Part shown: positions 1 through 64,000 of the stretch, piece after piece
Numbering within the stretch: the stretch's first letter is position 1
How the letters are laid out: every line of letters begins with the position of its first letter
NCBI GenBank assembly: GCA_964016885.1
Contig: OZ024759.1
Span: 10,664,001-10,728,000, forward strand
Origin: Eledone cirrhosa
Taxonomy: Eukaryota
DNA length: 64,000 bases
Direction: 5' to 3'
Position numbers and translations under genes: made by a program
The notes under the pieces: generated by a model
Seen by the model: the letters and a program-made list of their open reading frames with translations, nothing else
The model's database searches: none
Told to the model about the DNA's origin: nothing

Positions 1-121
1 GTTCACGTTCAAGATCAGCGCCTCGTTATCGCTCCAGATCACCTCCCCGTTATAGATCTCGATCAAGATCTCCCCGTGGCAGATATCGGTCAAGATCTCG
101 TTCTCCTGGTAGAAAAAATCG
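1..121 (+). CDS. SNRNP27: SNRNP27 exon (RS domain), truncated by the window start
   Basis: Reads SRSRSAPRYRSRSPPRYRSRSRSPRGRYRSRSRSPGRKN(R) and ends at donor CG|GTATGT (phase 2). Joins in frame to the downstream exons that encode the SNRNP27 C-terminus. Confidence 0.85.
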
Positions 122-198
122 GTATGTTTCAGGATTTCTTAGTTTTATCTTTCATTCTTTTCTGACCAGATTTTTAATGAAATACATTGTTTCATTTA

Positions 199-414
199 CT
201 GCATTTCCTGGCATCGAAGACTCTACTTTTTTCCTAAAGTAAGTCTCAAAAATCTAAAAAAAAAAATCTTTAAAGAACAATAAACAATCTTCGGCCTCCA
301 GGATTCAAAGTTTGGTTCTTAAAATTAGGGTGCATCCTCGAGGACAAAGCGTCTTCAGCGCTGGGTTAGGGTGTGTCCTCAAAGACGAAGTGTCTTCAGC
401 GCCAGGAAATCCAG
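199..414. mobile_element. TA-flanked MITE (Tc1/mariner superfamily, Tc2/pogo-like ends)
   Basis: TA|ctgcatttcctggcatcgaagac ... gtcttcagcgccaggaaatccag|TA imperfect TIRs. Related copy at 40644-40812. Confidence 0.6.
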
Positions 415-569
415 TAATTAATGAAGAATTTTGATGGATTTACTGAAATTATCAATTATTTCATTAATATGAAGGTTACTTAACATGGTTCTTGTATAGT
501 CTTGAAGATTTTAATTTAGATAGGAATCCTTTCAACTTGTTTAATATTTAATTCTATGCCATTCAGTGG

Positions 570-845
570 AGACTTTTAGACATGCCAACAAAGTCAGAAA
601 ACAGTACAGCTCCCAGAAACATGGAACAAACTACCTGCATCAGTTGTTAGCTGCTCGGACACTGCATCCTTCAAAATTTGCCAGCACTACACCTAATATT
701 CCCCCTCCATACACATGTATCTATATCATCACTCATACGCTGTTCATTTTCCTGACATTTGTACATTATTCTATGTACTATAGAAGCAGCTTTGATGAGT
801 TGTAGTGCACCTGAGCAGTATACTCAATAATTTTCATTATATATT
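570..845 (+). mobile_element. Degenerate CR1-like LINE 3' end
   Basis: Diverged match to the reverse complement of 55007-55900 (gacatgcc..caaagtcagaaaacag..., gtgcacctgagca...ttcattat tail). Confidence 0.65.
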
Positions 846-885
846 ATATTATAAAATATAATTTATTTTTTTGTTCTTCTTTCAG

Positions 886-900
886 AGATCGTAGGAATAA
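886..900 (+). CDS. SNRNP27: SNRNP27 15-nt microexon, (R)DRRN(N)
   Basis: Long polypyrimidine tract ttttttgttcttctttcAG, exon agatcgtaggaataa, consensus donor GTAAGT. Phase 2-2 keeps the frame. Confidence 0.75.
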
Positions 901-1043
901 GTAAGTACAAAGTGTTGTTTTCTTAATACCCCTCCCCCACATTACATATTTCTACTTAAACCTGTTTAACCCTTTCATTAACATAGTTTTAATGAAAGAC
1001 ACTGGCTATAGATTTCAAGTAATAATTTGGAGAGATTTATGTA

Positions 1044-1380
1044 TCATCATCATCGTCATTTTATGTCCGCTTTTCCCTGCTTGCAAGGGTGGGACGGGGA
1101 CTGATTCTGGCTTGATTTCTACAGCTGGATGCCCTTCCTAACACCAACCTCATTTACAGTGAGTGCTGGGTGCTTTTTTGCCGTGGCACCTCCACGACCA
1201 CTTTGCAGTGGAATGATAGGGACCCCAGTCCCTATCATCTCATTTCTACAGCTGAGTAAACTGGAGCAATGTGAAATAAAGTGTCTTGCTCAAGGAAACA
1301 ACACATCACCCGGTCTGAGAATTGAACTCACAACCTTTCGATTGCAAGCCCAATGCTCTAACCACTAAGCCATGTGCCTC
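1044..1380 (-). mobile_element. tRNA-derived SINE with RTE-A tail
   Basis: Minus strand: A-box TGGCTTAGTGG, B-box GTTCAATTCT, central tccttgagcaagacactttatttc, (GAT)n tail. Near-identical copies at 5238-5565 (+), 36746-37080 (-) and 37221-37563 (-). Confidence 0.85.
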
Positions 1381-1535
1381 CCTAAGCCATGTGTGTGTAC
1401 CATGTGGTCACCATATCTCACCCTCCATCTCCCTTCTATTCATATAGTATGGTCCTAAGTGATGGAGTGTGTATATATATATATATATATATACATATGT
1501 ATGTATGTACCTCTGTGTGTGTGTGTATATATGTA

Positions 1536-2140
1536 TATGGTGCTACTGGTAACATGTATCCCAGTACAACCTGTCCCATGGTCGGGTCGTTGGCGACTAA
1601 ACTGGCAACCCCACCAAGGTTTCTTGGTGAGGAGGGTGACTTTGGACATCCTGCAGGACTAAAAACAAAACCTGTCAAAGGGCAAAGGAGCTCTTAAGAG
1701 TCAATGGCCATCCAAAATCACCGGGAGGGATGACCCCTTAGCCTTTGTCAAGGCAGAATTCTAGGAGAAGGAAAACTCTGATCTAACACCTGCAACCCTG
1801 ATGGTATCCAATCATGTTGACTTGTTCTTCTTTTTGGTAAATATCATCTTGGTTAAGAGAGTGGGACTGGCTTTGTGCAGTGCCTTTGCTCACTATAAAA
1901 GCTTCACAGCACAGGCATTGCTTTATATCTGGAGATCTCTCTGCACTTGTCGTCACATGGTACCATGGGCCCAGCACTATGTGTCAGTAATTGTCACAAG
2001 TGTAGTGTTTGTACCAGAGTTTTCAAGTCGCTGGCTGGACTAAAAAGTCACACTCGTTCAGCGCATCGGTAGGGGTTCTCCTACATGGATATAAAGTAGT
2101 GGCCGTACTCGAAAACGAGTTGGCAGCCACCATATATATA
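1536..2140 (+). mobile_element. About 600-bp non-autonomous RTE-derived element (5' UTR-like part plus C2H2 3' end)
   Basis: Near-identical inverted copy at 58283-58835 and a diverged copy at 2730-3029 plus 4000-4165. Contains ctaggagaaggaaaactctga and CSVCTRVFKSLAGLKSHTRSAHR* (2001-2072). Confidence 0.65.
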
Positions 2141-2258
2141 GAAGTAGTAATACAACAGTTAGTTCACCATACTGAGAACAATTGTTTCACCTGAAGTGGA
2201 TCTTCAGCTCGGGCTGGTAATGGTTATAATGGTTATATATATATATATATATATATAT

Positions 2259-2705
2259 AGGCGCATGGCTTAGTGGTTAGAGCATTGGGCTTGCAATCGA
2301 AAGGTTGTGAGTTTAATTCTCGGACCGAGTGATGTGTTGTTTCCTTGAGCAAGACACTTTATTTCACATTGCTCCAGTTTACTCAGCTGTAGAAATGAGA
2401 TGATAGGACTGGGGTCCCTATCATTCCACTGCAAAGTGGTCGTGGAGGTGCCACGGCAAAAAAGCACCCAGCCCACACTGTAAAGTGGACATGTAGGTTC
2501 CACAGAAAAAGAAAAAAAAAGCACCCAGCACTCACTGTAAATGAGGTTGGTGTTAGGAAGGGCATCCAGCTGTAGAAATCAAGCCAGAATTAGTTCCCGT
2601 ATGAGCAAGACAAGGTCAGCCGACTGAACACTGACCACAACAGGACAACCCGTTTGACCCATGTTAGCGTGGAAGAACGGACGTAAAACGGTGGTGATGA
2701 TGATA
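2259..2705 (+). mobile_element. tRNA-derived SINE with RTE-C tail
   Basis: Same head and body as 1044-1380, but the 3' end is atgagcaagacaaggtcagccga...cggacgtaaaacggtggtgatga. Copies at 32355-32890 (-) and 52191-52573 (+). Confidence 0.85.
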
Positions 2706-3033
2706 TATATATATGTCATTGTTCTTCCGCGCGACTGGCAACATGTAACCTAGTACAACCTGTGTGTGGTCTGGTCATATGCGACTAAACTGGCAACCCC
2801 ACTAAGCTTACTTTATGAGGAACTCAGGAGAGTCAACGTCCATCGAATAAAGTTTTCTTTGTGGAGTGAGAGACTCCTAGTCTTCATTAAGACATCTCTC
2901 TAGAAGGTCACTCTGATATAAAACCTGTGACTTCATTTGTCTCCAGTGATGTAGACCAGTTCTTCTTATTGGGTAAATGCATTCGATGTTCAGCGAGTGG
3001 AATTGACTCCGTGCAAAGTCTTTCCTCACTTAA

Positions 3034-3995
3034 CCCTTTAATGTTCAAACCGGCCAGAATTCTCTACCTCTTTCTGTTGAAACTGGCTGTAACTGGTCAC
3101 TCAAACTGATGTTACAGTATTGTTTTCAAAATCTCATAGATTCAATATCATGTGAGGTAAAGCCTTTACCATGAAAATACAATAGTAAATATAGAGTAAT
3201 GTAAATGTTATATGAGATATTATGTGAGGTAAAGCCTTTACTGTGAAAATACAATAGTATATATAGAGTAATGTAAATGTTATGTGAGATATTATGTGAG
3301 GTAAAGCCTTTACCATGAAAATACAATAGTATATATAGAGTAATGTAAATGTTATGTGAGGTAAAGCCTTTACTGTGAAAATACAATAGTATATATAGAG
3401 TAATGTAAATGTTATGTGAGATATTATGTGAGGTAAAGCCTTTACCATGAAAATACAATAGTATATATAGAGTAATGTAAATGTTATGTGAGGTAAAGCC
3501 TTTACTGTGAAAATACAATAGTATATATAGAGTAATGTAAATGTTATGTGAGATATTATGTGAGGTAAAGCCTTTACTGTGAAAATACAATAGTATATAT
3601 GGAGTAATGTAAATGTTATGTGAGATATTATGTGAGGTAAAGCCTTTACTGTGAAAATACAATAGTATATATAGAGTAATGTAAATGTTATGTGAGGGAA
3701 AGCCTTTACCATGAAAATACAATAGTATATATAAAGTAATGTAAATGTTATGTGAGGTAAAGCCTTTACCATGAAAATACAATAGTATATATAGAGTAAT
3801 GTGAATGTTATGTGAGGTAAAGCCTTTACCATGAAAATACAATAGTATATATAGAGTAATGTGAATGTTATGTGAGGTAAAGCCTTTACCATGAAAATAC
3901 AATAGTATATATAGAGTAATGTGAATGTTATGTGAGGTAAAGCCTTTACCATCAAAATACAATAGTATATATAGAGTAATGTGAATGCTAAAGGG
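3034..3995 (-). mobile_element. piggyBac-like TTAA MITE with internal 60/72-bp tandem array
   Basis: TTAA|CCCTTTA...TAAAGGG|TTAA. Splits the diverged copy of the 1536-2140 element. Confidence 0.85.
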
Positions 3996-4349
3996 TTAAA
4001 AAAGCTTCAATCACAGGCATTGCTTGATATGTGAAATTTTTTTGCGATGCATGGTATTGCTGGCCATAGGCAAGTCCCTAGCTGGACTAAGAAAGCACGT
4101 CCCTGATGCTCATACTTAAGTATCGAGCGATGGCATTACTCGAAGTCGAGTTGCAGCCATCATCTATATAAATGTGTGTGGATAAGAAGATTCAGGACCC
4201 CGACAGCTGAGCTCCAGCCATTTATGGTTATGGTCCACCTGGTTTTTTTAACCACACCCTATCTGATATATATATATATATATATTTATATGTGTGTGTG
4301 TGTATATATACCATGTCTAATTGTCCACCATCTCTCTTTTATCCAATAG

Positions 4350-4414
4350 TATGGTCCGCAGTGATGACAGCGATGAAGAAGTCCAGTTTATTATGGAAGA
4401 GAAACCACACGACA
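4350..4414 (+). CDS. SNRNP27: SNRNP27 exon (N)MVRSDDSDEEVQFIMEEKPHD(T)
   Basis: Acceptor ctctcttttatccaatAG and donor GTAAGT. 65 nt, phase 2 to 1. It was the only candidate found that bridges the phase-2 microexon to the phase-1 exon at 7343. Confidence 0.75.
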
Positions 4415-4440
4415 GTAAGTTTACATCTCATATGTCGATG

Positions 4441-4893
4441 GGCAGTATCGGTAGAGGGTCGGACGCCATGCTTTGACGCACAGAGTTACGGCCCTTGCCA
4501 TTCTGAGTTCAAATCCCGTCGAGGTTAACTGGTCGCGCGCCGGCCAGAGCATGGGCCCCCATTTGCTTATGGTGGGGAGAGCGAGAGACGGAGGCAGTGA
4601 CAATACCAGCATTTCCGAAGTATTCTGTAGACCCGATTTGATACTAATAGCTACCAATATATATTACCACATTTAAACTAACAACTTTACACACGACACG
4701 ACGGCAAATTTAATATATTCACACCATTTAAAGATTACTAAATAACTTTTTACAAGTATTGCCTGTCTTTTTATTATTTATTATTCAAATCCCGCCGAGG
4801 TTAACTTTGCCTTTCATCCTTACGGGGTCGATAAAATAAAGTACCAGTAATACACTGGGTAATTGCTGGCCTTGTGCCAAAAGTAGAATCAAT
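4441..4893 (+). mobile_element. Second SINE family (SINE-B) interrupted by a 253-bp insertion
   Basis: ggcagtatcggtagaggg...gagttcaaatcccg...ctttgcctttcatccttacggggtcgataaaataaagtaccag...gccttgtgccaaaag. Uninterrupted copies at 11136-11326 (-), 26130-26355 (+) and 33264-33452 (+). Confidence 0.75.
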
Positions 4894-5049
4894 TATATGT
4901 TGCTTCATTGGGTAGGCATGGCAGCCTAATGGTTAGGGTGTTAGGCTTCTCACAGTGATCCATAGAGACCCCGACACCTAGCAGGGAATAAAACCTTAGG
5001 GGTTGACAGAGGAAGAATTTACAAGTTTACCATTTATTTATATATCAGC

Positions 5050-5221
5050 GATGAACTGGATTCCACCTGGTGGCAAACGGAATCAGGGTTGATCCAAGAT
5101 TACCTGGCAACGAGCGTTCCAAAAATACCTGATGGCAGCCATCACCACCTGGCATGTATACTAATCATGACCGTTGGCAGCTACTTACTGCTTGATGCTC
5201 CAAAAGAACCTAAGACTTAGA
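5050..5221 (+). mobile_element. RTE-E LINE 3' fragment
   Basis: MNWIPPGGKR...ITWQR-like remnant ending aagaacctaagacttag. Homologous to the reverse complement of 17356-17550. Confidence 0.55.
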
Positions 5222-5693
5222 TATATATATATCATAGGAGGCACATGGCTTAGTGGTTAGAGCATTGGCCTTGCAATCGAAAGGTTGTGAGTTCAATTCT
5301 CAGACCGGGTGATGTGTTGTTTCCTTGAGCAAGACACTTTATTTCACATTTCTCCAGTTTACTCAGCTGTAGAAATGAGATGATAGGGACTGGGGTCCCT
5401 ATCATTCCACTGTAAAGTGGACATGTAGGCGCCAGGGAAAAAAGCACGCAGCACTCACTGTAAATGAGGTTGGTGTTAGGAAGGGCATCCAGCTGTAGAA
5501 ATCAAGCCAGAATCAGTTCCCGTCCCACCCTTGCAAGCAGGGAAAAGCGGACGTAAAATGATGATATCATCATCATCATCATCATCATCGTTTAACGTCC
5601 ATCTTCGATACTAACATGGGTAGGATGGGCTGTCTCTTTGTGAGGGATCAGGTCGGGGGACCATGATTCGCTGACACAGAACTGATTTGGCTT

Positions 5694-5730
<37 letters not shown>

Positions 5731-5732
<2 letters not shown>

Positions 5733-6195
5733 TGATAAACTCCGACCTCACACACTTACACCTCTCCAAGACAATGTCACTGGACCGTGACCTTTGGCGG
5801 TACTCAGTAACAGAGAAGACCCGCCTTGCCAGTAGGCATCTCTAACAAACTACACCCCGTCCCGCCACCACCCCCACCCCATCCACACCACCCCGTTCTA
5901 TGTAAAGTTATGTTGGTGCCGCGCCATCCAGGCCGAAACAAATGAGATCGTGTAGGTGTCACGACAAAAAAACACACAGTCCACGCTGTAATGTGGCCGT
6001 GTAGGCAACACGGTAAAAACCTCCCAGACCCACACTGTAAATGTGGTTGGTGTTAGGAAGGGCATCCAACTGTAGAAAACCTGCCAGACAGTCCTATGCG
6101 AGCAAGACAATCACTCTTGCCTCAAGTGGGACTACCCCCGTCCAAACCCATGCAAGCGTGGAACACGGACGTTAAACGTTGATGATGATGATGAT
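5731..6195 (+). mobile_element. RTE-B LINE 3' end (ORF tail, 3' UTR, (GAT)n)
   Basis: Matches 54423-54915. Another copy lies at 51705-52185 (-). Confidence 0.8.
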
Positions 6196-6369
6196 ATATA
6201 ATGCTCAACATCACCTTTTCAAAAAAGTATATCACACACAAACTGCCAGCATCAACAGTTTTCCAAGAGATGACAACATGAATGGACCTGTTATTTTCCT
6301 CTAAAAAAAAAATCTTTGTGTCGGCCCATTCTCCACTATCTTTCTATTTCTTTTTTTAATTTCTCATTC

Positions 6370-6432
6370 TATTTTCTGATGAAGGACGAGAGTCTGAAAC
6401 GTTAAGACTCCTACTATATCAAGCGTCAACCT
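6370..6432 (+). ncRNA. Degenerate type-I hammerhead-ribozyme-like motif
   Basis: CTGATGA-A-GGAC-GAGA-GTCT-GAAACGTT...AGCGTC. Core, stem II, a 5-bp stem III and the GUC triplet are present, but stem I is only 2 bp. Confidence 0.45.
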
Positions 6433-6803
6433 AATATATTTCTTCATTCTACTGTGTTGTTTTCTTATATAAAGAAAAGACAAGGACGATTCCTTTACAA
6501 GTTTTTAATGATCGACCTGTTACACACTTTTCATAGAAGATTGGCTCAAGATCCTCCATGGATGTTATGGGCCAGACTCCAGCTTTGCTTATCAGTAAAT
6601 TACTGATTCACCTTTACTATATGTATGTATATATATATGAATGTACATATTGTATATTTAATAATATACTGTATGTTATTTATAAAACATTTTGAAGGCC
6701 TTTTGCTATGAATTTAAGGTAAATTGAAAAAAAATAGTTTAAAATTTGTCGTAAATCTGAAGTTTCATCTGGTCAGTACTTAACCTGGTTTCCTTGGCAT
6801 TAA

Positions 6804-7195
6804 CTCTTTAGCATTTAAACCAGGTGTATTAAGCCAGAATTCCCTCACCTCTTTCTGTTCAAATTGGATGTAGTCGGCCGCTCATACTGATGTTAAGGTT
6901 TTGTTCTCAAAATAAATATCAAAATATCATAGATGTGATATTATGTTAAGTAAAGCCTTTTCCACGAAAATACAATAGTATATATAATGTAAATGTTATG
7001 TGAGGTAAAGCCTTTACTGTGAAAATACAATAGTATATATAGAGTAATGTAAATGTGAGATATTATGTGAGGTAAAGCCTTTACTGTGAAAATACAATAG
7101 TATATATAGAGTAATGTAAATGTTATGTGAGGTATTATGTGAAGTGAAGCCTTTACTGTGAAAATACAATAGTATATATAGAGTTTTATAAAGGG
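6804..7195 (-). mobile_element. piggyBac-like TTAA MITE, short array
   Basis: TTAA-flanked, same body and satellite unit as 3034-3995. Confidence 0.75.
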
Positions 7196-7342
7196 TTAAG
7201 CAACTGAATATAGAATCTCCACCCTGGATAAGACACGAGTCTCTCACAGAGTTGACTCCTAGCATAATTAGAAATCTATAATTTATTTATTGTTAAGTGT
7301 CTTGACACCTTTCTTTAAAGATTCCCCAATTTCTGTTTTCAG

Positions 7343-7422
7343 CTTCACAATTGACGGACAAAACTGATGAAGAGAAAGAAATGTATAGAGTGATGGGTTT
7401 CTTACAGTTTGATACAACAAAA
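7343..7422 (+). CDS. SNRNP27: SNRNP27 exon SQLTDKTDEEKEMYRVMGFLQFDTTK
   Basis: Acceptor ttctgttttcAG and donor GTAAAT. Matches the conserved SNRNP27 motif (human [22 protein letters not shown], recalled). Confidence 0.92.
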
Positions 7423-7513
7423 GTAAATTTTATACTTTCATTTTATTGTAAACAATGTTTAAGTTTCCAACATCATAGTTTTTATATCTTTCCATGGTTT
7501 GGACATGACTTTT

Positions 7514-7997
7514 TGAGGCAGTGTCTCTGTGGCTGGATGCCCTTTCCGAAGGCAGTATCTCTGTGGTTGGATGCCCTTTCCGAAGGCAGTGTCTCTGTGG
7601 TTGGATGCCCTTTCCGAAGGCAGTGTCTCTGTGGCTGGATGCCCTTCCCGAAGGCAGTGTCTCTGTGGCTGGATGCCCTTCCCGAAGGCAGTGTCTCTGT
7701 GGCTGGATGCCCTTCCCGAAGGCAGTGTCTCTGTGGCTGGATGCCCTTCCCGAAGGCAGTGTCTCTGTGGCTGGATGCCCTTCCCGAAGGCAGTGTCTCT
7801 GTGGCTGGATGCCCTTCCCGAAGGCAGTGTCTCTGTGGCTGGATGCCCTTTCCGAAGGCAGTGTCTCTGTGGCTGGATGCCCTTCCCGAAGGCAGTGTCT
7901 CTGTGGCTGGATGCCCTTCCCGAAGGCAGTGTCTCTGTGGCTGGATGCCCTTCCCGAAGGCAGTGTCTCTGTGGCTGGATGCCCTTCCCGAAGGCAG
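7514..7997. repeat. 34-bp minisatellite, about 14 copies, in a SNRNP27 intron
   Basis: Unit gaaggcagtgtctctgtggctggatgcccttccc. Contains the SINE/RTE 3' UTR motif gctggatgcccttcc. Confidence 0.95.
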
Positions 7998-8419
7998 CGC
8001 ATACTTCATCTTCATCAACCTGGTTAGTTGTATGGACATAAACAAGTGTCACCACTTGTGTTGATATGAAGACACACACACTTAACTGTAATATAGAAAC
8101 TATGTAATCTAATAGCCGTGGCTTGATGCAGTCTGTCATCCTCATACCAGTAATTAAAGCAGGTAGGTTGTTTGGCTGAGAGGACTGGTGTGTGCTTTTG
8201 TGGGTAGAAGCCAAGAAACCTACATTGATGTGACACATGACAGGACTGGACCCTATCATTAAAATATCCAGGAAACCACCTACGAGATAAAACTTAAGTG
8301 GGAGCTGTAACAATAACATGATAGGATTGTGGCCCCTATCATTAAAATACCAAAGAAACCCCCTGTAAGATACCTCTTATGTGGGAGCTTCCTTTCATTT
8401 ATTTTTGTATCTTTTCCAG

Positions 8420-8481
8420 GAAAAACAAACAAGTAAAAAACCAATATACGTAGCAAACATTGTCCACAAAAGAAAATACAG
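8420..8481 (+). CDS. SNRNP27: SNRNP27 exon EKQTSKKPIYVANIVHKRKY(R)
   Basis: Acceptor cttttccAG and donor AG|GTGCGT. Phase 0 to 2. Carries the KRKYR motif. Confidence 0.92.
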
Positions 8482-9500
8482 GTGCGTACTTCTATATTTT
8501 TATTTTAAACATGTAGCACATTTCTTGGCCATGTCTCTTCCATCATCATCATACATCTGCTTTTCCTTGCTTGCAAGGATGACTTGAGCAATCTGAGGTC
8601 AGCTCTTACCACCTCTGCCTATGTTTTTCGTGGTCTTCCTTCTACCGGGATTTCTTGGCACTTTTTCACCCAGCAGTCATCCTCCATGCACATCACATGG
8701 CCAAACTAATGCAGTCTTCTCTCTCACACACAACAACTTATCCCGCTTATACATAGTTTCTCTCTCAACTCGTCCATACTTGGTCGTTCACGCACATTGA
8801 CATTGCACGTCCATCAGAGCATGCCTGCCTCATTTCTCTCCAGCCTTCGCAGTTGCTTATTCTTATTCTAAACATGTAGTGTATCTCCCCAAACGTGTGG
8901 ACATTTTGAGTTGCTAAATTTTGAAAAAGAAAGTCTTCCACGCAAAAAAAAAAATTCAGTAACTCTGTCGTAGATTTTTTATTCAAAATATATAATTCTT
9001 TCATGTAGAAAAATCTATTCTAGAAATGTAATTATCTCATGTAGTTTACATTCCTTTATTCTAAATAAGCAGGGGGAGTTCATGTGTATATATATATATA
9101 TATAGCTACATGTTGCCCTCATATAACATCTGAGGGCTAGGGGCTGGACATGTGTCAGTAACTGGATAACATTTACATAAACTGGTCGTGTAGGTCAGAG
9201 GTTGTGTTGGTGACATGACAAAAGGCATCCAGTCTGCACTAAAGTGGTTGTGTTGGTGACGTGTCAAAATAAAAAGCACCCAGTTCACTGTAAATGTGGC
9301 AGGACAACGAAGCCAGAAACAGTTCTGTATGAACAAGACAGAGTCATCTGACCTGGCTTGTCTCACAACTGGACAACTAGTCTAACCCATGCTAGCATGG
9401 ACGTTAAACAGTGATGACAACTTAACCTCATTAAATTACCATATAAAGTCCTTGTTATAGCAATACTGTTTATCAAAATCTTTTATTTTTTCCTCTACAG

Positions 9501-9555
9501 GCAATACATGAACAGACGAGGAGGATTCAACAGACCTTTAGATTTTATTGCTTAA
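9501..9555 (+). CDS. SNRNP27: SNRNP27 last coding exon (R)[17 protein letters not shown]
   Basis: Acceptor ttttttcctctacAG. Near-identical to the diagnostic SNRNP27 C-terminus [21 protein letters not shown] at 9553-9555. Confidence 0.96.
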
Positions 9556-9816
9556 ATATAGACTGGGTTCCTCTTCTCGGCAGATCAACATAATATGACC
9601 TATGGTGACATAGAACAAAACACCTCATCTCCATGATTATATAATTTGACACTTCATCTTCATAAATGTCTGTTTTTAGATCATAAAACTGCCTTTACAC
9701 CCAGTGGTGGATTAAAGAGTAACCAGGCTGCACCACTGGGGGGCCACAGATGAATGTTTTGGCCCCATGCAAGCTTAAATCCACCCTTGCTCACAATTTT
9801 CTTTTCCTTAAATTTA

Positions 9817-9822
9817 AATAAA
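9817..9822 (+). promoter_or_regulatory. Candidate polyadenylation signal of SNRNP27
   Basis: AATAAA about 260 nt after the stop, followed by a T-rich tract. The AT-rich background makes this weak evidence. Confidence 0.4.
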
Positions 9823-10431
9823 ATTACTTTATGGTTTAACAATTTATTTATTTCTGTAATTTCTTCTATTTAATTACCAATATCATTCAAATGGGATGTG
9901 GAAGCCTTCATGCCTTGCTGTGTTTGTAAAATTCATTTTACACCCACTTTACAACCTCATTTTCCTCAAATGTTCCATATTTGACACTGTTTCTATACCA
10001 AAATACTCTAACCCTTCCTAACACCAACCACCTTAGTGTTTTATTGTGGCGCCAATACTGGCACTTTGTAGAGTCGACTGAGTGCAATTTAAAATTGAGT
10101 AAAAAGAAATATAAAAAATTCACAGAAAGAAAGCAATTTGAGAGGTGGGCTCAGGTGTGACTAGTTAAGAACTACATTTACAAAATGATGTGAACACCAG
10201 TGTGTCTAAGGACGATATTGTGAAATGAAGCTAACTAGTTTGATATCACTACTGTGGCTTTTACCATAGTCTTAGATTGACTAATATCTTAATGTAAATT
10301 ATGACAAGTATTTCAAGGATATTTTCCCATCAAAGGATTGCAGGACTCATGCCTGTCTCCATATTCGTGAAGAGGGTCCTTTTTAAGGCAGTGTTTTACA
10401 TTCACATGTCTTTCCTGGCATCAACCATTAA

Positions 10432-10650
10432 AACAGGGATACAGTGTACCTATTGTAAACCAAATATACACAGGGATACAGTGTACCTATTGTAAACTAG
10501 ATATACACAGGGATAGGGTGTACCTATTGTAAACCAGATATACACAGGGATACAGTGTACCTATTGTAAACCAGATATACACAGGGATACAGTGTACCTA
10601 TTGTAAACTAGATATACACAGGGATAGGGTGTACCTATTGTAAACTAAAT
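10432..10650. repeat. 37-bp minisatellite, left part
   Basis: Unit aaaccagatatacacagggatacagtgtacctattgt. Continues at 17335-17354 and 18528-20340. Confidence 0.9.
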
Positions 10651-12570
10651 ACAAATCTCAGAACTGCCACCGTCAATGTTGGTACCCTGAAATGCAGATC
10701 ATGTGAAATTGTGGAACTGTTAGAAGAGGATTAGATGTATGCTGTGTCCAAGAAGTGAGATTGAGTGGTGCCTCAGTGAGACTAATCACAGGAAAGCAAC
10801 TTAGATATAAATTCTACAGGATAGGAACTGGTGGAGAAATGGATAGATAAGGTGATAGAGGTAGTTAGAGTGACAGAATCATCAAGCTTAGATTAACTGT
10901 AGGAAATTGACTGGTGACAATTATATCTACCTATGCTCTACAGGCAAGACTGGGTAAAGAACAAAAGGACAGGTTCTATGAGGAACTTTTACAGACAACT
11001 TCAGGTATTGATGACAGAGACTTCTGTCAGTGTGAATTGAGATGTTGGAGAAAAATGTGTTAGAAATGACACTGGTGCTCTTAGCGACACTGATGCCCAA
11101 AAGAAAGAGGCCTGCAAATGTTACTATGAGAGATGAATTGTTTCAACTTTTGGCACAAGGCCAGTAAATTACCCAGTACATTACTGGTACTTTATTTTAT
11201 CGACCCCTGTAAGGATGAAAGGCAAAGTTAACCTCGGCGGGATTTGAACTCAGACTGTAAAGGGACGTAACTATGCTAGAAAGCATGGCGTCCAACCCTC
11301 TACCGATACTGCCAATTCACTGCCCTTAGAGATTAATGAATGGGAGGAAGGGAAACTACACCCAACTTACCCAAAGGAAGGACCAGCTATTGAAGTTGAT
11401 AGTTTTAGGGTCAAAGACACAATCAAGGACATGAGAAATGGTAAAGCTGCAGAGCCATCAGAGATAGTTACTGAAATGTTAGAAGAATCAGGAGAGGTAG
11501 GAGTCAAACTAGTAACAAGTATAGTAAATCAAGTAATACATGACAGTGTCATAACCAATGACTGGTGCAGCATTACCATCATAAGTTGTGTGACAAGGGC
11601 AAAGGTGATGCCCTAGAAAGGAGCAACTATAGAGGAATAAAATTAATGGACCAAGTTATAAAAGTGACAGAAAGAGTTATAGCACAGCTAATTAAGGAAA
11701 GAATCAAAATAGATGGGATGCAGTTTGGTTTCATGCCTGGGAAAAGTATGACAGATGCACTCTTTTTAGTGAGGCACCTACAATAGAAGTTCCTAGCTAA
11801 AAATAAACCACTATATTTAACCTTTGTTGATTTCGAAAATGTCTTTGACAGAGTACCCCAATCTATTATCTGGTGGTCCTTAAGGAAATTAGGGGCAGAA
11901 GAATGGCTTGTGAGAGCAGTTCAAGCTATGTACAGAGGAGCTGTCAGTAAAGTGAGAATAGGAAATGAGTTGAGCGAGGAATTCAAGGTTCAGTTCTTAG
12001 ACTATGTTTATCATAGTTCTTCAGGCCATGGGAACTTCTCTTTGCTGATGATTTGGTCCTCATAGCTGAAACCAAAAAAGAGCTAGAAAATATATTCCGA
12101 TTATGGAAACTTAATTTGGAATCAAAAGGTCAGAGAGTAAACTTACCCAGAACTAAAGTACTAGGGAGTAGGAGAGAAGATAGGGCCCAGATTCCCTCAG
12201 GGAAGTGGCCCTGTTCAATATGCAGAAAGAGAGTAGACAAACTCCATGCAATGTACACAAATCTTGGGTACACAAAATATGTAGTGGGAAAACTAGTAGA
12301 CTAACAGGAAGGGAGAACTTTGCTTGTAGAAGCTGCACAGAAGAAGACTGCCAATGTTATAAACCTTTCCCAGTCACTGGAAGGATCCACACATGTGGTT
12401 GATAGCTACTGCTATCGAGGTGATCTAATTAGCAGCAGAGGAGAATGATCTGAGAGTATAATAGCTAGACTAAGGATAGGAGGGAAGAAGTTTAGAGAAC
12501 TCTTCCCACTACTGACAACAAAAGGTTTCTCTCTATGTACTAAAGGAAGGCTCTATGACGCCTGTGTGTG

Positions 12571-13021
12571 GTGCATGGTAGTGAAACATGGTCTGTGACT
12601 GCAGAGGACATGTGGTGCTGCATGGTAGTGAAAAAAGGGCTGAGACTGCAGAGGACGAGTGGTGCTACATGGTAGTGAAACATGGGATGTTACTGCAGAG
12701 GACATGTGGTGCTACATGGTAGTGAAACGTGGGCTGCAACTGCAGAGGACATGTGGTGCTACATGGTAGTGAAACATGGGCTGCAACTGCAGAGGACATG
12801 TGGTGCTACATGGTAGTGAAACATGGGCTGTGACTGCAGAGGACGTGGTGCTACATGGTAGTGAAACATGGTCTGTGACAGCAGAGGACATGTGGTGCTA
12901 CATGGTAGTAAAACATGGTCTGTGACTGCAAAGGACATGTGGTGCTGCAAGGTAGTGAAACAGGGGCTGTGACTGCAGAGGACATGTGGTGCTACATGGT
13001 CTGTGACTGCAGAGGACATGT
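12571..13021. repeat. 47-bp tandem array, about 9-10 copies, amplified from RTE coding sequence
   Basis: Unit catggtagtgaaacatgggctgtgactgcagaggacatgtggtgcta equals the LHGSETWAVTAEDM segment. The LINE reads through on both sides. Confidence 0.9.
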
Positions 13022-13121
13022 GTAGACTAGAGAGAAATGAAGCAACCATGCTTCGTTGGATGTGCAATGTAAATACGAGAGAAAGGCAGAGATTGGATGA
13101 GCTGAGAAAGAAGCTGTTTAA

Positions 13122-16100
13122 CCCTTTAGCATTTACATTACTCTATATATACTATTGTATTGTCACAGTAAAGTCTTTACCTCACATAATATCTCGCATA
13201 ACATTTACATTACTCTATATATACTATTGTATTGTCACAGTAAAGTCTTTACCTCACATAACATTTACATTACTCTATATATACTATTGTATTGTCACAG
13301 TAAAGGCTTTACCTCACATTATATCTCACATAACATTTACATTACTCTATATATACTATTGTATTGTCACAGTAAAGTCTTTACCTCACATTATATCTCA
13401 CATAACATTTACATTACTCTATATATACTATTGTATTGTCACAGTAAAGTCTTTACCTCACATTATATCTCACATAACATTTACATTACTCTATATATAC
13501 TATTGTATTTTCACAGTAAAGTCTTTACCTCACATAATATCTCGCATAACATTTACATTACTCTATATATACTATTGTATTGTCACAGTAAAGGCTTTAC
13601 CTCACATAATATCTCACATAACATTTACATTACTCTATATATACTATTGTATTGTCACAGTAAAGTCTTTACCTCACATAATATCTCGCATAACATTTAC
13701 ATTACTCTATATATACTATTGTATTGTCACAGTAAAGGCTTTACCTCACATAATATCTCACATAACATTTACATTACTCTATATATACTATTGTATTGTC
13801 ACAGTAAAGGCTTTACCTCACATAATATCTCACATAACATTTACATTACTCTATATATACTATTGTATTGTCACAGTAAAGGCTTTACTTCACATAATAT
13901 CTCACATAACATTTACATTACTCTATATATACTATTGTATTGTCACAGTAAAGGCTTTACCTCACATAATATCTCACATAACATTTACATTACTCTATAT
14001 ATACTATTGTATTGTCACAGTAAAGGCTTTACCTCATATAATATCTCACATAACATTTACATTACTCTATATATACTATTGTATTGTCACAGTAAAGGCT
14101 TTACCTCACATAATATTTCACATAACATTTACATTACTCTATATATACTATTGTATTGTCACAGTAAAGGCTTTACCTCATATAATATCTCACATAACAT
14201 TTACATTACTCTATATATACTATTGTATTTTCACAGTAAAGGCTTTACCTCCCATAATATCTCACATAACATTTACATTACTCTATAAATACTATTGTAT
14301 TTTCACAGTAAAGGCTTTACCTCACATAATATCTCACATAACATTTACATTACTCTATATATACTATTGTATTTTCACAGTAAAGGCTTTACCTCACATA
14401 ATACCTCATATAACATTTACATTACTCTATATATACTATTGTATTTTCACAGTAAAGGCTTTACCTCACATAATATCTCACATAACATTTACATTACTCT
14501 ATATATACTATTGTATTGTCACAGGAAAGGCTTTACCTCACATAATATCTCATATAACATTTACATTACTCTATAAATACTATTGTATTTTCACAGTAAA
14601 GGCTTTACCTCACATAATATCTCACATAACATTTACATTACTCTATATATACTATTGTATTTTCACAGTAAAGGCTTTACCTCCCATAATATCTCACATA
14701 ACATTTACATTACTCTATAAATACTATTGTATTTTCACAGTAAAGGCTTTACCTCACATAACATTTACATTACTCTATATATACTATTGTATTTTCTCAG
14801 TAAAGGCTTTACCTCACATAATACCTCATATAACATTTACATTACTCTATATATACTATTGTATTTTCACAGTAAAGGCTTTACCTCACATAACATTTAC
14901 ATTACTCTATATATACTATTGTATTGTCACAGTAAAGGCTTTACCTCACATAACATTTACATTACTCTATATATACTATTGTATTTTCACAGTAAAGACT
15001 TTACCTCACATAACATTTACATTACTCTATATATACTATTGTACTGTCACAGTAAAGGCTTTACCTCACATAACATTTACATTACTCTATATATACTATT
15101 GTATTTTCACAGTAAAGGCTTTACCTCACATAACATTTATATTACTCTATATATACTATTGTATTGTCACAGTAAAGACTTTACCTCACATAATATCTCA
15201 CATAACATTTACATTACTCTATATATACTATTGTATTTTCACAGTAAAGGCTTTACCTCACATAATATCTCACATAACATTTATATTACTCTATATATAC
15301 TATTGTATTGTCACAGTAAAGGCTTTACCTCACATAACATTTACATTACTCTATATATCATCATCATCATCATCATCATCATTTTACGTCCGCTTTTCCC
15401 TGCTTGCAAGGGTGGGACGGGTCTTATTCAGCACAGCATCTCTCCACTCGTCACGGTCCCTTGTCATCTCCACCGTGAGCTTCAATGATCTGAGGTCTGT
15501 TCTCACCACCTCCGCCCATGTTTTTCGTGGTCTACCTCTACCACGTCTTCCTTCAACTGGCATTTCCTGGCACTTCTTCACCCATCGGTCATCCTCTATG
15601 CGCATCACATGTCCATACCACCTCAGTCTCCTCTCCCGTACACTACATTCTATCCCTCTCAGACACAGTTTCTCTCTCAACACATTTATGCTGGGTCGTT
15701 CACGCACATTTACACTGCACATCCAACGGAGCATGCTTGCCTCATTTCTCTCCAGCCGTCGCATATCTTCTGCGGTAGCTGCCCATGTCTCACTACCATG
15801 CAGCATCGCGCTCCTCACACAGGCATCATACAACCGGCCTTTCGTACGCAGGGAGAAACCCTTCTTCGTCAACAGAGGAAGCAGCTCCCTAAACTTCTTC
15901 CAACCCGTCCTTATTCTAGATACTATGGCCTCTATATATACTATTGTATTTTCACAGTAAAGACTTTACCTCACATAACATTTACATTACTCTATATATA
16001 CTATTGTATTGTCACAGTAAAGGCTTTACCTCACATAACATTTACATTACTCTATATATACTATTGTATTTTCACAGTAAAGGCTTTACCTCACATAACA

Positions 16101-17086
16101 TTTATATTACTCTATATATACTATTGTATTGTCACAGTAAAGACTTTACCTCACATAATATCTCACATAACATTTACATTACTCTATATATACTATTGTA
16201 TTTTCACAGTAAAGGCTTTACCTCACATAATATCTCACATAACATTTATATTACTCTATATATACTATTGTATTGTCACAGTAAAGGCTTTACCTCACAT
16301 AATATCTCGCATAACATTTACATTACTCTATATATACTATTGTATTGTCACAGTAAAGACTTTACCTCACATAATATCTCACATAACATTTACATTACTC
16401 TATATATACTATTGTATTGTCACAGTAAAGGCTTTACCTGACATATCTCACATAACATTTACATTACTCTATATATACTATTGTATTTTCACAGTAAAGG
16501 CTTTACCTCACATAACATTTACATTACTCTATATATACTATTGTATTTTCTCAGTAAAGGCTTTACCTCACATAATATCTCACATAACATTTACATTACT
16601 CTATATATACTATTGTATTGTCACAGTAAAGGCTTTACCTCATATAATATCTCACATAACATTTACATTACTCTATATATACTATTGTATTGTCACAGTA
16701 AAGGCTTTACCTCACATAATATCTCGCATAACATTTACATTACTCTATATATACTATTGTATTTTCACAGTATAGGCTTTACCTCATATAATATCTCACA
16801 TGACATTTACATTACTCTATATATACTATTGTATTTTCACAGTATAGGCTTTACCTCACATAATATCTCACATGACATTTACATTACTCTATATATACTA
16901 TTATATTTTTGTGGTAAAGGCTTTATTTTACATAATTATCTCACAATACTGAATCTATGAGATTTTTATGTCATTTATTTTGAGAAAAATACCTTAACCT
17001 CAGTATGAGGGGTCAGGTACAGCCGGTCTGAACAGAAAGAGATGAGAGAATTCTGGCCGGAGATGGCCGGTTTAAATGCCAAAGGG
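13122..17086 (+). mobile_element. piggyBac-like TTAA MITE with about 3.2 kb of 60/72-bp satellite
   Basis: TTAA at 13118-13121 and 17087-17090. 14-bp TIR CCCTTT(A/G)GCATTTA. The empty site is visible in a paralogous LINE at 36061-36085 (aagctgtgtttaaggggaatcc). Confidence 0.9.
15359..15929 (-). mobile_element. 5'-truncated RTE-A LINE inserted in the satellite
   Basis: Open C-terminal ORF (KGRLYDACVRSAMLHGSETW...RWYGHVMR...GRGRPRKTW...SREKRT*), (GAT)n tail, 10-bp TSD ctctatatat (15349-15358 / 15930-15939). Confidence 0.92.
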
Positions 17087-17355
17087 TTAAGGGGAATCCA
17101 AGATAGTGTGCCGGAGAGAAGACTGTGTTGGTATGGACATATGAGGTGCATGGACAAGGACCGATGGGTGAAGAAATGCTAGGAAATCCCAGTGGAAGGA
17201 AGCTGCAGTGAAAGACTTGAGCAGAGGAGATGACGAAGGAATGCAACAAGTGGAGAGATGCCGTGCTGAGAAGGACCTGTCCAACCCATGCAAGCATGGA
17301 AAAGTGGATGTAAAAATGATGATGCTGATGATTATACACACAGGGATACAGTGTC

Positions 17356-18525
17356 TTAGTCTTAGGTTCTTCTGCGCCGTTTGGCCCATCGAACAGTAAG
17401 TAGTCACCAACAGTCACAATCAGCGGCTTTTTCATGTCCATGCCAAGTGATGCTGGCTGCCATCAGGTTTTTTTGGAACATTCGTCACCAGGTGATCCTG
17501 GGGCAACGCCACCTCCATTTGCCGCCAGGCAGAGACCAGTTCATTGCTGTTTTCAAGTGTCGTTTGTATGGCCAAGTGAAGGCGTGTGGCTGAGTGGTTA
17601 GAGAATTGGATTCGCAATCGTAAGGTTGTGAGTTCGATTCCTGGACCAGGTGATGCGTTATGTCCTTGAGCAAGACACTTTATTTCATGTTGCTCCTTCT
17701 ACCTGGAGTTGCGACCGATAGATAGTATTAGCAGTTGGAAAGACCAACGGAAACATTGCTCCCTCGGTCCAATTTGACTATAGTCGATCGTTCCTTTTTT
17801 TTTTGTATGGCCAAGTGCAGAATATGGCCAGCCAGGTGGCACCAGCGCTCCGTGACCACCCTCTGAAGTGTCCATGACCCGGCTTTCCACAGGATTTCCT
17901 TGTTTCGCACTCAGTTGCCCCAGGACACACAAAGAATCCTTCACAGGCGCCACTTGTGGAATGCGTTCAACCAACTCTCTACCTTTGCCGTGCTCTTCCA
18001 GGTTTCACTTGCGTAAAGCACTGTTGGCAGCACGATGCTCTTCTACAGGTGCAGCTTGATCCTGGTGCTGATGCATGAAGACCACCAGACTAGGTGCATC
18101 TGCTGGAAAACTGCGGCTCCTTTGTCGATCTGACAGTTGATGTCGAGCTCCTTGTTGTCGTTGTTTGCCAGGATGTTGCCCAGATAGGTGAAGGTATCGA
18201 CTTCTTCCAGGTCTTGTTGGTTGACTGATCGCTGGACCTGTGTTGTTGGCTGTCCTCATCACATTGGTCTTTTTGGTGTTGATTCTCAGGCCGATCTTTT
18301 CCACACTCTCTTGCAGGGATGTTGTTAGGGCCTGCAGATCTGCACTGTCTTCAGCGAATGCCAGGTTTCCTCAGCCTCGACTGGCCTCTACACAAGATTC
18401 CTCAACCAGGTCCTTCATCTGTTCGCCCTAGAATGGAATTAGCTACCAACAGGAACAACAACGGAGAAAGAAGCAACCCTGTCTGACTCTCGAGACAATG
18501 CCAAAGAACTCCGTCACATCAGACT
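17356..18525 (-). mobile_element. Decayed RTE-E LINE 3' part
   Basis: VRQGCLLSPLLFLL, KIGLRINTKKTNVM, EEVDTFTYLG and LAGHILHL remnants. ctaagactaagac tail. Interrupted by a SINE at 17579-17801. Confidence 0.8.
17579..17801 (+). mobile_element. tRNA-head SINE with a unique 3' part and oligo-T end
   Basis: 16-bp TSD tttgtatggccaagtg (17563-17578 / 17802-17817). A-box TGGCTGAGTGG and B-box GTTCGATTCC. Confidence 0.75.
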
Positions 18526-18527
18526 CA

Positions 18528-20340
18528 GTAAACCAGATATACACAGGGATACAGTGTACCTATTGTAAACCAGGTACACAGGGATACAGTGTACCTATTG
18601 TAAACCTGATATACACAGGGATACAGTGTACCTATTGTAAACCAGATATACACAGGGATACAGTGTACCTATTGTAAACCAGATATACACAGGGATACAG
18701 TGTACCTATTGTAAACCTGATATACACAGGGATACAGTGTACCTATTGTAAACCAGACATACACAGGGATACAGTCTACCTATTGTAAACCAGATATATA
18801 CAGGGATACAGTGTACCTATTGTAAACCTGATATACACAGGGATACAGTGTACCTATTGTAAACCTGATATACACAGGGATACAGTGTACCTATTGTAAA
18901 CCAGACATACACAGGGATACAGTCTACCTATTGTAAACCAGATATATACAGGGATACAGTGTACCTATTGTAAACCTGATATACACAGGGATACAGTGTA
19001 CCTATTGTAAACCAGATATACACAGGGATACAGTGTACCTATTGTAAACCAGATATACACAGGGATACAGTGTACCTATTGTAAACCAGATATACACAGG
19101 GATACAGTGTACCTATTGTAAACCTGATATACACAGGGATACAGTGTACCTATTGTAAACCAGATATACACAGGGATACAGTGTACCTATTGTAAACCAG
19201 ATATACACAGGGATACAGTGTACCTATTGTAAACCAGATATTCACAGGGATACAGTGTACCTATTGTTAACCTGATATACACAGGGATACAGTGTACCTA
19301 TTGTAAACCAGATATACACAGGGATAGTGTACCTATTGTAAACCTGATATACACAGGGATAGTGTACCTATTGCAAACCTGATATACACAGGGATACAGT
19401 GTACCTATTGTAAACCAGATATATACAAGGATACAGTGTACCTATTGTAAACCAGATATACACAGGGATACAGTGTACCTATTGTAAACCAGATTTACAC
19501 AGGGATACAGTGTACCTATTGTAAACCAGATATACACAGGGATACAGTGTACCTATTGTAAACCAGATATACACAGGGATACAGTATACCTATTGTAAAC
19601 CAGATATACACAGGGATACAGTGTACCTATTGTAAACCTGATATACACAGGGATACAGTCTACCTATTGTAAACCAGATATATACAGGGATACAGTGTAC
19701 CTATTGTAAACCTGATATACACAGGGATACAGTGTACCTATTGTAAACCAGATTTACACAGGGATACAGTGTACCTATTGTAAACCAGATATACACAGGG
19801 ATACGGTGTACCTATTGTAAACCTGATATACACAGGGATACAGTGTACCTATTGTAAACCAGATATACACAGGGATACAGTGTACCTATTGTAAACCTGA
19901 TATATACAGGGATACAGTGTACCTATTGTAAACCAGATATATACAGGGATACAGTGTACCTATTGTAAAGTAGATATACACAGGGATACAGTGTACCTAT
20001 TGTAAAGTAGATATACACAGGGATACAGTGTACCTATTGTAAACCAGATATACACAGGGATACAGTGTACCTATTGTAAATCTGATATACAGAGGGATAC
20101 AGTGTACCTATTGTAAACCAGATATACACAGGGATACAGCGTACCTATTGTAAACCAGATATACACAGGGATACAGTGTACCTATTGTAAACCAGATATA
20201 CACAGGGATACAGCGTACCTATTGTAAACTATACACAGGGATACAGTGTACCTATTGTAAACCAGATAGACACAGGGATACAGCGTACCTATTGTAAACT
20301 AGACACAGGGATACAGTGTACCTATTGTAAACTAGACACA
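18528..20340. repeat. 37-bp minisatellite, about 49 copies
   Basis: Highly homogeneous unit aaaccagatatacacagggatacagtgtacctattgt. Confidence 0.97.
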
Positions 20341-20554
20341 GACACTGCAAATTAAAAAAAAAAAGAAAACAAATTTGGGAAAATATTTTAATTCCAATTT
20401 TTAAAAATATTATTAGAAGTGCAGAACAGTTTTAAATATGTTTCATTCACCACAGCATGAAAACCAGAGCCTACAGTGTCTGGTGATGTAATAAAATACC
20501 TACTATACATTTTGTAAAGTGGTAATGCTGGTGCCATGATAAAATATACCCACC

Positions 20555-20559
<5 letters not shown>

Positions 20560-20601
<42 letters not shown>

Positions 20602-20847
20602 CACATGTATATACACATCATCATCGTTTAACATCCATCCATCTTCCACGCGAGCATCACACACATATATATATATATACATACATACATACACACACAT
20701 ATATATATACACATCATCATCGTTTAACATCCATCCATCTTCCACGCGAGCATCACACACATATATATATATATACATACATACATACACACACATATAT
20801 ATACACATCATCATCGTTTAACATCCATCCATCTTCCACGCGAGCAT

Positions 20848-20879
<32 letters not shown>

Positions 20880-21090
20880 CATACATACACACACATATAT
20901 ATATATATACATACATACACACACATATATATATATACATACATACACACACATATATATATATACATACATACACACATATATATATATATACATACAT
21001 ACATACATACACACACACATATATATACATACACATGCACACACATATATATACATACACATGCACACACATATATATACATACACACAT
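20560..21090. repeat. Compound (TA/CA/CATA) microsatellite with a triplicated retroposon-tail fragment
   Basis: catcatcatcgtttaacatccatccatcttccacgcgagcatc occurs three times at about 95-bp spacing. Confidence 0.85.
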
Positions 21091-21700
21091 CATAATTTTA
21101 CGTCCGCTTTTCCCTTCTTGTAAGGGTGGGATGGGTCTTATTCAGCACAGCATCTCTCCACTTGTCACAGTCCTTCGTCATCTCCACCGTGAGCTTCAGC
21201 GATCTGAGGTCTGTTCTCACCACCTCCGCCCATGTTTTTCGTGGTCTACCTCTACCACGTCTTCCTTCAACTGGCATTTCTTGGCACTTCTTCACCCATC
21301 GGTCATCCTCCATGCGCATCACATGTCCATACCATCTCAGTCTCCTCTCCCGTACACTACACTCTATCCCTCTCAGACACAGTTTCTCTCTCAACACATC
21401 ACATGTCCATACCACCTCAGTCTCCTCTCCCGTACACTACATTCTATCCCTCTCAGACACAGTTTCTCTCTCAACACATTTATGCTGGGTCGTTCACGCA
21501 CATTGACATTGCACATCCAATGGAGCATGCTTGCCTCATTTCTCTCCAGCCGTCGCATATCCTCTGCAGTTGCTGCCCATGTCTCACTACCATGCAGCAT
21601 CGCGCTCCTCACACAGGCATCATATAACCGGCCTTTCGTACGCAGGGAGAAACCCTTCTTCCAGCCCGTCCTTATTCTAGATACTATGGCTTCAGAACAC
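21090..21700 (-). mobile_element. RTE-A LINE 3' fragment with an internal tandem duplication of about 80 bp
   Basis: Close match to 15359-15929. The LREKLCLRGIECSVRERRLRWYGHVM segment is duplicated. Confidence 0.85.
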
Positions 21701-22009
21701 ACATATATATGTATTCATACATACACACACAAAACAAATGAGGTCGTGTAGGTGTCACGACAAAAAAAACACACAGTCCACGCTGTAATGTGGCCGTGTA
21801 GGTAACACGGTAAAAACCTCCCAGTCCACACTGTAAACGTGGTTGGTGTTAGGAAGGGTACCCAGCCGTAGAAAACCTATACGAGCAGGACAACCAATCT
21901 TGCCTCAAGTGGGAAAACTCCCGTCCAAACCCATGCAAGCGTGGAAGATGGACGTTAAACGATGATGATGACGACACACACACACATATATAAACACAAA
22001 CATATATAT

Positions 22010-22042
<33 letters not shown>

Positions 22043-22224
22043 CACATACATACACACATAGGTGATTCGGTAAAAAGCACCCAGTCCACACAGTAAATGT
22101 GGTTGGCATTAGGAAGGGCATACAGCTGTAGAACCCAAGCCAAGATCAGCCCCTGGTGAGCAAAACATGGTTCTCTGACCTGATTCTCTCACAGCCGGTC
22201 CTACCTATGCTAGCATGGAAGAAG

Positions 22225-22317
<93 letters not shown>

Positions 22318-23120
22318 GTGTGTGTTTTATAACCTCATTAAAATATCCTGAATGATCACTGTTGAAACAAAGATGCTGGATGGCTTACAGAGTGCTGTTA
22401 CAGTTGGAACATCGCTAGAAATGGTAAATGGTTTTGAAGAGAGGAGACATTCAAATTGTTTTATTTCATAAAAGATTGTTTTTAAAAAATAATTAAGTAT
22501 CCTAAGATTTGGAATTAGTTTTAAAAAATGATGCGCTGGAATTTAATTATTAAAATTTTTAGCGTCTAAACCGGCTGCATCCGGCCAGAATTTAATTCAA
22601 AACTCAAACCTATGTAGGTTTAACTGATCTCCTATGAGGTTGCATCACATAGGAGATGCCTGGGGTGTTTTAATGATAGGGGCCACCGCCTTCCAGAGGT
22701 AAACCGTGAACAATATGATTGGATAACATCCATAAGGTGAGACCGTCATGCAGGACTGCCACCGATACAACCCTATCAGGTCTCTGCTGCCATGACTCCC
22801 TGATCCCTCACGAGTATATGGCTGAAGATATAAAGAAGAGCGACACGAGTTCCTACTGCTAAGACCCCCACCCCACGAGGCTCTCAGGATAAGTGGATGA
22901 AGATATAAAGAAGAGAGCTCCATGAGAGATTACTCCACCAAAAAGTTAGGGGTTGTGAGCCTCTCACAGCCCCTAACTCAACCTCACAGCTTCACCCTTC
23001 CGTTATTCTCCTTTCGTATCTTCAGATACGACCGATGACAAACAATAACGTAGAGAGAAAATATAACTCAATTGAATTAAATTAAAATCAAAAATACGAA
23101 ACACTTTTACTTTGCATTGT

Positions 23121-23270
23121 TCACATAAATAAATGTATGAATTCATTTGGTTTCACAGGTCGACAGCATACAGGACATTTATGGTTGCTGTTGGGATATT
23201 TTCTTACACAACTTTCACAGAATATGTGACCACAGTACGTTGACATTAAACCAATATTTTTACTTCGAAT
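23121..23270 (-). CDS. RNF4: RNF4-like RING E3 ligase, last coding exon IRSKNIGLMSTYCGHIFCESCVRKYPNSNHKCPVCCRPVKPNEFIHLFM*
   Basis: Minus-strand acceptor ttttctctctgcAG. STxCGHIFCxxC...CPVC RING half with a terminal HLFM*, like RNF4 (STECGHVFCSQC...CPTC...HPIYI*). Confidence 0.9.
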   Translation of the reverse strand: MRSKNIGLMSTYCGHIFCESCVRKYPNSNHKCPVCCRPVKPNEFIHLFM

Positions 23271-23437
23271 CTGCAGAGAGAAAAACCAAAAAAGAAATCA
23301 ACAACAAAGGTTAACACTTCAACATTTACGTAATATCTCACATAACATTTACTATTGTATTTCCACAGTAAAGGGTTTATCTCACATATCTCACCTAACT
23401 TTTACATTACTCTATATATACTATTGTATTGTCATGA

Positions 23438-24655
23438 AAGACAGTGTCTTTCATTAGAGAAATGGTAATGAAAGGGTTAATGACATAGACAGTGTCTTTC
23501 ATTAGAAATATGGTAATGGAAGGGTTAATGACATAGACAGTGTCTTTCATTAGAAATATGGTAACGGAAGGGTTAATGACATAGACAGTGTCTTTCATTA
23601 GAGAAATGGTATGAAAGGGTTAATGACATAGACAGTGTCTTTCATTAGAAATATGGTAATGGAAGGGTTAATGACATAGACAGTGTCTTTCATTAGAAAT
23701 ATGGTAATGGAAGGGTTAATGACATAGGCAGTGTCTTTCATTAGAAATATGGTAATGGAAGGGTTAATGACATAGACAGTGTCTTTCATTAGAAATATGG
23801 TAACGGAAGGGTTAATGACATAGACAGTGTCTTTCATTAGAGAAATGGTATGAAAGGGTTAATGACATAGACAGTGTCTTTCATTAGAAATATGGTAATG
23901 GAAGGGTTAATGACATAGACAGTGTCTTTCATTAGAAATATGGTAATGGAAGGGTTAATGACATAGACAGTGTCTTTCATTAGAAATATGGTAATGGAAG
24001 GGTTAATGACATAGACAGTGTCTTTCATTAGAAATATGGTAACGGAAGGGTTAATGACATAGACAGTGTCTTTCATTAGAGAAATGGTATGAAAGGGTTA
24101 ATGACATTGACAGTGTCTTTCATTAGAAATATGGTAATGGAAGGGTTAATGACATAGACAGTGTCTTCCATTAGAAATATGGTAATGGAAGGGTTAATGA
24201 CATAGACAGTGTCTTCCATTAGAAATATGGTAATGGAAGGGTTAATGACATAGACAGTGTCTTTCATTAGAAATATGGTAATGAAAGGGTTAATGACATA
24301 GACAGTGTCTTTCATTAGAAATATGGTAATGAAAGGGTTAATGACATAGACAGTGTCTTTCATTAGAAATATGGTAATGAAAGGGTTAATGACATAGACA
24401 GTGTCTTTCATTAGAAATATGGTAATGAAAGGGTTAATGACATAGACAGTGTCTTTCATTAGAAATATGGTAATGGAAGGGTTAATGACATAGACAGTGT
24501 CTTTCATTAGAAATATGGTAATGAAAGGGTTAATGACATAGACAGTGTCTTTCATTAGAAATATGGTAATGGAAGGGTTAATGACATAGACAGTGTCTTT
24601 CATTAGATATATGGTAATGAAAGGGTTAATGACATAGACAGTGTCTTTCATTAGA
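23438..24655. repeat. 48-bp tandem array, about 25 copies, with a 239-bp 5-mer higher-order repeat
   Basis: Unit aagggttaatgacatagacagtgtctttcattagaaatatggtaatgg. A 47-bp variant recurs at 23598, 23837 and 24076. Confidence 0.95.
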
Positions 24656-25189
24656 CATATAATAAAGGCTGCAACAGAAATGAAATTGGGATAAGCTCCA
24701 AACTTTGTCTCACCTGTCCGAGAATGGAATAAAAGCCATGTAATGATAAGGTGACGCATTGTCAGAGTCATTAGAACGTCAGGTAGAATACCTTGTGGTG
24801 TACGTTCCGACACTCTGCTCTCTGAGTTTAAATCTCTCCAAGGTCAACTTTGCCTTTCATCTTTTCGAGTTTGATAAAAAAGAAAGTACCAGTCATGTAC
24901 TGGAATCGATTCTTCCTCTCTCTAAATGCCCAAGAAACACTTTTTGTCAATACAGCACCCCTACGACTCAGGAGTTACAGGACCACACAATGATAACTCA
25001 GGACTTTTATATTAACTCTTATAATACTGATATGATTTAACAGAAAATTACTCAAATATTTATAGTATGTTTATTCATGGATAGATCATTGCAAAAATGT
25101 GTTGCAAACTAAAGACTATTGTGCTGTAGTAATCGTGTTGTTTGGTACTTGCTAATTGTGGTTTCATATAGTATGCAGGACATCAAGTT

Positions 25190-25600
25190 CTTTCACTTAT
25201 TCCTGAGAGGGTCTTGGGGGTAGAGTCCTCAAACACTCCTTCCAGCAGGTCCTGTCAGAAGCAACTATCTCCAATTGATTTAGCTGGGTCCCAAGCGAGA
25301 CAAGCCAAGCTCATGGACGTCATCCCATCTTGCTCGGGGTCTACCTCTGGGTCTCCTACCTGTTGGTTTTTGCCCGTAAAATCTGTCCAGCAATTCTTTC
25401 CTCAGACATTCTAACCTCATGTCCATGGTATCAGAATTGTGGTCCCTCAATTCAGAGATGTAGTGGCTCTACCTGGAGTGACTCTCTGATCTCCAAGCTA
25501 CACACACTATCGAGTAACGATACTCTAAAGACCCTTCGGAGGAACCCCATTTCGGCCACTTGTATTTGCGATAGTATTCTTTCGGTCATTACTACAAGAG
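25190..25600 (-). mobile_element. Rex3/Expander-like RTE LINE 3' remnant
   Basis: VMTERILSQIQVAEMGFLRRV...EIRESLQVEPL...GRRPRGRPRARW with stops. Paralogue at 43520-47255. Confidence 0.7.
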
Positions 25601-25718
25601 TTGAAATGAATACTGAATTGAAGACAGCGAGTTTGGCTTTTACACCTACCTCCCTGCTGATTACTGAATGCTGAAGCTGGTGCTTTACTGCACACTAAGA
25701 GTTAAAAAGAACAATTAC

Positions 25719-25779
25719 CTTTTTATACGTTTCCAAACACAACGGACAAACATGTGAATCTATGGAGGTTCTCGAGGGT
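25719..25779 (-). CDS. RNF4: RNF4-like exon (E)PSRTSIDSHVCPLCLETYKK
   Basis: Acceptor tttatttgtAG and donor AAG|GTAATT. Phase 2 to 0. Supplies the first CxxC of a C3HC4 RING. Confidence 0.88.
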
Positions 25780-26511
25780 CTACAAATAAATAATAATTAT
25801 CTATTTAAAAAAAGGATTTCAGAATCAGTACAATTTGGGAATTATGGTTAAACATTTGAGAAGACTCTTCAGTTGCGCCAAAGAGATGGTAAACTCCCTT
25901 GTGTTAATACCATAATAAAATATACCTAGTACATCCTGTAATATGCAGGAATGTAAGTGAAAGCCCCTTCACCAATGAAAATTAGCAGTAGTAGAGTAAG
26001 GACCTTAATATTTAATGTAATGTAGTCTTAGTGTTGTTTTGTACTAAACGTTTATAGTATCTTTACTGGTGGACAGATTGTTGTGAAAATTTGCAGTAGT
26101 AGAGCAAGGACCTTAATATTTAATGATACAAGGGCAACGGATTGGCAGGATTAGTGGAGCATCAAACACCATGATTTATGGTATAGAGTTACGGCCATTT
26201 ACGATCTGAGTTCAAATCCTGTCGAGGTTAACTTTGCCTTTCATCCTTACAGGGTCGATAAAATAAAGCACCAGTAATGTACTGGGGTGGATTTAAACAA
26301 CTTTCCCCTCCCACCAAAATTGCTGGCCCTGTGCCTAAATCAGACACCAATATTTAATGTGATACAATCATAGTGTTGTTTTGTACTAAATGTTTATACA
26401 GCAAACTTCACATTTTTCAATTAACATCTGGTTCACTAAAGAATTTCATTAAAATAGACTACAAAAAGATTAAGGTAAAACAAAGCAGATATTTAAGCAT
26501 GGCAGACTTAC

Positions 26512-26579
26512 TCAGATTTTGATGACTCATTTACAGAGGACACATTCAAACACTCATATTCATGATCTCCCAAAATATT
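26512..26579 (-). CDS. RNF4: RNF4-like exon NILGDHEYECLNVSSVNESSKS(E)
   Basis: Acceptor ttctatttttacAG and donor GTAAGT. Only one frame is open, and its phase (0 to 2) matches both neighbours. Confidence 0.8.
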
Positions 26580-26793
26580 CTGTAAAAATAGAATTTAAGC
26601 ATGAAAGAAAACAGTAAAAAATTCAATAAAAATGCCAACATGTTTGTGAAACAAATCTTTAATCCCCTCCTCTAACATTGCTTCCCTCAGGAAGGACCCT
26701 TCAGTTTGTACCAAAAGATGAGTCTCTCCTCTACATCTAGGAGGACTCTTTTGGCTTCTGCCAACGTCTACTGTACACTTCATAGAACATTAA

Positions 26794-27981
26794 CCCTTTA
26801 ATGTTCAAACCGGCCAGAATTCTCTACCTCTTTCTGTTGAAACTGGCTGTAACTGGTCGCTCAAACTGATTTTAAGCTATTGTTCTCAAAATAAATACTT
26901 TCAAAATCTCATAGTTTCGATACTATGTGAGATATTATGTGAGGTAAAGCCTTTACCATGAAAATACAATAGTATATATAGAGTAATGTAAATGTTATGA
27001 GATATTATGTGAGGTAAAGCCTTTACCATGAAAATACAATAGTATATATAGAGTAATGTAAATGTTATGTGAAATATTATGTGAGGTAAAGCCTTTACTG
27101 TGACAATACAATAGTATATATAGAGTAATGTAAATATTATGTGAGATATTATGTGAGGTAGTCTTTACTGTGACAATACAATAGTATATATAGAGTAATG
27201 TAAATGTTATGTGAGATATTATGTGAGGTAAAGCCTTTACTGTGACAATACAATAGTATATATAGAGTAATGTAAATATTATGTGAGATATTATGTGAGG
27301 TAAAGTCTTTACTGTGACAATACAATAGTATATATAGAGTAATGTAAATGTTATGTGAGATATTATGTGAGGTAAAGCCTTTACTGTGACAATACAATAG
27401 TATATATAGAGTAATGTAAATATTATGTGAGATATTATGTGAGGTAAAGCATTTACCATGAAAATACAATAGTATATATATATAGTAATGTAAATATTAT
27501 GTGAGGTAAAGCGTTTACTGTGAAAATACAATAGCATATATAGAGTAATGTAAATGTTGTGTGAGATATTATGTGAGGTAAAGCCTTTACTGTGAAAATA
27601 CAATAGTATATATATAGTAATGTAAATGTTATGTGAGATATTATGTGAGGTAAAGCCTTTACTGTGAAAATACAATAGTATATATAGAGTAATGTAAATG
27701 TTATGCGAGATATGTGAGGTAAAGCCTTTACTGTGAAAATACAATAGTATATATAGAGTAATGTAAATGTTATGTGAGATATTATGTGAAGTAAAGCCTT
27801 TACTGTGACAATATAATAGTATATATAGAGTAATGTAAATGTTATGTGAGATATTATGTGAGGTAAAGCATTTACCATGAAAATACAATAGTATATATAT
27901 AGTAATGTAAATGTTATGTGAGGTAAAGCCTTTACTGTGAAAATACAATAGTATATATAGAGTAATGTGAATGCTAAAGGG
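26794..27981 (-). mobile_element. piggyBac-like TTAA MITE with satellite array
   Basis: TTAA|CCCTTTA...TAAAGGG|TTAA, same family as 3034-3995. Confidence 0.88.
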
Positions 27982-28409
27982 TTAAACCATAGTATGTAAG
28001 CAGGATAACAGACCCCCTAAACCAGAGGTTCTTAAAGTGGGTGCTATGGCCTCAGGGAGGCGTTGAGAAGGGGGGAGAGGGACTTAGGGGGCAATACAAA
28101 TTTATTATTTGTAATATTATTATAGTATGTCATTATCATCATCGATTAACGTCTATATTCCACACTAGTATGGGTTAGACGTGTCCCATTTAGAGACAAG
28201 TTGGGTTGGGTGACTGTGTCTCGCTTGTATAGGAGAGTTTCTGGCTAGTTTTCTACAGCTGGATGCCCTTCCTCACGCCAACCACAATTACAGTGTGTGC
28301 TGGGTACTTTTTGTCATGACACCTACATGATATATATATGACATAAAAGTATGTTAAATATCAAATGATACACATATATAAATCTAGTAAAATAAAAAAT
28401 ATATATTTT

Positions 28410-29550
28410 GCTCTGAAAGTACAGTAGCTAGAGTCAGAACTGGATGGAAAATGTTCAGAGAGCTTATACCACTATTAGCCGCTAGAGGGTTCTCCCTAAA
28501 AATGAAAGGCAGGTTATACGATGCCTGCATACGAACAGCAATGCTGCATGGCAGTGAGACCTGGGCATTGTGTGCAGAGGATATACGCAGACTAGAGAGG
28601 AACGAAGCTTGCATGCTCCGCTGGATGTGCAATAGTAATATACGTGAACGGCAAAGCATAAACGAACTAAGGAAAAAATTAGAAATAAGAGGGATCAGAT
28701 GTTGTTTACTCGAGAGAAGGGTACGTTGGTACGGTCACGTGATGCGCATGAAAGACGACAGCTGTATAACAAAGTGCAGGGCAATAAAGATAGACGGTAG
28801 CCACGGAGTAGGCAGACCCAGAAAAACATGGGACGAGCTGATAAATTCCGACCTCACACGCTTACACCTCTCCAAGACAATGTCACTGGACCGAGACCTT
28901 TGGCGGTACTCAGTAATAGAGAAGACCCGCCTTACCTAAATACAAAGTAAAAACCTACTACAGTCAGTAGGCATCTCTATCAAAACACCCCCCCCGTCCC
29001 ACCACCTCCACCCCATCCACACCGCCCCTTTCAATGTAAAGTTATGTTGGTCCCACAACATCCAGGCCGAAACAAATGAGATCGTGTAGGTGTCACGATA
29101 AAAAAACACACAGTCCACGCTGTAAATGTGGCCGTGTAGGCAACACAGTAAAAACCTCCCAGCCCCACACTGTAAATGTGGTTGGTGTTAGGAAGGGCAT
29201 CCAGCTGTAGAAAACCCGCCAGACAGTCCACGCTGTAATGTGGCCGTGTAGGCAACACGGTAAAAACCTCCCAGCCCCACACTGTAAATGTGGTTGGTGT
29301 TAGGAAGGGCATCCAGCTGTAGAAAACCCACCAGACAGTCCACGCTGTAATGTGGCCGTGTAGGCAACACGGTAAAAACCTCCCAGCCCCACACTGTAAA
29401 TGTGGTTGGTGTTAGGAAGGGCATCCAACTGTAGAAAACCCGCCAGACAGTCCTATACGAGCAAGACAACCACTCTTGCCTCAAGTGGGAAAACCCCCGT
29501 CCAAACCCATGCAAGCGTGGAACACGGACGCTAAACCTGATGATGATGAT
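28410..29550 (+). mobile_element. 5'-truncated RTE-B LINE with a roughly 120-bp triplication in its 3' UTR
   Basis: ORF 28451-28939 is nearly identical to the C-terminus of 52685-54427 and ends KTRLT*. GAT tail. Confidence 0.92.
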
Positions 29551-29562
29551 ACATAATACATA

Positions 29563-32347
29563 TTAGGTTGCTTCGAAAATAATGGCCGATTTCAGAAACA
29601 TAATTTTATTCTGGAAAAATTAACAAGAGAAATGTTTTGATTAGTCAAAGTATGAGCCGTGAACATCTCTACATCTCTGTCTACTGACTAATCGGTCAAG
29701 AAAAGGATCATTGGTGTTTTGCAGAAAGAGCATCGAGCACACTTCAAAACGCCGGACTCTTTGATTTTCATTGAGCTCATGTGGTACCCATTTATCGAGC
29801 TTTTTCACCTTACCAATCTTCTGCAGATGGTGTGAGACCGTTGCAATAGCGACACCAAGTGCCTGAGACATTTCTCTGTCACTTTGACGGGGGTTTTGTT
29901 CAACAATTGCTTTCATTGTCAAGACTGCATCACTGTCCTCTACCTCTTTATCTTCAAGGCTCTCGTCACCACTAGGGAATTTCTTAAACCACCTTCGTAC
30001 TGTGTGATCACTTGTGGACCCCTCTCCCCATGCTCTGTTGATATTGGCAGCCCCCTTTGTACTGTGTGATCACTTGTGGACCCCTCTCCCCATGCTCTGT
30101 TGATATTGGCAGCCCCCTTTGTACTGTGTGATCACTTGTGGACCCTTCTCCCCATGCTCTGTTGATATTGGCAGCCCCCTTTGTACTGTGTGATCACTTG
30201 TGGACCCCTCTCCCCATGCTCTGTTGATATTGGCAGCCCCCTTTGTACTGTGTGATCACTTGTGGACCCCTCTCCCCATGCTCTGTTGATATTGGCAGCC
30301 CCCTTTGTACTGTGTGATCACTTGTGGACCCCTCTCCCCATGCTCTGTTGATATTGGCAGCCCCCTTTGTACTGTGTGATCACTTGTGGACCCCTCTCCC
30401 CATGCTCTGTTGATATTGGCAGCCCCCTTTGTACTGTGTGATCACTTGTGGACCCTTCTCCCCATGCTCTGTTGATATTGGCAGCCCCCTTTGTACTGTG
30501 TGATCACTTGTGGACCCCTCTCCCCATGCTCTGTTGATATTGGCAGCCCCCTTTGTACTGTGTGATCACTTGTGGACCCCTCTCCCCATGCTCTGTTGAT
30601 ATTGGCAGCCCCCTTTGTACTGTGTGATCACTTGTGGACCCCTCTCCCCATGCTCTGTTGATATTGGCAGCCCCCTTTGTACTGTGTGATCACTTGTGGA
30701 CCCCTCTCCCCATGCTCTGTTGATATTGGCAGCCCCCTTTGTACTGTGTGATCACTTGTGGACCCTTCTCCCCATGCTCTGTTGATATTGGCAGCCCCCT
30801 TTGTACTGTGTGATCACTTGTGGACCCCTCTCCCCATGCTCTGTTGATATTGGCAGCCCCCTTTGTACTGTGTGATCACTTGTGGACCCCTCTCCCCATG
30901 CTCTGTTGATATTGGCAGCCCCCTTTGTACTGTGTGATCACTTGTGGACCCTTCCCCCCATGCTCTGTTGATATTGGCAGCCCCCTTTGTACTGTGTGAT
31001 CACATGTGGACCCTTCTCCCCATGCTCTGTTGATATTGGCAGCCCCCTTTGTACTGTGTGATCACATGTGGACCCTCTCCCCATGCTCTGTTGATATTGG
31101 CAGCCCCCTTTGTACTGTGTGATCACATGTGGACCCTTCTCATCATGCTCTGTTGATATTGGCAGCCCCCTTTGTACTGTGTGATCACATGTGGACCCTT
31201 CTCCCCATGCTCTGTTGATATTGGCAGCCCCCTTTGTACTGTGTGATCACTTGTGGACCCTTCTCCCCATGCTCTGTTGATATTGGCATCCCCTTTGTAC
31301 TGTGTGATCACTTGTGGACCCTTCTCCCCATGCTCTATTGATATTGGCAGCCCCCTTTGTACTGTGTGATCACATGTGGACCCCTCTCCCCATGCTCTGT
31401 TGATATTGGCAGCCCCTTTGTACTGTGTGATCACTTGTGGACCCTTCTCCCCATGCTCTATTGATATTGGCAGCCCCCTTTGTACTGTGTGATCACATGT
31501 GGACCCTTCTCACCATGCTGTTGATATTGGCAGCCCCCTTTGTACTGTGTGATCACATGTGGACCCCTCTCCCCATGCTCTGTTGATATTGGCAGCCCCC
31601 TTTGTACTGTGTGATCACTTGTGGACCCCTCTCCCCATGCTCTGTTGATATTGGCAGCCCCTTTTGTACTATGTGATCACTTGTGGACCCCTCTCCACAT
31701 GCTCTGTTGATATTGGCAGCCCCCTTTGTACTGTGTGATCACTTGTGGACCCCTCTCCCCATGCTCTGTTGATATTGGCAGCCCCTTTTGTACTATGTGA
31801 TCACTTGTGGACCCCTCTCCACATGCTCTGTTGATATTGGCAGCCCCTTTTGTACTATGTGATCACTTGTGGACCCCTCTCCACATGCTCTGTTGATATT
31901 GGCAGCCCCTTTTGTACTGTGTGATCACTTGTGAACCCCTCTCCCCATGCTCTGTTGATATTGGCAGCCCCCTTTGTACTGTGTGATCACATGTGGACCC
32001 TTCTCATCATGCTCTGTTGATATTGGCAGCCCCCTTCGTACTGTGTGATCACTTGTGGACCCCTCTCCACATGCTCTGTTGATATTAGCAGCTGTTTGGG
32101 AGGCATTGTGCCCAAGCTTGAACTCATGCAAGAAAAGTAAGCGAAGGTCCTTTTTTGTCATGTTCATAATTAAGGGCGCCTGTGCTTCAAGAATGTTTTC
32201 TGTCTGAAATAAGTATAACATTATTAAAGAGCATACATCTATTATTAAGTATGTCGGAATTCACCTAAAATATAATTAAAATACTATGATAAAATTGCAT
32301 TTCAAAACACAACACTTAGAGCGGCCATTATTTTCAGAACAACCTAA
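29563..32347 (-). mobile_element. Hsmar1-like mariner, internally deleted, with a 62-bp array inside the transposase gene
   Basis: TA|ttaggttgcttcgaaaataatggccg ... cggccattattttcagaacaacctaa|TA. Reads MTKKDLRLLFLHEFKLGHNASQTAANIN...WFKKF...GKVKKLDKWVPHEL...PFLDRLV. The DD34D domain is missing. Confidence 0.93.
29997..32090. repeat. 62-bp tandem array, about 34 copies
   Basis: Unit actgtgtgatcacttgtggacccctctccccatgctctgttgatattggcagccccctttgt equals the AANINRAWGEGSTSDHTV segment of the transposase. Confidence 0.96.
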
Positions 32348-33225
32348 TATATCATTTATCATCATCATCACCGTTTAATGTCCGTCCTTCCATGCTAGCA
32401 TGGGTTAGACAGGTTGTCCTGTTGTGGGCAGTGTCTGGTCGGCTGACCTTGTCTTGCTCATACGGGAACTGATTCTGACTTGATTTCTACAGCTGGATGC
32501 CCTTCCTAACACCAACCTCATTTACAGTGAGTGCTGGGTGCTTTTTTGCCGTGGCACCTACACGTCTGCTTTACAGTGTGGGCTGGGTGCTTTTTTGTCG
32601 TGGCACCTACACGTCTGCTTTACAGTGTGGGCTGGGTGCTTTTTTGCAATTGGCACCTACACGTCGGCTTTACAGTGTGGGCTGGGTGCTTTTTTGCCGT
32701 GGCACCTCCATGACCACTTTGCAGTGGAATGATAAGGACCCCAGTCCTATCATCTAATTTCTACAGCTGAGTAAACTGGAGCAATGTGAAATAAAGTGTC
32801 TTGCTCAAGGAAACAACACATCACCCAGTTCGAGAATTGAACTCACAACCTTTCAATTGCAAGGCGAATGCTCTAACCACTAAGTCATGTGCTTTATATA
32901 AATTAACAATTTTATTTATCATATATTATTTACAATTTGTGTATAGGCAGGTCTCTCTGGAAATGGGGGGGGGGGGGGTTACGTGACCCGGGGGGGGGGG
33001 GGGGAGTTTGAGAACCTCTGCCTTAGACTGTCTGCGAGGTCAGTCGTGATGCTGTCTATCCACATCTAGGAAGACCCTTCAGTTTCTGTCAAAAGACTCT
33101 CAACATGAGAGAACATAAGTGAGATAGATACATACTTCTCAGTTTGCATGGGAGGTCAGCAACCATTTCAGTAGTAATTCAGCCTATGTAGACCTGCCCA
33201 ACCCTTCAGAGCAGGGAAAGTGACG

Positions 33226-35722
33226 TTAACCATTTACCATTTACATTATATTTACTATTATAAAGGGCGGTGGATTGGCAGTATCGGTAGAGGGTTGGAC
33301 GCCATGCTTTGAAGCATAGTTACGTCTCTTTACTGTCTGAGTTCAAATTCCGCCGAGGTTAACTTTGCCTTTCATCCTTACGGGGTCGATAAAATAAAGT
33401 ACCAGTAATTTACTGGGTAATTGATGGCCTTGTGCCAAAAAGTGGAAACAATTATATATACTATTATATTTTCATAGTAAAGGCTTTACCTCACATAACA
33501 TTTACATTACTCTATATATACTATTGTATTGTCACAGTAAAGGCTTTACCTCACATAATATCTCACATAACATTTACATTACTCTATATATACTATTGTA
33601 TTGTCACAGTAAAGGCTTTACCTCATATAATATCTCACATAACATTTAGATTACTCTATATATACTATTGTATTGTCACAGTAAAGGCTTTACCTCACAT
33701 AATATCTCACATACCATTTACATTACTCTATATACTATTGTATTGTCACAGTAAAGGCTTTACCTCACATAATATCTCACATAACATTTACATTACTCTA
33801 TATATACTATTGTATTTTCACAGTAAAGGCTTTACCTCACATAATATCTCACATTACTCTATATATACTATTGTATTGTCACAGTAAAGGCTTTACCTCA
33901 CATAATATCTCACATAACATTTACATTATTCTATATATACTATTGTATTGTCACAGTAAAGGCTTTACCTCACATAATACCTCACATAACATTTACATTA
34001 CTCTATATATACTATTGTATTGTCACGCTAAAGGCTTTACCTCACATAATATCTCACATAACATTTACATTACTCTATATATACTATTGTATTTTCACGG
34101 TAAAGGCTTTACCTCACATAATATCTCACATAACATTTACATTACTCTATATATATATATACTAGCAGAATGACCCAGCGTTGCTCGGGCTTCTAAACAT
34201 AGACTGGCATGTTTATCCCTCCTTTCTGAAACAGTACAGAGATGTACGGAATACCTCGGCCTGGGGATGGTGTCTACATTTTGTGCTTAACCAAATAATT
34301 TTCCATTAAGAATTTTCAAAAGCATGTAATTGCGTTCCCTCTCTTTTTTGTTCTTGTTTTGGCTGCTGTTGGTTTGATAGCAGCCATTGGTCGTACTACT
34401 AACACAGTCTCGTCCTTCTTCAGCCAATCGTGTATATCCCCTCCTGCCTCGTCTACCTAAACAATGATTGTAGCACCTCCTTGTACACAATGTTCCTTGT
34501 TCTTCCGTGTCGGGCATATACAAAGAGATTTGTCTTGCTTCCCACTCTTGAGCAGCCAACGTATAGTTGCCCGTGTGAAAAACATGACTCTTCCAAAAGA
34601 AGACCAGCAACAGCTAGGGTCTGACCCTGGGATTTGTTGATAGACATTGCAAAGCTAACACTGTTCGGAGAATGGTCCGTTGGTTGTCTGTTTCAAGTGC
34701 TCTTCTGGTGGCAGTACGTTCAGCATCTTGCGACCGTCGAATAGCAGATTCCACTGACAATTCGGTTGCCCGCCTTGTTCTTTTTCTTGTCGCTTTTGCA
34801 GTATTTCGGCCAATGAAGTATCTCTTCCTTCGAGGCATGACCTAAAAGCAGGACGAAGTACACTAAGACTAGCTGGTAGAGTAAGGAGTAAACTCGTCAG
34901 TGATGCATGTGATTTCCGAACCGTTGACTATGTTATTGCTGGCCTTGTGCCAAAAGTAGTGGGACTTTTGGGTGGCATATCGGCAGTAACAATGACGATA
35001 AGCCGTCTGTGCTTTCGTGAAATAAATATATTTGTTTATATTTTGTTTTTGTGTATGCAAAAATATCTGTACACAAATATATAATTATATATATATATAT
35101 ATATATTAAAATAACAGATTAAAGTTTAAGCAAAGAATCATTGCGTTCACCCATAACAGGATCTTCTGAAACTAAAAAAAATCCATTTGTGAACGCAGAG
35201 GTAAATATTTCGAAAAACGTTGCAACCGAAGGAAAACAGGAAGACGATACTTTGGTTCGTGAAGACGTTCCCTGGCAATGAACGGAAAATAGCGAAGATA
35301 ATACAATATTAGAACAATATTTGTCATAATGTCGTAATGCAGACAGCCAGACATACAGACAGATATTATAAGGGCACAACGTTATAGCTATATATCTATC
35401 TAAAAAGACAGATTAAGAAAGAGAGAGAGAGATCGCTAACCGGCGCCTAACACGCCTTTAACAACAGAAAATTGAAAAATAAAATCTGCAGTTAATATCT
35501 TTAGACCGCAAGGAATATATAAATGCAAGTTTGAAGTCAATCAGAGTAGAAATGTGGATTTGTATAGACTTTGCAAAAATTAGGACACACACAGACAATT
35601 TCAGTTTTATATATATGTATAGATTATATTTTCATGGTAAAGGCTTTACCTCACATAATATCAAATCTATGAGATTTTGATATTATTTGGTGAACAATAC
35701 CTTAACATCAGCTGGCTTAAAT
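33226..35722 (+). mobile_element. TTAA MITE copy interrupted by SINE-B and a Helitron
   Basis: Degenerate left end ttaaccatttaccatttac, SINE-B at 33264-33452 (TSD tactattata), array at 33460-34160, MITE body resumes at 35624. Confidence 0.7.
34162..35623 (-). mobile_element. Non-autonomous Helitron with RepHel N- and C-terminal remnants
   Basis: Minus strand: 5' TCTATAC..., 3' hairpin cccgagcaacgctggg followed by CTAG, inserted between A and T with no TSD. Pif1-type motifs FAMSINKSQGQT...FSHGQLYVGCSRV...RNIVYKEVL at 34453-34655. Confidence 0.92.
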
Positions 35723-35820
35723 GACTATGATGATTTGTATCTTATTTTTTTCATTTAGTCAAAGTTAAATGTTTAGTCAACTAATGGGAGACACAAGATT
35801 ATAGAGGGCAATCAACTCAC

Positions 35821-35855
35821 CTTAGATGATGGCTCGTCAGAAATCAATATAGGGT
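35821..35855 (-). CDS. RNF4: RNF4-like exon (D)PILISDEPSSK, SIM-like
   Basis: Acceptor atgttttccAG and donor AAG|GTGAGT. Phase 1 to 0. Confidence 0.8.
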
Positions 35856-35984
35856 CTGGAAAACATAATTTAAAAAATTTATTTCAGGTATATCCTAAAA
35901 ATTTGTTATAGAGGAAAAAATAATAAATATTCAATTACTCCATTATGTATATATATATATGTGTGTGTGTGTAGAGAGAGAGAG

Positions 35985-36305
35985 AGATGAAGCAACCATG
36001 TTTTGTTGGATGTGCAATGTAAATGTGAGAGAAAGGCAGAGCTTGGACGAGCTGAGAGAGAAGCTGTGTTTAAGGGGAATCCAAGATGGTGTGCAGGAGA
36101 GAAGACTGTGTTAGTATGGACATGTGAGGTGCATGGACAAGGATAGATGGGTGAAGAAATGCCAGTGGAAGGAAGCTGCAGTAGAGGATGACCAAGAAAG
36201 GCCTGGGCAGAGGAGATGACGAAAGAATGCAACAAGTGGAGAGATGCCATGCTGAGAAGGACCCATCCAACCCATGCAAGCATGGAAACGATGGTGATGA
36301 TGATG
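35985..36305 (+). mobile_element. RTE LINE 3' fragment (uninterrupted paralogue of 13030-17332)
   Basis: Aligns to both flanks of the 13122-17086 MITE with a single TTAA. Confidence 0.8.
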
Positions 36306-37572
36306 ATATATCTATATATATACACACTAACATGGTTGGTGTTAGGAAGGACTAGTATCTGAAAAGTTCAGACCCTCTTCCTGCTATTTCAAGTGTTAAA
36401 CTAATATATTTCTTCCATGTACTGTGTTGTTTGTTTTGTTATTTCTGTTTACTTTATAGATAAGAAATCCCAGTAGAGGAAGACCACGAAAGACCGTGAC
36501 AAATGGAGAGATGCTGTTTTGAATAGGACCTGTCCCACCCTTGCAAGCAAGAAAAAGCGATTGTAGATAAATAACTGTTTCTACTTTAGGCACAAGGCCA
36601 GCAATTATCCAGTGCATTACTGGTACTTTATTTTATCGACCCCGTAAGGATGAAAGGCAAAGTCAACCTCGGCACGATTGTAGATAAATAACACTGTTCT
36701 GCAACACACACACACATATATATATATTATATATATATATATATTATCATCATCATCATTTTACGTCCGCTTTTCCCTGCTTGCAAGGGTGGGACGGGAA
36801 CTGATTCTGGCTTGATTTCTACAGCTGGATGCCCTTCCTAACACCAACCTCACTTACAGTGAGCGCTGGGTGCTTTTTTGCCGTGGCGCCTCCACGACCA
36901 CTTTGCAGTGGAATGATAGGGACCCCAGTCCCTATCATCTCATTTCTACAGCTGAGTAAACTGGAGCAATGTGAAATAAAGTGTCTTGCTCAAGGACACA
37001 ACACATCACCCGGTCTGAGAATTGAACTCACAACCTTTCGATTGCAAAGTCAATGCTCTAACCACTAAGCCATGTACCTCCACATATGTATCTAAAAGGT
37101 AAACAGAAATAACATGTATCCCAGGTTCAATTGGGGGAAACCACAGTAAGTAAGGTACTCAATACATAGCGGAGTATAAATATTTAATACAGAAACAGTT
37201 CTAGTTCATTTCTATATTATATCATCATCATTTCATTTTACGTCCGCTTTTCCCTGCTAGCAAGGGTGGGACGGGAACTGATTCTGGCTTGATTTCTACA
37301 GCTGGATGCCCTTCCTAACACCAACCTCATTTACAGTGAGTGCTGGGTGCTTTTTTTTTTATGCCAAGGCACCTCCACGACCACTTTGCAGTGGAATGAT
37401 AGAGACCCCAGTCCCTATCATCTCATTTCTACAGCTGAGTAAACTGGAGCAATGTGAAATAAAGTGTCTTGCTCAAGGAAACAACACATCACCCGGTCTG
37501 AGAATTAAACTCACAACCTTTCGATTGCAAGGCCAATGGTCTAACCACTAAGCCATGTGCCTCCATATATAT

Positions 37573-37603
<31 letters not shown>

Positions 37604-37673
37604 CATATCTGTATGTATGTGTGTGTGTATATATATTACAGTTCAGTTTGGTATTAAAAATAGGATCTCTTAC

Positions 37674-37695
37674 CATTTGGTGAATTGCTGATACT
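37674..37695 (-). CDS. RNF4: RNF4-like 22-nt microexon SISNSPN(D)
   Basis: Acceptor tttttttactttcAG and donor G|GTAAGA. Phase 0 to 1, needed to bridge the flanking exons. Confidence 0.75.
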
Positions 37696-37767
37696 CTGAA
37701 AGTAAAAAAAAAACAGAAAAAGAATTAGTACAAATAAAATTTAGAACTTCATCACTACATATACTAT

Positions 37768-38990
37768 AGAACAGGGAGAGTGTCTGAGTTTGGTATCATA
37801 GAACCTGGGAGAGTTTCAGACAGTTTGGTATCATAGAACCTGGGAGAGTGTCAGACAGTTTGGTATCATAGAACCTGGGAGAGTGTCAGACAGTTTGATA
37901 TCATAGAACCAGGGAGAGTTTCAGACAGTTTGGTATCATAGAACCTGGGAGAGTGTCAGACAGTTTGGTATCATAGAACCTGGGAGAGTGCCTGACAGTT
38001 TGGTATCATAGAACAAGGGAGAGTGTCAGACAGTTTGGTATCATAGAACCAGGGACAGATTCAGACAGTTTGGTATCATAGAACCTGGGAGAGTGTCAGA
38101 CAGTTTGGTATCATAGAACAAGGGAGAGTGTCAGACAGTTTGGTATCATAGAACCAGGGACAGATTCAGACAGTTTGGTATCATAGAACCTGGGAGAGTG
38201 TCTGACAGTTTGGTATCATAGAACCTGGGAGAGTGTCTGACAGTTTGGTATCATAGAACCTGGGAGAGTGTCAGACAGTTTGGTATCATAGAACCTGGGA
38301 GAGTGTCTGACAGTTTGGTATCATATAGAACCTGGGAAAGTGTCAGACAGTTTGGTATCATAGAACAGGGACAGTTTCAGACAGTTTGGTATCATAGAAC
38401 CTGGGAGAGTTTCAGACAGTTTGGTATCATAGAACAGGGGGAGTTTCAGACAGTTTGGTATCATAGAACCAGGGAGAGTGTCTAACAGTTTGGTATCATA
38501 GAACCTGGGAGAGTGCCTGACAGTTTGGTATCATATAGAACCTGGGAGAGTGTCAGACAGTTTGGTATCATAGAACCTGGGAGAGTGTCAGACAGTTTGG
38601 TATCATAGAACTTGGGAGAGTGTCTGACAGTTTGGTATCATAGAACAGGGACAGTTTCAGACAGTTTGGTATCATAGAACCTGGGAGAGTGTCTGACAGT
38701 TTGGTATCATAGAACAGGGACAGTTTCAGACAGTTTGGTATCATAGAACCTGGGAGAGTGTCTGACAGTTTGGTATCATAGAACAGGGACAGTTTCAGAC
38801 AGTTTGGTATCATAGAACCTGGGAGAGTGTCTGACAGTTTGGTATCATAGAACCTGGGAGAGTGCCTGACAGTTTGGTATCATAGAACAGGGAGAGTGTC
38901 AGACAGTTTGGTATCATAGAACCAGGGAGAGTGTCTAACAGTTTGGTATCATAGAACCTGGGAGAGTGTCTGACAGTTTGGTATGAAAGG
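37768..38990. repeat. 35-bp tandem array, about 35 copies
   Basis: Unit gaacctgggagagtgtcagacagtttggtatcata. Ends in ggtatgaaaggg, resembling the ...tatcaaaagggttaa end of a second TTAA element family (40860, 41230). Confidence 0.95.
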
Positions 38991-39079
38991 GGCCCAAAGT
39001 GTAAAGTTAGCAAGGAAGAAGGGGGAAAAGGTAGCGTGTCTCTTTACATAAAGAAAACCAGCAAAAGTTGTTTACTTAC

Positions 39080-39138
39080 TAAGTTATCATCAGATATGAA
39101 GTACACATCCTCATCATCGCTCAGATCATAGACTTTAT
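39080..39138 (-). CDS. RNF4: RNF4-like exon (N)KVYDLSDDEDVYFISDDNL, two SIM-like motifs
   Basis: Acceptor tttgtttgttgcAG and donor GTAAGT. Phase 1 to 0. Hydrophobic cores flanked by acidic and Ser residues. Confidence 0.82.
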
Positions 39139-39604
39139 CTGCAACAAACAAACGTTAGAATAAGTTTTACACCACACCACCAGAGTCTCAAACAACACAC
39201 CACACCATTCACAGACAACCCAACACACCACCACCAGTCTCAAAGACCACACCACACCCAGTAAAACCAACACCTTAACCACTAGACTATATACCTTCAC
39301 ATGTGAGACATCAAAATAAACCTCTTCAGTGCCACAGACAAGATAACTCATCCCAACATGTTTGAACTTGTTTCCAACAGTTCAATAATTTCATTATTAT
39401 TATAACTTCAAAGCTAGATGGAGTTACTAGTTTATTGATGTGACATTTGTCAATCATGCAGATAAGTGTTGTTAATAAATGTTTGTTTAAAAAAATAGTC
39501 ATTTTACTGAAAAAAGACCCGGCTGTAAACAGGTTAATGGCAACTGTTGCCAAGAAACTACCCTTGAATCCAGCAAAACCCTTCATTTTTTTTTTTCCTT
39601 TTAA

Positions 39605-40318
39605 CCCTTTAGTGTTCAAACCAGCCAGAATTCTCTACCTTTTTCTGTTGAAACTGGCTGTAACTGGTCACTCAAACTGATGTTAAGGTATTGTTCTCAA
39701 AATAAATACTTTCATAATTTCATAGATTCGATATTATGTGAGATAATTATGTGAGGTAAAGCATTTACCATGAAAATATAATAGTATATATAGAATAATG
39801 TAAATGTTATGTGAGATATTATGTGAGGTAAAGCCTTTACTGTGAAAATACAATAGTATATATAGAATAATGTAAATGTTATGTGAGATATTATGTGAGG
39901 TAAAGCCTTTACTGTGAAAATACAATAGTATATATAGAATAATGTAAATGTTATGTGAGATATTATGTGAGGTAAAGCCTTTACTGTGAAAATATAATAG
40001 TATATATAGAGTAATGTAAATGTTATGTGAGATTTTATGTGAGGTAAAGCCTTTACTGTGACAATATAATAGTAACTATAGAGTAATGTAAATGTTATGT
40101 GAGATATTATGTGAGGTAAAGCATTTACCATGAAAATACAATAGTATATATAGAGTAATGTAAATGTTATGTGAGATATTATGTGAGGTAAAGCCTTTAC
40201 TGTGAAAATATAATAGTATATATAGAGTAATGTAAATGTTATGTGAGATATTATGTGAGGTAAAGCCTTTACTGTGAAAATATAATAGTATATATAGAGT
40301 AATGTGAATGCTAAAGGG
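39605..40318 (-). mobile_element. piggyBac-like TTAA MITE with satellite array
   Basis: TTAA|CCCTTTAG...TAAAGGG|TTAA. Further single-unit or partial copies at 40431-40625 and 40927-41120. Confidence 0.88.
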
Positions 40319-40643
40319 TTAAACCCATTCATTACCAAAGAAACATACTGTTTCAATTAATTAATGCAGAAGTTTGAAAGATTTACTAAAATTTATTACT
40401 AAGATAGTAAATTAACATATGGTTCTTATATTTAACCCTTTTCCATTTACATTATATTTACTATTAAATTTTCACAGTAAAGACTTTACGTCACATAATA
40501 TTGAATCTATGAGATTTTGATATTTATTTAGAGAACAATACCTTAACATCAGTATGAGTGGCCAGTTATGGCCGGTTTGAAGTGAATGGGGTGAAAGAAT
40601 TCTGGCCAGATACAGTTGGTTTAAATAGGAATCCTTTAAAATA

Positions 40644-40812
40644 CTGTATTTCCCAGCGCCAAAGACGCTTCATCCTCGAAGACACACCCTAATTTTGACA
40701 AGCTAAAGTTTGAAAAAAAACAAAAAAACAGCCTTTCGTCTCCAGGACGCATGGTAGATTTTTGAGACTTATTTTAGAAAAAGAGTAGTCTCTTCGATGC
40801 CAAGAAATACGG
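40644..40812. mobile_element. TA-flanked MITE, same family as 199-414
   Basis: TA|ctgtatttcccagcgcc...gatgccaagaaatacgg|TA. Empty-site paralogue at 41165-41190 (cctttaaaataggtg). Confidence 0.7.
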
Positions 40813-41579
40813 TAGGTGATTTTGTCTCATTGGACCAGAGCTGATTTTGTTTGGGTTGGTTTCAAAAGGGTTAATGAAGAATTTTGAGGGATTTACTAAA
40901 ATTATTTTATTACTAAGATAATAACTTAACCTTTTAATGTTCAAACCGGCCAAAATCGGCCAGAATTCTCTACCTTTTTCTGTTGAAACTGGCTGTAACC
41001 GGTCACTCAAACTGATGTTAAGGTATTGTTCTCAAAATAAATACTTTCAAAATCTCATAGATTCGATATTATGTGAGGTAAAGCCTTTACCATGAAAATA
41101 TAATAGTATATATAGAGTAATGGGAAAGTTTTATGTAAATTTATGTTGAAAGAATATTTTAAAAATAGGAACCCTTTAAAATAGGTGGTTTTGTTGCATA
41201 GAAACTGAGCTTGGTTTTGGCAAGGTTAGTATCAAAAGGGTTAAATCAGAACCCTTTAAAATGTGGTTTTGGATGCGTTATCAAAAGGGTTGAATAACAA
41301 CTTAATCGTCACAGAAGTGTCAAAATATATTACTTATATTGTGGTATAAGTTGGACCTTCGACAGTTCTGATGCCAAAAAGGTTCCAGTTGTTTGATTAA
41401 ATGAACAATCCACTTGTGAAATTAACATGCAAGTGACTGAGCATACCACAAACACATGTACCCTGGGCTCTTTGAATTACAGGTACAAATTATTTTTACC
41501 AGCTGAGAGGACTGGAGCAACATGAAATAAAGTGCCTTGCTCAAGGACACAGTGTACCTCAGGGAATAGAACTAACCAA

Positions 41580-41694
41580 ACACCACCGTTAAATACACAC
41601 ACACACAAATATATATACACACCACCCTTATATATATATACACACACACAAACCACCTTTATATATATATATATACACACACACAAATCACCCT

Positions 41695-41752
<58 letters not shown>

Positions 41753-42017
41753 TATATATACACATGCACATATATAGACATACCACCCTTATATACACAC
41801 ACATATATAGACACACCAACCTTATATATATATATACACACACACACAAATCACCCTTGTGTATATATATATATAGATATATATATATACACATGCACAT
41901 ATATAGACATACCACCCTTATATACACACACATATATAGACACACCACCCTTATATATATATACACACACACAAACCACCTTTATATATATATATACACA
42001 CACACACAAATCACCCT

Positions 42018-42066
<49 letters not shown>

Positions 42067-42205
42067 TTATATATACACATGCACATATATAGACATACCA
42101 CCCTTATATACACACACATATATAGACACACCACCCTTATATATATATACACACACACAAACCACCTTTATATATATATATACACACACACAAACCACCC
42201 TTGTG

Positions 42206-42251
<46 letters not shown>

Positions 42252-42358
42252 TATATATACACATGCACATATATAGACATACCACCCTTATATACACACA
42301 CATATATAGACACACCACCCTTATATATATATACACACACACACACACAAATCACCCT

Positions 42359-42394
<36 letters not shown>

Positions 42395-42787
42395 TATATA
42401 TATATATACACATGCACATATATAGACATACCACCCTTATATACACACACATATATAGACACACCACCCTTATATATATATACACACACACACACACAAA
42501 TCACCCTTGTGTATATATATATATATATATATATATAGATATATATATATACACATGCACATATATAGACATACCACCCTTATATACACACACATATATA
42601 GACACACACACACAAATCACCCTTGTGTATATATATATATAGATATATATATATACACATGCACATATATAAACATACCACCCTTATATACACACACACA
42701 TATATAGACACACCACCCTTATATATATATATACACACACACAAACCACCTTTATATATATATATACACACACACACAAATCACCCT

Positions 42788-42846
<59 letters not shown>

Positions 42847-42987
42847 TTATATATACACATGCACATATATAGACATACCACCCTTATATACACACACATA
42901 TATAGACACACCACCCTTATATATATATACACACACACACAAACCACCTTTATATATATATATACACACACACAAACCACCCTTGTG

Positions 42988-43035
<48 letters not shown>

Positions 43036-43320
43036 TATATATACACATGCACATATATAGACATACCACCCTTATATACACACACATATATAGACACACC
43101 ACCCTTATATATATATATACACACACACACAAATCACCCTTGTGTATATATATATATATAGATATATATATATATACACATGCACATATATAGACATACC
43201 ACCCTTATATACACACACATATATAGATATATATATATACACATGCACATATATAGACACACCACCCTTATATACACACACATATATAGACACACCACCC
43301 TTATATATACACACACATTT
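41580..43320. repeat. Composite microsatellite-based tandem repeat
   Basis: Ordered modules cacatgcacatatatagacataccaccctt / cacaccaccctt / aaaccaccttt / aaatcacccttgtg, separated by (TA)n and (CA)n and repeated several times. Confidence 0.9.
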
Positions 43321-43333
43321 ATGAGCTACTTAC

Positions 43334-43346
43334 TTGTAGATGCCAT
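43334..43346 (-). CDS. RNF4: RNF4-like start exon, coding part MAST(N); whole exon 43334-43422 includes 5' UTR
   Basis: Acceptor ttttttcttcttcttcAG at 43423, acaacATGG start context, in-frame TAA upstream of the ATG, donor GTAAGT, phase 1. Confidence 0.78.
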
Positions 43347-43728
43347 GTTGTAGGCAGGTTTTCTATCCCCCAAGGAATGGAACAATATGTAGAACAACTT
43401 ATCTTGTTAAGTCAACGGTTCTCTGAAGAAGAAGAAAAAAAGGAAAATGTTACAGCAATTGATGTCACCCCCCTGCTTCTCATGAATACTAAAGCAAACA
43501 TCAAACAACTCTTGAAAGCTGCTTCTTTGCCCACTTATTTCTGAGAGGGTCGTGGGGACTGAGTCCTCAAACACCCCCTCCAGCAGGCCCTGTTTGAAGC
43601 AATCGTCTCCAACTGATCCAGCTGGATCGTCAAGCAAGACCTGTCAAGCTTATGGATTTTATCCATCTCGCTCGGCGTCTACCTCTGGGTCTCCTACCTG
43701 TTGGTTTTGCCCATCGATTCTTTCCCCC

Positions 43729-46700
43729 GAGACATTCTAACCACATGCCTGTAGTATCAGAGCTGTGATCTCTCAATTTAGAGAAGTAGTGGCTCTACTG
43801 GGAATGACTCTCTGATCTCTGAGCTACGCAGTCTTTCCTGAGACATTCTAACCACATGTCCATAATATCAGAGCTGTGATCTCTCAATTTAGAGAAGTAG
43901 TGGCTCTACTGGGAGTGACTCTCTGATCTACGCAGTCTTTCCTGAGACATTCTAACCACATGTCCATAATATCAGAGCTGTGATCTCTCAATTTAGAGAA
44001 GTAGTGGCTCTACTGGGAGTGACTCTCTGATCTCTGAGCTACGCAGTCTTTCCTGAGACATTCTAACCACATGCCAATAATATCAGAGCTGTGATCTCTC
44101 AATTTAAAGAAGTAGCGGCTCTACTGGGAGTGACTCTCTGAGCTACGCAGTCTTTCCTGAGACATTCTAACCACATGCCTGTAGTATCAGAGCTGTGATC
44201 TCTCAATTTAGAGAAGTAGTGGCTCTACTGGGAGTGACTCTCTGATCTCTGAGCTACGCAGTCTTTCCTGAGACATTCTAACCACATGCCCATAGTATCA
44301 GAGCTGTGATCTCTCAATTTAGAGAAGTAGCGGCTCTACTGGGAGTAACTCTGATCTCTGAGCTACGCAGTCTTTCCTGAGACATTCTAACCACATGCCC
44401 ATAGTATCAGAGCTGTGATCTCTCAATTTAGAGAAGTAGCGGCTCTACTGGGAATGACTCTCTGATCTCTGAGCTACGCAGTCTTTCCTGAGACATTCTA
44501 ACCACATGCCCATAGTATCAGAGCTGTGATCTCTCAATTTAGAGAAGTAGCGGCTCTACTGGGAATGACTCTCTGATCTCTGAGCTACGCAGTCTTTCCT
44601 GAGACATTCTAACCACATGCCAATAATATCAGAGCTGTGATCTCTCAATTTTGAGAAGTAGCGGCTCTACTGGGAGTGACTCTCTGAGCTACGCAGTCTT
44701 TCCTGAGACATTCTAACCACATGCCCATAGTATCAGAGCTGTGATCTCTCAATTTAGAGAAGTAGCGGCTCTACTGGGAGTAACTCTCTGATCTCTGAGC
44801 TACGCAGTCTTTCCTGAGACATTCTAACCACATGCCTGTAGTATCAGAGCTGTGATCTCTCAATTTAGAGAAGTAGCGGCTCTACTGGGAGTGACTCTCT
44901 GATCTCTGAGCTACGCAGTCTTTCCTGAGACATTCTAACCACATGCCCATAGTATCAGAGCTGTGATCTCTCAATTTAGAGAAGTAGCGGCTCTACTGGG
45001 AATGACTCTCTGATCTCTGAGCTACGCAGTCTTTCCTGAGACATTCTAACCACATGCCCATAGTATCAGAGCTGTGATCTCTCAATTTAGAGAAGTAGTG
45101 GCTCTACTGGGAATGACTCTCTGATCTCTGAGCTACGCAGTCTTTCCTGAGACATTCTAACCACATGCCCATAGTATCAGAGCTGTGATCTCTCAATTTT
45201 GAGAAGTAGCGGCTCTACTGGGAGTGACTCTCTGAGCTACGCAGTCTTTCCTGAGACATTCTAACCACATGCCCATAGTATCAGAGCTGTGATCTCTCAA
45301 TTTAGAGAAGTAGCGGCTCTACTGGGAGTAACTCTCTGATCTCTGAGCTACGCAGTCTTTCCTGAGACATTCTAACCACATGCCTGTAGTATCAGAGCTG
45401 TGATCTCTCAATTTAGAGAAGTAGCGGCTCTACTGGGAGTGACTCTCTGATCTCTGAGCTACGCAGTCTTTCCTGAGACATTCTAACCACATGCCCATAG
45501 TATCAGAGCTGTGATCTCTCAATTTAGAGAAGTAGTGGCTCTACTGGGAATGACTCTCTGATCTCTGAGCTACGCAGTCTTTCCTGAGACATTCTAACCA
45601 CATGCCCATAGTATCAGAGCTGTGATCTCTCAATTTTGAGAAGTAGCGGCTCTACTGGGAGTGACTCTCTGAGCTACGCAGTCTTTCCTGAGACATTCTA
45701 ACCACATGCCCATAGTATCAGAGCTGTGATCTCTCAATTTAGAGAAGTAGCGGCTCTACTGGGAGTAACTCTGATCTCTGAGCTACGCAGTCTTTCCTGA
45801 GACATTCTAACCACATGCCCATAGTATCAGAGCTGTGATCTCTCAATTTAGAGAAGTAGCGGCTCTACTGGGAATGACTCTCTGATCTCTGAGCTACGCA
45901 GTCTTTCCTGAGACATTCTAACCACATGCCCATAGTATCAGAGCTGTGATCTCTCAATTTAGAGAAGTAGCGGCTCTACTGGGAATGACTCTCTGATCTC
46001 TGAGCTACGCAGTCTTTCCTGAGACATTCTAACCACATGCCAATAATATCAGAGCTGTGATCTCTCAATTTTGAGAAGTAGCGGCTCTACTGGGAGTGAC
46101 TCTCTGAGCTACGCAGTCTTTCCTGAGACATTCTAACCACATGCCCATAGTATCAGAGCTGTGATCTCTCAATTTAGAGAAGTAGCGGCTCTACTGGGAG
46201 TAACTCTCTGATCTCTGAGCTACGCAGTCTTTCCTGAGACATTCTAACCACATGCCTGTAGTATCAGAGCTGTGATCTCTCAATTTAGAGAAGTAGCGGC
46301 TCTACTGGGAGTGACTCTCTGATCTCTGAGCTACGCAGTCTTTCCTGAGACATTCTAACCACATGCCCATAGTATCAGAGCTGTGATCTCTCAATTTAGA
46401 GAAGTAGCGGCTCTACTGGGAATGACTCTCTGATCTCTGAGCTACGCAGTCTTTCCTGAGACATTCTAACCACATGCCCATAGTATCAGAGCTGTGATCT
46501 CTCAATTTAGAGAAGTAGTGGCTCTACTGGGAATGACTCTCTGATCTCTGAGCTACGCAGTCTTTCCTGAGACATTCTAACCACATGCCCATAGTATCAG
46601 AGCTGTGATCTCTCAATTTTGAGAAGTAGCGGCTCTACTGGGAGTGACTCTCTGAGCTACGCAGTCTTTCCTGAGACATTCTAACCACATGCCCATAGTA

Positions 46701-47217
46701 TCAGAGCTGTGATCTCTCAATTTAGAGAAGTAGCGGCTCTACTGGGAGTAACTCTCTGATCTCTGAGCTACGCAGTCTTTCCTGAGACATTCTAACCACA
46801 TGCCTGTAGTATCAGAGCTGTGATCTCTCAATTTAGAGAAGTAGCGGCTCTACTGGGAGTGACTCTCTGATCTCTGAGCTACGCAGTCTTTCCTGAGACA
46901 TTCTAACCACATGCCCATAGTATCAGAGCTGTGATCTCTCAATTTAGAGAAGTAGCGGCTCTACTGGGAATGACTCTCTGATCTCTGAGCTACGCAGTCT
47001 TTCCTGAGACATTCTAACCACATGCCCATAGTATCAGAGCTGTGATCTCTCAATTTAGAGAAGTAGTGGCTCTACTGGGAATGACTCTCTGATCTCTGAG
47101 CTACGCAGTCTTTCCTGAGACATTCTAACCACATGCCCATAGTATCAGAGCTGTGATCTCTCAATTTGGAGAAGTAGCAGCTCTACCTGGAGTGACTCTC
47201 TGATCTCTGAGCTACGC
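43729..47217. repeat. 111-bp satellite, about 32 copies, amplified inside a Rex3-like LINE remnant
   Basis: Unit gagacattctaaccacatgcccatag...ctgagctacgcagtctttcct. The flanks 43520-43728 and 47218-47255 continue the same LINE as 25190-25600. Confidence 0.95.
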
Positions 47218-47386
47218 ACATTATCGAGTAACATTAATCCAAAGACCCTTGAAAGAGGTTTATGAATTTTAAATTTAAGTCTAATTTCAAAGAGAATAGA
47301 CCAGAATATTTTTCTCAGAGTTCCCTATAACCTGACAAAGGGAATTTTAAGTCCCGAAATACTAGGACAAAAAAAAAAAAAGATAC

Positions 47387-47740
47387 CTGGTAACTAACTT
47401 TTTCATCTTATCGTCCATTTTGCATTGTTTCAGCCGTGTTACATATCTGACCACATTAAACATTTATACACTTCGGGTGGTTTTTCTGCTAACATGTGTA
47501 GTGTGTATATTGATATTATACACAGGTATATATACATGTAGATATGATACATCAAATAACATCGTAATTGACAATATACACAGAAATCGAATGAAGACTG
47601 CGTTACACTGTCTTATGTAATCAGTACCGTAATCCATGATACATTAAAAAAAGACGATATTATATATAAACTGCATTAGGAGAAAATTAGTGACAGAAAT
47701 ATATGAATATTTATTTAAGCGATTGCTAACCGGAAGTGTT
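47387..47740 (-). promoter_or_regulatory. Possible non-coding first exon and promoter of the RNF4-like gene
   Basis: Unique-sequence island with a minus-strand donor CAG|GTATCT at 47386 and an ETS/GABP-type ACCGGAAGTG at 47729-47738. No transcript evidence. Confidence 0.3.
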
Positions 47741-48042
47741 GACATTTGAAAATTTTAAAGAAGTGAATCTTAAAATAAGCAACAAAATTATTTATATTTA
47801 ATCAAGAATAACGAAATTTAGTAGATAAATTATGTAATATTCATTCATTATTTATTCAAAGTAATCCAACTTATTTTACAAACGGGATAAAAATATATAT
47901 TCTGGACAAAGTCCCACACTCCTTACTTTGTTATAGCTTAGATTTCTAATCAAGACATAAGGCCACCAAAATCTGGGAGGGTGTGGCAGGGTTAATTAAA
48001 TCAAATCCAAATATTTGAGTAGAATTTAAAATTAATTTCTAA

Positions 48043-49868
48043 TTTAATTCTTTAACATTTACATTACTCTATATATACTATTGTATTGTCACAGTAAATG
48101 CTTTACCTCACATAATATCTCACATAACATTTACATTACTCTATATATACTATTGTATTGTCACAGTAAAGGCTTTACCTCACATAATATCTCACATAAC
48201 ATTTACATTACTCTATATATACTATTGTATTTTCACAGTAAAGGCTTTACCTCACATAATATCTCACATAACATTTACATTACTCTATATATACTGTTGT
48301 ATTGTCACAGTAAAGGCTTTACCTCACATAACATTTACATTACTCTATATATACTATTGTATTTTCACAGTAAAGGCTTTACCTCACATAATATCTCACA
48401 TAACATTTACATTACTCTATATATACTGTTGTATTGTCACAGTAAAGACTTTACCTCACATAATATCTCACATAACATTTACATTACTCTATATATACTA
48501 TTGTATTTTTACAGTAAAGACTTTACCTCACATAATATCTCACATGACATTTACATTACTCTATATATACTATTGTATTGTCACAGTAAAGGCTTTACCT
48601 CACATAATATCTCACATAACATTTACATTACTCTATATATACTATTGTATTGTCACAGTAAAGGCTTTACCTCACATAATATCTCACATAACATTTACAT
48701 TACTCTATATATACTGTCGTATTGTCACAGTAAAGGCTTTACCTCACATAATATCTCACATAACATTTACATTACTCTATATATACTATTGTATTGTCAC
48801 AGTAAAGGCTTTACCTCACATAATATCTCACATAACATTTACATTACTCTATATATACTATTGTATTGTCACAGTAAAGGCTTTACCTCACAATATCTCA
48901 CATAACATTTACATTACTCTATATATACTGTCGTATTGTCACAGTAAAGGCTTTACCTCACATAACATTTACATTACTCTATATATACTATTGTATTGTC
49001 ACAGTAAAGGCTTTACCTCACATAATATCTCACATAACATTTACATTACTCTATATATACTGTCGTATTGTCACAGTAAAGGCTTTACCTCACATAATAT
49101 CTCACATAACATTTACATTACTCTATATATACTATTGTATTGTCACAGTAAAGGCTTTACCTCACATAATATCTCACATAACATTTACATTACTCTATAT
49201 ATACTGTCGTATTGTCACAGTAAAGGCTTTACCTCACATAATATCTCACATAACATTTACATTACTCTATATATACTATTGTATTGTCACAGTAAAGGCT
49301 TTACCTCACATAATATCTCACATAACATTTACATTACTCTATATATACTATTGTATTGTCACAGTAAAGGCTTTACCTCACATAATATCTCACATAACAT
49401 TTACATTACTCTATATATACTGTCGTATTGTCACAGTAAAGGCTTTACCTCACATAATATCTCACATAACATTTACATTACTCTATATATACTATTGTAT
49501 TGTCACAGTAAAGGCTTTACCTCACATAATATCTCACATAACATTTACATTACTCTATATATACTATTGTATTGTCACAGTAAAGGCTTTACCTCACATA
49601 ATATCTCACATAACATTTACATTACTCTATATATACTATTGTATTGTCACAGTAAAGGCTTTACCTCACATAATATCTCACATAACATTTACATTACTCT
49701 ATATATACTATTGTATTGTCACAGTAAAGACTTTACCTCACATAATATCTCACATAACATTTACATTACTCTATATATACTGTTGTATTGTCACAGTAAA
49801 GGCTTTACCTCACATAATATCTCATAACATTTACATTACTCTATATATACTATTGTATTTTCACAGTA
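48043..49868 (+). repeat. 60/72-bp MITE satellite array, about 25 units, right end missing
   Basis: Same unit as 13122-17086. Degenerate left end ttaattctttaacatttac. Confidence 0.9.
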
Positions 49869-49997
49869 ATGATGGAATGTTTTTAGATAAATACAAAGTT
49901 TTTTACCATAGAACCAGTGATGGTTGGAACATAACTTAACAAAGGCTCTTATATAAAAATATGATGGAGGGTTTTTAGATAAATATAAACACTTTAA

Positions 49998-50215
49998 CCC
50001 TTTAGCATTTACATTACTCTATATTTATGATTGTATTTTCATGGTAAAGGCTTATCTTACACAATTATTTCATATAATATCGAATCTGGGATTTTGATAT
50101 TAATTATTTTGAGAACAATACCTTAACATTAGTATGAGTGGTCAGTTACAGCTGATTTGAACAGAAAAAGGTGAGAGAATTCTGGCCGGATACGGCCGGT
50201 TTGAATACTAAAGGG
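49998..50215 (+). mobile_element. Minimal single-unit TTAA MITE, 218 bp
   Basis: TTAA|ccctttagcatttac...gaatactaaaggg|TTAA with one copy of the satellite unit. Confidence 0.88.
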
Positions 50216-50711
50216 TTAAAACAAACAGTTTTATGTCATAGAAGCAGGGGTGTTTGGAACATAACTTAACAGAGGTTCTCATATAAAATTATGATGGAAG
50301 GTATCTAGATAAATCATTATGATCACAATATGATTGATAATCAACATCGACTTAGAAGGAATGGTTGCTTGTTAGTGAAATTTTTTTTTTTAAAAAAGGT
50401 AAATATTTATTATAACAGCTGTCTCCTAGGTAATGGGAGTTATGGAGTTCTCTGGAGGGGAAGGGGACTACAGAAATACCAGTAATTTGTGGCAGTTTTG
50501 AAGACCAGATTCATTCAAAACAAAAAAATCGTAGAACAAAAGAATAAATTTCTACTAAAATTCTAACCAAACCTAAAATTGGCTTGGTCAGTGGGTTGTA
50601 TGTGTATTACTATTACTCTGCCATTACTATTTGGACACATGCTTTTCTCGGAATATCAGGTTACAGAGAAATATGTTCTGTTGGAGTCATGCTTAAAATT
50701 CTATAAAAATA

Positions 50712-51298
50712 CTAGCAGTGGTACCCGGCGTTGCACAGGATAAGGTATAACGCGGGCCGCCAACAGACCTAATCGTGGAAAAACTGCATGCCTGGACAAT
50801 ATGTAAAGAAAATAAACCGAATACTCTGATGGATAATCTTTAAGATTTTCCTCGATGAAGCAGGAAAAATGCAGGTTTTCACCTAATGTGGGCCCGAGGG
50901 ATGTGCATAATAGGTATTGAAATTTTGGGAAAATCGGCTACAAAAGAGCCCTAAAAAGCTGAAAAAAATGAAGTTTTTCACCTAATGCGGGCCCTAGGCC
51001 ATAAAAAAGTTGGATTTTCTTTGCTCACAGTATTAAGAAGAGACTAACTAATACATAGTTACAATTTCAAGGAAATCGGTCTAACGTACCGCCTCAAAAA
51101 AATCCTAAAAATCTGAAAAAAATGCAGTTTTTCACCTAATGCAGGCCCTAGGGGATCAAAAAGTTTAATTTTTTTTATGTGAAACATAATACACCTGTAA
51201 AGTTTGAAAAAAAAAAATCGGTTGGGTACTTCTCGAGTTTTAGGGATTCAAACTCACACACACACACAGACAGACATCCTCAGTTTTATATATAGAGA
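50712..51298 (-). mobile_element. Short non-autonomous Helitron
   Basis: Minus strand: 5' TCTCTATATATAAAACTGA, 3' cctgtgcaacgccggg hairpin followed by CTAG|T. Three internal ttttcacctaatg..ggccc subrepeats. Confidence 0.85.
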
Positions 51299-52568
51299 TA
51301 ATGGACTGGGATGAAGTTGAGAATTCAGAACTTAGAACTTAAAAAGTTTTAAGATTAAAATTAAAGTCAAGATTAAAAATAAAAATTTGAAGATTTAATT
51401 AAAGAAATAGGAGAAGATGCATTTATATAAAAATTAGATATATCTTCGATAGTCATAATAAAAGGTTTAGTTCCACCACTGTGTTTGTGATGTAGAGAAA
51501 AGAGTTGGTCGTTAATTACTGAAATAATGGCTTCACAGTCAACGTAGATTCATAAACTGAGTAAAATCTCATATCGAGAATACGGAAATTTCTATTACTT
51601 CCAAACACTCCAGGAAACATATATATTCTTGCATCGACTGGAACAAAACCGTCTAACCCATGCTAGCGTTAAACGACGATGATGATTATATATCATGATC
51701 ATGATCATCATCATCGTTTAACGTCCATCTTCCATGCTTGCATGGGTTTGGACGGGAGTTTTCCCACTTGAGGCAAGATTGGTTATCCTGCTCATATAGG
51801 ACTGTCTGGCAGGTTTTGTACGGCTGGATGCCCTTCCTAACACCAACCACGTTTACAGTGTGGACTGGGAGGTTTTTACCGTGTTACCTACACGGCCACA
51901 TTACAGCGTGGACTGTCTGTTTTTTTGTCGTGACACCTACATGACTTCATTTGTTTCGGACTGGATGTTGTGGTACCAACATAACTTCACATTTAAGGGG
52001 GTGGTGTGGATGGGGTGGGGGTAGTGAGACGGGGGTGTATTTTGTTAGAGGTGCCTACTGACTGTAGGTTTCGCTTTGTACTTAGGCAAGGCGGGTCTTC
52101 TCTATTACTGTGTAGCACCAAAGATCTCGGTCCAGTGACATTGTCTTGGAGAGGTGTAAGTGTGTGAGATCGGAATTTATCAAGTCGTCCGAGGTGCATG
52201 GCTTAGTGGTTAGAGCATTGGGCTTGCAATCGAAAGGTTGTGAGTTCAATTCTCGGACCGGGTGATGTGTTGTTTCCTTGAGCAAGACACTTTATTTCAC
52301 ATTGCTCCAGTTTACTCAGCTGTAGAAATGAGATGATAGGACTGGGGTCCCTATCATTCCACTGCAAAGTGGTCGTGTAGGCGCCACAGAAAAAAAAGCA
52401 CCCAGCACTCACTGTAAATGAGGATGTTAGGAAGGGCATCAAGCTGTAGAAATCAAGCCAGAATCTGAGCAAGACACAAGGTCAGCCGACCGGACACTGC
52501 CTACAACAGGACACCCCGTCTAATCCATGCTAGCGTTGAAGAATAGACGTAAAACGGTGATGATGATA

Positions 52569-52675
<107 letters not shown>

Positions 52676-52684
52676 TTATTCAAA

Positions 52685-54427
52685 ATGTTAACAAATGAAA
52701 AATATTCTCTTGGGGAGAAGTGTGTACTAAATGATGATGGCGTACTCGCCATCACTGACGCTGATAAGGTCGCTTGGAAGTGTCACTACGAGAGGCTACT
52801 AAATGAGGAGAATAAATGGGAGAAGGATAGTCTCCCCCAGATCGATCCAATAGAGGGACCAGCAGTGTTAGTTGAAGGTAGTATAATAAGTAAGGCAATC
52901 AAAGATATGAAGACGGGTAAGGCGGCTGGGCCTTCGGAAATAGTTGCTGAGATGCTGAAGGCCTCTGGAATGGTGGGACACACCATGGTCACCCGGATAG
53001 TAAACCAAGTCATACAGAATGGGGTTGTTCCGAAGGCCTGGCGTAGCAGCATCATCATTAACTGTTACAAGGGTAAAGGAGACGCCCTAGATAGAAGTAA
53101 CTATAGAGGCATTAAATTAATCGACCAGGTCATGAAGGTCACGGAAAAAGTAATAGTGCAACTAATCAAAGAGAGAAGCGATCTAGATGAAATGCAGTTC
53201 AGGTTTGTGTCAGGCAAAAGTACCACAGACGCTCTTTTCATTGTACGACAACTACAGGAGAAGTACCTAGCTAAAAGTAAACCCCTATACTTAGCCTTTG
53301 TCGACTTGGAGAAAGCCTTCGACAGAGTCCCCCGTTCCATTATCTGGTGGGCTCTTAGAAAACTAGGTGTTGACGAATGGCTTGTGAGAGCTATACAAGC
53401 CATGTATAAAGAAACAGTCAGCAAGGTTAGAATTAACAACGAATATAGTGAAGAGTTTAGCGTAAAAGTTGGTGTCCATCAGGGCTCTGTTCTTAGCCCC
53501 CTACTATTTATTATTGCTCTTCAGGCTATAACAGAGGAGTTCAAGACTGGCTGCCTATGGGAACTCCTATACGCAGATGACCTAACGCTCATAGCTGAAT
53601 CAATGGCCGAGCTAGAGAAGAAATTCCAAACATGGAAGCACGGTCTAGAATCAAAAGGCCTTAAAATTAACCTGGCTAAGACTAAAGTTCTAGTTTGTAG
53701 GAAAGAAAATAAGGTGCCGGTCCCTTCCGGGAAATGGCCATGCTCAGTGTGTACGAAAGGCGTAGGTAGAAACTCCATTTTATGTCCCAAATGCAAAGTA
53801 TGGGTGCATAAAAGATGTAGTGGGATCACAGGTAAGCTAACTAAGAACATAGATTTTACATGTGGCCGGTGCTCTGGTGCAATAAGTAGCAGCAAGTGCC
53901 CACAAAATACTAGCTCTTTCAACTGCGCAGATGGCTTTATAGAAATAGTGGACAGCTTCCGTTACCTGGGTGACAAAATCAGCAGTGGGGGAGGGTGCTC
54001 TGAAAGTACAGTAGCTAGAGTCAGAACTGGATGGAAAAAGTTCAGAGAGCTTATACCACTATTAGCCGCTAAAGGGTTCTCCCTAAAAATGAAAGACAGG
54101 TTGTATGATGCCTGCATACGAACAGCAATGTTGCATGGCAGTGAGACCTGGGCATTGTGTGCAGAGGATATACACAGACTAGAGAGGAACGAAGCATGCA
54201 TGCTCCGCTGGATGTGTAATAGTAATATACACGAACGGCAAAGCTTAAACGAACTAAGGAAAAAATTAGAAATAAGAGGGATCAGATGTTGTTTACTCGA
54301 GAGAAGGCTACGTTGGTATGGTCACGTGATGCGCATGAAAGACGACAGCTGTATAGCAAAGTGCAGGGCAATAAAGATAGACGGTAGCCACGGAGTAGGC
54401 AGACCCAAAAAACCTGGGACGAGCTGA
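52685..54427 (+). CDS. RTE-clade LINE reverse transcriptase ORF (580 aa, 5'-truncated, C-terminal frameshift)
   Basis: KGKGDALDRSNYRGIKL, FVDLEKAFD, GVHQGSVLSPLLF, LYADD, FRYLG, RLRWYGHVMR. 1-bp deletion near 54410 relative to the 28451-28939 copy. No APE domain. Confidence 0.95.
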   Translation: MLTNEKYSLGEKCVLNDDGVLAITDADKVAWKCHYERLLNEENKWEKDSLPQIDPIEGPAVLVEGSIISKAIKDMKTGKAAGPSEIVAEMLKASGMVGHTMVTRIVNQVIQNGVVPKAWRSSIIINCYKGKGDALDRSNYRGIKLIDQVMKVTEKVIVQLIKERSDLDEMQFRFVSGKSTTDALFIVRQLQEKYLAKSKPLYLAFVDLEKAFDRVPRSIIWWALRKLGVDEWLVRAIQAMYKETVSKVRINNEYSEEFSVKVGVHQGSVLSPLLFIIALQAITEEFKTGCLWELLYADDLTLIAESMAELEKKFQTWKHGLESKGLKINLAKTKVLVCRKENKVPVPSGKWPCSVCTKGVGRNSILCPKCKVWVHKRCSGITGKLTKNIDFTCGRCSGAISSSKCPQNTSSFNCADGFIEIVDSFRYLGDKISSGGGCSESTVARVRTGWKKFRELIPLLAAKGFSLKMKDRLYDACIRTAMLHGSETWALCAEDIHRLERNEACMLRWMCNSNIHERQSLNELRKKLEIRGIRCCLLERRLRWYGHVMRMKDDSCIAKCRAIKIDGSHGVGRPKKPGTS

Positions 54428-54916
54428 TAAATTCCGACCTCACACACTTACACCTCTCCAAGACAATGTCACTGGACCGAGACCTTTGGCGGTACTCAGT
54501 AATAGAGAAGACCCGCCTTACCTAAATACAAAGTAAAACCTACTACAGTCAGTAGGCATCTCTAACAAAATACACCCCCGTCCCACCACCCCCACCCCAT
54601 CCAAACCGCCCCCTTCTATGTAAAGTTATGTTGGTGCCACAAAATCCAGGCCGAAACAAATGAGATCGTGTAGGTGTCACGACAAAAAACACACAGTCCA
54701 CGCTGTAATGTGACCGTGTAGGCAACACGGTAAAAACCTCCCAGCCCCACACTGTAAATGTGGTTGGTGTTAGGAAGGGCATCCAACTGTAGAAAACCTG
54801 CCAGACACTCCTATGCGAGCAAGACAACCACTCTTGCCTCAAGTGGGAAAACTCCCGTCCAAACCCATGCAAGCGTGGAATATGGACGTTAAACGATGAT
54901 GATGATGATGATGATG
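52710..54916 (+). mobile_element. RTE-B LINE insertion including 3' UTR and (GAT)n tail
   Basis: RT ORF followed by a roughly 370-bp UTR shared with other copies and the tail ggacgttaaacgatgatgatg. Confidence 0.93.
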
Positions 54917-55006
54917 AATCAAAATATATATTTTATTATACATATTTCAAAGGTACAATGGTGTTTAAGTATGTTGTCATCAGACAAACTATATGATGTC
55001 ACATAT

Positions 55007-56116
55007 ATAATAATAATAATGAAATTATTGTGTAAAGTGCTCAGGTGCACTACAACTAGTCATCGAATAATACATAGAATAATACACAAATGTCAGGGAA
55101 GTGAATAGTGTATGAGTCATGGTATACATGTGTGTATGTGTATGGAGGGGGAACATTAGCTGTAGTGTTCGCGGATCTCAGGAAGCATGGAGGCCTTAAA
55201 GGATGCAGTGTCTCGACAGCTAACAACTGATGCAGGTAGTTTGTTCCATGGAGGCCTTAAAGGATGCAGTGTCTCGACAGCTAACAACTGATGCAGGTAG
55301 TTTGTTCCATGGAGGCCTTAAAGGATGCAGAGTCTCGACAGCTAACAACTGGTGCAGGTAGTTTGTTCCATGGAGGCCTTAAAGGATGCAGTGTCTCGAC
55401 AGCTAACAACTGATGCAGGTAGTTTGTTCCATGGAGGCCTTAAAGGATGCAGAGTCTCGACAGCTAACAACTGGTGCAGGTAGTTTGTTCCATGGAGGCC
55501 TTAAAGGATGCAGTGTCTCGACAGCTAACAACTGATGCAGGTAGTTTGTTCCATGGAGGCCTTAAAGGATGCAGTGTCTCGACAGCTAACAACTGATGCA
55601 GGTAGTTTGTTCCATGGAGGCCTTAAAGGATGCAGTGTCTCGACAGCTAACAACTGATGCAGGTAGTTTGTTCCATGGAGGCCTTAAAGGATGCAGAGTC
55701 TCGACAGCTAACAACTGGTGCAGGTAGTTTGTTCCATGGAGGCCTTAAAGGATGCAGAGTCTCGACAGCTAACAACTGATGCAGGTAGTTTGTTCCATGC
55801 TTCAGCAACTCTGAGCGTGAAAAAATGTTTCCGAAAGTCATGGGAACTGTGCTGTTTTCTGACTTTGTGGGCATGTCCACGTGTGTTAGACACATGGAAA
55901 TCAAAAAGGTACTCAGGGTTGTTGTTGGCAACATGGTTAACAATTTTGTGGGTGTTTACCAAGTTAGCTGCCAGGCGTCGGAGCTTCAATGTATCCATGC
56001 CCAGGGAAGCAAGGCGCTCAGAGTATGGTAGATGCCTGATGGAGGGTATTCGCTTGGTTGCACGTCTCTGAACAGTTTCCAGGCGGTCAATGTTCTGAGC
56101 AAGATAGGGGTTCCAT
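55007..56116 (-). mobile_element. 5'-truncated CR1-like LINE with an internal 61-bp array
   Basis: IWNPYL..NIDRLETVQRRATK...YSERL..LG...TRGH..K...RKHFFTLRVAEAWNKLP..VV...SFK. (ATT)n tail. 11-bp TSD atgtcacatat (54996-55006 / 56117-56127). Confidence 0.9.
55187..55799. repeat. 61-bp tandem array, about 10 copies
   Basis: Unit catggaggccttaaaggatgcagtgtctcgacagctaacaactgatgcaggtagtttgttc equals the WNKLPASVVSCRDTASFKASM segment. Bounded by CATG microhomology. Confidence 0.95.
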
Positions 56117-56936
56117 ATGTCACATATCAAAATATATTTTGATATGTGACATACTGTTACGGTTTTGATTATTCAATTCCTATATATATATATATATATA
56201 TAACTGTTTCTACTTTTGGCACAAGGCCAGCAACTACCCAGTACATTACTGGTACTATATATAGATATATATATATATATAACAGCGAAGAATTAGTTTT
56301 GCTAGGTTTTTTATATGAAATCATGTCGAAACAAATAGGCCAGTGAAATAGAACTTAGAAGGCCAAGGTTAAACAGAAAAAATGAATGGAATAACAACAA
56401 TACCCAAACAAACAACACTGACCTAAGAGAAGTATAAATAAATAAATAAATAAATAAATAAATACATACACAAGCACAATAACAACAAATACATAAACAC
56501 ACACTAGTAAAGATAGAATACATTAACCAATACACAGTCACCCAATCTCGAACACACATCAAACAAAACACTATATGCATGCGCAAAGAAGACAAAAAAT
56601 AAATAAATTAAAAAATAAACAAATAAATAAATATATAAACAGACTAAATAAAGATGGCGTAGAAAATACAATCCAACGGGAGGAAACAATAGCACCACTG
56701 ACGATGTTGCAGATGTGCAATGAAAGAACTTTGATAAACTATATATATGTGTTTGTGTCTATATTGTATCTGTATTTTTTACCGTTGGTCAGTCAATGGC
56801 AACATTGAGGACTGAATAAATTAAATTAACCGATATAAAAGACACAGAAGCGAAAAGCGAAACCCAACCAAACAGTGAGTGTGTTCTGTTATTAATTCTG
56901 GCAATATTACACAAATATGACCCTCCCCAAGTATAT

Positions 56937-56974
<38 letters not shown>

Positions 56975-57504
56975 CTTTTCTATTGGTCAATTCAAAACCT
57001 GTTCCCAAACAGACCTTTTATATTAAATCTTTGTTGGGTTTTTATCAATAAACAAATCTCATCATTTCTGAAGACAACATGTATATGTGAAGGTATGTAT
57101 ATTTCCTCTGATAATTTCTAATATTTTTACATAGATCTATATAATATACATACCAACATACACATATATATCCTAGAAACGATCGTAAAATGATGAATTT
57201 TTTAATATAAGGAACTTGTTCTTTGTTTTTATTAATTTGTTTTCCTAAGAATTTTATCGTAAATTTTTGAATGCATCTTCTCTTTTCATGATATCTTCTA
57301 TATTTGGATTACATTGAGTTCTTCATACGGATTGGACACTACTGTATATTTTGGTAGATTTATCTACATATATATATATAGGGATTCTATCATTACCATA
57401 ACATAAGTCCAACGAGCTTTTGATTCCAGAGTTGGGCCCTGTCAATACAGATAGAACCTTGAACTGATTAATTGTGAAACATGCGTCATCAATGAAGCTA
57501 TATA

Positions 57505-58142
57505 TGGTGGTGTCATACCCCAAGACTGGTGCAGCAGTATTCTCATAAATTACTATAAAGGTAAAGGGTATGCTCTGGAGAGGAGCAATTATAGGCGCAT
57601 AAAGCTGATGGATCAGGTTATGAAAGTGGCAGAAAGGATATTAGCGCAACTGATTAGAGAAAGGGTCAAATTAGATGAGATGCAGTTTGGTTTTGTGCCT
57701 GGGAAAAGTACAACAGATGCCCTCTTCTTAGTGAGACAACTACAAGAGAGGTTCTTAGAGAAGAATAAGCCACTATAGTTAGCCTTTGTTGACCTAGAGA
57801 AGGCCTTTGATAGGGTACCCCGATCTGTCATCTGGGGGTCCCTAAGGAAACTAGGTGTTGAGGAATGGCTTGTGAGGGCAGTGCAAGCTATGTACAGGGG
57901 TGCTGTCAGTAAAGTCAGGGTAGGAATGGAGTTTAGTGAGGAATTCCAGATACAAGTAGGTGTACATCTTCCATGCTGTTCCACACCAGGTCACTCTCTT
58001 TCTGGTTGGAGCTCAGCTCCAGCCACAAGTTTCTTTAGTAGCCTGCAGTAAATTATCATGTAAGAAATTCCGGTTATCATCTATGTCATATGATTCTAAC
58101 TTGTCTTCTTTTTCATCATACACGTCTTCAAGAGGTTTCCTA
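57505..58142. mobile_element. RTE RT fragment (+, 57505-57965) joined to an inverted RTE linker-like fragment (-)
   Basis: MQFGFVPGKSTTDALFLVRQLQE...FVDLEKAFDRVP on +. QATKETCGWS...RKRVTW-like on -. Confidence 0.75.
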
Positions 58143-58189
58143 AATTTATATATATATATATATACACACACATATACATATATATATAT

Positions 58190-58268
<79 letters not shown>

Positions 58269-58282
58269 TATATACACACATA

Positions 58283-58835
58283 TGGTGGCTGCCAACTCGT
58301 TTTCGAGTACGGCCACTACTTTATATCCATGTAGGAGAACCCCTATCGATGCGCTGAACGAGTGACTTTTTAGTCCAGCCAGCGACTTGAAAACTCTGGG
58401 ACAAACACTAAACTTGTGACAATTATTGACACATAGTGCTGGGCCCATGGTACCATGTGACGACAAGTGCAGAAAGATCTCCAGATATAAAGCAATGCCT
58501 GTGCCGTGAAGCTTTTATAGTGAGCAAAGGCACTGCACAAAGCCAGTCCCACTCTCTTAACCAAGATGATATTTACCAAAAAGAAGAACAAGTCAACATC
58601 ATTGGATACCATCAGGGTTGCAGGTGTTATATCGGAGTTTTCCTTCTCCTAGAATTCTGCCTTGACAAAGGCTAAGGGGTCATCTCTCCCGGTGATTTTG
58701 GATGGCCATTGACTCTTAATAGCTCCTTTGCCCTTTGACAGGTTTTGTTTTTAGTCCTGCAGGATGTCCAAAGTCACCCTCTTCACCAAGAAACCTTGGT
58801 GGGGTTGCCAGTTTAGTCGCCAACGACCCGACCAT
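58283..58835 (-). mobile_element. Second copy of the 600-bp RTE-derived element
   Basis: Reverse complement of 1575-2131 with few substitutions. Confidence 0.8.
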
Positions 58836-59099
58836 GAGACAGGTATACACACATATACATATACATATACACACATATACATATACATATACACACATAT
58901 ACATTCTCGGACCGAGAGACGTGTTGTTTCCTTGAGCAAGACACTTTATTTCCGACCATGAGACAGGTATACACACATATACATATACATATACACACAT
59001 ATACATTCTCGGACCGGGAGACGTGTTGTTTCCTTGAGCAAGACACTTTATTTCCGACCATGAGACAGGTATACACACATATACATATACACACATATA

Positions 59100-60045
59100 C
59101 ATTCTCGGACCGGGAGACGTGTTGTTTCCTTGAGCAAGACACTTTATTTCACATTGCTCCAGAAATGAGATGATAGGACAGGAGTCCCTATCATTCCACT
59201 GCAAAGTGGTCGTGGAGGTGCCATGGCACCCAACCACACTGTAAAGTGGACGTGGAGGTGCCACGGAAAAAAAGCACCCAGCACTCACTGTAAATGAGGT
59301 TGGTGTTAGGAAGTTCAAAATGAAAGGCAGACTGTATGATGCGTGTATACGAACAGCAATGTTACATGGTAGTGAGACCTGGGCTCTGTCTGTGGAAGAC
59401 TTGCGTAGATTAGAAAGAAACGAAGCCTGCATGTTCCGATGGATGTGTAATAGTAATATACGTGAATGGCAAAGCATAAATGAATTGAGAGAGAGACTGA
59501 GCATAAGATGTATCAAATGCTGTGTGCAGGAGAAGCGGTTGCGTTGGTATGGACATGTGATGCGTATGAAGGATGACAGCTGCATAAAAAGGTGCAGAAC
59601 ACTAGAAGTCGATGGAAGCCGCGGAGTGGAGAGACCCAAGAAGACCTGGGATGAGGTTATAAAAGCCGACCTTACCCAATTACACATCTCAAGGGCGATG
59701 ACACATGACCGTGACCTCTGGCATCATGCGGTAATACAGAAGACCCCCCCCCCCCCACGGGTACAAGCCGAAGCTGAAGCATATACACAATATGTCCCCA
59801 CCCTCTCCCAAGGCAAAAAAGCACCCAACCCACACTGTAAAGTGGACGTGGAGGTGCCACGGAAAAAAAGCACCCAGCACTCACTGTAAATGAGGTTGGT
59901 GTGAGGAAGAGCATCCAGCTGTAGAAATCAAGCCAGAATTCCCGTATGAGCTAGACAAGGTCAGCCGACCGGACACTGCCTACAACAGGACAACCCGTCT
60001 AACCCATGCTAGCATGGAAGAATGGACGTAAGATGATGATGATAT
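59100..60045 (+). mobile_element. SINE body joined to an RTE-C LINE 3' end
   Basis: SINE sequence up to ...ggtgttaggaag (59313), then the ORF MKGRLYDACIRTAMLHGSETW...RPKKTWDEVIK, then a 3' UTR equal to the SINE 3' half and a GAT tail. Confidence 0.8.
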
Positions 60046-60095
<50 letters not shown>

Positions 60096-60289
60096 AGTGG
60101 AAGTTTAGTAAAATCGAAGCTTTGGTTGTGGGCAAGCAAAGTCGACCTACAATAGGAATGAGTTAGCAAAGCACTCAATACGGGTGGGGCCTGAGAGTAA
60201 TAACATATGTTTAAATAGCTTGACAAATTGAACATTGCGGTAGGCAAAACCTAACACACAATACCAAAGTAACGAAAGAACAGGTTATA

Positions 60290-60659
60290 CAAACACACAT
60301 ATACATATATATATATACACACACACATATATATATACACACACACAAATACATATATATATACACACACACATATATATATACACACACACAAACACAT
60401 ATATATATACACACACATATATATATACACACACACACACATACACATATATATGCACACACACATATATATACACACATATATATATACACACACATTC
60501 ATACATACACACACACATACATATATATACATACACACACATATATATATACACACATACATACACACATATACATATATATATATACACACACACATAC
60601 ATATATACACACATACATACACACATATACATATATATATATACACACACACATACATA

Positions 60660-60703
<44 letters not shown>

Positions 60704-61303
60704 CACACACACATATATATATATGTATAAATATATATATATATAAACGTACATATATACAATAGATATATATAGAGAGAGAGGGGAGAGAGAAAGAGCT
60801 AGAGATAAAGAGATATATAGAGAGAGATAAAAAGAAAGAGATAGGTGTAATATTAATATTTTAAAGTTTTAAATAGCTTAATTTCTTATTTTTTAGTCAT
60901 TTCTTTGTAAAACAACGAATTTTATCCACAATTTCCAGGTTTCATTTTAAAAATATTTTCTTAACAACGAAAACCTTGTTTATAACTGTCATATGTTTTT
61001 GAAAATAATCCAGAAAACGAAACGAGTTTTTATAACATTCTCGTTATTAAGTTGATGTTTTTACATAAATATAAACATTTTAACCCTTTAATTGACATAT
61101 TTATAATAAAAGACAGGCTAGGGGATTAGGGGATTTAAGGAATTTTGAAATCAAGAATTTGGAGGGTTTTAGTAATATAACTTTCTAATTATTAAGTTGT
61201 GTTTGGCTCATAGCTTAACAAAGGTTCTTATATATATATATATACATATGTATATATATATATATATATACACATATATATATATATACATATATATATA
61301 TAC

Positions 61304-61334
<31 letters not shown>

Positions 61335-62109
61335 CATATATACATATATATATATATACATATATACATATATACATATATACATATATATATATACACA
61401 TATATATATATACACATATATATATATACACATATATATATATACACATATATATATATACACATATATATATATATATATATACAACGCATTATTTTGT
61501 ATCATAGAACCAGGAGTGTTAGGAACATAACATAACACATGTTCCAACGACATCTGGTTGTACAGAAACTAACTTAAAGGTTCTGTACAACCAGATGTCG
61601 TTGGAACATAACATAACACAAGTTCTGTACAATCAGATGTCGTTGGAACGTAACTTAAAGGTTCTGTACAACCAGATGTCGTTGGAAATAACATAATACA
61701 AGTTCTGTACAACCAGATGTCGTTGGAACATAACATAACACAAGTTCTGTACAACCAAATGAACCAAATGTCGTTGGAACATAACATAACACAGGTTCTG
61801 AACGATGGGTGGCTTAATAAAACCTGGTTTCTTTAAAAATCGTTAAAGTCAGATGAGATAAAAATATGTTTAACGATCTTTGAAAACTTTTCAAATTTGG
61901 AAGGATTTAGTAAAATAATATTATTATTAAGTTGGTGTTTGGAACATAACTTAACAAAGGTTCTTACATAAAAGTATGTAAAAAATAAAAGAGTTAATCA
62001 TTAAAAATATATATCACTGATATATTTTTTGTGTATATTTATAAGATTTCTAGCAATAATTGATTTATTACATGTATGTATGATCTTATATATACACACA
62101 TATATAGCG

Positions 62110-62142
<33 letters not shown>

Positions 62143-62145
62143 TAG

Positions 62146-62202
<57 letters not shown>

Positions 62203-62247
62203 TATATAGCGAGATATATATATATATATACACACATATATAGCGAG

Positions 62248-62278
<31 letters not shown>

Positions 62279-62315
62279 TAGCGATATATATATATATATA
62301 CACACATATATAGCG

Positions 62316-62353
<38 letters not shown>

Positions 62354-62367
62354 ATACACATATATAG

Positions 62368-62401
<34 letters not shown>

Positions 62402-62404
62402 CTA

Positions 62405-62461
<57 letters not shown>

Positions 62462-62860
62462 CTATATATGTGTATATATATATATAAATATATAAATATA
62501 TATATCGCTATATATGTGTGTATATATATATATATAGCGATATATATATATATATATAAATTTATTATTATTACTATATATATATATATATCGCTATATA
62601 TGTGTGTATATATATATATATAGCGATATATATATATATATAAATTTATTATTATTACTATATATATATATATATATATATATCGCTATATATGTGTGTA
62701 TATATATATATATAGCGATATATATATATATATAAATTTATTATTATTACTATATATATATATATATATATATATCGCTATATATGTGTGTATATATATA
62801 TAGCGATATATATATATATATAAATTTATTATTATTACTATATATATATATATATTTAAT
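60290..62860. repeat. Large (TA)/(CA)/(CATA)/(TAGCGA) microsatellite fields
   Basis: 60290-60760, 61230-61485 and 62090-62860. The last block contains gcgata/tatcgc in both orientations. Confidence 0.9.
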
Positions 62861-63087
62861 ATAATTATGGCTTCTACAGAACTAGAACTGTTTCAATCGA
62901 ATGACAGTTCTAGTCCTGTAGAAGCAATTTCTATATTAAACATGATGTTTACACTCTACTAATGTATTGAGTACCTTACTAACTATCACCACTGACTTTT
63001 TCAACGGAAACTATATAAACATAGAGTTTTGTTGTAATAAATCACAGCCATACTGGAATTGAACGATCAAGACAGTTGGGGTATGTC

Positions 63088-63244
63088 GTACATCAATTCA
63101 TGTATTTTATCTGATGAGGACGTACTGAAAAAACAGCACAGTATATGTTTTATTATATATATATGTTTTATTATATATATTTCGGAGATACTGTGCTGTT
63201 TTTTCAGTACGTCCTCATCAGATAAAATACATGAATTGATGTAC
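63088..63244. repeat. Perfect 57-bp inverted repeat with a 43-nt loop
   Basis: 63088-63144 is the exact reverse complement of 63188-63244. Confidence 0.93.
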
Positions 63245-63310
<66 letters not shown>

Positions 63311-63607
63311 AATATGGTTTTATAAATATAGTTTCCATTTATTTAATATCATTGAATATTTACCCCCAGTAAGCTGTCGAGTGCTCTGAATCAGTTATAA
63401 ACATTTATATTTGTTGAATTTCCAACAAATTAAATATCCCTTCTGCTTATATATATATATATTTTCTATATATTTTATCTGAGGAGAACATGTTTTGCTT
63501 TATGTTTTACATAAAACTTTGCATCTTCGTAATATATCTAATGAAATAAATAGAGATGATGTAGAGTGTATATTTTTTGTTTATTACTATTATATATATA
63601 TATACAT

Positions 63608-63638
<31 letters not shown>

Positions 63639-64000
63639 TAAATATATATATATATATATAAATATATATATATAAATATAAATATATATATATAAATATA
63701 TATATATAAATATATATATATATGGGTACATTTTTACAATCTGTTTTGGTTTCAAAGTGAAAATGAAAATGAAATAATTTGATGTTTCAAATCTACAGAA
63801 TGAAATATAATTAGATTTAATTAGATATAATCGTATTTTTCTGATAAATCATTTCTTTGTTTTCTAAATTATATTTAATATTTCAATTGAAAATATAACA
63901 GAAAATAGGATGTGTGTGTATATATATATATATATATAGTAATAATATATATAGTAATATATATATATATATAAACACACCTTTTTATAAATAAATAAAT

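What the first reader, a model, noticed from the sequence alone, without database searches (positions are those of the whole stretch)
7514..55799. Transposon-to-satellite conversion seen repeatedly: at least seven arrays, each an amplified slice of a different TE
Seen, with the parent element continuing on both sides: 47-bp array from RTE ORF LHGSETW (12571), 62-bp array from the mariner HTH region (29997), 111-bp array from a Rex3-like ORF (43729), 61-bp array from a CR1 ORF end (55187). Seen, origin by motif match only: 34-bp (SINE/RTE UTR motif, 7514), 48-bp (TTAA element terminus, 23438), 35-bp (second TTAA element subterminus, 37768). Early 2-3 copy stages also occur (20600, 21310, 29110, 32530, 58830). 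Some junctions sit on short microhomologies (CATG, GTATCA, TTTCCT). Established: single satellites born from TEs are known. Inference: this density across both class I and class II parents points to a general, sequence-independent local amplification process (microhomology-seeded duplication, then slippage or unequal exchange) rather than a property of one TE family.
Basis: partly seen in the sequence, partly recalled or inferred. Interest (0 to 1): 0.8.

Follow-up and report, generated by a model that had tools for sequence, protein, structure and literature searches.

The report
Minisatellite-dense introns grown from dead transposons
About a third of this animal DNA window is short tandem arrays, most of them repeated slices of dead jumping genes, which likely arose by ordinary copying slips between short matching sequences rather than by any special transposon trick, while the commonest array here likely spreads between copies of one small transposon.

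Summary
All seven arrays are real in the sequence (9-35 units, 0.45-3.5 kb): minisatellites, not satellites. Four sit in register inside their parent element. The 34-, 35- and 48-bp units match TE ends, with the parent incomplete. For the mariner array, contigs of public runs show a more than tenfold depth excess at the junction and sibling copies with one unit, against both refutation tests. Junction arms of 4-7 bp occur in 4 of 7 readable events (chance 2.4% each), but TTTCCT is not an arm and the mariner junction has none. Arrays grew in multi-unit blocks. TE origin is not enriched: at least 55-65% of the background is TE, and a 37-bp array has no TE parent in the window. Old copies carry units identical to young copies', so these units likely moved between loci. 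The route is known (Haber-Louis microhomology duplication; human TE-derived minisatellites). The scan has already reported this pattern on other pieces of this genome. Only the density (32% of the window) is unusual.

The parts
7465..7515 (+). decayed SINE/LINE 3'-tail sequence leading into the 34-bp array
   Evidence: local alignment to 1044-1134, 0 of 300 shuffles with the unit, 0 of 500 for the flank alone (1 of 5 targets)
7516..7997 (+). 34-bp array, 14 units plus 6-bp arm AGGCAG; lies in an intron between SNRNP27-like exons
   Evidence: PF08648 on exons near 7342-7422 and 9502-9552
10433..10645 (+). 37-bp array, left piece; no TE parent found in the window
10650..13115 (+). decayed RT-encoding LINE (RTE-like label recalled), 5' part; host of the 47-bp array
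   Evidence: tblastn with the window's RVT_1 ORF
12574..13024 (+). 47-bp array from the LHGSETW-coding stretch, 9.6 units, arm TGTG (needs a 3-bp loss in the left flank)
13116..17090 (-). TTAA-bounded MITE inserted in the LINE, with 47 cores of the 72/60-bp array, itself split by a LINE piece at 15357-15925
17091..17333 (+). 3' end of the same LINE, resuming after the MITE
   Evidence: tblastn 17087-17304
17335..17354 (+). remnant of a 37-bp unit between two LINE insertions
   Evidence: (95% over 21 bp)
18528..20336 (+). 37-bp array, right piece, 49 units
20600..20860 (+). 96-bp triplication bounded by CA/TA microsatellite
21317..21479 (+). 80-bp duplication in a LINE copy, arm CAT; single-copy sibling at 15603-15682 has both arms
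23439..24660 (-). 48-bp array of a TTAA-element terminus, 25 units with 5-unit blocks; parent body absent, left edge on a 10-bp palindrome fused to a 72-bp-MITE remnant
25188..25536 (-). unamplified sibling of the 111-bp array's LINE
29110..29453 (+). 112-bp triplication in a LINE 3' UTR, arm ACAGTCC present at both ends in single-copy siblings 5955 and 51790
29561..29991 (-). mariner element, downstream part (transposase to aa 149, internal deletion, TIR)
29992..32092 (-). 62-bp array from the HTH-coding region, 34 units, no junction arm (2 extra bases)
32093..32325 (-). mariner element, 5' part and TIR
32521..32707 (+). 49-bp x3.8 in a SINE; siblings carry 1 or 2 units
37766..38984 (+). 35-bp array from the subterminus of a TTAA element, 35 units
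   Evidence: relative at about 40820-40875 has two imperfect 10-bp direct repeats 35 bp apart
43523..43720 (-). LINE 3' part flanking the 111-bp array
43721..47218 (-). 111-bp array, 32 units, 13 distinct, with a 1,290-bp exact block repeated at offset 1,420; no arm readable
47219..47250 (-). about 30 bp of parent LINE up to where the match to the sibling ends
55004..55185 (-). 3' UTR of the LINE that hosts the 61-bp array (CR1 label recalled, no Pfam hit)
55186..55799 (-). 61-bp array at the ORF end, 10 units plus arm CATG; the two arms also form a 10-bp inverted repeat
55800..56172 (-). ORF of the same LINE running into the array
58866..59150 (+). 102-bp triplication spanning a CA/TA microsatellite and a SINE piece
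3030..4000 (+). TTAA MITE with 13 cores of the 72/60-bp array (young head)
6800..7200 (+). TTAA MITE, diverged head, own first unit 11% from its interior units
26790..27986 (+). TTAA MITE with 15 cores (young head)
33450..34155 (-). 72-bp array, 10 cores, MITE ends lost
39601..40323 (+). TTAA MITE with 8 cores (young head)
40430..40626 (-). single-unit MITE sibling
40926..41146 (+). single-unit MITE sibling, young head
48043..49869 (-). 72-bp array, 26 cores
49993..50219 (-). single-unit MITE sibling

Best explanation
These are minisatellites sitting inside dead transposon copies, likely born in place by a host DNA-copying slip that doubled a 34-112-bp stretch, often between 3-7-bp matching arms, and likely lengthened afterwards by slips or unequal exchange that copy several units at once. 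Shown: the arrays, their register with four parents, single-unit siblings, excess arms, multi-unit blocks. Inferred: step 1, replication slippage or microhomology-mediated repair makes the first doublet (blunt or 1-2-base-filled junctions in the 62- and 111-bp cases point to end-joining as a second seed); step 2, the doublet expands by out-of-register exchange, leaving diverged edge units; step 3, where the parent is high-copy (the 72-bp MITE), array units pass to other copies by non-allelic recombination or gene conversion. Transposons supply the raw material mainly because they are most of the DNA here.
For: Arms of 4 bp or more in 4 of 7 events with both flanks readable and 3 bp or more in 5 of 7, against 2.4% and 6.7% for random 30-120-bp duplications (P about 1e-5; 2.7e-4 without the 47-bp case). 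Both arms pre-exist in unamplified siblings of the 112- and 80-bp cases. Mariner siblings run straight through with one unit and carry the family base G at 29985 where this locus has T: 2 contigs in X1, 2 in X2, 6 reads in X6, a second sample. Junction bins have summed word depth 1,543-3,745 against 114-137 on the element body, and two listed contigs bridge a unit junction with 31 or more letters on each side. Unit strings show repeated 2-, 5- and 9-13-unit blocks and distinct terminal units. Class I and class II parents and a 37-bp array without a TE parent behave alike. Background TE share is 20,200 of 37,000 bp by in-window matches, about 65% with six stretches that I called by eye. 72-bp family: heads of two old copies differ by 15-20% from each other and from the young array-bearing heads, their own first units differ 11-16% from their interiors, yet interiors match other loci at 2-5% with identical units.
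Against: 2 of the 4 in-register arrays (62, 111) have no arm; the 47-bp arm needs an assumed 3-bp loss; 35 and 48 could not be scored. The 34-bp arm could be a target-site duplication of an inserted array, since no right-hand parent was found. No genome was held, so whether the 47-, 111-, 61-, 34-, 35- or 48-bp junctions recur at other loci is untested; scan notes report such recurrence for other LINE motifs in this genome. A 62-bp unit variant seen in contigs of X1-X3 is absent from the window: another allele or another array. X1-X3 are one sample and may be the assembly's source. Indels of 7 bp or more between sibling TE copies showed arms of 3 bp or more in only 7 of 21 rows, several of them misaligned: inconclusive.
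Confidence: 0.7

Rival explanations
1. Some of the seven arrays were not born here. A junction made once elsewhere was brought in by gene conversion or template switching between homologous TE copies, or moved with the element, and then grew.
For: Supported in this window for the omitted 72-bp family. The 49-bp dimer is shared by 3 of 7 sibling SINEs. A 62-bp variant in contigs is missing from the window, and junction depth is high. The 48-bp array has no parent body. Rsp-like spread in Drosophila is a published parallel (PMC7403614, abstract and section 11).
Against: No second array of the 34, 47, 48, 62, 35, 111 or 61-bp unit in the window. Five in-window LINE relatives of the 47-bp stretch and the siblings of the 111- and 61-bp parents carry one unit. 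Mariner siblings carry one unit.
Confidence: 0.2
2. The arrays are made during transposition, by reverse-transcriptase template jumps or by repair of transposase breaks, so they are a property of the TEs.
For: The 111-bp array lies about 30 bp from the end of its element's match. The 80-bp doublet (2 differences in 80) is about as diverged as its host from its sibling (3.9%). Ahmed and Liang report more repeats in younger TE families (PMC3389668, section 3.1).
Against: It would need separate mechanisms for LINEs, a mariner and MITEs. Shared variants in multi-unit blocks need later rounds. The 37-bp array has no TE parent in the window and appears to predate two LINE insertions. No TE enrichment over background.
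Confidence: 0.06
3. Assembly artefact: short duplications inflated by the assembler.
For: Long exact blocks (1,290 bp in the 111-bp array, 645 bp in the 62-bp array). No listed contig spans an array. The 61- and 34-bp arrays have only 3 and 4 distinct units.
Against: 9-19 distinct units in five of the seven arrays, with variants shared in patterns. More than tenfold depth excess and bridging contigs at the 62-bp junction in read-derived contigs.
Confidence: 0.04

Closest known systems
Microhomology-mediated tandem duplication (Haber-Louis model; Wei et al. 2026, PMC13167724; abstract, sections 10 and 17 read)
   Same: Single-copy segment between short arms is doubled and may expand; arms of 3 bp or more exceed chance.
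   Different: There, expansion beyond 2-3 copies is rare (131 of 9,149 yeast loci); here 7 births in 64 kb reach 9-35 units, and 2 of 7 readable junctions have no arm.
TE-derived minisatellites of the human genome (Ahmed and Liang 2012, PMC3389668; abstract and all of Results read)
   Same: Arrays from slices of many TE classes, mostly single-locus, expanded in place; some flanked by short direct repeats; some family hotspots propagated by transposition.
   Different: Human: 7,276 arrays, about 0.32% of the genome, Alu-derived ones about 2.3-2.4 units on average, 300 with 5-20-bp flanking repeats. Here 32% of one window (a chosen window against a genome mean, with other filters, so not a like-for-like ratio).
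MITE-borne tandem repeats of Xenopus (Xstir in Xmix, miDNA4), seen only through passages of review PMC9659126
   Same: 72-bp array inside a non-autonomous inverted-repeat element with variable unit number and single-unit siblings.
   Different: Here old copies keep their own diverged first unit beside imported-looking units, which points to exchange between loci as well as carriage by transposition.
Rsp-like spread into 1.688 clusters, Drosophila (Sproul et al. 2020, PMC7403614; abstract and section 11 read)
   Same: Repeat units spread between homologous dispersed sites by microhomology-mediated repair, then expand by unequal exchange.
   Different: The landing sites here are MITE copies, not an older satellite; eccDNA untested.
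Scattered satellitome of Crassostrea gigas (PMC8268682; abstract only)
   Same: Mollusc-type genome (if the octopus label holds) with short dispersed arrays tied to mobile elements.
   Different: There the arrays are mostly Helitron central repeats moved with the element; here most are one-off slices of LINE or mariner coding DNA.

Membership tests
TE-derived minisatellite | Tandem array with 10-100+ bp unit, array length under a few kb | tested here: met
   units 34-111 bp, arrays 0.45-3.5 kb
TE-derived minisatellite | Unit is a slice of a TE with the parent continuing in register | tested here: met
   met on both sides for 47, 62, 111 and 61 bp; one side or terminus match only for 34, 35, 48 bp
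TE-derived minisatellite | Single-locus array (siblings unamplified) | tested here: inconclusive
   in-window siblings and mariner contigs show one unit; genome not held
Microhomology-mediated tandem duplication | Direct-repeat arms at both ends above chance | tested here: met
   4 of 7 with 4 bp or more, null 2.4%; not met individually for 62 and 111 bp
Microhomology-mediated tandem duplication | Arms pre-exist in the single-copy state | tested here: met
   112-bp (2 of 4 siblings exact) and 80-bp (1 close sibling) cases; not checkable for 34, 47, 61
Microhomology-mediated tandem duplication | 1x/2x/nx alleles segregate at the locus; dependence on flap processing (Rad27/FEN1) | not testable with these tools
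   RAD runs barely cover the mariner locus
Classical satellite DNA | Long (tens of kb to Mb) heterochromatic arrays | tested here: not met
   longest array 3.5 kb; the 34-bp array is in an intron of an SNRNP27-like gene
MITE-borne tandem repeat (72-bp family) | Array between intact termini with TTAA sites, siblings with variable unit number | tested here: met
   five array copies with head and tail, three single-unit siblings; host LINE resumes across TTAA at 13116/17090
MITE-borne tandem repeat (72-bp family) | Array inherited once along the element's tree | tested here: not met
   head tree needs 3 changes, at least 2 forced by the one supported branch; units alike across 15-20%-diverged heads
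piggyBac superfamily (for the TTAA MITEs) | Autonomous partner with piggyBac transposase sharing the termini | not tested
   only TTAA and CCC..GGG ends seen; label recalled
mariner (Tc1/mariner) | HTH_48 transposase N-terminus, TIRs | tested here: met
   PF17906 on both sides; 74% to a 339-aa transposase with PF01359; TIRs at both ends; catalytic part deleted
   RVT_1 and PHD on one RTE-like ORF; no Pfam hit for the CR1-like ORF end; the Rex3-like piece was not scanned

The most novel reading that the evidence does not exclude
This lineage has a strongly raised rate of tandem duplication and expansion in gene-bearing DNA, enough to turn a third of some regions into minisatellite, and its arrays are contagious: once born in a high-copy TE they are copied into old, immobile siblings by ectopic conversion. 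That would be an undescribed driver of intron and genome growth in octopods and a natural system for measuring minisatellite birth and spread.
Probability: 0.25. Interest if true: 0.6.

Novelty: new member of a known kind. Interest (0 to 1): 0.3.

Why it matters
The route from a TE slice to a tandem array is published, so the window adds examples, not a principle. Its value is as a clean record: parents, single-unit siblings, arms and block structure are all readable, so rates and breakpoints of minisatellite birth could be measured. If the density and the copy-to-copy spread hold genome-wide, tandem amplification, and not only transposition, would be a main source of repeat DNA in this lineage. 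One cephalopod repeat survey that I checked discards simple and unknown repeats and does not mention tandem, minisatellite or satellite repeats in its main text (PMC8967140, term search).

Tried and rejected
Whole-genome test of junction recurrence: no genome held. TTTCCT as microhomology: rejected, absent from the right flank. TE enrichment: not significant in 7 of 8 settings. Hairpin-forming arms as a general trigger: a 10-bp inverted repeat in 1 of 9 cases (61 bp), 4-6 bp in the rest; rejected as general. Microhomology at indels between TE siblings: 7 of 21 rows, partly misaligned; inconclusive. Reads laid on 28380-30115 were swamped by the high-copy LINE, so the 112-bp junction could not be read. 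RAD reads showed no depth on the inner 62-bp units, which is no evidence in a reduced library; no joints were listed. Depth was not converted to copy number. The 37-bp array as a LINE 5' UTR repeat: rejected, the two neighbouring LINEs face opposite ways, and a unit remnant at 17335-17354 fits one array split by insertions. Scan look-ups by place near and by sequence found nothing relevant. Paper searches showed no listing on minisatellite density or TE-derived arrays in an octopus genome; I saw listings only (20 of 24: 2 of 2: 25 of 278: 15 of 30), and subscription papers and supplements are not covered. The octopus label comes from scan notes and my recall of SINE motifs; no call of mine tested it (runs are coded 'organism A').
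Full report
Setting. The window is repeat-rich animal DNA with exons of an SNRNP27-like gene (PF08648 hits on two of three exon pieces scanned). No whole genome is held. The octopus label comes from scan notes and my recall of the SINE motifs; no call of mine tested it. Arrays with period 25 or more and 4 or more copies cover 20,220 of 64,000 bp, micro- and low-complexity repeat 6,780 bp, leaving 37,000 bp.

Observation. All seven arrays are at the stated places: 34 bp x14, 47 bp x9.6, 48 bp x25, 62 bp x34, 35 bp x35, 111 bp x32, 61 bp x10, together 9,587 bp. At 0.45-3.5 kb they are minisatellites. The 62-bp array is the cleanest case. HTH_48 hits lie on both sides, a 339-aa mariner transposase (P0001) aligns with aa 1-53 on one side and aa 20-149 on the other, short hits inside the array all fall in aa 19-43, and both TIRs are present. 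The 47-bp array interrupts an RT-LINE that aligns up to 12568, again from 13003, and, past a MITE insertion, at 17087-17304. The 111-bp array has an unamplified sibling at 25188-25536, but only about 30 bp of parent lie on its right. The 61-bp array sits at an ORF end with a single-unit sibling at 575-853. The clade names RTE, Rex3 and CR1 were not tested. The 34-bp unit with its left flank aligns to a SINE/LINE tail (0 of 300 shuffles for the best of 10 targets), the 48-bp unit to a TTAA terminus at 960-1010 (0 of 1000) and the 35-bp unit more weakly to one at about 40820-40875 (8 of 1000).

Junctions. Seven events have both flanks readable: 34 (AGGCAG, 6 bp), 61 (CATG, 4), 112 (ACAGTCC, 7), 80 (CAT, 3), 47 (TGTG, 4, if a 3-bp loss in the left flank is allowed), 62 (none; two extra bases) and 111 (none). 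Left out: 35 and 48 (flanks lost or diverged), 49 (family-level dimer), 96 and 102 (bounded by microsatellite), 37 (split). Random 30-120-bp duplications in the same DNA give arms of 4 bp or more in 2.4% and 3 bp or more in 6.7%, so 4 of 7 and 5 of 7 have P about 1e-5; without the 47-bp case 3 of 6 gives 2.7e-4. For the 112- and 80-bp events both arms stand in single-copy siblings. Indels between sibling TE copies gave no clear signal (7 of 21 rows).

Growth. Unit strings show repeated blocks: 5-unit blocks in the 48- and 62-bp arrays, dimers in the 35-bp array, and a 13-unit repeat in the 111-bp array with 1,290 identical bases at offset 1,420. Terminal units are distinct, and the last 111-bp unit keeps bases that match the sibling. 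Growth in multi-unit steps after the first doubling is inferred from this. Slippage and unequal exchange cannot be told apart here.

Three runs of one sample (X1-X3, possibly the assembly's source) and RAD runs of other samples were found. On 31909-32325, the mariner body has flat summed depth 114-137 from one contig 6 letters in 216 away from this copy; junction bins reach 1,543-3,745; two listed contigs bridge a unit junction with 31 or more letters on each side. The tool warns that this depth is no copy number, but it argues against a 1-2-unit original. Loose ends at the start of the last unit run straight into the downstream transposase sequence with the family base G where this locus has T (29985): 2 contigs in X1, 2 in X2, 6 reads in X6. 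So sibling mariners carry one unit. Against a simple picture: a unit variant in X1-X3 contigs is absent from the window, so another allele or array exists. Only this array was tested so; the larger lay was swamped by a high-copy LINE.

Is it about transposons? In-window matches alone cover 20,200 of the 37,000 background bases (55%), about 65% with six further stretches that I called as TE by eye. Of ten monomer families, 7-8 are TE-derived: P 0.10-0.51, or 0.04-0.12 for 8 of 9 if the CA/TA-built block at 41600-43315 is dropped. The 37-bp family has no TE parent in the window and reads as one array split by two LINE insertions (10433-10645, 17335-17354, 18528-20336). TEs are therefore likely the substrate by abundance. 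This supports 'sequence-independent' and removes the force of 'transposon-to-satellite conversion'.

The largest family (8,445 bp, 123 cores) is a 72/60-bp array inside a TTAA-bounded MITE, in seven copies or remnants, beside three single-unit siblings. A tree of eight heads needs three changes of the array label, at least two forced by the one supported branch, with no clustering beyond shuffles. Two copies (6800, 17090) have heads 15-20% from each other and from the three young array-bearing heads and keep a first unit 11% and 16% from their own interiors, while those interiors lie 2-5% from arrays elsewhere and include identical units. Their arrays did not grow from the resident unit. Either conversion in place or a chimeric master copy explains this; eight heads cannot decide. 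I ran this test after reading scan notes on 'contagious' arrays.

Comparison. Birth between short arms is the Haber-Louis model, generalised in PMC13167724 (abstract, sections 10 and 17 read). TE-derived minisatellites of all classes, expanded in place, make up 23% of human minisatellites in PMC3389668 (abstract and Results read). A review lists arrays from LINE ORFs, CR1, SINEs and MITEs (PMC9659126, 12 passages). Spread between homologous sites is shown for Rsp-like (PMC7403614, abstract and section 11). Scattered element-linked arrays are known in oyster (PMC8268682, abstract). Four searches (listings only) showed nothing on this in octopus; supplements and subscription papers were not seen. 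The scan itself has noted the same pattern on other pieces of this genome; those notes are unchecked and are not counted as support.

Verdict. Observation confirmed with corrections, interpretation partly supported. New members of a known kind; interest 0.3. The open question worth money is whether the density and the copy-to-copy spread are genome-wide and lineage-specific.

Noticed in passing
window 1-110, 7342-7422, 8420-8481, 9502-9556 (+): Exons of an SNRNP27-like gene: RS-rich repeat exon at the window start, PF08648 hits on two later exons. Introns are filled with TEs and arrays.
   Followed up: partly
window about 47380-47415 and 39075-39140 (-): Apparent exons of a second gene on the minus strand (seen by eye: ATG-led short exon with GT donor; acidic exon with AG/GT ends); the 111-bp array would then be intronic. 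Not identified.
   Followed up: no
window 10433-20336: Nested history: a 37-bp array split by a LINE, which holds the 47-bp array and a TTAA MITE whose 72-bp array is split by another LINE piece; a second LINE (17355-18527, -) is inserted in the next 37-bp unit.
   Followed up: partly
window 52700-54424 (+): 575-aa LINE ORF stretch with RVT_1 and a PHD-finger-like insert after the RT (Pfam E 2e-5), preceded by a GA x50 run.
   Followed up: partly
window 23429-23449: The left edge of the 48-bp array is a perfect 10-bp inverted repeat with a 1-base loop, fused to a remnant of the 72-bp MITE: possibly a fold-back template switch.
   Followed up: no
window 55182-55191 and 55794-55803: The two CATG arms of the 61-bp unit are also a 10-bp inverted repeat, which could bring them together on a single strand; 1 of 9 cases.
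   Followed up: partly
window 34156-35605 and 50720-51290: Two stretches with similar ends (ACTAGC..CCCGG-like start, CACACAGAC..TTTTATATA end) recalled as Helitron/Helentron-type elements; not tested.
   Followed up: no
window 41600-43315: 1.7-kb composite array built from TA/CA microsatellite and a short ACCACCCT motif with 33- and 116-bp periods.
   Followed up: no
window 1042-1381, 2249-2725, 5217-5565, 32336-32903, 36735-37095, 37213-37573, 52191-52570, 59808-60060: Abundant SINE whose 3' end matches the LINE tail at 15366-15421; copies carry 1, 2 or 4 units of an internal 49-bp repeat.
   Followed up: partly
window 1516-2135 and 58280-58897: A 620-bp segment present twice in opposite orientation at 95% identity; unclassified element.
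   Followed up: no
window 60049-64000: About 4 kb dominated by TA/CA microsatellite (GC 0.19-0.26).
   Followed up: no
window 29561-32325; proteins P0002-P0018: The mariner's closest named relatives (63-72% identity) are amphipod (Trinorchestia) transposases; possible horizontal transfer, not examined.
   Followed up: no
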